Of a DNA stretch of 64,000 bases, positions 1-64,000 are shown piece by piece (positions within the stretch are counted from its first letter, which is position 1; each line of letters opens with the position of its first letter). The DNA comes from Eledone cirrhosa (Eukaryota). The notes under the pieces are model-generated. The model ran no database searches and was not told the DNA's origin. It saw nothing but the letters and a program-made list of their open reading frames with translations. The position numbers and the translations under genes are program-made. The stretch is from positions 27,528,001-27,592,000 of the forward strand of contig OZ024741.1 in the NCBI GenBank assembly GCA_964016885.1, given 5' to 3'.

Positions 1-3000
1 ACTAACACAACGTCGTTGACTATAGAACTAAGTCTAACAGAACGTCGTTGACTATAGAACTAAGACTAACAGAATGTCGTTGACTATAGTACTAAGTCTT
101 AACAGAACGTCGTTAACTATAGAACGAAGACTAACAGAACGTCGTTGACTATAGAACTAAGTCTAACAGAACGTCGTTGTATATAGAACTAAGTATAACA
201 GAACGTCGTTGACTATAGAACTGAGACTAACAGAACGTCGTTGACTATAGAACTACGTCTAACAGAACGTCGTTGACTATAGACTATAGAACTAAGTCTA
301 ACAGAACGTCGTTAACTATAGAACTAAAACTAACAGAACGTTGTTCACTAAAGAACTAATTCTAACAGAACGTCGTTGACTATAGAACTAAGTCTAGCAG
401 AACGTCGTTGACTATAGGACTAAGTCTAACAGAACGTCGTTGACGATGGAACTAAGTCTAACAGAACGTCGTTGACTATAGAACTAAGACTAACAGAACG
501 TCGTTGACTATAGAACTTAGGTTAACAGAACGTCGTTGACTATAGACTATAGAACTAATGCTAACAGAACGTCGTTAACTATAGAACTTAGATTAACAGA
601 ACATCGTTGACAATAGAATTAAGTCTAACAGAACGTCGTTGACTATATAACTGAGACTAAGAGAACGTCGTTGACTAAAGAACTAAGTCTAACAGAACGT
701 CGTTGACTATAGAACTGAGACTAACAGAACGTCGTTGACTATAGACTATATAACTAAGTCTAACAGAACGTCGTTGACTATAGAACTACGTCTAACTGAA
801 TGTCGTTGACTATAGAACTAAGACTAACAGAGCGTCGTTGACTATAGAACTAAGACTAAGAGAACGTCGTTGACTATAGAACTAAGTCTAACAGAACGTC
901 GTTGACTATAGAACTAAGTCTAGCAGAACGTCGTTGACTATAGACCATAGAACTAAGTCTAACAGAACGTCGTTGACTATAGACTATAGAACTAAGTCTA
1001 ACAGAACGTCGTTGACTATAGACTATAGAACTAAGTCTAACAGAACGTCGTTGACTATAGAACTGAGACTAACAGAACGTCGTTGACTATAGACTATGGA
1101 ACTATTTCTAACAGAACGTTGTTCACTACAGAACTAAGACTAATAGAACGCCGTTGACTATAGAACTAAGTCTAACAGAATGTCGTTCACTAAAGAACTA
1201 AGACTAACAGAACGTTGTTGACTATAGAACTAAGACTAACAGAACGTCGTTGACTGTAGAACTGAGTCTAACAGAACGTTGTTGACTATAGAACTAAGAC
1301 TAATAGAACGTCGTTGACTATAGAACTAAGTTTAACAGAATGTCGTTCACTAAAGAACTAAGACTAACAGAACGTGATTGACTATAGAACAAAGACTAAC
1401 ACAACGTCGTTGACTATAGAACTAAGTCTAACAGAATGTCGTTGACTATAGTACTAAGACTAACAGAATGTCGTTGACTATAGTACTAAGTCTTAACAGA
1501 ACGTCGTTAACTATAGAACGAAGACTAACAGAACGTCGGTGACTATAGAACTAAGTCTAACAGAACGTCGTTGTATATAGAACTAAGTATAACAGAACGT
1601 CGTTGACTATAGAACTGAGACTAACAGAACGTTGTTAACTAAAGAACTAAGTCTAACCGAACGTCGTTGACTATAGAACTACGTCTAACAGAACGTCGTT
1701 GACTATAGAACTACGTCTAACAGAACGTCGTTGACTATAGACGATAGAACTAAGTCTAACAGAACGTCTTTGACTATATAACTAAGACTAACAGAACGTT
1801 GTTAACTAAAGAACTAAGTCTAACCGAACGTCGTTGAATATAGAACTGAAATTAACAGAACCTCGTTGACTATAGAACTAAGTCTAACAGAAGGTCGTTG
1901 ACTATAGAACTACGTCTAACAGAACGTCGTTGACTATAGAACTAAGACTAACAGAACGTTGTTGACTAAAGAACTAATTCTAACAGAACGTCGTTGACTA
2001 TAGAACTAAGTCTAGCAGAACGTCGTTGACTATAGGACTAAGTCTAACAGAACGTCGTAGACTATATAACTAAGACTAACAGATCGTCGTTGACTATAGA
2101 CTATAGAACTAAGTCTAACAGAACGTCGTTGACTATAGAACTACGTCTAACAGAACGTCGTTGACTATAGAACTAAGACTAACAGAACGTCTTTGACTAT
2201 AGGGCTAAAACTAACAGAACGTCGTTGACTATAGTCTATAGAACTAAGTCTAACAGAACGTCGTTGATTATAGAACTAAGACTAACAGAACGTCGTTGAC
2301 TATAGACTATAGAACTAAGTCTAGCAGAACATCGTTGACTATAGACTATAGAACTAAGTTTAACAGAACGCCGTTGACTATAGAACTAAGTCTAACAGAA
2401 CACAATAGAACTAAGTCTAACAGACCGTCGTTGACTATAGACTATATAACTAAGTCTAACAGAACGTCGTTGACTATAGAACTAAAACTAACAGAACGTT
2501 GTTGACTAAAGAACTAATTCTAACAGAACGTCGTTGACTATAGACTATAGGACTAAGTCTAACAGAACGTCGTTGACGATAGAACTAAGTCTAACAGAAC
2601 GTTGTTGACTATAGAACTATGACTAATAGAACGTCGTTGACTAGAGAACTAAGTCTAACAGAATGTCGTTCACTAAAGAACTAAGACTAACAGAACGTCG
2701 TTGACTATAGAACCAAGACTAACACAACGTCGTTGACTATAGAACTAAGTCTAACAGAACGTCGTTGACTATAGAACTAAGACTAACAGAACGTCGTTGA
2801 CTATAGTACTAAGTCTTAACAGAACGTCGTTAACTATAGAACGAAGACTAACAGAACGTCGTTGACTATAGAACTAAGTCTAACAGAACACAATAGAACT
2901 AAGTCTAACAGACCGTCGTTGACTATAGTCTATAGAACTAAGTCTAACAGAACGTCGTTGACTATAGAACTAAAACTAACAGAACGTTGTTGACTAAAGA

Positions 3001-6000
3001 ACTAATTCTAACAGAACGTCGTTGACTATAGACTATAGGACTAAGTCTAACAGAACGTCGTTGACTATAGACTATAGAACTAAGTCTAACAGAACGTCGT
3101 TGACTATAGAACTGAGACTAACAGAACGTCGTTGACTATAGACTATGGAACTATTTCTAACAGAACATCGTTGACTATAGACTATAGAACTAAGTTTAAC
3201 AGAACGCCGTTGACTATAGAACTAAGTCTAACAGAACACAATAGAACTAAGTCTAACAGACCGTCGTTGACTATAGACTATATAACTAAGTCTAACAGAA
3301 CGTCGTTGACTATAGAACTAAAACTAACAGAACGTTGTTGACTAAAGAACTAATTCTAACAGAACGTCGTTGACTATAGACTATAGGACTAAGTCTAACA
3401 GAACGTCGTTGACGATAGAACTAAGACTAACAGAATGTCGTTGACTATAGTACTTAGTCTTAACAGAACGTCGTTAACTATAGAACGAAGACTAACAGAA
3501 CGTCGTTGACTATAGAACTAAGTCTAACAGAACGTCGTTGACTATAGAACTAAGTCTAACAGAACGTCGTTGACTATAGACCATAGAACTAAGTCTAACA
3601 GAACGTCGTTGACTATAGACTATAGAACTAAGTCTAACAGAACGTCGTTGACTATAGACTATAGAACTAAGTCTAACAGAACGTCGTTGACTATAGAACT
3701 GAGACTAACAGAACGTCGTTGACTATAGACTATGGAACTATTTCTAACAGAACGTTGTTCACTACAGAACTAAGACTAATAGAACGCCGTTGACTATAGA
3801 ACTAAGTCTAACAGAATGTCGTTCACTAAAGAACTAAGACTAACAGAACGTTGTTGACTATAGAACTAAGACTAACAGAACGTCGTTGACTGTAGAACTG
3901 AGTCTAACAGAACGTTGTTGACTATAGAACTAAGACTAATAGAACGTCGTTGACTATAGAACTAAGTTTAACAGAATGTCGTTCACTAAAGAACTAAGAC
4001 TAACAGAACGTGATTGACTATAGAACAAAGACTAACACAACGTCGTTGACTATAGAACTAAGTCTAACAGAATGTCGTTGACTATAGTACTAAGACTAAC
4101 AGAATGTCGTTGACTATAGTACTAAGTCTTAACAGAACGTCGTTAACTATAGAACGAAGACTAACAGAACGTCGTTGACTATAGAACTAAGTCTAACAGA
4201 ACGTCGTTGTATATAGAACTAAGTATAACAGAACGTCGTTGACTATAGAACTGAGACTAACAGAACGTTGTTAACTAAAGAACTAAGTCTAACCGAACGT
4301 CGTTGACTATAGAACTGAAACTAACAGAACCTCGTTGACTATAGAACTAAGTCTAACAGAACGTCGCTGACTATAGAACTACGTCTAACAGAACGTCGTT
4401 GACTATAGAACTAAGACTAACAGAACGTTGTTGACTAAAGAACTAATTCTAACAGAACGTCGTTGACTATAGAACTAAGTCTAGCAGAACGTCGTTGACT
4501 ATAGGACTAAGTCTAACAGAACGTCGTTGACTATATAACTAAGACTAACAGATCGTCGTTGACTATAGGGCTAAAACTAACAGAACGTCGTTGACTATAG
4601 TCTATAGAACTAAGTCTAACAGAACGTCGTTGATTATAGAACTAAGACTAACAGAACGTCGTTGACTATAGACTATAGAACTAAGTCTAGCAGAACATCG
4701 TTGACTATAGACTATAGAACTAAGTTTAACAGAACGCCGTTGACTATAGAACTAAGTCTAACAGAACACAATAGAACTAAGTCTAACAGACCGTCGTTGA
4801 CTATAGACTATATAACTAAGTCTAACAGAACGTCGTTGACTATAGAACTAAAACTAACAGAACGTTGTTGACTAAAGAACTAATTCTAACAGAACGTCGT
4901 TGACTATAGACTATAGGACTAAGTCTAACAGAACGTCGTTGACGATAGAACTAAGTCTAACAGAACGTTGTTGACTATAGAACTATGACTAATAGAACGT
5001 CGTTGACTAGAGAACTAAGTCTAACAGAATGTCGTTCACTAAAGAACTAAGACTAACAGAACGTCGTTGACTATAGAACCAAGACTAACACAACGTCGTT
5101 GACTATAGAACTAAGTCTAACAGAACGTCGTTGACTATAGAACTAAGACTAACAGAACGTCGTTGACTATAGTACTAAGTCTTAACAGAACGTCGTTAAC
5201 TATAGAACGAAGACTAACAGAACGTCGTTGACTATAGAACTAAGTCTAACAGAACACAATAGAACTAAGTCTAACAGACCGTCGTTGACTATAGTCTATA
5301 GAACTAAGTCTAACAGAACGTCGTTGACTATAGAACTAAAACTAACAGAACGTTGTTGACTAAAGAACTAATTCTAACAGAACGTCGTTGACTATAGACT
5401 ATAGGACTAAGTCTAACAGAACGTCGTTGACTATAGACTATAGAACTAAGTCTAACAGAACGTCGTTGACTATAGAACTGAGACTAACAGAACGTCGTTG
5501 ACTATAGACTATGGAACTATTTCTAACAGAACATCGTTGACTATAGACTATAGAACTAAGTTTAACAGAACGCCGTTGACTATAGAACTAAGTCTAACAG
5601 AACACAATAGAACTAAGTCTAACAGACCGTCGTTGACTATAGACTATATAACTAAGTCTAACAGAACGTCGTTGACTATAGAACTAAAACTAACAGAACG
5701 TTGTTGACTAAAGAACTAATTCTAACAGAACGTCGTTGACTATAGACTATAGGACTAAGTCTAACAGAACGTCGTTGACGATAGAACTAAGACTAACAGA
5801 ATGTCGTTGACTATAGTACTTAGTCTTAACAGAACGTCGTTAACTATAGAACGAAGACTAACAGAACGTCGTTGACTATAGAACTAAGTCTAACAGAACG
5901 TCGTTGACTATAGAACTAAGTCTAACAGAACGTCGTTGACTATAGACCATAGAACTAAGTCTAACAGAACGTCGTTGACTATAGACTATAGAACTAAGTC

Positions 6001-9000
6001 TAACAGAACGTCGTTGACTATAGACTATAGAACTAAGTCTAACAGAACGTCGTTGACTATAGAACTGAGACTAACAGAACGTCGTTGACTATAGACTATG
6101 GAACTATTTCTAACAGAACGTTGTTCACTACAGAACTAAGACTAATAGAACGCCGTTGACTATAGAACTAAGTCTAACAGAATGTCGTTCACTAAAGAAC
6201 TAAGACTAACAGAACGTTGTTGACTATAGAACTAAGACTAACAGAACGTCGTTGACTGTAGAACTGAGTCTAACAGAACGTTGTTGACTATAGAACTAAG
6301 ACTAATAGAACGTCGTTGACTATAGAACTAAGTTTAACAGAATGTCGTTCACTAAAGAACTAAGACTAACAGAACGTGATTGACTATAGAACAAAGACTA
6401 ACACAACGTCGTTGACTATAGAACTAAGTCTAACAGAATGTCGTTGACTATAGTACTAAGACTAACAGAATGTCGTTGACTATAGTACTAAGTCTTAACA
6501 GAACGTCGTTAACTATAGAACGAAGACTAACAGAACGTCGTTGACTATAGAACTAAGTCTAACAGAACGTCGTTGTATATAGAACTAAGTATAACAGAAC
6601 GTCGTTGACTATAGAACTGAGACTAACAGAACGTTGTTAACTAAAGAACTAAGTCTAACCGAACGTCGTTGACTATAGAACTGAAACTAACAGAACCTCG
6701 TTGACTATAGAACTAAGTCTAACAGAACGTCGTTGACTATAGAACTACGTCTAACAGAACGTCGTTGACTATAGAACTAAGACTAACAGAACGTTGTTGA
6801 CTAAAGAACTAATTCTAACAGAACGTCGTTGACTATAGAACTAAGTCTAGCAGAACGTCGTTGACTATAGGACTAAGTCTAACAGAACGTCGTTGACTAT
6901 ATAACTAAGACTAACAGATCGTCGTTGACTATAGACTATAGAACTAAGTCTAACAGAACGTCGTTGACTATAGAACTACGTCTAACAGAACGTCGTTGAC
7001 TATAGAACTAAGACTAACAGAACGTCTTTGACTATAGGGCTAAAACTAACAGAACGTCGTTGACTATAGTCTATAGAACTAAGTCTAACAGAACGTCGTT
7101 GATTATAGAACTAAGACTAACAGAACGTCGTTGACTATAGACTATAGAACTAAGTCTAGCAGAACATCGTTGACTATAGACTATAGAACTAAGTTTAACA
7201 GAACGCCGTTGACTATAGAACTAAGTCTAACAGAACACAATAGAACTAAGTCTAACAGACCGTCGTTGACTATAGACTATATAACTAAGTCTAACAGAAC
7301 GTCGTTGACTATAGAACTAAAACTAACAGAACGTTGTTGACTAAAGAACTAATTCTAACAGAACGTCGTTGACTATAGACTATAAGACTAAGTCTAACAG
7401 AACGTCGTTGACGATAGAACTAAGTCTAACAGAACGTTGTTGACTATAGAACTATGACTAATAGAACGTCGTTGACTAGAGAACTAAGTCTAACAGAATG
7501 TCGTTCACTAAAGAACTAAGACTAACAGAACGTCGTTGACTATAGAACCAAGACTAACACAACGTCGTTGACTATAGAACTAAGTCTAACAGAACGTCGT
7601 TGACTATAGAACTAAGACTAACAGAACGTCGTTGACTATAGTACTAAGTCTTAACAGAACGTCGTTAACTATAGAACGAAGACTAACAGAACGTCGTTGA
7701 CTATAGAACTAAGTCTAACAGAACACAATAGAACTAAGTCTAACAGAACACAATAGAACTAAGTCTAACAGACCGTCGTTGACTATAGACTATAGAACTA
7801 AGTCTAACAGAACGTCGTTGACTATAGAACTAAGTCTAACAGAACGTCGTTGACTATAGACTATAGAACTAAGTCTTATAGAACTACGTCTAACAGAACG
7901 TCGTTGACTATAGAACTAAGACTAACAGAACGTCTTTGACTATATGACTAAAAATAACAGAACGTCGTTGACTATAGTCTATAGAACTAAATATAACATA
8001 ACGTCGTTGATTATAGAACTAATACTAACAGTACGTTGTTGACTAAAGAACTAAGTCTAACAGAACGTCATTGACTATAGACTATAGAACTAAGTCTAGC
8101 AGAACGTCGTTGACTATAGACTATAGAACTAAGTTTAACAGAACGTAGTTGACTATAGAACTAAGTCTAACAGAACACAATAGAACTAAGTCTAACAGAC
8201 CGTCGTTGACTATTGACTATAGAACTAAGTCTAACAGAACGTCGTTGACTATAAAAGTAAAACTAACAGAACGTTGTTGACTAAAGAACTAATTCTAACA
8301 GAACGTCGTTGACTATAGAACTAAGTCTAGCAGAACGTCGTTGACTATAGACTATGTCTAATAGAACGTCGTTGACGATGGAACTAAGTCTAACAGAACG
8401 TCGTTGACTATAGAACTAAGACTAACAGAACGTCGTTGACTATAGAACTTAGGTTAACAGAACGTCGTTGACTATAGACTATAGAACTAATGCTAACAGA
8501 ACGTCGTTAACTATAGAACTTAGATTAACAGAACGTCGTTTACTATAGAACTAAGTCTAACAGAACGTCGTTGACAATAGAATTAAGTCTAACAGAGCGT
8601 CGTTGACTATATAACTGAGACTAACAGAACGTCGTTGACTAAAAAACTAAGTCTAACAGAACGTCGTTGACTATAGAACTAAGTCTAACAGAACGTTGTT
8701 GACTATAGAACTAAGTCTAACAGAACGTCGTTGACTATGGAACTACGTCTAACTGAATGTCGTTGACTATACAACTAAGACTAACAGAGCGTCGTTGACT
8801 ATAGACTATAGAACTAAGACTAACAGAACGTCGTTGACTATAGAACTAAGTCTAACGGAACGTCGTTGACTATAGAACTAAGTCTAACGGAACGTCGTTG
8901 ACTATAGAACTAAGTCTAACAGAACGTCGTTGACTATAGAACTAAGTCTAACAGAACGTCGTTGACTATAGACTATAGAACTAAGTCTAACAGAACGTCG

Positions 9001-12000
9001 TTGACTATAGACTATAGAACTAAGTCTAACAGAACGTCGTTGACTATAGAACTGAGACTAACAGAACGTCGTTGACTATAGACTATAGAACTAATTCTAA
9101 CAGAACGTTGTTGACTATAGAACTAAGACTAACAGAACGTCGTTGACTATAGAACAAAGACTAACAGAACGTCGTTGACTATAGAACTAAGTCTAACAGA
9201 ATGTCGTTCACTAAAGAACTAAGACTAACAGAACGTCGTTGACTATAGAACAAAGACTAACACAACGTCGTTGACTATAGAACTAAGTCTAACAGAACGT
9301 CGTTGACTATAGAACTAAGACTAACAGAATGTCGTTGACTATAGTACTAAGTCTTAACAGAACGTCGTTAACTATAGAACGAAGACTAACAGAACGTCGT
9401 TGACTATAGAACTAAGTCTAACAGAACGTCGTTGTATATAGAACTAAGTATAACAGAACGTCGTTGACTATAGAACTGAGACTAACAGAACGTCGTTGAC
9501 TATAGAACTACGTCTAACAGAACGTCGTTGACTATAGACTATAGAACTAAGTCTAACAGAACGTCGTTGACTATAGAACTAAAACTAACAGAACGTTGTT
9601 CACTAAAGAACTAATTCTAACAGAACGTCGTTGACTATAGAACTAAGTCTAGCAGAACGTCGTTGACTATAGGACTAAGTCTAACAGAACGTCGTTGACG
9701 ATGGAACTAAGTCTAACAGAACGTCGTTGACTATAGAACTAAGACTAACAGAACGTCGTTGACTATAGAACTTAGGTTAACAGAACGTCGTTGACTATAG
9801 ACTATAGAACTAATGCTAACAGAACGTCGTTAACTATAGAACTTAGATTAACAGAACATCGTTGACAATAGAATTAAGTCTAACAGAACGTCGTTGACTA
9901 TATAACTGAGACTAAGAGAACGTCGTTGACTAAAGAACTAATTCTAACAGAACGTCGTTGACTATAGAACTGAGACTAACAGAACGTCGTTGACTATAGA
10001 CTATATAACTAAGTCTAACAGAACGTCGTTGACTATAGAACTACGTCTAACTGAATGTCGTTGACTATAGAACTAAGACTAACAGAGCGTCGTTGACTAT
10101 AGAACTAAGACTAAGAGAACGTCGTTGACTATAGAACTAAGTCTAACAGAACGTCGTTGACTATAGAACTAAGTCTAGCAGAACGTCGTTGACTATAGAC
10201 CATAGAACTAAGTCTAACAGAACGTCGTTGACTATAGACTATAGAACTAAGTCTAACAGAACGTCGTTGACTATAGACTATAGAACTAAGTCTAACAGAA
10301 CGTCGTTGACTATAGAACTGAGACTAACAGAACGTCGTTGACTATAGACTATGGAACTATTTCTAACAGAACGTTGTTCACTACAGAACTAAGACTAATA
10401 GAACGCCGTTGACTATAGAACTAAGTCTAACAGAATGTCGTTCACTAAAGAACTAAGACTAACAGAACGTTGTTGACTATAGAACTATGACTAACAGAAC
10501 GTCGTTGACTGTAGAACTGAGTCTAACAGAACGTTGTTGACTATAGAACTAAGACTAATAGAACGTCGTTGACTATAGAACTAAGTTTAACAGAATGTCG
10601 TTCACTAAAGAACTAAGACTAACAGAACGTGATTGACTATAGAACAAAGACTAACACAACGTCGTTGACTATAGAACTAAGTCTAACAGAATGTCGTTGA
10701 CTATAGTACTAAGACTAACAGAATGTCGTTGACTATAGTACTAAGTCTTAACAGAACGTCGTTAACTATAGAACGAAGACTAACAGAACGTTGTTGACTA
10801 TAGAACTAAGTCTAACAGAACGTCGTTGTATATAGAACTAAGTATAACAGAACGTCGTTGACTATAGAACTGAGACTAACAGAACGTTGTTAACTAAAGA
10901 ACTAAGTCTAACCGAACGTCGTTGACTATAGAACTACGTCTAACAGAACGTCGTTGACTATAGAACTACGTCTAACAGAACGTCGTTGACTATAGACGAT
11001 AGAACTAAGTCTAACAGAACGTCTTTGACTATATAACTAAGACAAACAGAACGTTGTTAACTAAAGAACTAAGTCTAACCGAACGTCGTTGACTATAGAA
11101 CTGAAACTAACAGAACCTCGTTGACTATAGAACTAAGTCTAACAGAACGTCGTTGACTATAGAACTACGTCTAACAGAACGTCGTTGACTATAGAACTAA
11201 GACTAACAGAACGTTGTTGACTAAAGAACTAATTCTAACAGAACGTCGTTGACTATAGAACTAAGTCTAGCAGAACGTCGTTGACTATAGGACTAAGTCT
11301 AACAGAACGTCGTAGACTATATAACTAAGACTAACAGATCGTCGTTGACTATAGACTATAGAACTAAGTCTAACAGAACGTCGTTGACTATAGAACTACG
11401 TCTAACAGAACGTCGTTGACTATAGAACTAAGACTAACAGAACGTCTTTGACTATAGGGCTAAAACTAACAGAACGTCGTTGACTATAGTCTATAGAACT
11501 AAGTCTAACAGAACGTCGTTGATTATAGAACTAAGACTAACAGAACGTCGTTGACTATAGACTATAGAACTAAGTCTAGCAGAACATCGTTGACTATAGA
11601 CTATAGAACTAAGTTTAACAGAACGCCGTTGACTATAGAACTAAGTCTAACAGAACACAATAGAACTAAGTCTAACAGACCGTCGTTGACTATAGACTAT
11701 ATAACTAAGTCTAACAGAACGTCGTTGACTATAGAACTAAAACTAACAGAACGTTGTTGACTAAAGAACTAATTCTAACAGAACGTCGTTGACTATAGAC
11801 TATAGGACTAAGTCTAACAGAACGTCGTTGACGATATAACTAAGTCTAACAGAACGTTGTTGACTATAGAACTATGACTAATAGAACGTCGTTGACTAGA
11901 GAACTAAGTCTAACAGAATGTCGTTCACTAAAGAACTAAGACTAACAGAACGTCGTTGACTATAGAACCAAGACTAACACAACGTCGTTGACTATAGAAC

Positions 12001-15000
12001 TAAGTCTAACAGAACGTCGTTGACTATAGAACTAAGACTAACAGAACGTCGTTGACTATAGTACTAAGTCTTAACAGAACGTCGTTAACTATAGAACGAA
12101 GACTAACAGAACGTCGTTGACTATAGAACTAAGTCTAACAGAACACAATAGAACTAAGTCTAACAGACCGTCGTTGACTATAGACTATAGAACTAATGCT
12201 AACAGAACGTCGTTAACTATAGAACTTAGATTAACAGAACATCGTTGACAATAGAATTAAGTCTAACAGAACGTCGTTGACTATATAACTGAGACTAAGA
12301 GAACGTCGTTGACTAAAGAACTAAGTCTAACAGAACGTCGTTGACTATAGAACTGAGACTAACAGAACGTCGTTGACTATAGACTATATAACTAAGTCTA
12401 ACAGAACGTCGTTGACTATAGAACTACGTCTAACTGAATGTCGTTGACTATAGAACTAAGACTAACAGAGCGTCGTTGACTATAGAACTAAGACTAAGAG
12501 AACGTCGTTGACTATAGAACTAAGTCTAACAGAACGTCGTTGAATATAGAACTAAGTCTAGCAGAACGTCGTTGACTATAGACCATAGAACTAAGTCTAA
12601 CAGAACGTCGTTGACTATAGACTATAGAACTAAGTCTAACAGAACGTCGTTGACTATAGACTATAGAACTAAGTCTAACAGAACGTCGTTGACTATACAA
12701 CTGAGACTAACAGAACGTCGTTGACTATAGACTATGGAACTATTTCTAACAGAACGTTGTTCACTACAGAACTAAGACTAATAGAACGCCGTTGACTATA
12801 GAACTAAGTCTAACAGAATGTCGTTCACTAAAGAACTAAGACTAACAGAACGTTGTTGACTATAGAACTAAGACTAACAGAACGTCGTTGACTGTAGAAC
12901 TGAGTCTAACAGAACGTTGTTGACTATAGAACTAAGACTAATAGAACGTCGTTGACTATAGAACTAAGTTTAACAGAATGTCGTTCACTAAAGAACTAAG
13001 ACTAACAGAACGTGATTGACTATAGAACAAAGACTAACACAACGTCGTTGACTATAGAACTAAGTCTAACAGAATGTCGTTGACTATAGTACTAAGACTA
13101 ACAGAATGTCGTTGACTATAGTACTAAGTCTTAACAGAACGTCGTTAACTATAGAACGAAGACTAACAGAACGTCGTTGACTATAGAACTAAGTCTAACA
13201 GAACGTCGTTGTATATAGAACTAAGTATAACAGAACGTCGTTGACTATAGAACTGAGACTAACAGAACGTTGTTAACTAAAGAACTAAGTCTAACCGAAC
13301 GTCGTTGACTATAGAACTACGTCTAACAGAACGTCGTTGACTATAGAACTACGTCTAACAGAACGTCGTTGACTATAGACGATAGAACTAAGTCTAACAG
13401 AACGTCTTTGACTATATAACTAAGACTAACAGAACGTTGTTAACTAAAGAACTAAGTCTAACCGAACGTCGTTGACTATAGAACTGAAACTAACAGAACC
13501 TCGTTGACTATAGAACTAAGTCTAACAGAACGTCGTTGACTATAGAACTACGTCTAACAGAACGTCGTTGACTATAGAACTAAGACTAACAGAACGTTGT
13601 TGACTAAAGAACTAATTCTAACAGAACGTCGTTGACTATAGAACTAAGTCTAGCAGAACGTCGTTGACTATAGGACTAAGTCTAACAGAACGTCGTAGAC
13701 TATATAACTAAGACTAACAGATCGTCGTTGACTATAGACTATAGAACTAAGTCTAACAGAACGTCGTTGACTATAGAACTACGTCTAACAGAACGTCGTT
13801 GACTATAGAACTAAGACTAACAGAACGTCTTTGACTATAGGGCTAAAACTAACAGAACGTCGTTGACTATAGTCTATAGAACTAAGTCTAACAGAACGTC
13901 GTTGATTATAGAACTAAGACTAACAGAACGTCGTTGACTATAGACTATAGAACTAAGTCTAGCAGAACATCGTTGACTATAGACTATAGAACTAAGTTTA
14001 ACAGAACGCCGTTGACTATAGAACTAAGTCTAACAGAACACAATAGAACTAAGTCTAACAGACCGTCGTTGACTATAGACTATATAACTAAGTCTAACAG
14101 AACGTCGTTGACTATAGAACTAAAACTAACAGAACGTTGTTGACTAAAGAACTAATTCTAACAGAACGTCGTTGACTATAGACTATAGGACTAAGTCTAA
14201 CAGAACGTCGTTGACGATAGAACTAAGTCTAACAGAACGTTGTTGACTATAGAACTATGACTAATAGAACGTCGTTGACTAGAGAACTAAGTCTAACAGA
14301 ATGTCGTTCACTAAAGAACTAAGACTAACAGAACGTCGTTGACTATAGAACCAAGACTAACACAACGTCGTTGACTATAGAACTAAGTCTAACAGAACGT
14401 CGTTGACTATAGAACTAAGACTAACAGAACGTCGTTGACTATAGTACTAAGTCTTAACAGAACGTCGTTAACTATAGAACGAAGACTAACAGAACGTCGT
14501 TGACTATAGAACTAAGTCTAACAGAACACAATAGAACTAAGTCTAACAGACCGTCGTTGACTATAGTCTATAGAACTAAGTCTAACAGAACGTCGTTGAC
14601 TATAGAACTAAAACTAACAGAACGTTGTTGACTAAAGAACTAATTCTAACAGAACGTCGTTGACTATAGACTATAGGACTAAGTCTAACAGAACGTCGTT
14701 GACTATAGACTATAGAACTAATTCTAACAGAACGTCGTTGACTATAGAACTGAGACTAACAGAACGTCGTTGACTATAGACTATGGAACTATTTCTAACA
14801 GAACGTTGTTCACTACAGAACTAAGACTAATAGAACGCCGTTGACTATAGAACTAAGTCTAACAGAATGTCGTTCACTAAAGAACTAAGACTAACAGAAC
14901 GTTGTTGACTATAGAACTAAGACTAACAGAACGTCGTTGACTATAGAACTGAGTCTAAGAGAACGTCGTTGACTATAGAACAAAGACTAACACAACGTCG

Positions 15001-17590
15001 TTGACTATAGAACTAAATCTAACAGAATGTCGTTGACTATAGTACTAAGACTAACAGAATGTCGTTGACTATAGTACTAAGTCTTAACAGAACGTCGTTA
15101 ACTATAGAACGAAGACTAACAGAACGTCGTTGACTATAGAACTAAGTCTAACAGAACGTCGTTGTATATAGAACTAAGTATAACAGAACGTCGTTGACTA
15201 TAGAACTGAGACTAACAGAACGTTGTTAACTAAAGAACTAAGTCTAACCGAACGTCGTTGACTATAGAACTACGTATAACAGAACGTCGTTGACTATAGA
15301 ACTACGTCTAACAGAACGTCGTTGACTATAGACGATAGAACTAAGTCTAACAGAACGTCTTTGACTATATAACTAAGACTAACAGAACGTTGTTAACTAA
15401 AGAACTAAGTCTAACAGAACGTCGTTGACTATAGAACTACGTCTAACAGAACGTCGTTGACTATAGAACTAAGACTAACAGAACGTTGTTGACTAAAGAA
15501 CTAATTCTAACAGAACGTCGTTGACTATAGAACTAAGTCTAGCAGAACGTCGTTGACTATAGGACTAAGTCTAACAGAACGTCGTTGACTATATAACTAA
15601 GACTAACAGATCGTCGTTGACTATAGACTATAGAACTAAGTCTAACAGAACGTCGTTGACTATACAACTACGTCTAACAGAACGTCGTTGACTATAGACT
15701 ATAGAACTAAGTCTAACAGAACGCCGTTGACTATAGAACTAAGTCTAACAGAACACAATAGAACTAAGTCTAACAGACCGTCGTTGACTATAGACTATAT
15801 AACTAAGTCTAACAGAACGTCGTTGACTATAGAACTAAAACTAACAGAACGTTGTTGACTAAAGAACTAATTCTAACAGAACGTCGTTGACTATAGGACT
15901 AAGTCTAACAGAACATCGTTGACGATAGAACTAAGTCTAACAGAACGTTGTTGACTATAGAACTAAGACTAATAGAACGTCGTTGACTATAGAACTAAGT
16001 CTAACAGAATGTCGTTCACTAAAGAACTAAGACTAACAGAACGTCGTTGACTATAGAACCAAGACTAACACAACGTCGTTGACTATAGAACTAAGTCTAA
16101 CAGAACGTCGTTGACTATAGAACTAAGACTAACAGAACGTCGTTGACTATAGTACTAAGTCTTAACAGAACGTCGTTAACTATAGAACGAAGATTAACAG
16201 AACGTCGTTGACTATAGAACTAAGTCTAACAGAACACAATAGAACTAAGTCTAACAGACCGTCGTTGACTATAGACTATAGAACTAAGTCTAACAGAACG
16301 TCGTTGACTATAGAACTAAAACTAACAGAACGTTGTTGACTAAAGAACTAATTCTAACAGAACGTCGTTGACTATAGACTATAGGACTAAGTCTAACAGA
16401 ACGTCGTTGACGATAGAACTAAGTCTAACAGAACGTTGTTGACTATAGAACTAAGACTAATAGAACGTCGTTGACTATAGAACTAAGTCTAACAGAATGT
16501 AGTTCACTAAAGAACTAACAGAACGTAGTTAACTATAGAACGAAGACTAACAAAACGTCGTTGACTATAGAACTAAGTCTAACAGAACGTCGTTGTATAT
16601 AGAACTAAGTATAACAGAACGTCGTTGACTATAGAACTGAGACTAACAGAACGTCGTTGACTATAGAACTACGTCTAACAGAACGTCGTTGACTATAGAA
16701 CTAAGTCTAACAGAACGTCGTTGACTATATAACTAAGACTAACAGAACGTTGTTAACTAAAGAACTAAGTCTAACCGAACGTCGTTGACTATAGAACTGA
16801 AACTAACAGAACGTTGTTGACTAAAGAACTAATTCTAACAGAACGTCGTTGACTATAGAACTAAGTCTAGCAGAACGTCGTTGACTATAGACTATAGGAC
16901 TAAGTCTAACAGAACGTCGTTGACGATAGAACTAAGACTAACAGATCGTCGTTGACTATAGAACTAAGACTAACAGAACGTCGTTGACTATAGAACTAAG
17001 ACTAACAGAACGTCGTTGACTATAGAACTAAGACTAACAGAACGTCCTTGACTATAGACTATAGAACTAAGACTAACAGATCGTTGTTGACTATAGAACT
17101 AAGACTAACAGAACGTTGTTGACTATAGAACTAAGACTAACAGAACGTCGTTGATTATAGTCTATAGAACTAAGACTAACAGAACGTCCTTGACCATAGA
17201 CTATAGAACTAAGTCTAAAAGAACGTCGTTGATTATAGTCTATAGAACTAAGTCTAACAGAACGTCGTTGACTATAGAACTAAGACTAACAGAACGTTGT
17301 TGACTAAAGAACTAAGTCTAACAGAACGTCGTTGACTATAGAGTATAGAACTAAGTCTAGCAGAACGTCGTTGACTATAGAGTATAGAACTAAGTCTAAC
17401 AGAACGTCGTTGATTATAGAACTAAGTCTAACAGAACGTTGTTGACTATCGAACCAAGTCTAACAGAACGTCGTTGACTATAGAACTAAGTCTAACCGAA
17501 CGTCGTTGACTATAGACTATAGAACTAAGTCTAACAGAACGTCGTTGACTATAGAACTAAGACTAACAGAATATTGTTGACTATAAAACT
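1..17590. repeat. Satellite array A, 32-bp monomer GACTATAGAACTAAGTCTAACAGAACGTCGTT (variants of 25, 33 and 39 bp)
   Basis: Continuous head-to-tail monomers from base 1 to ~17,585. The 39-bp variant duplicates GACTATA and the 25-bp variant reads ...ACAGAACACAATAG. The array runs off the window start. Confidence 0.99.
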
Positions 17591-17594
17591 GATT

Positions 17595-19260
17595 TTGATG
17601 TACCTGCCTGCCGGCCTCAAAATTTGTGAGTAGGCTGAAGCAAGTTGACCTTCATTCTCAGCAATCCACCGCCTGTCTCTCCTATCATTCAATATGCACA
17701 CCACAACACTTGATGTTGTTCTTCAGATTATCCTTAAACTAGAGGAGGGTGTTACCAACTCGGTGTTTTACATTTGTTAACTGACCAAATAACAGATGCT
17801 TTGGCAATTGTGATATTGCGGTGTTTAAGAACCTCACTGTTTCTGATCTTGTCACACCATTTGATGCCTTTTCTCGTAGGCATCATATGTGAAAGGAATC
17901 TAATTGTCTGTGTGTGTGATATGTAATCAATGCCTGAGTACCATAGAGTAGTATGGTGAGAACAGCTTTATATACTTCAACCTTCACTACAATCCCATAG
18001 CCTGTGATACAATTTATCAGATGCAGATCTGACCTCTCTACTTCCTTGTCCATTTTTGCATCACTAGTTATCTTTGAGTCAAGATAGGTGAAAATATGAG
18101 CTGTTTGCCATCCACAAGAACTATTGGTAGACCAGGTGGCTATTGCTCAGGGATGGGCTGATAAAGTAGCCTCGTCTTTTTATGCTGATTGAAAGCCCAA
18201 ACGTTTTACATGCATCTGAAAATGTATTTAGAATTGTTGGCATGTCTATAAAGTTGTGGGTTTCAAGAGCACAATGATCTGCATACAGACCACAGGCTAC
18301 TTGAATAAGAATCTTTGTTTTGCTTTAAACCATTTCTGGTGATAAAGACCTCCTGTTGTTCAAAACTCAAAAGAAACTCCTTTATTTATATCTTAAAAAA
18401 CATACTCCAGTATTACTGAGAAAAACAAAGGAAAAAGAAGAGGTGCTAAAAGGCAGCCTTGTTTGGTCCCATTGGTCACATCAAAAGGTTCTGAGCAGTC
18501 ACCATCAGAGATAACAGATGCTTTTATTCCATAATGGATGGATATTATAATGTCAAACATTTTGTTTGGTATACCATTTTTTTGAAGGACAATCCACAAG
18601 GCATCACAAGACACAGTATCAAATACCTTGGTGAAGTTAAAGTTGACAAAGAGTTCATTTCCATATTCCACAGATTTCTCCTGCAGTATCCCAGAAAATA
18701 CTATATCAACAGTTCCTCGTCCCGATCTGAACCAACACTTTTACTCAGGTAGCACAGATTTTGCCAGAGAAGAATTTAGGCAGTTCAGGATAACTCGAGC
18801 AAGTATCTTTCCTGTAACTAACAAAAGAGATATTCCCCTATGGCTATCACATAAACATCTGTTACCCTTGTTTTTGTAAAGATGTACAATTGAGACATCT
18901 TTAAACTGCTGTGGTACAGAACCTTTCTTCCATACATATGTTAAGAATTGAAAGTGTTTTGTCACCAGTTTCACCCACATATTTGTATACTTAAACTCCA
19001 TTGTGAATTGGATGTTGCTGTTATGGATATTTATCATATTTTTGAATTGTGATTGTATCAAGGTTTTTCTTGACCATCAACACCTGAAGTCTTACCATTG
19101 GACAGTTATCTGATGGAAGTTTTAATTTCAGAAAACAAAAGAATTATTTGAGAGTTTCTGCAAAAGATAGTTAATAATATCCATATTTGAGTCTCTATTG
19201 AGAACAATTGAGAAGTGTTTAACCCACCTTTTGGTTATGTCGTGCCTCTCAGTTAATAAT
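17595..19260 (-). mobile_element. Decayed RTE-clade (BovB-like) LINE, reverse transcriptase region to C-terminus
   Basis: Minus-strand fragments HRGISLLLVTGKILARVILNCL (18741-19061) and FTKVFDTVS...GTKQGCLLAPLLF (18393-18671). YADD has decayed to YADH near 18,275-18,285. Many stops and frameshifts. Confidence 0.9.
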
Positions 19261-19282
19261 TCATTTTCTAGAGGAAGAACTG

Positions 19283-19357
19283 TCTTGCTCAAGGACACAA
19301 CCCACAGCTGTGAATCGACCTTTTGATTGTGAGACAAACACCTAAAATATTAAGCCA
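19283..19357 (-). mobile_element. tRNA-derived SINE fragment, same family as 39445-39683
   Basis: Reverse complement contains TGTGTCCTTGAGCAAGACA and a decayed tRNA-like head. Confidence 0.55.
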
Positions 19358-19599
19358 AATTCTCTCACATAAGAAGTCATAATCAATATATGATAAAAAT
19401 ACTTTTAAATTTTCCTCTGGAGAAATGCCTTCTCTATTCTGTCCACTAAGGCTGCAGTGCAGCCAGTGCATGGGCCCCCAGTGAGAGACGGAGACAGTGA
19501 CTATGGGAATTTAATTCCATTATGATCAGACCTAATATATATGTATAGACTTACTTAACAGACACTTTTAATGTTTATCACTAATTGTTTTTTCACTAG

Positions 19600-19676
19600 G
19601 GAGTTATTAGCTGAAACATATCCAGGTGTTGGTGTTCAGCAGGAATTTCTTGGAGTGAATTCTTCAAGTACCAGCT
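19600..19676 (+). CDS. Candidate plus-strand exon of an unknown convergent gene (ELLAETYPGVGVQQEFLGVNSSSTS)
   Basis: Branch-like CACTAAT, then TTTTTTCACTAG acceptor, an open frame and a GTAAGA donor. No recognised homology. Confidence 0.3.
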
Positions 19677-19967
19677 GTAAGATTACCTTATGTTTACATT
19701 TTTTTGCTGAAAATTGTAAACAAATGTAAACACATTTTATTATACATATATATTTCTCTGTTGGCAGTAAACATATTAGGATTGTTCTGACAAGTTTCAT
19801 TTCTACTTGGAATCTCATCAGAAAATAAATCATCATCTAACATCCATTTTCCCTGTTTATTTGTTGTTTGTTTTAATATATTTTTTGTTTTTATATTTTT
19901 TTCAACTAAATTTTAAATCTGCTTCTTTCACAATTCTCTATATCTGTTTTTAAAAGACTTGGGCATT

Positions 19968-20235
19968 TTTGTTTATTGTTATTGTTGTTGTTATTGCTGC
20001 TGCTGATATTATTATTATTGATATTGTTATTATTGATATTATTATTATTGTTGTTATTGTTAATAAAGAAAGCATTATTATTGTTGTTAATAATAATAAT
20101 ACTAAGAAATCATTATTTTTGCTTTTTGCTTGTGTATGTATGCACATGTGTGTGTGCAAATGTGTGTGTGTGTGTGTGTGTGTCTGTGCATATGTGTGTG
20201 CGAATGTGTGTGTGCATGTGTATGTGTGTGTGTGT
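19968..20235. repeat. Compound microsatellite (TTA/TTG)n followed by (TG)n
   Basis: Directly visible. Explains the poly-I/L and CV-rich ORFs in the track. Confidence 0.95.
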
Positions 20236-20242
20236 ATTTGGG

Positions 20243-20271
20243 TTTATTGTAATTTATATATATATTTTATT
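20243..20271 (-). promoter_or_regulatory. Candidate polyadenylation signals for the CFAP221-like gene
   Basis: Minus-strand AATAAA at 20266-20271 and 20243-20248, about 100-125 nt past the stop codon. The region is AT-rich, so a chance match is possible. Confidence 0.35.
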
Positions 20272-20368
20272 TCAGTTTCAGTTGGTAGTCGTATTAATTC
20301 TTCGTTTATCACAACAGAAACTGTATGTTGTCAGAAACCAAGGAACTGCATATTGGTAGCCATGATTA

Positions 20369-20495
20369 TCACAACAGCAACTGTGCGTTGTCAGAAAGCA
20401 TGTCAATAAGTAATAACAGCTGTTCTTTAATTTTTATTCCAAGCTGGTCATTTTCATTCTGTATACTCGTCATCAGTTCATTTTCTTTGTAGTAT
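20369..20495 (-). CDS. CFAP221: CFAP221-like terminal coding exon (R)YYKENELMTSIQNENDQLGIKIKEQLLLLIDMLSDNAQLLL*
   Basis: CCTTTCAG acceptor. Phase 2 matches the preceding exon (AG|A = Arg). TGA stop at 20369-20371, followed by TAA. Confidence 0.75.
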
Positions 20496-20616
20496 CTGAA
20501 AGGATATTAACCATTATGTTGCCATATTTCAAATAAAAAACACTGCTGGTGATTCTTCAAATACTTTTGAAAAGTTAAATTATTTTATTTCAGAATACTC
20601 AAATATATTTCTTTGG

Positions 20617-20786
20617 AAGAGGGTCGGACGCCATGCTTTGCAGCAGACTTATGGCCCTTTACAGCCTGAATTCAAATCCCGCTAAGGTTAACTTTGCCAT
20701 TCATCCTTACGGCGTCAATAAAATAAAGTACCAGTAATACACTGAGGTAATTGCTGGCCTTGTGCCAAAAGTAGAAACAATTATTA
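20617..20786 (+). mobile_element. tRNA-derived SINE (family S1), 5'-truncated
   Basis: B-box-like GAATTCAAATCCC, core AACTTTGCCATTCATCCTTACGGCGTCAATAAAATAAAGTACCAG, and a tail ending ATTATTA. Close match to 63123-63322. Confidence 0.85.
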
Positions 20787-20793
20787 CATAAAA

Positions 20794-21010
20794 GGGCAGT
20801 GAATTGGCAGTATCATTAGAGCATAGGACAAAATGCTTTGCAGCATTTAGTTATGGCCCTTACGTTCTGAGTTCAAATCCTGCTGAGGTTAGCTTTGCCT
20901 TTCATTCTTACAGGGTTGATAAAATAAAGTACTGGTAATGCACTGGGGTCAATTTAATTGACTTTCCCCTCCCCCAAAATTGTTGACCTTGTGCCTAAAT
21001 CAGAAACCAC
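20794..21010 (+). mobile_element. tRNA-derived SINE (family S1), near full length
   Basis: A-box-like TGGCAGTATCATTAGA, B-box GAGTTCAAATCC and the same core. The core resembles the MetaSINE-type domain from recall. Confidence 0.85.
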
Positions 21011-21556
21011 TTTAACCTTACTGTATTTCTAATGAAAAACAATAACTATTATTTTCAAATAATTTAAAAAATAATCAATCATTTAGAATGATTTATTGAA
21101 ATAACTTTCTCATTATTTATAATATCTGATATTTGTAACATAGTTTACTTCTTAGCAAATTATACAACAGGAGATTGCATTAGTAAAACAAAATTTAAAA
21201 GTACAAAGCAGCACTATGATTACATCTCATTAAAAAATAAAATTTTTACTCTAGTTTACTGCAATTTTTTATGATTTGTTCACTAATAAAGATACTATAA
21301 ACATTTGAATTAACAAATTCCCTTTTTTTTAAAGATATTTTCTGCTAAATCATCACAATATGTTAAGAGTAAATAAAGGATCTTATATAAAATTATGATG
21401 GAAGGTTTTTAAATAAATATAAACATTTTAACCCTTTCATTGCTATATTTCTAATACAGGGCCCTGCTGTGATTTTCAAACCCTTGCAAGCAGGGAAAAG
21501 CGGACGTAAAATGATGATGATGATGATATGAAAATAACTAAGAATTATTGAGCTGT

Positions 21557-21659
21557 GTAATATATATATGTAATATATATATATATATATGTAATATATA
21601 TATGTTATATATATATATATATATGTAATATATATATGTAATATATATATATATATATG

Positions 21660-21722
<63 letters not shown>

Positions 21723-21736
21723 ATATATACATATAT
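21557..21736. repeat. (TA)n microsatellite with TGTAA interruptions
   Basis: Directly visible. Confidence 0.97.
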
Positions 21737-21737
21737 C

Positions 21738-22245
21738 ACACACTTACACCTCTCCAAGACAATGTCACTGGACCGAGACCTTTGGCGGTACTCAGTAACA
21801 GAGAAGACCCGCCTTACCTAAATATATATAGTAAAACCTACTCCAGCCAGTAGGCATCTCTAACAAAATACACCCCGTCCCACCACCACCACCCCCACCC
21901 CATCCACACCACCCCGTTCTATGTAAAGTTATGTTGGTGCCGCGCCATCCAGGCCGAAACAAATGAGATCGTGTAGGCCGAAACAAATGAGATCGTGTAG
22001 GTGTCACGACAAAAAAACACACAGTCCACGCTGTAATGTGGCCGTGTAGGCAACACGGTAAAAACCTCCCAGCCCCACACTGTAAATGTGGTTGGTGTTA
22101 GGAAGGGCATCCAACTGTAGAAAACCTGCCAGACAGTCCTATGCGAGCAAGACAATCACTCTTGCCTCAAGTGGGACTACCCCCGTCCAAACCCATGCGA
22201 GCGTGGAACACGGACGTTAAACGTTGATGATGATGATGATGATGA
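21738..22245 (+). mobile_element. 3' end of an RTE-type LINE (ORF2 tail, 3'UTR and (GAT)n tail)
   Basis: Encodes HLSKTMSLDRDLW. Ends in CGGACGTTAAACGTT(GAT)n. Inverted homologues at 32650-33218 and 38350-39025. Confidence 0.85.
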
Positions 22246-22559
22246 GCTGGTATTTGGAGAATAATTTAATACAAAATTATGATGGAAGGCTTTTAGATAA
22301 ATATAAATAATTCAACCTTTTCATTACCCTGTTTATAATAAAAAACAGTTAATGGTTTTCTAAATATTTTTGAAAATAATCGATTATTTGGAAGGATTTT
22401 GTAATATAACTGTCTCGTTTCTATTAAACTGATGTTTGGGACATAGCTTAATAAAAGTTCCCTTCAATGATATTTAAACATAGAGCATGGAGAGCTGGAA
22501 CAAATATTGCAAGGCCTGGGTGTTTTAATGAAAGGGGCCTCAGTACTATCATATGTCAT

Positions 22560-22829
22560 ATGTGTACTGTGTATATTTTATTGTGACAACAACACTACTA
22601 CTTAACAGTGTATAGTGGGTGCCTTTTACCATAGCACCAACACTACTACTTAACAGTGTATACTTGGTGCATTTTACCATAGCAACAACACTACTACTTA
22701 ACAGTGTATACTTGGTGCATTTTACCATAGCAACAACACTACTACTTAACAGTGTATATTTGGTGCATTTTACCATAGCACCAACACTACTACTTAACAG
22801 TGTATACTGGGTGCATTTTACCATAGCAG
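22560..22829. repeat. 48-bp minisatellite TTTTACCATAGCAACAACACTACTACTTAACAGTGTATACTTGGTGCA, ~5.5 copies
   Basis: Tandem copies. Gives the 16-aa periodicity of the ORFs on both strands. Confidence 0.95.
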
Positions 22830-22925
22830 GGTGTGTGTATATATGTATATGTATATATAGTAGTAATGGGTAGGTAAAAAGATTCAAGGTATATAGTAAC
22901 TGAAGTTCATAGGGTGAGTTTGAAT

Positions 22926-23065
22926 ATAATTATTTAGGTCAGTTACTACAATGGCGCCAAACCAGTAACGTTCGTTTTGTTGGTCGACATCAAGTTGGAC
23001 CTCAGGACCAACGAAACTTACATACCAGGTTTGGCGCCATTGTAGTAACTGGTCTTAATAATTAT
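22926..23065. repeat. 140-bp inverted-repeat element (MITE-like foldback)
   Basis: 38-bp arms at 22926-22963 and 23028-23065 with 3 mismatches and a perfect 24-bp core CAGTTACTACAATGGCGCCAAACC. Inner pair GTTTTGTTGGTC / GACCAACGAAAC. Confidence 0.9.
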
Positions 23066-23139
23066 GTGTGTGTGTGTGAGTATGGGTTTGTATGTGTGTG
23101 TGTGTGAATGTGGGTTTGTGTTTGTGTGTGTGTATATAT

Positions 23140-23465
23140 AAGATGGGCTTCTGCAGTTTCCATCCACCAGCTTTTACTCACAAGGCATTTGTCAACTAGA
23201 GGCTATTTTAATAGACACCCAAAATATTCAAGTATAGTCAGTTGGTGGTGATAAACAGGATGATGGATTAAGACTACCATCCAACAAGGTAAGATTTGAA
23301 CTCAGAATGCAAAGAACCGAAAGAAATACCAAACGGTATATCTTCAATTGGTATGTTATTTCATTAACCCCCACCTCCCACCCATTTACCCCACAAAAGA
23401 TGAAAAGCAAAGCTGACACTGGTAAAATTTGAACTCAGAACACAGAGAGCCAGAACAAATAATAG
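23140..23465 (-). mobile_element. Cluster of decayed SINE fragments (one Octopus-type SINE body and two S1 pieces)
   Basis: CAGTTTCCATCCACC...CTCACAAGGC. Two copies of ATTTGAACTCAGAA (reverse B box), one preceded by GATGAAAAGCAAAGCTGAC. Confidence 0.65.
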
Positions 23466-23699
23466 TTTCTAGAGAATATCACCCTCTCTCCTTCTCCCTC
23501 TCTTTCTTCTGTGACCTAATAATCCTTGCTCTTTCTCTCCTTTTCCTCTCATTTATGACATTTATAGTCCTTTCCTCTACTTTCCCATACAGCCAGATCT
23601 GCCCTTCTTTACCCCTTCCCCACTTTTTTCATTACTTAATTTTATTTTTATCTTTTTTTTTTCATATTTTCAACATTGTATAACTTCTGTTTGTAACAT

Positions 23700-26340
23700 A
23701 CGTATGACCATGTCAACACTTCTGCTTGGTGTTGTTTATCGACCCCCAAACTACCATCAGGACACACAGCTTTGCGATATCCTCAGAGCTGCTGCCAGGA
23801 AAACAGCCACTTATGTGTTTATTGCAGGTCACTTCAATCATCCTGAGATCGATTGGGAAACCTTTCGTTGGCCACAAAGTGCAAACGATTTCCTTGAGCT
23901 AGTGCTGGACTCAAACTGGTCACAAGTAGTCACCTCTCCAACAAGAGGTGACAACACTTTGGACCTGCTCTTCACCACTACTCCTGAAGTGGTTATCAGT
24001 TGTACTACTGAGGAACCTCTAGGCGACTCTGATCATGCTATGATCATTGCCAATCTGGCTCTTGCGGGCAGTAACAAAAACCACAACCATCTCCAATCTG
24101 CTTGCTTTGATTCGAAGAAAGCAGATTGGAACTTGTACTACACTGAGCTACACCCAAACTGGCATGAGTTCTATAACTCTGGAGATGTGAACACTATACT
24201 CCAGAGCATCCTGGACTCAATATGGATAGCATGTGCAGCATCAGTGCCACGTAAGCAGAAAAAAAAACACCCCAAAAGTGCAATTTGGGAAACTTCAGTG
24301 GTTCGACTTACCAGGAAAGAACGTCGGAATGCTGAACAGGAATATAAACTGCATAAATCACATGCCAACAGAAAAAAGCGGAATAAATCTTCCAACCATC
24401 TCAAGCAAGTGACAAAAAAGGCAGTGCTTGAATTTGAACAGAGCATAGCAACCAATCCTGACAGTAAGGTGTTCTGGAAATATGTACATTCAAAGCAGAG
24501 ACCTCACTCTCCAGTTGGTCCTCTTCGCAATCCCCAAACAAGCCAGATCACTGACGATCCTAAAGAATGCGCAGAACTCATTGCTGAGTGCTATGCAAGC
24601 ATTTTTACTGTTGAAAACCAGAATGTACCATCTCCACCATCTCTAACATCAAATTCTATAACAACTATGGAATTTACACCCGCAATGCTGCGACGTCACC
24701 TTAAGAATAAGCGCAACTATGCCTCCCCTAGTCTTGATGGTGTTACATACCTGCTTCTCAAACGTGGCGGGTACTTCCTTTTGCACCAGCTTTCTTTCTT
24801 CTTTCAATACTGTCTCAACAATGGTGCTACTCCGGAACAGTGGAAAACTGCCAGTATCATTCCCCTGTTCAAAAAAGGCGACTGCACGTCACCTGTCAAC
24901 TATCGTCCAGTCAGTCTTACTAGCTGTATTGCCAAACTAATGGAATCCTGTGTCAGAGAAACACTTTGGAACTTCTGGAGCTCTTACAGCCTCATCCGGC
25001 CCTCGCAATTTGGATTTATCCCTAATTCCAGCTGCTGTGATCAGCTTATCGAGTTCCTTGAAGACATTACCCGGATCACTGACAGCGGCTCATGGGTGGA
25101 TGTTGTTTACCTTGACTTCGATAAGGCTTTTAATCCTGTGCCACACGAAAGACTTATGGCGAAACTCTCTGCAATGGGTGTGAAGGATAATCTTTTTAAC
25201 AGGTTGAAATCCTTCATTCTCAGCCGTAAAGAGGTAGTCACGGTTCTAGGACAGCATTCCTCATCATATGAGATGTCATCTGGTGTACCACAGGGACCTG
25301 TTCTTGGTACCCTTTTGTTTGTTGCATACATTAATGACATAAATGCCAACTTACAGAATGCCACGGTACTGAAATATGCAGATGACATCAAGCTGTACCT
25401 TGAAATCAAAAGGACAGATCCTGAAATCTACAACTCTTTCCTACAATCAGATCTGGACACAATGCAGCAATGGATCACAGACTGGCAACTGAAGCTGGCT
25501 GTGGACAAGTGTACCACCATGCATTTTGGGAGGAAAAATCCAGTGTCCACATACTCCCTCCACAACACTGATATCAAGAAGTCCTCTTGTGAACATGACC
25601 TGGGCATTACTGTCAGCAGCGATTTGCGTTGGACAAAGCACATCTCTAAAATTGTCAAGAAGGCCGAGGGTGTCTTGGCAACACTCAGCAAGACCTTTGT
25701 TAGCCGCTCTCCAGCCATCTATTTAAAGCTGTATACAGCTATGGTACAACCACACTTAGAATTCGCATCATCAGTCTGGAACCCCTATCTTGCTCAGAAA
25801 TTGACCTCCTGGAAACTGTTCAGAGACGTGCAACCAAGCGCATACCCTCCATCAGACACCTACCATACTTTGAACGCCTTGCTTCCCTGGACATGGATTC
25901 ATTGAAGCTCCGACATCTGGCAATGGACTTGGTAAACACCCACAAAGTTATTAACCATCTCACCAACAACAACCCTGAGCACCTTTTTGATTTCCATGTG
26001 TCTAACACACGTGGACATACCTACAAAGTCAGAAAACAGCACAGCTCCCATGACTTTCGGAAACATTTTTTCATGCTTAGAGTTGCTGAAGCATGGAACA
26101 AACTGCCTGCGTCAGTTGTTAGCTGCCGAGACACTGCATCCTTTAAAACCCTCATGCTTCCCGAAATTTGCCAAAACTACACCTGATGTCCCCCTTCCAT
26201 ACATATGCACACATGTGTATATCATGACTCATGCTCTGCTCATTTTCCTGACGTTTGTATATTACCCTATGTACTATACATACACTTTTGATCAGTTGTG
26301 GTGCACCTGAGCACTGTACACAATATTTTCATTATTATAT
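23700..26340 (+). mobile_element. CR1/L2-type non-LTR retrotransposon, 5'-truncated, antisense within the last CFAP221-like intron
   Basis: ORF2 followed by a ~150-bp 3'UTR ending in CATTATTAT. Confidence 0.93.
23704..26186 (+). pseudogene. LINE ORF2 (C-terminal part of AP endonuclease plus reverse transcriptase) with one frameshift near 25,800
   Basis: APE motifs VVYRPP, GHFN (GDFN altered), TLDLLF, SDH. RT motifs NYRPVSLTS, YLDFDKAF, SGVPQG, YADD. After the frameshift it continues IDLLETVQRRATKRIP...TRGH...KHFF.LRVAEAWNKLP to the stop at 26,186. Confidence 0.93.
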
Positions 26341-26589
26341 GATTAAAATATAGTTGACATAATATGTTTATAACAGATAACTATGTCCAACATTATATAA
26401 CTTCTGTAAAATATAGTTGACATAATAAGTATATGTATAATTGATTAAATAAAAAATCTATTATTTTATAGAATAAATGTTAAATTGAGAAAAAACGAAA
26501 CAAAACAAAGAACTCTACCACTGCCTAATGATAAGAAGATGAACATTTTAGAATATGAACATTCCCCAAAGAAAGAAAAAATCACCAAC

Positions 26590-26688
26590 CTGCATTCTGT
26601 ATACTGGTGTTCTGCCATTAACCAAAATTGTTGTTTAATAATATCTGGAGTGATCACAGGCTTCATTTGTGAAGCTTTAATGCTGGAG
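26590..26688 (-). CDS. CFAP221: CFAP221-like internal exon (V)SSIKASQMKPVITPDIIKQQFWLMAEHQYTEC(R)
   Basis: T-tract plus GACAG acceptor, GTTGGT donor, 99 nt, phase 2/2. VITPDIIKQQF resembles the recalled CFAP221 LTPEMIK.EF motif. Confidence 0.8.
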
Positions 26689-26749
26689 CTGTCCTCAATA
26701 AAAAAAAAGAATATTCAGAATGAAACAAAAAGAAAAACAAGATTTTAAC

Positions 26750-27122
26750 TTAACCCTTTCGCATTTACATTACTCTATATTTACTATATTTTCATGGCAA
26801 AGGCTTTATTTCACATAAATCCATAACTCTATGCTGCAAAACATAGTTATGGGTCTTTACATCCTGAGTTTAAATCCCACCCACCGAGATTAACTTCGCC
26901 TTTCATCCTTACTGGATCGATAAAATAAAGTACCATTATCTCACATAATATTGAATAATGGAATAATTATCTCACATAATATTGAATCTATGAAATTTTG
27001 ATATTATTTATTTTGAGAACAATACCTTAACATCAGTATGAGTGGCTGTTACAGTTGGTTTGAACAGAAAAAGGTGAGAGAATTCTATCCCGATACGGCC
27101 AGTTTAAATGCTAAAGGGTTAA
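26750..27122. mobile_element. piggyBac-type MITE (family M1) carrying a nested SINE
   Basis: Termini TTAA-CCCTTTCGCATTTA and TAAATGCTAAAGGG-TTAA. Body matches 30423-30645 and 31854-32082. S1 SINE piece at ~26821-26934. Confidence 0.85.
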
Positions 27123-27826
27123 ACTCAGGTAGCAGTTCCTTAAACTTCTTCTATCCTATCTTTATTCTAGCTATAATGTTCTCAGAGCACCCTTCTCCAC
27201 AGCTGGTTACATCACCTAGGTAGCAGAAACTATCAACCACTTCTATTCAGAATGAAACAAAAACAAGAACACAAAATTTTAATTTAAGTTCAATATATGA
27301 TGGATGTATGTGTTGGACAGCTTGCAAGAGGCTGAACATTCCACAAACACAAGTGTACCCTCAACATAGATCTCATGGGGATTCACCATGACACATGGCT
27401 GGTATTTTGAATAATAGGTAATGACCAAAAGAATACAATCATAATACAAACAGCCAAAATGGGGGTTCCTCCAAACAGTCTTTGGAGTAACGTTATGCAA
27501 TAGAGTGCGTAGCTTGGAGATCAGATAGTCACTCCAGGTTGAGAGATCACAGTTCCAATACGATGGGCATGTGGTTAAAATGTCTCAGGCTTTCATACAT
27601 CTGTTTTTCTAGCATGGGTTTGGTTGGTTATTACAGACCAAGTCCACATCTAACAGAGAGATACTGCCCTCTTAAACCAACCAGGGGTGACATCTTGTTT
27701 ACATATGTTCCAGTTTCGTTTACATAGTTTCTACAGCTGAATGTCCTCCTTCCTAACACCAACCACTTTACAGAGTGTACTGGGTGCATGACATTGTTTT
27801 TATAACACAAATTCTGAAACACTTAC

Positions 27827-27898
27827 ACTGCTGACTCTTTCAATTTGGCAGGCACCTGCTTCATCAAAGGAGGGGGTTTCGCTATTATATATTCTGAA
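27827..27898 (-). CDS. CFAP221: CFAP221-like internal exon (Y)SEYIIAKPPPLMKQVPAKLKESA(V)
   Basis: CTCTTTTACAG acceptor, GTAAGT donor, 72 nt, phase 2/2 matching both neighbours. Confidence 0.85.
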
Positions 27899-28439
27899 CT
27901 GTAAAAGAGAATGAAATTGACAGTCATAATGAGGCGCCACTGCCACCACCACCACTTTCTGATGTCATATTTGTTGATATAAATGGTCATGATTAAAACA
28001 TGTCTCTCTGTCTCTCAAAAAGGCAATAATTGCAACATGCCCTTATATTTAAAAACTATGGGGTAGTTGCTCTAAAATTTGATTTATTTTGAATGATTGA
28101 CTGACTTGTCATTTTATCAGTCAGATGTTCTAATGATTCTCTCTCTATATATATATTGATGGTGATAGCTGTTATTGAGATAGTAGCCATTTAACCTGCT
28201 GACTGCCATTATTTTCTGCATTTGGTATTTCTACATTTTCTAAGAATTTTAAATCAATCTAACTAAAAATAGTTCCTTAATTCATCCAATCACTGAGTAT
28301 TTTACATCAGAAATGAGTATCCCTCATACAACACCTAAAGTCATTGACTACGAATGTGAAATGTAAACAAACAACTCACAGAGGGGAGGGGGTGCTTCAA
28401 CTTTCATTGACACTTGAATGTCCTGACTATACTTAGGGG

Positions 28440-29140
28440 GCATGGGGTTAAGAAAATGACAGTAGGGAAGGCAGCTAGACCTCCTAGAATTGTCACAGAA
28501 ATAGTTAAACTATCTGGTGAAGCAGGACACACAGCTACTAGTATAATAAACCAGACTACAGGAAAGTGTCATACCCAATGACTGGTGTAGCAACATCGTC
28601 AACTGCTACAAGAGTAAAGGAGAAGATACACTACAGAAAAGCATCAAAGTTTTTGATCAGTTATGAAGATTACAGAGAGATGGTGAAGTTGATGAGATGC
28701 AATTTAGCTTTATGACAGGAAGAAGTACTACTGATGCCATTTTCCTAGTGAGAAAATTCCTGAGAAGTACTCGAGTACTTCTTAGGAATTTCTCAGCTAA
28801 CAAATTTTCTCAATTTGTTAGCTTGGAAAAATCCATTGATAGAATTCTACACTCTATAATCAGGTGGGCACTCAGGAAACTAGGAATAGATGAATGATTT
28901 GTGAGAGCTGTACAATCTATGTACAGGGATGCAGGCAGCAAGGTGACTGTTAACAATGAGTACAGTGATGAATTTAGACTGCAGGCAGGCATCCACTAAG
29001 GATCAGTTCTTAATCCCCTCCTATTCATTATAGTCCTCCAGCTCATAATAGAAATTCAAAACTGGATGTCCATGGTAACTCTTGTGTGCTGATCATCTAG
29101 CCCTTATAACAGAAACTGTACAGAATGTTCTAGAATCAAA
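28440..29140 (+). mobile_element. Decayed RTE-type LINE RT fragment
   Basis: MQFSFMTGRSTTDAIFLVR...LEKSIDR...WALRKLGIDE, then GSVLNPLLFIIVLQ. Inverted homologue of ~34,600-35,350. Confidence 0.85.
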
Positions 29141-29369
29141 GGCATGGATAGGATGGGATGGGTTGAGACAATGCATTACAGCTGGATGCCTTTCCTGAAG
29201 CCAACCTTTTTAGTTGCCTCTTACAACATGCAAGAATACATCATCATCATTGTTTAATGTCCATCTTCCTCGCTAGCAGGGGTTAGACATTGTACCTATT
29301 CTAAAAATCAGGATACACACGGTTTATATTTATCTTAAAACTCTCAATCATAATTTTGTGTAAAAAATG

Positions 29370-29523
29370 TATGAGCCTTCGTTAAGCTATATTCCAAACA
29401 CCAGGTTAATAATGGGAAAGTTAGTTAAATTACGAAATCTTTCTAAATTCTTGATTACGTTCAAAATTAGTTGAAAACCATAGGCAGTGTCTTTCATTAG
29501 AAATATGGTAATGAAAGGGTTAA
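29370..29523. mobile_element. Terminal part of a second TTAA-ended element (family M2)
   Basis: Ends in TTTCATTAGAAATATGGTAATGAAAGGGTTAA. Related ends at ~39230-39268 and, inverted, at ~21013, ~21428 and ~22311. Confidence 0.65.
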
Positions 29524-30690
29524 TGACATAGGCAGTGTCTTTCATTAGAAATATGGTAATGAAAGGGTTAATGACATAGGTAGTGTCTTTCATTAGAAAT
29601 ATGGTAATGAAAGGTTAATGACATAGACAGTGTCTTTCATTAGAAATATGATAATGAAAGGGTTAATGACATAGAGAGTGTCTTTCATTAGAAATATGGT
29701 AATGAAAGGTTAATGACATAGGTAGTGTATTTCATTAGAAATATAGTAATGAAAGGTTAATGACATAGACAGTGTCTTTCATTAGAAATATGGTAATGAA
29801 AGGGTTAATGACATAGGCAGTCTCTGTCATTAGAAATATGGTAATGAAAGGGTTAATGACATAGAGAGTGTCTTTCATTAGAAATATGGTAATGAAAGGT
29901 TAATGACATAGACAGTGTCTTTCATTAGAAATATGGTAATGAAAGGGTTAATGACATAGACAGTGTCTTTCATTAGAAATATGGTAATGAAAGGGTTAAT
30001 GACATAGGTAGTGTCTTACATTAGAAATATGGTAATGAAAGGTTAATGACATAGAGAGTGTCTTTCATTAGAAATATGGTAATGAAAGGGTTAATGACAT
30101 AGGTAGTGTCTTACATTAGAAATATGGTAATGAAAGGTTAATTACATAGAAAGTGTCTTTCATTAGAAATATGGTAATGAAAGGTTAATGACATAGGCAG
30201 TGTCTTTCATTAGAAATATGGTAATGAAAGGGTTAATGACATAGACAGTGTCTTTCATTAGAAATATGGTAATGAAAGGGTTAATGACATAGACAGTGTC
30301 TTCCATTAGAAATATGATAATCAAAGGGTTAATGACATAGGCAGTCTCTTTCATTAGAAATATGGTAATGAAAGGGTTAATGATGTAGAGTGTCTTTCAT
30401 TAGAAATATGGTAATGAAAGGGTTAACCCTTTAGCATTACTCTATATATACTATTGTATTTTTGTGGTAAAAGCTTTATCTTACATAATTATCTCACATA
30501 ATATTGAATCTACGAGATTTTGATGTTATTTATTTTGAGAACAATATCATAATGTCAGTATGAGCGGCAAGTTACAGCCAGTTTGAATAGAAAGAGATGA
30601 GAGAATTATGGCCGGATATGGCCGGTTTAAATGCTAAAGGGTTAATGATGTAGAGAGTCTTTCATTAGAAATATGGTAATGAAAGGGTTA
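29479..30690. repeat. 47/48-bp minisatellite CATAGACAGTGTCTTTCATTAGAAATATGGTAATGAAAGGGTTAATGA, ~21 copies
   Basis: Tandem copies, interrupted near the end by MITE M1. Confidence 0.97.
30423..30645. mobile_element. piggyBac-type MITE (family M1) with TTAA target-site duplication
   Basis: TTAA-CCCTTTAGCATT ... AATGCTAAAGGG-TTAA. The host monomer resumes exactly after the second TTAA. Confidence 0.92.
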
Positions 30691-30748
30691 TTATATTAGA
30701 GATAAAGAGACGGACAGTCAGATAAAGTTAATGAGACGATTGACTTAC

Positions 30749-30849
30749 TATTTTGGCAGTCTGACTTCTCCAAGTGTGGGGTTGCAGTTCAGAGCTGCTA
30801 AACTTGGTGATGGAAATTTCCTCCATGTCAATGCCCCACGAATAACATC
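30749..30849 (-). CDS. CFAP221: CFAP221-like internal exon DVIRGALTWRKFPSPSLAALNCNPTLGEVRLPK(Y)
   Basis: TTTCTTTTCTAAG acceptor, GTAAGT donor, 101 nt, phase 0/2. Matches the recalled CFAP221 D.I.G.M.WK.F.S motif. Confidence 0.9.
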
Positions 30850-31189
30850 CTTAGAAAAGAAAGTTTATATGAATTTATACAATGAAACTGATATATATGT
30901 AAAGGTTATCATCATCATTTAGCATCCACTTTCCCTGCTAACAAGTGTTGAACAGGTCAACATAGACCAGTATTGAAGCAGGGCCACTGATGTCCCAGAC
31001 ATGCCACAGAGGTCTGTATTCCACTTACGTACTGTCATTATTGAGTGCAGAGGAGAAATTATTGTGTCTTTAGACACAAACTGAAGGCTCCTCCTAACTC
31101 CTTGTTTGGCAAGTTTTCTATGGCTGAATGCCAATTCTAACACCAACCACATTACAGCATGTACTGGGTGCTTTTATTGTGTGTAGAAA

Positions 31190-31302
31190 GAGAAAGAGAG
31201 AGAGAGAGAGGAAGATAGATAGATATCATCATCATCATCATTTAACGTTCGTTTTCACTGTTAGCAAAGGTTGGACATAGATGTTGATGATATATATCTA
31301 GG

Positions 31303-31334
<32 letters not shown>

Positions 31335-31468
31335 TATACCTATATATATTTAGGTACATATATATATACCTATATATATTTAGGTACATATATGCATATA
31401 GGTGTGCACATGCACATACACACATATACATGCATATAGGTATATATACATATATATATAGATACACA
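31190..31468. repeat. Low-complexity block: (GA)n, (CAT)n retroposon tail remnant, (TA)n/(CATA)n
   Basis: Directly visible. Confidence 0.9.
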
Positions 31469-31853
31469 TAATTGTCATTATGGCTACAGATTTTTACATA
31501 GATAAAATACTAGAACAGCTAACAAATGAAAATTACTACAGGAAAGAAACATGACATCTGGACAGAACAACTTTAAACAAAATAAAATCATTAATCAAAC
31601 AACACTCAGACTGTTTTACTAATAAAGAAATAGATTAGTTATGCAACTTTTATGGATTACCAAAGATTCATAAAAGCTATTACTTAACAAAATAACCAAT
31701 ATACATACAAGTACTGAAACCAGCTGATCTCAAAATTGAAACCAGTTGTAGCAGGATCACAATCTCAAACATATTGTCTGAGTCAGTTTATAGATTTGCT
31801 TATCAAATCTCTACCTCCATTGATCTTGAGTTATTTATCAGAAACAGATTTCT

Positions 31854-32082
31854 TTAACCCTTTAACATTTACATAACTTTATATTTACTATCATATTTTC
31901 ATGGTAAAGACTTTACCTCAGATAATGATCCCACATAATATCAAATCTATGAGATTTTGATATTATTTATTTTGAGAACAATATCTTAACATGAGTAAGA
32001 GCAACCAGTTACAACCGGTTTGAACAGAAAGAGGTGAGAAAATTTGGGCCAAATATGGCTGGTTTAAATGCTAAAGGGGTAA
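31854..32082. mobile_element. piggyBac-type MITE (family M1)
   Basis: TTAACCCTTTAACATTTA ... TAAATGCTAAAGGGGTAA, with the right TTAA mutated. Confidence 0.85.
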
Positions 32083-32193
32083 ACACATTCCATTAACTGT
32101 CCTAATTTTATTTGTCTAACATCACAATTTGCTCCTTTTGTTTTCATTTTTTTTTTGTTAATTTTAAAATAGATAAAAAAAGATATATTTTAC

Positions 32194-32328
32194 CTTCCTA
32201 TCCAGAAACTTCTTTTGACTGATAGAATACTTCTGTGGAAACCTGGGTACAGGACACACATGGAAATCTGGAGCCAATTCCATATATGGTAATGGCGTTT
32301 CAAATTGCAGAAGGCTTGGCATCAGATT
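32194..32328 (-). CDS. CFAP221: CFAP221-like internal exon NLMPSLLQFETPLPYMELAPDFHVCPVPRFPQKYSISQKKFLDRK
   Basis: TTTTCTAG acceptor, GTAAAA donor, 135 nt, phase 0/0. Resembles the recalled CFAP221 PL.Y.E...D(Y/F)H.C..P(K/R)(Y/F) and Q..FL motifs. Confidence 0.9.
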
Positions 32329-32649
32329 CTAGAAAATTAAACCAAAATGCAAATGAAGTCAGATAGAAGGAAGTTTTTGTATCTCTATCTCTATTTAACT
32401 ATCTTTCTCTCTCTCACACACACTCTGTATGTAAGTAATTTAATGTTTCTTTGTTAACGAGTTAAACTACCTGATTTCTTTGATGTTTTCTGTCTTGTTA
32501 CATTCTATTCAAGTAATCTTGCTCATTTATCGTGTAAAAGTTTGCTCTGGTAAAGGTTTTTTTCGCACCTACTTTCATTGAACAATTGTGGACGAGGTCC
32601 AAATAATTACATCTACCATTATATCGATCTAAATTCATATGTACATATA

Positions 32650-33218
32650 TCATCATCATCATCATTTAATATCTATCTTCCATGCAAGCATGAGTTAGAT
32701 GGGAATTGTCCCACTTGAAGCAAGATTGATTGGGTAACCGTGTCTCGCTCATATAGGACTATCTGGCAGGTTTTCTACGGCTGGAAGCCATTCCTAACAC
32801 CAACTACATTTACAGTGTGGACTGGGAGCTTTTTTCCGTGTTACCTACACGACCACATTACAGCGTGGACTGTGTGTTTTTTTTTTTATCACGACACCTT
32901 ACACAACCTCTTTAGTTTGGACTGGATGCTGTGGTACCAACATAACTTTACAGAGAAAGGGTGGTGTTGGTGGGAGTGGGAGGGTGGAGTAGGGGTAGTG
33001 GGATGAGGTGTATATTTGGTTAGGAAGGGCCTACTAACTGTAGGTTAACTTTGTACGTAGGGAAGGTGGGTCTTCTGTATTACTGCATGCCACCAAAGAT
33101 CTCGATCCAGTGACATTGTCTTAGAGAGGTGTAAGTGTGCAAGGTCAGATTTTATCATGTCGTCCCAGGTTTTTCTGGGCCTACCTACTCCGTAACTTTC
33201 ATCAATTTTGATCACCCT
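32650..33218 (-). mobile_element. 3' end of an RTE-type LINE with (GAT)n tail
   Basis: (CAT)n on the plus strand at ~32650-32664. Homologous to 38350-39025 and, inverted, to 21738-22245. Confidence 0.85.
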
Positions 33219-33299
33219 GATATATATAAGTAGTGTGGTCAGTATTTATAGCTCACACTTACGCTGGTTTGACTGGCCTATTATGAATTTGTATCTCAT

Positions 33300-33465
33300 G
33301 GGAGATTTCTCAGGTTTAATGATAAGGGCTCCAGTGCTATCATAAAAAGCAATGTGAAATGAAGCGACTTCCTCAAGAATACAATGTGCTGCCCAGATCA
33401 AGAATCGAATCCATGACTTTACGATGATGAGACAAAAACCTTAACCACACAGCCACATTCCTTCA
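33300..33465 (-). mobile_element. Decayed tRNA-derived SINE, same family as 39445-39683
   Basis: Reverse complement begins GAAGGAATGTGGCTGTGTGGTTAAG...GGATTCGATTC...TTCTTGAGGAAGTCGCTT. Confidence 0.65.
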
Positions 33466-33498
33466 AAATCAATGTAATAGACACATCTTTACACTTAC

Positions 33499-33717
33499 AA
33501 AGACATTCTCTGTAGAAGTCTTCCGATATTGCAGCATAAAGTCTGGCATCTTAAAAAGCATTATTGCCATTTCAATGTCATTTCTGGTGACGTTTACAGG
33601 CATCAATGCCTTCAAAATACTATATTTGGCCATTCCTTCAATAATTTTCCTTTTGCTAGATTTCTTGACTTTTTTAGTTCTTGGAGACGTTAAGTGTTGA
33701 GTCTCTGAAACACTTAC
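33499..33717 (-). CDS. CFAP221: CFAP221-like internal exon VSVSETQHLTSPRTKKVKKSSKRKII...FKMPDFMLQYRKTSTENVF (73 aa)
   Basis: Long pyrimidine tract plus CAAG acceptor, GTAAGT donor, 219 nt open, phase 0/0. The VF|N junction matches the recalled CFAP221 VFNP motif. The 5' boundary is less certain than the 3'. Confidence 0.75.
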
Positions 33718-33832
33718 CTTGAAGGAATCAAATGAACGCAGAAAACAGCAGGAAAAGAAAAGAAAACAAATGTTAGAATAGGGAAAAATAATACAAATAA
33801 TAAGGAATTAATAACAAAAGAATATATATATA

Positions 33833-36120
33833 TCATCATTATACGTCCGCTTTTCCTTTCTTACAAGGGTGGGACATGTTCTTTTCAGCACAGTATATCT
33901 CTCCATTCGTCAAGGTCCTTCATCATCTCCACTATGAGCTTCAGCCATCTGAGGTCAGCTCTCACCACATCTGCCTATGATTTTCATAGTCTTCCTCTAC
34001 TGCGTCTTCCTTCCACCGGGATTTCTTGGCACTTCTTTACCCAGCAGTCATCCTCTATGCGCATCCCATGTCCAAACAAATGCAGTCTTCTCCCCCGCAC
34101 ACTACAGTTTATCCCTCTTATACACAGTTTCATTCTCAACTCGTATATGCTTGGTCGTTCATGTACATTGACATTGCACATCCATCGGAGCATGCTTTTT
34201 CTATCCAGCTGTCACATATCCTCTGCAGTTGCTGCCCATGTCTCACTACCAACTAATCCTAATTCTAGATACTATGGCATCGGAACACCCTCCTACCTTA
34301 CTAATTTGATCACCTAGGTATTGGAAGCTATCAACCACTTCTATAGATCCTACCTGCATTTGAAAAATGTGTCTATCACTGCCACTTCTACTATCAAATT
34401 TCCCTGAACATCTACTAAATATGTAGTTTTCCCTTCCTGTTAGTTTGCCTGCTTTCCCACTACATCTTTTGTGTACCCAAGATCTGCATTGTGTACATTC
34501 TATATACATATCGAACATGACAATTTCTCTGATGGAATCAGTTTTGTCCTCTTTCCTACTTATCAACACTTTAGTCTTAGCTAGGTTTACTCTCAGTCCT
34601 CTTAACTCCAACTGCTGTTTCCATAGCCAGAATTTATTCTCTAGCTCCTCTACTGATTCTGCTATAAGTACCAGATTGTCAGCATAGAGAAGTTCCCGTG
34701 GGCAGCCAGTCTTAAACTCCTCTGTTATGGCTTGGAGAACTATAATGAATAAGAGTGGGCTGAGGACTGAACCCTGATGCACTCTTACTTATATCTGGAA
34801 TTCCTCACTAAACTCTATTCCTACTCTCACTTTACTGACAGTTCCTCTGTACATAGCTTGCACTGTCCTCACAAGCCATTCCTCACCACCTAGTTTTCTT
34901 AGGGACCACCAGATGACAGATCGGGGTACCCTATCAAAGGCCTTCTTTAGGTCAACAAAAGCTAAGTATAGTGGCTTATTCTTCTCTAAAAACCTCTCTT
35001 GTAATTGTCTCACTAAGAAGAGGGTATCTGTTGTACTTTTCTCAGACACAAAAATAAACTGCATCTCATCTAATTTGAACCTTTCTCTAATTAGTTGTGC
35101 TAGCACTCTTTCTGTCACTTTCAGAACCTGATCCATCAGTTTTATGCCCTTATAATTGTTCCTCTCCAGACATCCACTTTACCTTTGTAACAATTAACAA
35201 GTATACTGCTGCACCAGTCTTTGGGTATGACACCGCCATATATAGCTTGATTGATGATGTGTGCAACCAGTTTAGTTCCTACTTCTGATGCCTTCAACAC
35301 CTCAGCAACTATCCCTGACGGTCCAGCAGCCTTACCACTTTTCATTTCCTTAATTGCCTCTTTGACCCTATAGTCATCAATCTCAATAGCTGGTTCCACT
35401 GTTGGGTCTACTGGGGGTAGTTTTTCTCTCTCCCATCCATTCTCAACATTCATCAGTCTCTCATAATGACATTTCCAGGCTTCCTTTTTCTGAGTATCAA
35501 TGACACTTAGTGCACCAGCATCATTTCAGACACACTTATCTCCAACAACATCCTGATTTACACTGACACACTGCATTGCAATGCAGAACACTGCACATCT
35601 CTGATCTTCTTGTTGCAGAACATTGGCAAACCTCCTACTCTCAGCTTCCCTGCATGCTAAGTATATCTGATGCCTAGCCTCTCTTTTAGCGGCTGAGTAT
35701 CAATCACTACTCCCACCATTTTTCCAAGCATTCCCTGCCTGTCTTTTGTCTTTAATGGCTCTATTTACCATGCTGTTCCACCACCAGGTCACCCTGTCTG
35801 GTTGGAGCCTTGCTCCAGCCACAAGTCTCTTCAGTAGCCTGCAGTAAGTTGTCAACTATGTCATACAATTCTAATTCATCTTCTTTCTCGTCATACACAT
35901 CTTGAAGGGCCTTCCTAAATTTAAATTTTAGTGAAAGGTCTTTTAGCTTCCAGACCTTCCTGTGTGTCTCATTCTGTCTCTTGCTTATTGAGATGTCACT
36001 AACGACTAACCTATGTTGGGGGGCACTTTCTTCCCCAGGGTATGCCTTAGTATTCGAAACTTATCTGTCTGTCTCGTTGCCTAACTAGCAAGAAGTCAAT
36101 CTGGCTTATGTACTCGCCTT
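33833..36120 (-). mobile_element. Decayed RTE-type LINE (end of endonuclease through RT to 3' end) with a Cys/His insert in the RT
   Basis: GKAAGPSG; QF.F...KSTTD.LF; AFVDLKKAFDRVPR; HQGSVLSPLLF; LLYADN; CTQCRSWVHKRC; FQYLG; GRRSRGR. Multiple frameshifts. Confidence 0.92.
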
Positions 36121-36139
36121 TGTATCTATCCTGGAGTTG

Positions 36140-36385
36140 TCCAACATGACACTGCAAAGTGGTCGTGGAGGTGTCACGACAAAAAAAAGCACCCAGCCCA
36201 CACTGTAAAGTGGTCATGTAGACGCCATGGTAAAAAAGCCAGTACTCACTGTAAATGAGGTTGGTGTTAGGTTAGTTCACGTACAAGCAAGATATGGTCA
36301 CCCGACCTGGCATTGCCCACAACAGGACAACCCGTTTAACCTATGCTAGCGAGGAAGAATGGTTGTAAAACAGTGATGATGATGA
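36140..36385 (+). mobile_element. RTE 3'UTR-related short retroposon with (GAT)n tail
   Basis: Shares GTGTCACGACAAAAAAA...CACACTGTAAA...GGTTGGTGTTAGG with 22000-22245. Confidence 0.75.
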
Positions 36386-36555
36386 TCATCATCATCATGG
36401 TGCCTACATGACCACTTTACAGTGGGAGGGGGTGGGATATATATATATAGTATAGATGATTCAGTGAATTACTGGTGTTGGTACCAAAGCAAACAATCTA
36501 TGCACAGGCAGAGTGTATATATTAAAAAAAAATGAAACTTCCTCATTTTTTAAAA

Positions 36556-37711
36556 ATATATAAATAAAGCTGTAGTTGTCTGTGTGTGTCTCCTCATTTT
36601 AGCAAAGTCTATACAAATCCACATTTCTACTCCGATTGACTTCAAACTTGCATTTATATATTCCTTGCGTTCTAAAGATATTAACTGCAGCTTTTATTTT
36701 TCAATTTTCTGTTGTTAAAGAGGTGTTAGGCGGCGGTTATCCATCTCTGTCGCACTCTTATAATATCTGTCTGTATGCCTGGCTGTCTGCATAACGACAT
36801 TATGACGAACATTGATGACGTATTATGTTCGCTATTATCCGTTCATTGCCAGGGAATGTCTTCACGAACCAAAGTATCATCTTCCTGTTTTCCTTCGGTT
36901 GCAACGTTTGTTAAAATATTTACTTCTGCGTTCACAGATTGATTTTTTTTAGTTTCAGAAGATCCCGTCAAGGGTGAAAGCAGTGACTCTTTGCTTATCT
37001 GTTATTTTAATATATAATATAAGCAAGGCAAGCCAGCCCAGTTGCACTTCTTGACAATAAACATTAACCCTTTGTGCGCCATTCATCTAACTGTAGACCA
37101 ACAAATACCAACTAAACGGAGCATTGACAAGAATGATGGCGAATGAATCTTCGAGGTAAGCAGTTTCCTCCCGAGTTGTTAGTTCACGCAGGATTCTCTG
37201 CTACACCTTTTCGTAATAATACCAAACAACGTATTGCTGGTCACTCCTTCCTCCAAAAGCCGTATAAACCGGTCATGTGCATTGGGCAGATGGATCGGGT
37301 GCAAATCTACACCAGGCCTACGCGAGAAATTCACAAGGGACTGCACTGAGAGAGATAGAGAGAAGAGTAACTTAGTGGAAAGAGTGCGAATGAACTTTTG
37401 AGGTAAGTAGCCTACGCCTTACTGCTATGACACTGGAACCTTCTGCCAACTTAACCTGTGACTTTCTCTTTCACATTTACTTCAATAGGCCAAAACAGAG
37501 GAGTATGAAAAGAAGGGGCTCAACAATATTTTTATGAACAATGCACATAGACAGCTAAACTGTACTTTCAACTTCTTAATTTTCTCCAAATAAAACAAGT
37601 TTCCTGTCGGTATATTTTCGCGAGTTTTTAACAGGCATTCACAAATAAACGTTCTCATTGGAGGTGATATTACCAATTTTCTTACCCGTGCAACGCCGGG
37701 ATACACTGCTA

Positions 37712-37712
<1 letters not shown>
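36556..37712 (+). mobile_element. Non-autonomous Helitron
   Basis: Canonical 3' end: hairpin CCCGTGCAACGCCGGG (37685-37700), 8-nt spacer, CTAG (37709-37712), then T. The 5' end ATATATAAATAAAG...TTGTCTGTGTGTGTC is typical but lacks a clean TC, so the start is approximate. Confidence 0.8.
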
Positions 37713-37790
<78 letters not shown>

Positions 37791-37800
37791 CATATATATA
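37713..37800. repeat. (TA)n microsatellite
   Basis: Directly visible, abutting the Helitron CTAG. Confidence 0.97.
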
Positions 37801-37899
37801 ATAGTAGTAATAATAATAATATGAAACCAGTGAAAGATTAAAGGAGTATAATAACAAGAGAAACCTTAGAAATATAAATGTAACTTCAGGCTAACTCAC

Positions 37900-37998
37900 C
37901 ATGGCTTCATATATTTGAGGATCTGGGTATAAATAGGAGAAAGCTGCCTCGTGTACATCATATAGTTCATATTCTTGTAGTTTGTAATACTGAGGTAC
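37900..37998 (-). CDS. CFAP221: CFAP221-like internal exon VPQYYKLQEYELYDVHEAAFSYLYPDPQIYEAM
   Basis: TTGTTTCCACAG acceptor, GTGAGT donor, 99 nt, phase 0/0. Matches the recalled CFAP221 VPQ.YK...Y....VH....SY motif. Confidence 0.88.
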
Positions 37999-38349
37999 CT
38001 GTGGAAACAACAACAGCAAAAACAATAACAAGTCAATGAAGTGACACAAGCCAATGAGACATTCTCCACATGGTTACTTAACCTGCTAGAAATAACAATA
38101 AAAATTTCCCTCAAATCACATCCAACTAGATTTTTTTTCTTTGATTTTTAAAATGGTTATATTGAATAATATAGTCCAAGGTATATTATGCCTTAAGAAA
38201 AAGAAAATACAAAAAATGGGTTAATCATGGCTGTTCCAGCCTTTGATGATGGGCTGACTCAGTCACAGCTGACTTTGAGAGAAACAACAAAGACATAATG
38301 AATGTTCTTTTGTGGGATGGAATATATATAGTTGATATGTAGCATTGAT

Positions 38350-39025
38350 CATTATCATCATCGTTTAACGTCTATCTTCCATGCTAACATGGGTTAGACG
38401 GGAATTGTCTCAATTTGAGGCAAGGTTGGTCGGGTGACCATGTCATGCTCGTATAGAACTGTATCTGGCAGGTTTTCTACAGCTGGATGCCCTTCCTAAC
38501 ACCAACCACTTTACAGCGTGGACTGGGTGTTTCTTTGTCATGACACCTACACAACCACTTTACAAAGTGGACTGAGTGTTTCTTGGTCGTGACACCTATA
38601 CAACCACTTTAGTATGGACTGGATGTTCTGTGGTACCAACATAACTTTATAGAGAAAGGGTGGTGTTCGTGGAAGTGGGAGGATGGAGTAGGGGTAGTGG
38701 GTTGGGGTGTATATTTGGTTAGGAGGTGCCTACTGACTGGTTAACTTGTGTACGTAAGGAAGGCGGGTCTTCTGTATTACTGCGTGGTGCCAAAGATCTC
38801 GATCCAGTGACATTGTCTTAGAGAGGTGTGAGTGTGCAAGGTCAGTTTTTATCATGTCATCCCAGGATTTTCTGGGTCTACCTACTCTGTAACTTCCATC
38901 AATTTTGATCGCCCTGCACTTTTTTATACAGCTGTCGTCTTTCATGCGCATCACATGACCATACCAACGTAATCTTCTCTTAAGTAAACAGCACCTGATC
39001 CCTCTTATTCCTAATTTCTCACTTC
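38350..39025 (-). mobile_element. 3' end of an RTE-type LINE (ORF2 C-terminus, 3'UTR and tail)
   Basis: RLRWYGHVMRMKDDSCIKKC...GRPRKSWDD...DRDLW, followed by UTR and a GATGAT tail. Confidence 0.9.
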
Positions 39026-39387
39026 AATCCTTTAGTTACCAACCCAGCCAAAACCAGCTCTGCTTCTATGAAATAAAACCACTCATTATAAAGGTTTCCA
39101 ATTTAAATTAAAATCTTCCAACATAATTTTTTATAGAATTTTAAAGAACCTTACATTAAGTTACTATCTTAGTAATGAAATAATTAATAATTTTAGTAAA
39201 TCAAAATGCTTCATTAATTAAGTAAAATAGAGTGTATTTCATTAGAAATGCAGTCATGAAAGGGTTAACAAGTTTGTTGACATTTCAGGTTGGAATAGTA
39301 GAAAATAAGAAACCTAAATGTATGCATGATGAAGAATTTTACTTTGCAAACAATAGTGTTTCAAGTTGAATTGCATCGGGCAGTAGT

Positions 39388-39820
39388 ACCTGGTTAAAAG
39401 TGATATAACTCTAATGTTCATGAAAATATGGCCATCTGTACCTGTGAAGGCACATGGCTTAGTGGTTAGAGCATTGGGCTTGCAATCGAAAGGTTGTGAG
39501 TTCAATTCTCGGACGAGGTGATGTGTTGTTTCCTTGAGCAAGACACTTTATTTCACGTTGCTCCAGTTTACTCAAATAATAGAACTGGGTCCCTATTATT
39601 AAATCACCCAAGACAGCTCCAACGAGATATACCTTGGAGGAGGCCAGCTAAACCTACATAGGTGTGAGCTGTCACACACACATATCTGTACCAGGTTAAA
39701 AGTGATATAACTCTTATGCTGATTAAGATATGGCCATCAGTACCTGGTTAATGGTGATATAATTCTGTTAATTAACATATGGCCATCTGTACCTGCTTAA
39801 TGGTGATATACTTCTAATAT
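39388..39820. repeat. Diverged ~50-54-bp tandem repeat (TACCTGGTTAAAAGTGATATAACTCT...ATATGGCCATCTG), ~4 copies, split by a SINE
   Basis: Copies begin near 39388, 39689, 39741 and 39790. Confidence 0.75.
39445..39683 (+). mobile_element. tRNA-derived SINE (family S2)
   Basis: A box TGGCTTAGTGG, B box GAGTTCAATTC, body TCCTTGAGCAAGACACTT and a (CA)n tail. Flanked by ATCTGTACC at 39434-39442 and 39684-39692. Confidence 0.8.
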
Positions 39821-39924
39821 TGGACAGAATGTGATGCAGTCATTTGAGTAACATAGCTACACCAATGTAAAAATAAGCTAGGTAAACATTAAAAATAAGT
39901 ACTAAATTTAATCTCTAATTATTT

Positions 39925-40075
39925 GAAGCAGCAAATCGTAGAATTAGTAGAGCAAAGGATTACATATTTAATGGTATTTTGTTAGGTTACATCTCTTTAG
40001 TTCTGAGTTCAAATCTTGCCATCATTAACTTGGTTTTTCATCCTTCTGAGGGACGATAAAATAGATAACAGTCAG
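39925..40075 (+). mobile_element. Decayed S1 SINE
   Basis: TTCTGAGTTCAAATCTTGCC...TTTCATCCTTCTGAGGGACGATAAAATAG. Confidence 0.7.
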
Positions 40076-40230
40076 GAAATCAGGGTTTGTGCCATATCTA
40101 AAACCTTTCGTAACCATATTTCTAATAAAAGTTACCATATCGGATTTTTTAAAATAATTTTCAAAATAGCCAAGAAATCAAAAGGATTTAGCAATAAAAC
40201 CAACTTTCTCATTATTATTTCACAAGTAGT

Positions 40231-40260
40231 TGAGAGAGAGAGAGAGGGGGGGAGAGAGTG

Positions 40261-40320
<60 letters not shown>

Positions 40321-40321
40321 G

Positions 40322-40394
<73 letters not shown>
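40231..40394. repeat. (GA)n microsatellite, ~165-bp polypurine tract
   Basis: Directly visible. Confidence 0.98.
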
Positions 40395-40395
<1 letters not shown>

Positions 40396-40397
40396 AT

Positions 40398-40476
40398 CAA
40401 GTACATTACTGAGCTGGTACTTTATTTATCAACCTCAAAAAGATAATATGTAAAGTTGACCTTGGCAGAATTAGAA
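40398..40476 (-). mobile_element. S1 SINE core truncated at the edge of satellite B
   Basis: CTGGTACTTTATTTATCAACC...AAAGTTGACCTTGGCAGAATT is the reverse complement of the S1 core. Confidence 0.7.
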
Positions 40477-40478
40477 AG

Positions 40479-43400
40479 CAGATGGCAGAGATGTTGTTGT
40501 TCCAACAGCTAGTCCCAGGTCACAGAGCTCTTGTTTCAACAGCTAGTTCCATATGATAGAGTTCTTGTTTAAACAGCTAGTCCCAGATGACAGAGCTCTT
40601 GTTCCAACAGCTAGTCCCAGATGGCAGAGCTCTTGTTCTTTCAACAGCTAGTCCCAGATGGCAGAGCTCTTGTTCTTTCAACAGCTAGTCCCAGATGGCA
40701 GAGCTTTTGTTCTTTCAACATCTAGTCCAAGAAGACAGAGCTCTTGTTGTTTCAACAGTTAATCCCAGATGACAGAGCTCTTGTTCTTTCAACAGTTAAT
40801 CCCAGATGACAGAGCTCTTGTTTCAACATCTAGTCCCAGATGGCAGAGCTATTGTTTCAACAGCTAGTCCCAGATGAGAGATCTCTTGTTCTTTCAACGG
40901 CTAGTCCCAGATGACAGAGCTCTTGTTTCAACAGCTAGTCCCAGATGACAGAGCTCTTGTTCTTTCAACAGCTAGTCCTAGATGACAGAGCTCTTATTGT
41001 TTCAACAGCTAGTCCCAGATGACAGAGCTCATGTTCTTTAAAAAGCTAGTCCCAGATAACAGAGCTCTTGTTTCAACAGCTAGTCCCAGATGGCAGAGCT
41101 CTTGTTTCAACAGCTAGTACCAGATGACAGAGCTCTTGTTTCAACAGCTAGTCCCAGATGGCAGAGCTCTTGTTTCAACAGCTAGTCCCAGATAGCAGAG
41201 CTCTTGTTGTTTCAACAGCTAGTCCCAGATGGCAGAGCTCTTGTTTCAACAGCTAGTCCCAGATGGGAGAGCTCTCTTTGTTTCAACAGATAGTCCCAGA
41301 TGACAGAGCTCTTGATTCAACAGCTAGTCCCAGATGGCAAAGCTCTTGTTCTTTCAACAGCTAGTCCCAGATGGCAGAGCTCTTGTTTCAACAGCTAGTC
41401 CCAGATGACAGAGCTCTTGTTTCAACAGCTAGTCCCAGATGACAGAGCTCTTGCTCTTATAACATCTAGTCCCAGATGACAGAGCTCTTGTTTCAACAGC
41501 TAGTCCGAGATGACAGAGCTCTTGCTCTTATAACATCTAGTCCCAGATGACAGAGCTCTTGTTTCAACAGCTAGTCCCAGATGACAGAGCTCTTGTTCTT
41601 TCAACAGCTAGTCCCAGATGACAGAGCTCTTGTTTCAACAGCTAGTCCCAGATGACAGAGCTCTTGTTTCAACAGCTAGTCCCAGATGACAGAGCTCTTG
41701 TTCTTTCAACAGCTAGTCCCAGATGACAGAGCTCTTGTTCTTTCAACAGCTAGTCCCAGATGACAGAGCTCTTGTTTCAACAGCTAGTCCCAGATGACAG
41801 AGCTCTTGTTCTTTCAACAGCTAGTCCCAGATGGCAGAGCTCATGTTCTTTCAACAGCTAGTCCCAGATGACAGAGCTCTTGTTTCAACAGCTAGTCGCA
41901 GATGACAGAGCTCTTGTTCTTTCAACAGCTAGTCCCAGATGGCAGAGCTCTTGTTTCAACAGCTAGTCACAGATGACAGAGCTCATGTTCTTTCAACAGC
42001 TAGTCCCAGATGACAGAGCTCTTGTTTCAACAGCTAGTCGCAGATGACAGAGCTCTTGTTCTTTCAACAGCTAGTCCCAGATGGCAGAGCTCTTGTTTCA
42101 ACAGCTAGTCGCAGATGACAGAGCTCTTGTTCTTTCAACATCTAGTCCCAGATGGCAGAGCACTTGTTCTTTCAACAGCTAGTCCCAGATGACAGAGCTC
42201 TTGTTTCAACAGCTAGTCCCAGATGACAGAGCTCTTGTTTCAACAGCTAGTCGCAGATGACAGAGCTCTTGTTCTTTCAACAGCTAGTCCCAGATGACAG
42301 AGCTCTTGTTTCAACATCTAGTCCCAGATGACAGAGCTCTTGTTCTTTCAACAGCTAGTCCCAGATGGCAGAGCTCTTGTTTCAACAGCTAGTCCCAGAT
42401 GGCAGAGCTCTCTTTGTTTCAACAGCTAGTCCCAGATGACAGAGCTCTTGTTTCAACAGCTAGTCCCAGATGACAGAGCTCTTGTTCTTTCAACAGCTAG
42501 TCCCAGATGACAGAGCTCTTGTTCTTTCAACAGCTAGTCCCAGATGGCAGAGCTCTTGTTTCAACATCTAGTCCCAGATGACAGAGCTCTTGTTCTTTCA
42601 ACAGTTAGTCCCAGATGGCAGAGCTCTTGTTTCAACAGCTAGTCCCAGATGGCAGAGCTCTCTTTGTTTCAACAGCTAGTCCCAGATGACAGAGCTCTTG
42701 TTTCAACAGCTAGTCCCAGATGGCAGAGCTCTTGTTTCAACATCTAGTCCCAGATGACAGAGCTCTTGTTCTTTCAACAGCTAGTCCCAGATGGCAGAGC
42801 TCTTGTTTCAACATCTAGTCCCAGATGACAGAGCTCTTGTTCTTTCAACAGCTAGTCCCAGATGGCAGAGCTCTTGATTCAACAGCTAGTCCCAGATGGC
42901 AGAGCACTTGTTCTTTCAAGAGCTAGTCCCAGATGACAGAGCTCTTGTTCTTTCAACAGCTAGTCCCAGATGGCAGAGCTCTTGTTTCAACAGCTAGTCC
43001 CAGATGACAGAGCACTTGTTCTTTCAACAGCTAGTCCCAGATGACAGAGCTCTTGTTCTTTCAACAGTTAGTCCCAGATGGCAGAGCTCTTGTTTCAACA
43101 GTTAGTCCCAGATGGCAGAGCACTTGTTCTTTCAACAGCTAGTCCCAGATGGCAGAGCACTTGTTCTTTCAACAGCTAGTCCCAGATGGCAGAGCTCTTG
43201 ATTCAACAGCTAGTCCCAGATGACAGAGCTCTTGCTCTCATAACATCTAGTCCCAGATGACAGAGCTCTTGTTCTTTCAACAGCTAGTCCCAGATGACAG
43301 AGCTCTTGTTCTTTCAACAGCTAGTCCCAGATGACAGAGCTTTTGTTTCAACAACTAGTCCCAGATGACAGAGCTCTTGTTTCAACAGCTAGTCCCAGAT

Positions 43401-46400
43401 GGCAGAGCTCTTGTTCTTTCAACAGCTAGTCGCAGATGACAGAGCTCTTGTTCTTTCAACAGCTAGTCCCAGATGACAGAGCTCTTGTTTCAACAGCTAG
43501 TCCCAGATGACAGAGCTCTTGTTCTTTCAACAGCTAGTCCCAGATGGCAAAGCTCTTGTTCTTTCAACAGCTAATCCCAGATGACAGAGCTCTTGTTTCA
43601 GGAGCTAGTCCCAGATGACAGAGGTCTTTTTGTCTCAACAGCTAGTCCCAGATGACAGAGCTCTTGTTTCAACAGCTAGTCCCGGATAACAGAGCTCTTG
43701 TTGTTTCAACAGCTAGTCCCAGATGGCAGAGCTCTTGTTCTTTCAACAGCTAGTCCCAGATGACAGAGCTCTTGTTTCAACATCTAGTCCCAGATGACAG
43801 AACTCATGTTCTTTCAACAGCTAGTCCCAGATGGCAGAGCTCTTGTTTCAACAGCTAGTCCCAGATGACAGAGCTCTTGTTCTTTCAACAGCTAGTCCCA
43901 GATGACAGAGCTCTTGTTCTTTCAACAGCTAGTCCTAGATGACAGAGCTCTTGTTTCAACAGCTAGTCCCAGATGACAGAGCTCTTGTTCTTTCAACAGC
44001 TAGTCCCAGATGACAGAGCTCTTGTTTCAACAGCTAGTCCCAGATGGCAGAGCTCTTGTTCTTTCAACAGTTAGTCCCAGATGACAGAGCTTTTGTTTCA
44101 ATAGCTAGTCCCAGATGACAGAGCTCTTGTTCTTTCAACAGCTAGTCCCAGATGGCAGAGCTCTTGTTCTTTCAACAGCTAGTCCCAGATGGCAGAGCTC
44201 TTGTTTCAACATCTAGTCCCAGATGACAGAGCTCTTGTTTCAACAGCTAGTCCCAGATGGCAGAGCTCTTGTTCTTTCAACAGTTAGTCCCAGATGACAG
44301 AGCTTTTGTTTCAATAGCTAGTCCCAGATGACAGAGCTCTTGTTCTTTCAACAGCTAGTCCCAGATGGCAGAGCTCTTGTTCTTTCAACAGCTAGTCCCA
44401 GATGGCAGAGCTCTTGTTTCAACATCTAGTCCCAGATGACAGAGCTCTTGTTTCAACAGCTAGTCCCAGATGGCAGAGCTCTTGTTTCAACAACTAGTCC
44501 CAGATGACAGAGCTCTTGTTTCAACAGCTAGTCCCAGATGACAGAGCTCTTGTTCTTTCAACAGTTAGTCCCAGATGACAGAGCTTTTGTTTCAACAGCT
44601 AGTCCCAGATGACAGAGCTCTTGTTCTTTCAACAGCTAGTCCCAGATGGCAGAGATCTTGTTCTTTCAACAGCTAGTCCCAGATGACAGAGCTTTTGTTT
44701 CAATAGCTAGTCCCAGATGACAGAGCTCTTGTTCTTTCAACATCTAGTCCCAGATGACAGAGCTCTTGTTCTTTCAACAGTTAGTCCCAGATGACAGAGC
44801 TCTTGTTCATTCAACAGCTAATCCCAGATGACAGAGCTCTTGTTTCAGGAGCTAGTCCCAGATGACAGAGCTCTTTTTGTCTCAACAGCTAGTCCCAGAT
44901 GACAGAGCTCTTGTTTCAACAGCTAGTCCCGGATAACAGAGCTCTTGTTGTTTCAACAGCTAGTCCCAGATGGCAGAGCTCTTGTTCTTTCAACAGTTAG
45001 TCCCAGATGACAGAGCTCTTGTTTCAACAGCTAGTCCCAGATGGCAGAGCTCTCTTTGTTTCAACAGCTAGTCCCAGATGACAGAGCTCTTGTTTCAACA
45101 GCTAGTCCCAGATGACAGAGCTCTTGTTCTTTCAACAGCTAGTCCCAGATGACAGAGCTCTTGTTTCAACATCTAGTCCCAGATGACAGAGCTCTTGTTC
45201 TTTCAACAGCTAGTCCCAGATGACAGAGCTCTTGATTCAAAAGCTAGTCCCAGATGGCAAAGCTCTTGTTCTTTCAACAGCTAGTCCCAGATGGCAGAGC
45301 TCTTGATTCAACAGCTAGTCCCAGATGACAGAGCTCTTGCTCTTATAACATCTAGTCCCAGATGACAGAGCTCTTGTTCTTTCAACAGCTAGTCCCAGAT
45401 GACAGAGCTCTTGTTCTTTCAACAGCTAGTCCCAGATGACAGAGCTCTTGTTTCAACAACTAGTCCCAGATGACAGAGCTCTTGTTTCAACAGCTAGTCC
45501 CAGATGGCAGAGCTCTTTTTCTTTCAACAGCTAGTCCCAGATGTCAGAGCTCCTGTTTCAACAGCTAGTCCCAGATGACAGAGCTCATGTTCTTTCAACA
45601 GCTAGTCCCAGATGACAGAGCTCTTGTTTCAACAGCTAGTCGCAGATGACAGAGCTATTGTTCTTTCAACAGCTAGTCCCAGATGGCAGAGCTCTTGTTT
45701 CAACAGCTAGTCGCAGATGACAGAGCTCTTGTTCTTTCAACATCTAGTCCCAGATGGCAGAGCACTTGTTCTTTCAACAGCTAGTCCCAGATGACAGAGC
45801 TCTTGTTTCAACAGCTAGTCCCAGATGACAGAGCTCTTGTTTCAACAGCTAGTCGCAGATGACAGAGCTCTTGTTCTTTCAACAGCTAGTCCCAGATGAC
45901 AGAGCTCTTGTTTCAACATCTAGTCCCAGATGACAGAGCTCTTGTTCTTTCAACAGCTAGTCCCAGATGGCAGAGCTCTTGTTTCAACAGCTAGTCCCAG
46001 ATGGCAGAGCTCTCTTTGTTTCAACAGCTAGTCCCAGATGACAGAGCTCTTGTTTCAACAGCTAGTCCCAGATGACAGAGCTCTTGTTCTTTCAACAGCT
46101 AGTCCCAGATGACAGAGCTCTTGTTCTTTCAACAGCTAGTCCCAGATGGCAGAGCTCTTGTTTCAACATCTAGTCCCAGATGACAGAGCTCTTGTTCTTT
46201 CAACAGCTAGTCCCAGATGGCAGAGCTCTTGTTTCAACATCTAGTCCCAGATGACAGAGCTCTTGTTCTTTCAACAGCTAGTCCCAGATGGCAGAGCTCT
46301 TGATTCAACAGCTAGTCCCAGATGGCAGAGCACTTGTTCTTTCAAGAGCTAGTCCCAGATGACAGAGCTCTTGTTCTTTCAACAGCTAGTCCCAGATGGC

Positions 46401-49400
46401 AGAGCTCTTGTTTCAACAGCTAGTCCCAGATGACAGAGCACTTGTTCTTTCAACAGCTAGTCCCAGATGACAGAGCTCTTGTTCTTTCAACAGCTAGTCC
46501 CAGATGGCAGAGCACTTGTTCTTTCAACAGCTAGTCCCAGATGGCAGAGCACTTGTTCTTTCAACAGCTAGTCCCAGATGGCAGAGCTCTTGATTCAACA
46601 GCTAGTCCCAGATGACAGAGCTCTTGCTCTCATAACATCTAGTCCCAGATGACAGAGCTCTTGTTCTTTCAACAGCTAGTCCCAGATGACAGAGCTTTTG
46701 TTTCAACAACTAGTCCCAGATGACAGAGCTCTTGTTTCAACAGCTAGTCCCAGATGGCAGAGCTCTTGTTCTTTCAACAGCTAGTCCCAGATGACAGAGC
46801 TCTTGTTTCAACAGCTAGTCCCAGATGACAGAGCTCTTGTTCTTTCAACAGCTAGTCCCAGATGGCAGAGCTCTTGTTCTTTCAACAGCTAGTCGCAGAT
46901 GACAGAGCTCTTGTTCTTTCAACAGCTAGTCCCAGATGACAGAGCTCTTGTTTCAACAGCTAGTCCCAGATGACAGAGCTCTTGTTCTTTCAACAGCTAG
47001 TCCCAGATGGCAGAGCTCTTGTTCTTTCAACAGCTAATCCCAGATGACAGAGCTCTTGTTTCAGGAGCTAGTCCCAGATGACAGAACTCATGTTCTTTCA
47101 ACAGCTAGTCCCAGATGGCAGAGCTCTTGTTTCAACAGCTAGTCCCAGATGACAGAGCTCTTGTTTCAACAGCTAGTCCCGGATAACAGAGCTCTTGTTG
47201 TTTCAACAGCTAGTCCCAGATGGCAGAGCTCTTGTTCTTTCAACAGCTAGTCCCAGATGACAGAGCTCTTGTTTCAACATCTAGTCCCAGATGACAGAAC
47301 TCATGTTCTTTCAACAGCTAGTCCCAGATGGCAGAGCTCTTGTTTCAACAGCTAGTCCCAGATGACAGAGCTCTTGTTCTTTCAACAGCTAGTCCCAGAT
47401 GACAGAGCTCTTGTTCTTTCAACAACTAGTCCTAGATGACAGAGCTCTTGTTTCAACAGCTAGTCCCAGATGACAGAGCTCTTGTTCTTTCAACAGCTAG
47501 TCCCAGATGACAGAGCTCTTGTTTCAACAGCTAGTCCCAGATGGCAGAGCTCTTGTTCTTTCAACAGTTAGTCCCAGATGACAGAGCTTTTGTTTCAATA
47601 GCTAGTCCCAGATGACAGAGCTCTTGTTCTTTCAACAGCTAGTCCCAGATGGCAGAGCTCTTGTTCTTTAAATAGCTAGTCCCAGATGGCAGAGCTCTTG
47701 TTTCAACATCTAGTCCCAGATGACAGAGCTCTTGTTTCAACAGCTAGTCCCAGATGGCAGAGCTCTTGTTCTTTCAACAGTTAGTCCCAGATGACAGAGC
47801 TTTTGTTTCAATAGCTAGTCCCAGATGACAGAGCTCTTGTTCTTTCAACAGCTAGTCCCAGATGGCATAGCTCTTGTTCTTTCAACAGCTAGTCCCAGAT
47901 GGCAGAGCTCTTGTTTCAACATCTAGTCCCAGATGACAGAGCTCTTGTTTCAACAGCTAGTCCCAGATGGCAGAGCTCTTGTTTCAACAACTAGTCCCAG
48001 ATGACAGAGCTCTTGTTTCAACAGCTAGTCCCAGATGACAGAGCTTTTGTTTCAATAGCTAGTCCCAGATGACAGAGCTCTTGTTCTTTCAACAGCTAGT
48101 CCCAGATGGCAGAGCTCTTGTTCTTTCAACAGTTAGTCCCAGATGACAGAGCTCTTGTTCATTCAACAGCTAATCCCAGATGACAGAGCTCTTGTTTCAG
48201 GAGCTAGTCCCAGATGACAGAGCTCTTTTTGTCTCAACAGCTAGTCCCAGATGACAGAGCTCTTGTTTCAACAGCTAGTCCCGGATAACAGAGCTCTTGT
48301 TGTTTCAACAGCTAGTCCCAGATGGCAGAGCTCTTGTTCTTTCAACAGTTAGTCCCAGATGACAGAGCTCTTGTTTCAACAGCTAGTCCCAGATGGCAGA
48401 GCTCTCTTTGTTTCAACAGCTAGTCCCAGATGACAGAGCTCTTGTTTCAACAGCTAGTCCCAGATGACAGAGCCCTTGTTCTTTCAACAGCTAGTCCCAG
48501 ATGACAGAGCTCTTGTTTCAACATCTAGTCCCAGATGACAGAGCTCTTGTTCTTACAACAGCTAGTCCCAGATGACAGAGCTCTTGTTCTTTCAACAGCT
48601 AGTCCCAGATGGCAGAGCACTTGTTCTTTCAACAGCTAGTCCCAGATGGCAGAGCACTTGTTCTTTCAACAGCTAGTCCCAGATGGCAGAGCTCTTGATT
48701 CAACAGCTAGTCCCAGATGACAGAGCTCTTGCTCTCATAACATCTAGTCCCAGATGACAGAGCTCTTGTTCTTTCAACAGCTAGTCCCAGATGACAGAGC
48801 TCTTGTTCTTTCAACAGCTAGTCCCAGATGACAGAGCTTTTGTTTCAACAACTAGTCCCAGATGACAGAGCTCTTGTTTCAACAGCTAGTCCCAGATGGC
48901 AGAGCTCTTGTTCTTTCAACAGCTAGTCGCAGATGACAGAGCTCTTGTTCTTTCAACAGCTAGTCCCAGATGACAGAGCTCTTGTTTCAACAGCTAGTCC
49001 CAGATGACAGAGCTCTTGTTCTTTCAACAGCTAGTCCCAGATGGCAGAGCTCTTGTTCTTTCAACAGCTAATCCCAGATGACAGAGCTCTTGTTTCAGGA
49101 GCTAGTCCCAGATGACAGAGGTCTTTTTGTCTCAACAGCTAGTCCCAGATGACAGAGCTCTTGTTTCAACAGCTAGTCCCGGATAACAGAGCTCTTGTTG
49201 TTTCAACAGCTAGTCCCAGATGGCAGAGCTCTTGTTCTTTCAACAGCTAGTCCCAGATGACAGAGCTCTTGTTTCAACATCTAGTCCCAGATGACAGAAC
49301 TCATGTTCTTTCAACAGCTAGTCCCAGATGGCAGAGCTCTTGTTTCAACAGCTAGTCCCAGATGACAGAGCTCTTGTTCTTTCAACAGCTAGTCCCAGAT

Positions 49401-52400
49401 GACAGAGCTCTTGTTCTTTCAACAGCTAGTCCTAGATGACAGAGCTCTTGTTTCAACAGCTAGTCCCAGATGACAGAGCTCTTGTTCTTTCAACAGCTAG
49501 TCCCAGATGACAGAGCTCTTGTTTCAACAGCTAGTCCCAGATGGCAGGGCTCTTGTTTCAACAACTAGTCCCAGATGACAGAGCTCTTGTTTCAACAGCT
49601 AGTCCCAGATGACAGAGCTCTTGTTCTTTCAACAGTTAGTCCCAGATGACAGAGCTTTTGTTTCAACAGCTAGTCCCAGATGACAGAGCTCTTGTTCTTT
49701 CAACAGCTAGTCCCAGATGGCAGAGATCTTGTTCTTTCAACAGCTAGTCCCAGATGACAGAGCTTTTGTTTCAATAGCTAGTCCCAGATGACAGAGCTCT
49801 TGTTCTTTCAACATCTAGTCCCAGATGACAGAGCTCTTGTTCTTTCAACAGTTAGTCCCAGATGACAGAGCTCTTGTTCATTCAACAGCTAATCCCAGAT
49901 GACAGAGCTCTTGTTTCAGGAGCTAGTCCCAGATGACAGAGCTCTTTTTGTCTCAACAGCTAGTCCCAGATGACAGAGCTCTTGTTTCAACAGCTAGTCC
50001 CGGATAACAGAGCTCTTGTTGTTTCAACAGCTAGTCCCAGATGGCAGAGCTCTTGTTCTTTCAACAGTTAGTCCCAGATGACAGAGCTCTTGTTTCAACA
50101 GCTAGTCCCAGATGGCAGAGCTCTCTTTGTTTCAACAGCTAGTCCCAGATGACAGAGCTCTTGTTTCAACAGCTAGTCCCAGATGACAGAGCTCTTGTTC
50201 TTTCAACAGCTAGTCCCAGATGACAGAGCTCTTGTTTCAACATCTAGTCCCAGATGACAGAGCTCTTGTTCTTTCAACAGCTAGTCCCAGATGACAGAGC
50301 TCTTGATTCAAAAGCTAGTCCCAGATGGCAAAGCTCTTGTTCTTTCAACAGCTAGTCCCAGATGGCAGAGCTCTTGATTCAACAGCTAGTCCCAGATGAC
50401 AGAGCTCTTGCTCTTATAACATCTAGTCCCAGATGACAGAGCTCTTGTTCTTTCAACAGCTAGTCCCAGATGACAGAGCTCTTGTTCTTTCAACAGCTAG
50501 TCCCAGATGACAGAGCTCTTGTTTCAACAACTAGTCCCAGATGACAGAGCTCTTGTTTCAACAGCTAGTCCCAGATGGCAGAGCTCTTTTTCTTTCAACA
50601 GCTAGTCCCAGATGACAGAGCTCCTGTTTCAACAGCTAGTCCCAGATGACAGAGCTCATGTTCTTTCAACAGCTAGTCCCAGATGACAGAGCTCTTGTTT
50701 CAACAGCTAGTCGCAGATGACAGAGCTATTGTTCTTTCAACAGCTAGTCCCAGATGGCAGAGCTCTTGTTTCAACAGCTAGTCGCAGATGACAGAGCTCT
50801 TGTTCTTTCAACATCTAGTCCCAGATGGCAGAGCACTTGTTCTTTCAACAGCTAGTCCCAGATGACAGAGCTCTTGTTTCAACAGCTAGTCCCAGATGAC
50901 AGAGCTCTTGTTTCAACAGCTAGTCCCAGATGACAGAGCTCTTGTTCTTTCAACAGCTAGTCCCAGATGGCAGAGCTCTTGTTTCAACAGCTAGTCCCAG
51001 ATGGCAGAGCTCTCTTTGTTTCAACAGCTAGTCCCAGATGACAGAGCTCTTGTTTCAACAGCTAGTCCCAGATGACAGAGCTCTTGTTCTTTCAACAGCT
51101 AGTCCCAGATGACAGAGCTCTTGTTCTTTCAACAGCTAGTCCCAGATGGCAGAGCTCTTGTTTCAACATCTAGTCCCAGATGACAGAGCTCTTGTTCTTT
51201 CAACAGCTAGTCCCAGATGGCAGAGCTCTTGTTTCAACATCTAGTCCCAGATGACAGAGCTCTTGTTCTTTCAACAGCTAGTCCCAGATGGCAGAGCTCT
51301 TGATTCAACAGCTAGTCCCAGATGGCAGAGCACTTGTTCTTTCAAGAGCTAGTCCCAGATGACAGAGCTCTTGTTCTTTCAACAGCTAGTCCCAGATGGC
51401 AGAGCTCTTGTTTCAACAGCTAGTCCCAGATGACAGAGCACTTGTTCTTTCAACAGCTAGTCCCAGATGACAGAGCTCTTGTTCTTTCAACAGCTAGTCC
51501 CAGATGGCAGAGCACTTGTTCTTTCAACAGCTAGTCCCAGATGGCAGAGCACTTGTTCTTTCAACAGCTAGTCCCAGATGGCAGAGCTCTTGATTCAACA
51601 GCTAGTCCCAGATGACAGAGCTCTTGCTCTCATAACATCTAGTCCCAGATGACAGAGCTCTTGTTCTTTCAACAGCTAGTCCCAGATGACAGAGCTTTTG
51701 TTTCAACAACTAGTCCCAGATGACAGAGCTCTTGTTTCAACAGCTAGTCCCAGATGGCAGAGCTCTTGTTCTTTCAACAGCTAGTCGCAGATGACAGAGC
51801 TCTTGTTCTTTCAACAGCTAGTCCCAGATGACAGAGCTCTTGTTTCAACAGCTAGTCCCAGATGACAGAGCTCTTGTTCTTTCAACAGCTAGTCCCAGAT
51901 GGCAGAGCTCTTGTTCTTTCAACAGCTAATCCCAGATGACAGAGCTCTTGTTTCAGGAGCTAGTCCCAGATGACAGAGGTCTTTTTGTCTCAACAGCTAG
52001 TCCCAGATGACAGAGCTCTTGTTTCAACAGCTAGTCCTGGATAACAGAGCTCTTGTTGTTTCAACAGCTAGTCCCAGATGGCAGAGCTCTTGTTCTTTCA
52101 ACAGCTAGTCCCAGATGACAGAGCTCTTGTTTCAACATCTAGTCCCAGATGACAGAACTCATGTTCTTTCAACAGCTAGTCCCAGATGGCAGAGCTCTTG
52201 TTTCAACAGCTAGTCCCAGATGACAGAGCTCTTGTTTCAACATCTAGTCTCAGATAACAGAGCTCTTGTTCTTTCAACAGCTAGTCCCAGATGACAGAGC
52301 TCTTGTTTCAACAGTTAGTCCCAGATGACAGAGCTCTTGTTCTTTCAACAGTTAGTCCCAGATGACAGAGCTCTTGATGTTTCAATATCTAGTCCCAGAT

Positions 52401-55400
52401 AACAGAGCTCTTGTTGTTTCAACAGCTAGTCCCAGATGGCAGAGCTCTTGTTGTTTCAACAGCTAGTCCCAGATGACAGAGCTCTTGTTCTTTCAACAGC
52501 TAGTCCCAGATGACAGAGCTCTTGTTCTTTCAACAGCTAGTCCCAGATGACAGAGCTCTTGTTCTTTCAACAGCTAGTCCCAGATGGCAGAGCTCTTGTT
52601 CTTTCAACAGCTAGTCCCAGATGACAGAGCTCTTGTTTCAACAGTTAGTCCCAGATGACAGAGCTCTTGTTTCAACAGCTAGTCCCAGATGGCAGAGCTC
52701 TTGTTCTTTCAACAGCTAGTCCCAGATGACAGAGCTCTTGTTCTTTCAACAGCTAGTCCCAGATGGCAGAGCTCTTGTTCTTTCAACAGCTAGTCCCAGA
52801 TGACAGAGCTCTTGTTTCAACAGTTAGTCCCAGATGACAGAGCACTTGTTCTTTCAACAGTTAGTCCCAGATGACAGAGCACTTGTTCTTTCAACGGTTA
52901 GTCCCAGATGACAGAGCACTTGTTCTTTCAACAGTTAGTCGCAGATGACAGAGCTCTTGTTTCAACAGCTAGTCCCAGATGACAGAGCACTTGTTCTTTC
53001 AACAGTTAGTCCCAGATGACAGAGCACTTGTTCTTTCAACAGTTAGTCGCAGATGACAGAGCTCTTGTTTCAACAGCTAGTCCCAGATGACAGAGCTCTT
53101 GTTCTTTCAACAGCTAGTCCCGGATGACAGAGCTCTTGTTTCAACAGCTAGTCCCAGATGACAGAGCTCTTGTTTCAACAGCTAGTCCCAGATGACAGAG
53201 CTCTTGTTTCAACAGCTAGTCCCGGATAACAGAGCACTTGTTCTTTCAACAGCTCGTCCCAGATGACAGAGCTCTTGTTTCAACAGCTAGTCCCAGATGA
53301 CAGAGCTCTTGTTTCAACAGCTAGTCCCAGATGACAGAGCTCTTGTTCTTTCAACAGTTAGTCCCAGATGACAGAGCTCTTGTTTCAACAGCTAGTCCCA
53401 GATGGCAGAGCTCTTGTTTCAACAGCTAGTCCCAGATGGCAGAGCTCTTGTTCTTTCAACAGCTTGTCCCAGATGACAGAGCTCTTGTTCTTTCAACAGT
53501 TAGTCCCAGATGACAGAGCTCTTGTCGTTTCAACAGCTAGTCCCAGATGACAGAGCATTTGTTTCAACAGTTAGTCCCAGATGACAGAGCACTTGTTCTT
53601 TCAACAGTTAGTCCCAGATGACAGAGCTCTTGTTGTTTCAACAGCTAGTCCTAGATGACAGAACTCTTGTTGTTTCAACAGCTAGTCCCAGATGACAGAG
53701 CTCTTGTTCTTTCAACAGCTAGTCCCAGATGGCAGAGCCCTTGTCGTTTCAACAGCTAGTCCCAGATGGCAGAGCTCTTGTTCTTTCAACAGCTAGTCCC
53801 AGATGGCAGAGCTCTTGTTGTTTCAACAGCTAGTCCCAGATGGCAGAGCTCTTGTTGTTTCAACAGCTAGTCCCAGATGACAGAGCTCTTGTTTCAACAG
53901 CTAGTCCCAGATGACAGAGCTCTTGTTCTTTCAACAGCTAGTCCCAGATGGCAGAGCTCTTGTTCTTTCAACAGCTAGTCCCAGATGACAGAGCTCTTGT
54001 TTCAACAGCTAGTCCCAGATGACAGAGCTCTTGTTTCAACAGCTAGTCGCAGATGACAGAGCTCTTGTTTCAACAGCTAGTCCCAGATGACAGAGCTCTT
54101 GTTTCAACAGCTAGTCCCAGATGACAGAGCTCTTGTTTCAACAGCTAGTCGCAGATGACAGAGCTCTTGTTTCAACAGCCAGTCCCAGATGACAGAGCTC
54201 TTGTTTCAACAGCTAGTCCCAGATGACAGAGCTCTTGTTATTCCAACAGCTAGTCCCAGATGACAGAGCTCTTGTTTCAACAGCTAGTCCCAGATGACAG
54301 AGCTCTTGTTTCAACAGCTAGTCCCAGATGACAGAGCTCTTGTTTCAACAGCTAGTCCCAGATGACAGAGCACTTGTTGTTTCAACAGTTAGTCCCAGAT
54401 GACAGAGCTCTTGTTTCAACAGCTAGTCCCAGATGACAGAGCTCTTGTTCTTTCAACAGCTAGTCCCAGATGACAGAGCTCTTGTTTCAACAGCTAGTCC
54501 CAGATGACAGAGCTCTTGTTTCAACAGCTAGTCCCAGATGGCAGAGCACTTGTTGTTTCAACAGTTAGTCCCAGATGACAGAGCTCTTGTTTCAACAGCT
54601 AGTCCCAGATGGCAGAGCTCTTGTTGTTTCAACAGCTAGTCCCAGATGACAGAGCACTTGTTGTTTCAACAGTTAGTCCCAGATGACAGAGCTCTTGTTT
54701 CAACAGCTAGTCCCAGATGACAGAGCTCTTGTTGTTTCAACAGCTAGTCCCAGATGACAGAGCTCTTGTTTCAACAGCTAGTCCCATATGACAGAGCTCT
54801 TGTTTCAACAGCTAGTCCCAGATGGCAGAGCACTTGTTGTTTCAACAGTTAGTCCCAGATGACAGAGCTCTTGTTTCAACAGCTAATCCCAGATGACAGA
54901 GCACTTGTTCTTTCAACAGCTAGTCCCAGATGGCAGAGCACTTGTTCTTTCAACAGCTAGTCCCAGATGGCAAAGCTCTTGTTATTTCCACAGCTAGTCC
55001 CAGATGACAGAGCTCTTGTTGTTTCAACAACTAGTCCCAGATGACAGAGCTCTTGTTTCAACATCTAGTCCCAGATGGCAAAGCTCTTGTTGTTTCAACA
55101 GCTAGTCCCAGATGACAGAGCTCTTGTTCTTTCAACATCTAGTGCCAGATCACAGAGCTCTTGTTTCAACAGCTAGTCCCAGATGACAGAGCTCTTGTTG
55201 TTTCAACAGCTAGTCCCAGATGACAGAGCTCTTGTTTCAACATCTAGTCCCAGATAACAAAGCTCTTGTTCTTTCAACAGCTAGTCCCAGATGACAGAGC
55301 TCTTGTTTCAACAGTTAGTCCCAGATGACAGAGCTCTTGTTCTTTCAACAGCTAGTCCCAGATGGCAGAGCTCTTGTTGTTTCAACAGCTAGTCCCAGAT

Positions 55401-58400
55401 GGCAGAGCTCTTGTTGTTTCAACAGCTAGTCCCAGATGACAGAGCTCTTGTTTCAACAGCTAGTCCCAGATGACAGAGCTCTTGTTCTTTCAACAGCTAG
55501 TCCCAGATGGCAGAGCTCTTGTTCTTTGAACAGCTAGTCCCAGATGACAGAGCTCTTGTTTCAACAGCTAGTCCCAGATGACAGAGCTCTTGTTTCAACA
55601 GCTAGTCGCAGATGACAGAGCTCTTGTTTCAACAGCTAGTCCCAGATGACAGAGCTCTTGTTTCAACAGCTAGTCCCAGATGACAGAGCTCTTGTTTCAA
55701 CAGCTAGTCGCAGATGACAGAGCTCTTGTTTCAACAGTTAGTCCCAGATGACAGAGCTCTTGTTCTTTCAACAGCTAGTCCCAGATGGCAGAGCTCTTGT
55801 TGTTTCAACAGCTAGTCCCAGATGGCAGAGCTCTTGTTGTTTCAAAAGCTAGTCCCAGATGACAGAGCTCTTGTTTCAACAGCTAGTCCCAGATGACAGA
55901 GCTCTTGTTCTTTCAACAGCTAGTCCCAGATGGCAGAGCTCTTGTTCTTTGAACAGCTAGTCCCAGATGACAGAGCTCTTGTTTCAACAGCTAGTCCCAG
56001 ATGACAGAGCTCTTGTTTCAACAGCTAGTCGCAGATGACAGAGCTCTTGTTTCAACAGCTAGTCCCAGATGACAGAGCTCTTGTTTCAACAGCTAGTCCC
56101 AGATGACAGAGCTCTTGTTTCAACAGCTAGTCGCAGATGACAGAGCTCTTGTTTCAACAGCCAGTCCCAGATGACAGAGCTCTTGTTTCAACAGCTAGTC
56201 CCAGATGACAGAGCTCTTGTTATTCCAACAGCTAGTCCCAGATGACAGAGCTCTTGTTTCAACAGCTAGTCCCAGATGACAGAGCTCTTGTTTCAACAGC
56301 TAGTCCCAGATGACAGAGCTCTTGTTTCAACAGCTAGTCCCAGATGACAGAGCACTTGTTGTTTCAACAGTTAGTCCCAGATGACAGAGCTCTTGTTTCA
56401 ACAGCTAGTCCCAGATGACAGAGCTCTTGTTCTTTCAACAGCTAGTCCCAGATGACAGAGCTCTTGTTTCAACAGCTAGTCCCAGATGACAGAGCTCTTG
56501 TTTCAACAGCTAGTCCCAGATGGCAGAGCACTTGTTGTTTCAACAGTTAGTCCCAGATGACAGAGCTCTTGTTTCAACAGCTAGTCCCAGATGGCAGAGC
56601 TCTTGTTGTTTCAACAGCTAGTCCCAGATGACAGAGCACTTGTTGTTTCAACAGTTAGTCCCAGATGACAGAGCTCTTGTTTCAACAGCTAGTCCCAGAT
56701 GACAGAGCTCTTGTTGTTTCAACAGCTAGTCCCAGATGACAGAGCTCTTGTTTCAACAGCTAGTCCCATATGACAGAGCTCTTGTTTCAACAGCTAGTCC
56801 CAGATGGCAGAGCACTTGTTGTTTCAACAGTTAGTCCCAGATGACAGAGCTCTTGTTTCAACAGCTAATCCCAGATGACAGAGCACTTGTTCTTTCAACA
56901 GCTAGTCCCAGATGGCAGAGCACTTGTTCTTTCAACAGCTAGTCCCAGATGGCAAAGCTCTTGTTATTTCCACAGCTAGTCCCAGATGACAGAGCTCTTG
57001 TTGTTTCAACAACTAGTCCCAGATGACAGAGCTCTTGTTTCAACATCTAGTCCCAGATGGCAAAGCTCTTGTTGTTTCAACAGCTAGTCCCAGATGACAG
57101 AGCTCTTGTTCTTTCAACATCTAGTGCCAGATCACAGAGCTCTTGTTTCAACAGCTAGTCCCAGATGACAGAGCTCTTGTTGTTTCAACAGCTAGTCCCA
57201 GATGACAGAGCTCTTGTTTCAACATCTAGTCCCAGATAACAAAGCTCTTGTTCTTTCAACAGCTAGTCCCAGATGACAGAGCTCTTGTTTCAACAGTTAG
57301 TCCCAGATGACAGAGCTCTTGTTCTTTCAACAGCTAGTCCCAGATGGCAGAGCTCTTGTTGTTTCAACAGCTAGTCCCAGATGGCAGAGCTCTTGTTGTT
57401 TCAACAGCTAGTCCCAGATGACAGAGCTCTTGTTTCAACAGCTAGTCCCAGATGACAGAGCTCTTGTTCTTTCAACAGCTAGTCCCAGATGGCAGAGCTC
57501 TTGTTCTTTGAACAGCTAGTCCCAGATGACAGAGCTCTTGTTTCAACAGCTAGTCCCAGATGACAGAGCTCTTGTTTCAACAGCTAGTCGCAGATGACAG
57601 AGCTCTTGTTTCAACAGCTAGTCCCAGATGACAGAGCTCTTGTTTCAACAGCTAGTCCCAGATGACAGAGCTCTTGTTTCAACAGCTAGTCGCAGATGAC
57701 AGAGCTCTTGTTTCAACAGCCAGTCCCAGATGACAGAGCTCTTGTTTCAACAGCTAGTCCCAGATGACAGAGCTCTTGTTATTCCAACAGCTAGTCCCAG
57801 ATGACAGAGCTCTTGTTTCAACAGCTAGTCCCAGATGACAGAGCTCTTGTTTCAACAGCTAGTCCCAGATGACAGAGCTCTTGTTTCAACAGCTAGTCCC
57901 AGATGACAGAGCACTTGTTGTTTCAACAGTTAGTCCCAGATGACAGAGCTCTTGTTTCAACAGCTAGTCCCAGATGACAGAGCTCTTGTTCTTTCAACAG
58001 CTAGTCCCAGATGACAGAGCTCTTGTTTCAACAGCTAGTCCCAGATGACAGAGCTCTTGTTTCAACAGCTAGTCCCAGATGGCAGAGCACTTGTTGTTTC
58101 AACAGTTAGTCCCAGATGACAGAGCTCTTGTTTCAACAGCTAGTCCCAGATGGCAGAGCTCTTGTTGTTTCAACAGCTAGTCCCAGATGACAGAGCACTT
58201 GTTGTTTCAACAGTTAGTCCCAGATGACAGAGCTCTTGTTTCAACAGCTAGTCCCAGATGACAGAGCTCTTGTTGTTTCAACAGCTAGTCCCAGATGACA
58301 GAGCTCTTGTTTCAACAGCTAGTCCCATATGACAGAGCTCTTGTTTCAACAGCTAGTCCCAGATGGCAGAGCACTTGTTGTTTCAACAGTTAGTCCCAGA

Positions 58401-61400
58401 TGACAGAGCTCTTGTTTCAACAGCTAATCCCAGATGGCAAAGCTCTTGTTATTTCCACAGCTAGTCCCAGATGACAGAGCTCTTGTTGTTTCAACAACTA
58501 GTCCCAGATGACAGAGCTCTTGTTTCAACATCTAGTCCCAGATGGCAAAGCTCTTGTTGTTTCAACAGCTAGTCCCAGATGACAGAGCTCTTGTTCTTTC
58601 AACATCTAGTGCCAGATCACAGAGCTCTTGTTTCAACAGCTAGTCCCAGATGACAGAGCTCTTGTTGTTTCAACAGCTAGTCCCAGATGACAGAGCTCTT
58701 GTTTCAACATCTAGTCCCAGATAACAAAGCTCTTGTTCTTTCAACAGCTAGTCCCAGATGACAGAGCTCTTGTTTCAACAGTTAGTCCCAGATGACAGAG
58801 CTCTTGTTCTTTCAACAGTTAGTCCCAGATGACAGAGCTCTTGATGTTTCAATATCTAGTCCCAGATGACAGAGCTCTTGTTTCAACAGCTAGTCCCAGA
58901 TGGCAGAGCTCTTGTTGTTTCAACAGCTAGTCCCAGATGGCAGAGCTCTTGTTCTTTCAACAGCTAGTCCCAGATGACAGAGCTCTTGTTTCAACAGTTA
59001 GTCCCAGATGACAGAGCACTTGTTCTTTCAACAGTTAGTCCCAGATGACAGAGCACTTGTTCTTTCAACAGTTAGTCCCAGATGACAGAGCACTTGTTCT
59101 TTCAACTGTTAGTCGCAAATGACAGAGCTCTTGTTTCAACAGCTAGTCCCGGATAACAGAGCTCTTGTTCTTTCAACAGTTAGTCCCAGATGGCAGAGCT
59201 CTTGTTTCAACAGTTAGTCCCAGATGACAGAGCACTTGTTCTTTCAACAGTTAGTCCCAGATGACAGAGCACTTGTTCTTTCAACAGTTAGTCGCAGATG
59301 ACAGAGCTCTTGTTTCAACAGCTAGTCCCGGATAACAGAGCACTTGTTCTTTCAACAGCTAGTCCCAGATGACAGAGCTCTTGTTTCAACAGCTAGTCCC
59401 AGATGACAGAGCTCTTGTTCCAACAGCTAGTCCCAGATGACTGAGCTCTTGTTCCAACAGCTAGTCCCAGATGACAGAGCTCTTGTTTCAACAGCTAGTC
59501 CCAGATAACAGAGCTCTTGTTCTTTCAACAGCTAGTCCCAGATGACTGAGCTCTTGTTCCAACAGCTAGTCCCAGATGATAGAGCTCTTGTTTCAACAGC
59601 TAGTCCCAGATGACAAAGCTCTTGTTTCAACAGCTAGTCCCAGATGACAGAGCTTTTGTTGTTCCAATAGCTAGTCCCAGATGACAGAGCTCTTGTTCCA
59701 ACAGCTAGTCCCAGATGACAGAGCTCTTGTTCCAACAGCTAGTCCCAGATGACAGAGCTCTTGTTCCAACAGCTAGTCCCAGATGACAAAGCTCTTGTTT
59801 CAACAGCTAGTCCCAGATGACAGAGCACTTGTTGTTCCAATAGCTAGTCCCAAATGACAGAACTCTTGTTCCAACAGCTAGTCCCAGATGACAGAGCTCT
59901 TGTTCCAACAGCTAGTCCCAGATGACAGAGCTCTTGTTCTAACAGCTAGTCCCAGATGACAGAGCTCTTGTTCCAACAGCTAGTCCCAGATGACAGAGCT
60001 TTTGTTTCAACAGCTAGTCCCAGATGACAGAGCTTTTGTTTCAACAGCTAGTCCCAGATGGCAGAGCACTTGTTGTTTCAACAGTTAGTCCCAGATGACA
60101 GAGCTCTTGTTTCAACAGCTAGTCCCAGATGGCAGAGCTCTTGTTGTTTCAACAGCTAGTCCCAGATGACAGAGCACTTGTTGTTTCAACAGTTAGTCCC
60201 AGATGACAGAGCTCTTGTTTCAACAGCTAGTCCCAGATGACAGAGCTCTTGTTGTTTCAACAGCTAGTCCCAGATGACAGAGCTCTTGTTTCAACAGTTA
60301 GTCCCAGATGACAGAGCTCTTGTTTCAACAGCTAGTCCCAGATGGCAGAGCACTTGTTGTTTCAACAGTTAGTCCCAGATGACAGAGCTCTTGTTTCAAC
60401 AGCTAATCCCAGATGACAGAGCACTTGTTCTTTCAACAGCTAGTCCCAGATGGCAGAGCACTTGTTCTTTCAACAGCTAGTCCCAGATGGCAAAGCTCTT
60501 GTTCTTTCCACAGCTAGTCCCAGATGACAGAGCTCTTGTTGTTTCAACAACTAGTCCCAGATGACAGAGCTCTTGTTTCAACATCTAGTCCCAGATGGCA
60601 AAGCTCTTGTTGTTTCAACAGCTAGTCCCAGATGACAGAGCTCTTGTTCTTTCAACATCTAGTGCCAGATCACAGAGCTCTTGTTTCAACAGCTAGTCCC
60701 AGATGACAGAGCTCTTGTTGTTTCAACAGCTAGTCCCAGATGACAGAGCTCTTGTTTCAACATCTAGTCCCAGATAACAAAGCTCTTGTTCTTTCAACAG
60801 CTAGTCCCAGATGACAGAGCTCTTGTTTCAACAGTTAGTCCCAGATGACAGAGCTCTTGTTCTTTCAACAGTTAGTCCCAGATGACAGAGCTCTTGATGT
60901 TTCAATATCTAGTCCCAGATGACAGAGCTCTTGTTTCAACAGCTAGTCCCAGATGGCAGAGCTCTTGTTGTTTCAACAGCTAGTCCCAGATGGCAGAGCT
61001 CTTGTTCTTTCAACAGCTAGTCCCAGATGACAGAGCTCTTGTTTCAACAGTTAGTCCCAGATGACAGAGCACTTGTTCTTTCAACAGTTAGTCCCAGATG
61101 ACAGAGCACTTGTTCTTTCAACAGTTAGTCCCAGATGACAGAGCACTTGTTCTTTCAACTGTTAGTCGCAGATGACAGAGCTCTTGTTTCAACAGCTAGT
61201 CCCGGATAACAGAGCTCTTGTTCTTTCAACAGTTAGTCCCAGATGGCAGAGCTCTTGTTTCAACAGTTAGTCCCAGATGACAGAGCACTTGTTCTTTCAA
61301 CAGTTAGTCCCAGATGACAGAGCACTTGTTCTTTCAACAGTTAGTCGCAGATGACAGAGCTCTTGTTTCAACAGCTAGTCCCGGATTACAGAGCACTTGT

Positions 61401-62487
61401 TCTTTCAACAGCTAGTCCCAGATGACAGAGCTCTTGTTTCAACAGCTAGTCCCAGATGACAGAGCTCTTGTTCCAACAGCTAGTCCCAGATGACTGAGCT
61501 CTTGTTCCAACAGCTAGTCCCAGATGACAGAGCTCTTGTTTCAACAGCTAGTCCCAGATAACAGAGCTCTTGTTCTTTCAACAGCTAGTCCCAGATGACT
61601 GAGCTCTTGTTCCAACAGCTAGTCCCAGATGATAGAGCTCTTGTTTCAACAGCTAGTCCCAGATGACAAAGCTCTTGTTTCAACAGCTAGTCCCAGATGA
61701 CAGAGCTTTTGTTGTTCTAATAGCTAGTCCCAGATGACAGAGCTCTTGTTCCAACAGCTAGTCCCAGATGACAGAGCTCTTGTTCCAACAGCTAGTCCCA
61801 GATGACAGAGCTCTTGTTCCAACAGCTAGTCCCAGATGACAAAGCTCTTGTTTCAACAGCTAGTCCCAGATGACAGAGCACTTGTTGTTCCAATAGCTAG
61901 TCCCAAATGACAGAACTCTTGTTCCAACAGCTAGTCCCAGATGACAGAGCTCTTGTTCCAACAGCTAGTCCCAGATGACAGAGCTCTTGTTCTAACAGCT
62001 AGTCCCAGATGACAGAGCTCTTGTTCCAACAGCTAGTCCCAGATGACAGAGCTTTTGTTTCAACAGCTAGTCCCAGATGACAGAGCTCTTGTTCCAATAG
62101 CTAGTCCCAGATGACAGAGCTTTTGTTTCAACAGCTAGTCCCAGATGACAGAGCTCTTGTTCCAACAGCTAGTCCCAGATGACAGAGCTCTTGTTCTAAC
62201 AGCTAGTCCCAGATGACAGAGCTCTTGTTCCAACAGCTAGTCCCAGATGACAGAGCTTTTGTTTCAACAGCTAGTCCCAGATGACAGAGCTTTTGTTTCA
62301 ACAGCTAGTCCCAGATGACAGAGCTCTTGCTCCAACAGCTAGTCCCAGATGACAGAGCTCTTGTTCTAACAGCTAGTCCTAGATGACAGAGCTCTTGTTC
62401 CAACAGCTAGTCCCAGATGGCGGAGCTCTTGTTGTTTCAACAGCTAGTCCCAGATGGCGGAGCTCTTGCTCCAACAGCTAGTCCCAA
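40479..62487. repeat. Satellite array B, 34-bp monomer AGCTCTTGTTTCAACAGCTAGTCCCAGATGACAG with a 37-bp variant (+TCT or +TGT), intronic
   Basis: About 22 kb of continuous head-to-tail monomers (roughly 620 by length divided by unit size). Both ends lie inside the window. Confidence 0.99.
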
Positions 62488-62958
62488 ACTAGAACTAGCT
62501 GTTGAAACATACTCTACTTTCCCAAGTATCGACTACTCTGTTGAGTAGTGGTTTAACTAGTTTTAAATTGGTTCTATCCTGATTTAACTTGATCAATATT
62601 GTGATGTCTAAAACTTAACTTAACAAAGGTTCTTCTGATATAAATTTATGATGAAAGGTTTCTAGCTAAATATAAACATTTTAAAATAAGCAAATTTGTG
62701 TTGTAGAACCAGTGTCAGTTTGAAGTGGTTTGGTATAAGAACGGTTAATTGATTAGACCCTTCCCGAAAAGTTGTGGCCTTGTGATTAAGTTAGGAATGG
62801 TCCCACATTTTAGAGGAGTATATAAGTTGAGAGAGAATCAAGTCCAGTACTAAACTGGAACCTCATTTATTGGCCTCAATCTATCCAACGTTCTAATGAC
62901 TCTGCTAGTTCGCCATCTTATTTTACATTAGCAAATGAATAAAAGGTGCATTACAAAC

Positions 62959-63051
62959 CAAGAGATTTTCATAGGAAAGTTTTCTTCTTGCAATAAACTC
63001 AGTGTGAGGCAGAGGAAGTTGAGGAAATGTTTCAAGACTCTGAGGCACCAA
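62959..63051 (-). CDS. CFAP221: CFAP221-like internal exon LVPQSLETFPQLPLPHTEFIARRKLSYENLL
   Basis: TCTTTTTTAG acceptor, GTTTGT donor, 93 nt, phase 0/0. The NLL|VPQ junction matches the recalled CFAP221 FNLQ|VPQ junction. Confidence 0.72.
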
Positions 63052-63122
63052 CTAAAAAAGATTCAACAAGGAAAACAAACATAAATAAAAAAGAATAACA
63101 CTATTATTATTATTATTAAAAT

Positions 63123-63322
63123 AGGGTGGTGAATTGGCAGTATCGGTAGAGGGTTGAACGCCATGCTTTCTAGCATAGTTACGTCCCTTTACAGTCTGAG
63201 TTCAAATCCCGCCGAGGTTAACTTTGCCTTTCATCCTTACGGGGTCGATAAAATAAAGTACCAGTAATGCACTGGGTAATTGCTGGCCTTGTGCCTAACG
63301 TAGAAACAATTATTATTATTAT
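63123..63322 (+). mobile_element. Well-preserved S1 tRNA-derived SINE
   Basis: A box TGGCAGTATCGGTAGA, B box GAGTTCAAATCCC, core CGCCGAGGTTAACTTTGCCTTTCATCCTTACGGGGTCGATAAAATAAAGTACCAG. Flanked on both sides by ATTATTATTATTATTAAA. Confidence 0.9.
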
Positions 63323-63479
63323 TAAATATCATGACTAAATATTGTACAAGTGCCTGAGCATTCCACGTCCACATAACATACAACATTAATGTAATTATCA
63401 GGGAGACATGACGCAATGTGTGACATGACTAGTCCTTTCAATTAGACAATTAGAGGTACAGTCCATCTGGTCGGCCCCA

Positions 63480-63612
63480 AAATAGTTTCAAGCTTCCTAA
63501 TTTTACTCACAATGCACAGGTTAACTCGAGGCTACCCAAGGTGCCATGCAATGGGATTGAACCTGGTGCCTAATGATTGTAAAGGGAATTTCTTAAATAT
63601 TCAGCCACACAT
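63480..63612 (-). mobile_element. Decayed Octopus-type tRNA SINE
   Basis: CCCAAGGTGCCATGCAATGGGATTGAACC...CAGCCAC (reverse B and A boxes). The family is recognised from recall. Confidence 0.65.
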
Positions 63613-63702
63613 ACATACCTAACTACCTACGTACATAGGAAGATACATACAAACATACATAACCATGCAACACACATGAAAATCATTTAGATCAAGTGAT
63701 AC

Positions 63703-63759
63703 CTGTGCATGAAGCTTTTTTAAGTGAAGGAAGGCCTTACACTGGACCAACCCCACTCT
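63703..63759 (-). CDS. Possible further exon RVGLVQCKAFLHLKKLHAQ
   Basis: Pyrimidine tract plus TTCAG, weak GTATCA donor, 57 nt, phase 0/0. Only faint resemblance to CFAP221. Confidence 0.2.
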
Positions 63760-64000
63760 CTGAACAATGGTGACAGGTATCCAAAAAGAAGAACAGGTCA
63801 ACATTATTGGCTGCCATTGAGTTGCAGGTTTTACATCAGAGTTTTCCTTCTCCTGGAATGATGCCCTAACAAGGATCAGGGGTCTTTTTCTCTAGAGTGA
63901 CAGTGGTAAAATGTAGCCCAGTACAACCTCTCACATGGTTGGGTCATGGATGACTAAACCGGCAACCCCATCAAGCTTGCTTGGTGAGGTGGGTGATTTT

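What the first reader, a model, noticed from the sequence alone, without database searches (positions are those of the whole stretch)
37999..62958. A complete 22-kb satellite array fills one intron of a ciliary/flagellar gene
Seen: exons 62959-63051 and 37900-37998 join in frame (…YENLL|VPQYYK…) across a 24,960-bp intron, about 88% of which is satellite B. The other introns are 1.1-6.1 kb, and a second array of at least 17.6 kb starts ~2.8 kb past the stop codon. Established: Drosophila Y-linked axonemal dynein genes (kl-3, kl-5) have satellite-filled giant introns that need dedicated RNA-binding factors. Inference: a possible smaller-scale parallel, in which each pre-mRNA carries ~600 copies of a 34/37-nt motif that could delay transcription or scaffold proteins. 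It may instead be the neutral state of many introns in this genome.
Basis: partly seen in the sequence, partly recalled or inferred. Interest (0 to 1): 0.75.

Follow-up and report, generated by a model that had tools for sequence, protein, structure and literature searches.

The report
Private satellite swelling a CFAP221 intron
A 22,000-base tandem repeat found nowhere else in this genome fills most of one predicted intron of an intact cilia gene (CFAP221); it likely grew in place from a small hairpin-shaped mobile repeat and is likely tolerated rather than functional, because a non-cilia gene in the same genome holds a nine-times larger block while the sampled parts of the dynein genes hold none.

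Summary
The gene is CFAP221/PCDP1, a central-pair protein, not a dynein: 22 exons, 850 aa, all introns GT-AG, profile E=1e-212. The junction 62959>37998 aligns without a gap to homologues; no RNA run was available. Intron 15 is 24,960 bp, 88% one 34/37-bp array. The array is private (116 of 118 exact monomers genome-wide). Its monomer matches one arm of a dispersed ~200-bp hairpin repeat whose tail still abuts the array. Gene-class test: arrays of 2 kb or more lay in the sampled windows of 0 of 17 dynein heavy-chain loci against 9 of 18 HECT-ligase loci (p=0.001; not significant at 5 kb). One HECT gene has a 202-kb intron that is 99.9% one array. 4 of 60 random 10-kb windows are wholly tandem repeat. 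This scan noted the same pattern before, on other DNA of this genome, in many housekeeping and some ciliary genes. Verdict: an ordinary, small example of a genome-wide habit.

The parts
62959..63051 (-). CFAP221 exon 15 (31 codons, phase 0/0); its donor GTTTGT scores lowest of the gene's 21 donors
37999..62958 (-). Predicted intron 15, 24,960 bp, GT-AG; the gene's median intron is 1,593 bp
40479..62486 (.). Satellite B: 617 monomers of 34/37 nt, mean 1.3 differences from the modal unit, with internal block duplications of 0.9-2.0 kb at 99.1-99.6% identity; private to this locus
62487..62587 (+). Remnant of the likely seed element: loop, truncated second arm (inverted partial monomer) and ~80-bp tail of a dispersed ~200-bp hairpin repeat
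37900..37998 (-). CFAP221 exon 16
33499..33717 (-). CFAP221 exon 17 (poorly conserved region; AAG acceptor; the least certain boundary)
32194..32328 (-). CFAP221 exon 18
30749..30849 (-). CFAP221 exon 19
29479..30426 (.). 48-bp tandem array (20 copies) in intron 19, a different unit from satellite B; the same unit forms a 2.4-kb array in intron 11
27827..27898 (-). CFAP221 exon 20
26590..26688 (-). CFAP221 exon 21
20369..20495 (-). CFAP221 exon 22 to the stop codon; AATAAA at 20271 and 20248
2..17590 (.). Right end of satellite A (32-bp unit, 77.5 kb in all, private: 238 of 238 exact monomers lie here); downstream of the predicted poly(A) signals

Best explanation
Satellite B is a private tandem array inside predicted intron 15 of an intact CFAP221 gene; it likely grew in place from one arm of a small hairpin-shaped dispersed repeat and is likely transcribed, spliced out and tolerated without a function of its own. 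Shown: the gene model, the array's extent and privacy, the monomer's match to the element arm, the element tail joined to the array's right end, near-identical kb-scale block duplications inside the array, and larger arrays in a non-ciliary gene. Inferred: a copy of the element sat in the intron; a 37-nt stretch of its first arm was duplicated head to tail; a 3-nt deletion gave the 34-nt form; unequal exchange or repair-linked copying of kb-sized blocks then took it to about 620 units. The cost would be small: 22 kb more transcription (roughly 10-20 min at recalled rates of 1-3 kb/min), and the transcribed strand has no strong splice-like site, no AATAAA/ATTAAA and no frame open beyond 36 codons.
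For: Gene: 22 exons, 850 aa, one stop, 21 of 21 introns GT-AG, E=1.1e-212 against a profile of 56 homologues. Seed homologue P0005 matches PDB chain 9ijj_L, named CFAP221, at E=3.8e-58. Privacy: 116 of 118 exact 34-mers and 20 of 20 exact 58-nt tandem probes lie in this array. Origin: 62505-62587 matches all 20 fetched dispersed loci; 17 of 20 carry a monomer-like arm scoring 28 or more, against 2 of 600 random stretches; one copy folds as a long hairpin, z=-6.9, 0 of 200 shuffles as stable; at least 176 exact copies of a 29-nt tail probe exist; copy L030 has grown a different, 52-bp array from the same arm. Growth: ten block duplications of 0.9-2.0 kb with 8-10 mismatches. Background: mean tandem content 23%, with 4 of 60 random 10-kb windows wholly tandem and 11 of 60 holding an array of 2 kb or more. 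Gene class: 0 of 17 dynein loci against 9 of 18 HECT loci, p=0.001. A HECT gene has a 202,036-bp intron with a 201.8-kb 62-bp array between profile positions 139 and 141. Five other CFAP221 introns hold arrays of other units.
Against: No RNA data, so neither the junction nor read-through is shown. The intron-15 donor is the weakest of the gene's 21 (leave-one-out score 4.1). The element's outer end was not found at the array's left edge, so the seed is seen on one side only. The 20 element copies were chosen from hits to a query that included the last monomers, which may inflate 17 of 20. The gene-class test is small: two 10-kb windows per locus, 3' parts only, chromosome position not matched, only one HECT locus confirmed as intronic, and not significant at 5 kb (0 of 17 vs 2 of 18, p=0.49). 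Unchecked scan notes report giant satellite introns in ciliary genes too (AK7, CCDC42, CCDC61), so mild enrichment in non-dynein ciliary genes is not excluded. Array length rests on one assembly.
Confidence: 0.85

Rival explanations
1. Small-scale Y-loop parallel: the array is kept because it delays CFAP221 transcription or scaffolds RNA-binding proteins in spermatocytes.
For: CFAP221 is a motile-cilium gene (PMC11651342, listing and abstract start). The pre-mRNA would carry about 620 near-identical units, 67 of them with ACUAAC, recalled as a branch-point/STAR-protein motif.
Against: The gene spans 80 kb against at least 4.3 Mb for kl-3, which is transcribed over about 90 h (PMC6508621 Introduction). 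The same Introduction notes that loop formation seems tied to Y linkage, not to the gene. Dynein heavy-chain loci here show no array of 2 kb or more in 34 of 34 windows. A non-ciliary HECT gene has a nine-times larger array. The sense RNA folds only slightly better than shuffles (z=-1.6, 10 of 200 as stable).
Confidence: 0.05
2. The array came ready-made, inserted from another site or carried by the mobile element, instead of growing here.
For: The element family is dispersed and at least one other copy holds an internal array (L030). Two exact monomers lie elsewhere in the assembly, place not seen.
Against: No second tandem of this unit was found: 20 of 20 exact 58-nt tandem probes are in this array. 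Only 1 of 20 fetched copies had a long array from the arm, and with another unit.
Confidence: 0.04
3. The array is real but its assembled length is wrong (collapsed or over-expanded), or the gene is not spliced across it as modelled.
For: Near-identical kb blocks can mislead assemblers. The donor is weak. No reads span the array here.
Against: No N and a continuous variant pattern with 116 distinct monomer types. The frame is intact over 22 exons and ungapped against homologues at this junction. Contigs from one DNA-like sample cover exon 15 and its flank without difference (possibly the assembly's own sample, so not independent).
Confidence: 0.06

Closest known systems
Satellites grown from MITE-like or foldback elements (Xstir and miDNA4 of Xenopus, Tetris of Drosophila virilis, 'intermediate' Helitron arrays of Crassostrea gigas; PMC12628747, passages read)
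   Same: [quoted passage not shown]
   Different: The element here is unclassified: a ~120-bp palindrome plus an ~85-bp tail, often beside TA or CA microsatellite, with no target duplication or transposase partner identified. The unit comes from the palindrome arm itself.
Intronic 'sequence stuttering' on chicken dot chromosomes (PMC12954441; abstract and part 1 of 2 of one Results section read; lead from scan note e1-10329506)
   Same: Locally expanded motifs of tens of bases, a different one in each intron, with coding exons intact.
   Different: Here it lies on a 416-Mb chromosome-scale contig, the array is more regular and longer, and it derives from a dispersed repeat, not from an exon edge. 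Length polymorphism between individuals was not tested.
Intron gigantism of Drosophila Y-loop genes kl-3 and kl-5 (PMC6508621; Introduction and passages read)
   Same: An axonemal gene with a satellite-filled intron that would be transcribed.
   Different: kl-3 is Y-linked, at least 4.3 Mb, over 99% intron, filled with simple pentamer satellites and dependent on Blanks/Heph. This gene is 80 kb with one 22-kb private 34/37-bp array, is not a dynein, and the sampled dynein loci here are array-poor.
[quoted passage not shown]
   Same: Full-length orthologue-like protein of 850 aa, colinear with a 906-position profile.
   Different: The region encoded by exon 17 is diverged. No cephalopod homologue was returned by my searches.

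Membership tests
CFAP221/PCDP1 | Full-length colinear similarity to named CFAP221 proteins | tested here: met
   E=1.1e-212 to a profile of 56 homologues, many named CFAP221-like; P0005 to 9ijj_L E=3.8e-58
CFAP221/PCDP1 | Intact reading frame with canonical splice sites | tested here: met
   22 exons, 2,553 nt, one stop, 21 of 21 introns GT-AG
Y-loop-type intron gigantism | Introns of hundreds of kb to Mb; locus over 99% non-coding | tested here: not met
   Largest intron 25 kb; span 79.7 kb, 96.8% intron
Y-loop-type intron gigantism | Filled by simple satellites such as AATAT or AAGAC | tested here: not met
   Complex 34/37-bp unit, private to the locus
Y-loop-type intron gigantism | Concentrated in sperm axonemal genes | tested here: not met
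   0 of 17 dynein loci vs 9 of 18 HECT loci with arrays of 2 kb or more in sampled windows; small sample, 3' parts only
Y-loop-type intron gigantism | Linkage to a non-recombining sex chromosome | not tested
   Contig C2, 416 Mb; sex linkage not examined
Y-loop-type intron gigantism | Spermatocyte loop and dedicated RNA-binding proteins | not testable with these tools
   Needs FISH and genetics
Element-derived satellite (MITE or foldback route) | Monomer homologous to a piece of a dispersed element | tested here: met
   17 of 20 copies vs 2 of 600 random stretches; alignments
Element-derived satellite (MITE or foldback route) | Element remains joined to the array | tested here: met
   Right edge only: loop, part of second arm and tail at 62487-62587
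MITE (for the seed element itself) | Terminal inverted repeats with a target-site duplication and an autonomous partner | tested here: inconclusive
   The palindrome lies at one end and an unpaired tail at the other; microsatellite flanks hide any duplication; no partner sought; no Rfam match
Avian-type intron stuttering | Different local expansions in separate introns, exons intact | tested here: met
   6 of 21 introns hold arrays of 0.7 kb or more, of five unit types
Avian-type intron stuttering | Intron length varies among individuals | not testable with these tools
   One assembly; short-read contigs of one sample only

The most novel reading that the evidence does not exclude
A hairpin-element-derived array was domesticated: the nascent CFAP221 RNA carries about 620 units, 67 with ACUAAC, that gather STAR/branch-point-type proteins into a locus-specific RNA body in spermatocytes and time the making of this central-pair protein, a miniature Y-loop with a private monomer.
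Probability: 0.05. Interest if true: 0.7.

Novelty: new member of a known kind. Interest (0 to 1): 0.22.

Why it matters
On its own it matters little: it is a small case of something this genome does in many genes. It adds two usable things. First, a direct if small test of whether satellite introns favour axonemal genes, which came out negative for dynein heavy chains. Second, another seed for these arrays, a ~200-bp hairpin repeat that has produced at least two different units. The wider open question is how this animal transcribes and splices across 20-200-kb private satellite introns; larger loci, such as the 202-kb HECT intron, are better test cases than this one.

Tried and rejected
1. 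Junction reads: no RNA holder listed; the three listed runs are contigs of one sample and behave like DNA. This is no evidence either way on expression. 2. Direct protein searches with single exons found nothing: Pfam with 6 exons, no family over cut-off; homologue searches with exon 17 and exon 2; PDB with exons 16 and 19; exon 18 gave only E=0.76. The profile route worked. 3. Orientation filter: satellite B has no strong splice-like site on the transcribed strand but 8.2 acceptor-like and 3.0 donor-like sites per kb on the other. I tested whether arrays in or near genes are generally oriented this way: 11 lower on sense, 12 higher, 7 ties of 30, p=1.0. Rejected; the matrix came from only 21 sites, and L149, L121 and L122 were left out as repeats of an array or gene already counted. 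4. Structured RNA: z=-1.6 for 300 nt of the sense strand; no Rfam match in 5 element loci. 5. Hidden exon or coding repeat in the array: longest open frame 36 codons on the gene strand. 6. One search had exon 19 off by one base; corrected. The null used another query than the headline count; redone. The megablast for internal blocks returned nothing; redone by diagonals. 7. The two exact monomers outside the array were not located. 8. Literature: two searches for cephalopod intronic satellites listed no paper that describes them by title or abstract start; none of those papers was read in full and no supplements were seen. 9. Scan look-ups near this place and by the flank sequence returned nothing. 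10. Neighbouring genes beyond satellite A were not identified (ORFs listed, not scanned).
Full report
1. Observation. The window is G000:C2:27528001-27592000 in a 3.0-Gb assembly; C2 is 416 Mb. The animal is likely an octopod cephalopod; that label comes from earlier scan notes and my recall of the repeats, and I did not test it. TRF finds satellite A at 2-17590 and satellite B at 40479-62486. On the minus strand, 63051-62959 and 37998-37900 are phase-0 exons with AG and GT ends that join in frame. The intron is 24,960 bp and the array fills 88.2%. Satellite A runs on for 77.5 kb in all.

2. The gene. Exon 18 found seven small or partial homologues among 8 hits; one, P0005, matches PDB chain 9ijj_L, named CFAP221, at E=3.8e-58 and pulled 115 relatives, many named CFAP221-like. 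A profile of 56 of them, scanned over 264 kb, hit 15 minus-strand stretches in order. The completed model has 22 exons over 79.7 kb, 850 codons, a single stop, 21 of 21 GT-AG introns and E=1.1e-212 (corrected in 64). The exon 15/16 junction falls inside an ungapped block of the alignment, so no exon is missing in the array. [quoted passage not shown] Splicing is inferred: no RNA holder was listed. The intron-15 donor is the weakest of the 21.

3. The array. It holds 617 delimited monomers, 319 of 37 nt and 298 of 34 nt, in 116 variants, on average 1.3 differences from the modal unit. Ten internal block duplications of 0.9-2.0 kb differ at only 8-10 bases, which points to recent growth by kb-scale copying. 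It is private: 116 of 118 exact monomers and 20 of 20 exact 58-nt tandem probes in the assembly lie here. Satellite A is private too, 238 of 238. On the transcribed strand the array has no AATAAA or ATTAAA, no frame open beyond 36 codons and no site reaching the lower quartile of the gene's own splice sites.

4. Origin. The right flank, 62505-62587, belongs to a dispersed repeat: 1,213 first-look candidates, 39 scored, and at least 176 exact copies of a 29-nt probe. In 20 fetched copies the element is a palindrome of about 120 bp followed by a tail of about 85 bp, often beside TA or CA microsatellite; one copy folds with z=-6.9. The 37-nt monomer aligns to one arm in 17 of 20 copies at a score reached by 2 of 600 random stretches; the copies were picked from hits to a query that included the last monomers, so the share may be inflated. 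At this locus the last monomer runs on into the loop, a truncated second arm and the tail. The outer end of the element was not found at the left edge, which abuts a piece of another dispersed repeat. Copy L030 has grown a different 52-bp array (16 units) from the same arm, between two inverted tails. This is the known route from short inverted-repeat elements to satellites (PMC12628747, passages). I could not classify the element.

5. Is it special to a ciliary gene? Within CFAP221, introns 3, 6, 8, 11 and 19 hold arrays of 0.7-5.3 kb with other units. Of 60 random 10-kb windows drawn from 12 contigs of known length (2.17 of 3.0 Gb), mean tandem content is 23%, 11 hold an array of 2 kb or more, and 4 are wholly tandem (95% interval 2-16%). 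I then took two 10-kb windows upstream of the domain hit in each of 17 dynein heavy-chain loci and 18 HECT-ligase loci. No dynein window, 0 of 34, held an array of 2 kb; 11 of 36 HECT windows did. By locus this is 0 of 17 against 9 of 18, p=0.001; at 5 kb it is 0 of 17 against 2 of 18, p=0.49. 31 of 34 dynein windows held an ORF matching another dynein locus under a loose filter, and 4 of 5 such ORFs tested hit dynein Pfam families. The 17 include one near-identical pair and probably the cytoplasmic dyneins, which I did not separate; only 3' parts were sampled; HECT windows were not all shown to be intronic. One was followed up: at C3:222,805,144-223,007,179 a 202,036-bp GT-AG intron lies between HECT profile positions 139 and 141, and a 62-bp array fills 201.8 kb of it. 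Unchecked notes of this scan report the same in VPS15, SRA1, LHPP, unc79, APLF, SLC22 and ALDH5A1, and also in the ciliary genes AK7, CCDC42 and CCDC61; I did not test those loci.

6. Mechanism. Most likely (0.85): local growth from an element copy, tolerated because the intron still splices and the added transcription time is minutes (rate recalled). The Y-loop reading gets 0.05. kl-3 spans at least 4.3 Mb, is transcribed over about 90 h and needs Blanks and Heph, and the authors note that loop formation appears tied to Y linkage rather than to the gene (PMC6508621, Introduction and passages). The pattern is closer to the intronic stuttering described on chicken dot chromosomes (PMC12954441, abstract and part of one Results section), a comparison I took from an earlier scan note. 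My idea that arrays survive only in the splice-inert orientation failed: 11 against 12 with 7 ties.

7. Novelty and score. A new member of known kinds: an element-seeded, locally grown intronic array. Two searches found no paper on cephalopod intronic satellites by title or abstract start, but within this genome the case is small and already much repeated in the scan. Interest 0.22.

Noticed in passing
G000:C3:222805144-223007179 (L189, L150, L149, L171): A HECT E3 ligase gene has a 202,036-bp intron inside its HECT domain, 99.9% filled by one 62-bp array at 95% unit match.
   Followed up: partly
L030:1215-2212 (G000:C4:61.20 Mb): Two inverted tails of the hairpin element enclose 16 copies of a 52-bp unit that contains part of the same arm as satellite B: a second, independent array from this family.
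   Followed up: partly
window 2-17590 and on to G000:C2:27468134: Satellite A is 77.5 kb of a 32-bp unit, private to this place (238 of 238 exact monomers). Its seed, and whether it lies in another gene's intron, were not determined.
   Followed up: partly
L101-L134: Dynein heavy-chain loci look compact and array-poor in their sampled 3' parts: 0 of 34 windows with an array of 2 kb, against 11 of 60 random windows (p=0.006 by window).
   Followed up: partly
G000:C19:6747135 (+) and 6766582 (-); L119-L122: Two dynein heavy-chain loci lie tail to tail about 19 kb apart with identical-looking ORFs: a recent inverted duplication or an assembly duplicate.
   Followed up: no
window 23515-25902 (+): A 796-codon stop-free frame with endonuclease and reverse-transcriptase Pfam hits lies antisense in intron 21.
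   Followed up: no
window 29479-30426; L001 (68440-70862 in window numbering); L103; L161: The same 48-bp unit forms arrays in CFAP221 introns 11 and 19 and at unrelated loci, so some units are shared while satellites A and B are private.
   Followed up: no
L002 and L001, about 64760-65600 in window numbering: Intron 13 contains two long inverted segments visible in the printed sequence.
   Followed up: no
G000:C23:21619258-21620911: A 45-bp tandem array made from a piece of the common dispersed repeat that also lies at window 63100-63200.
   Followed up: no
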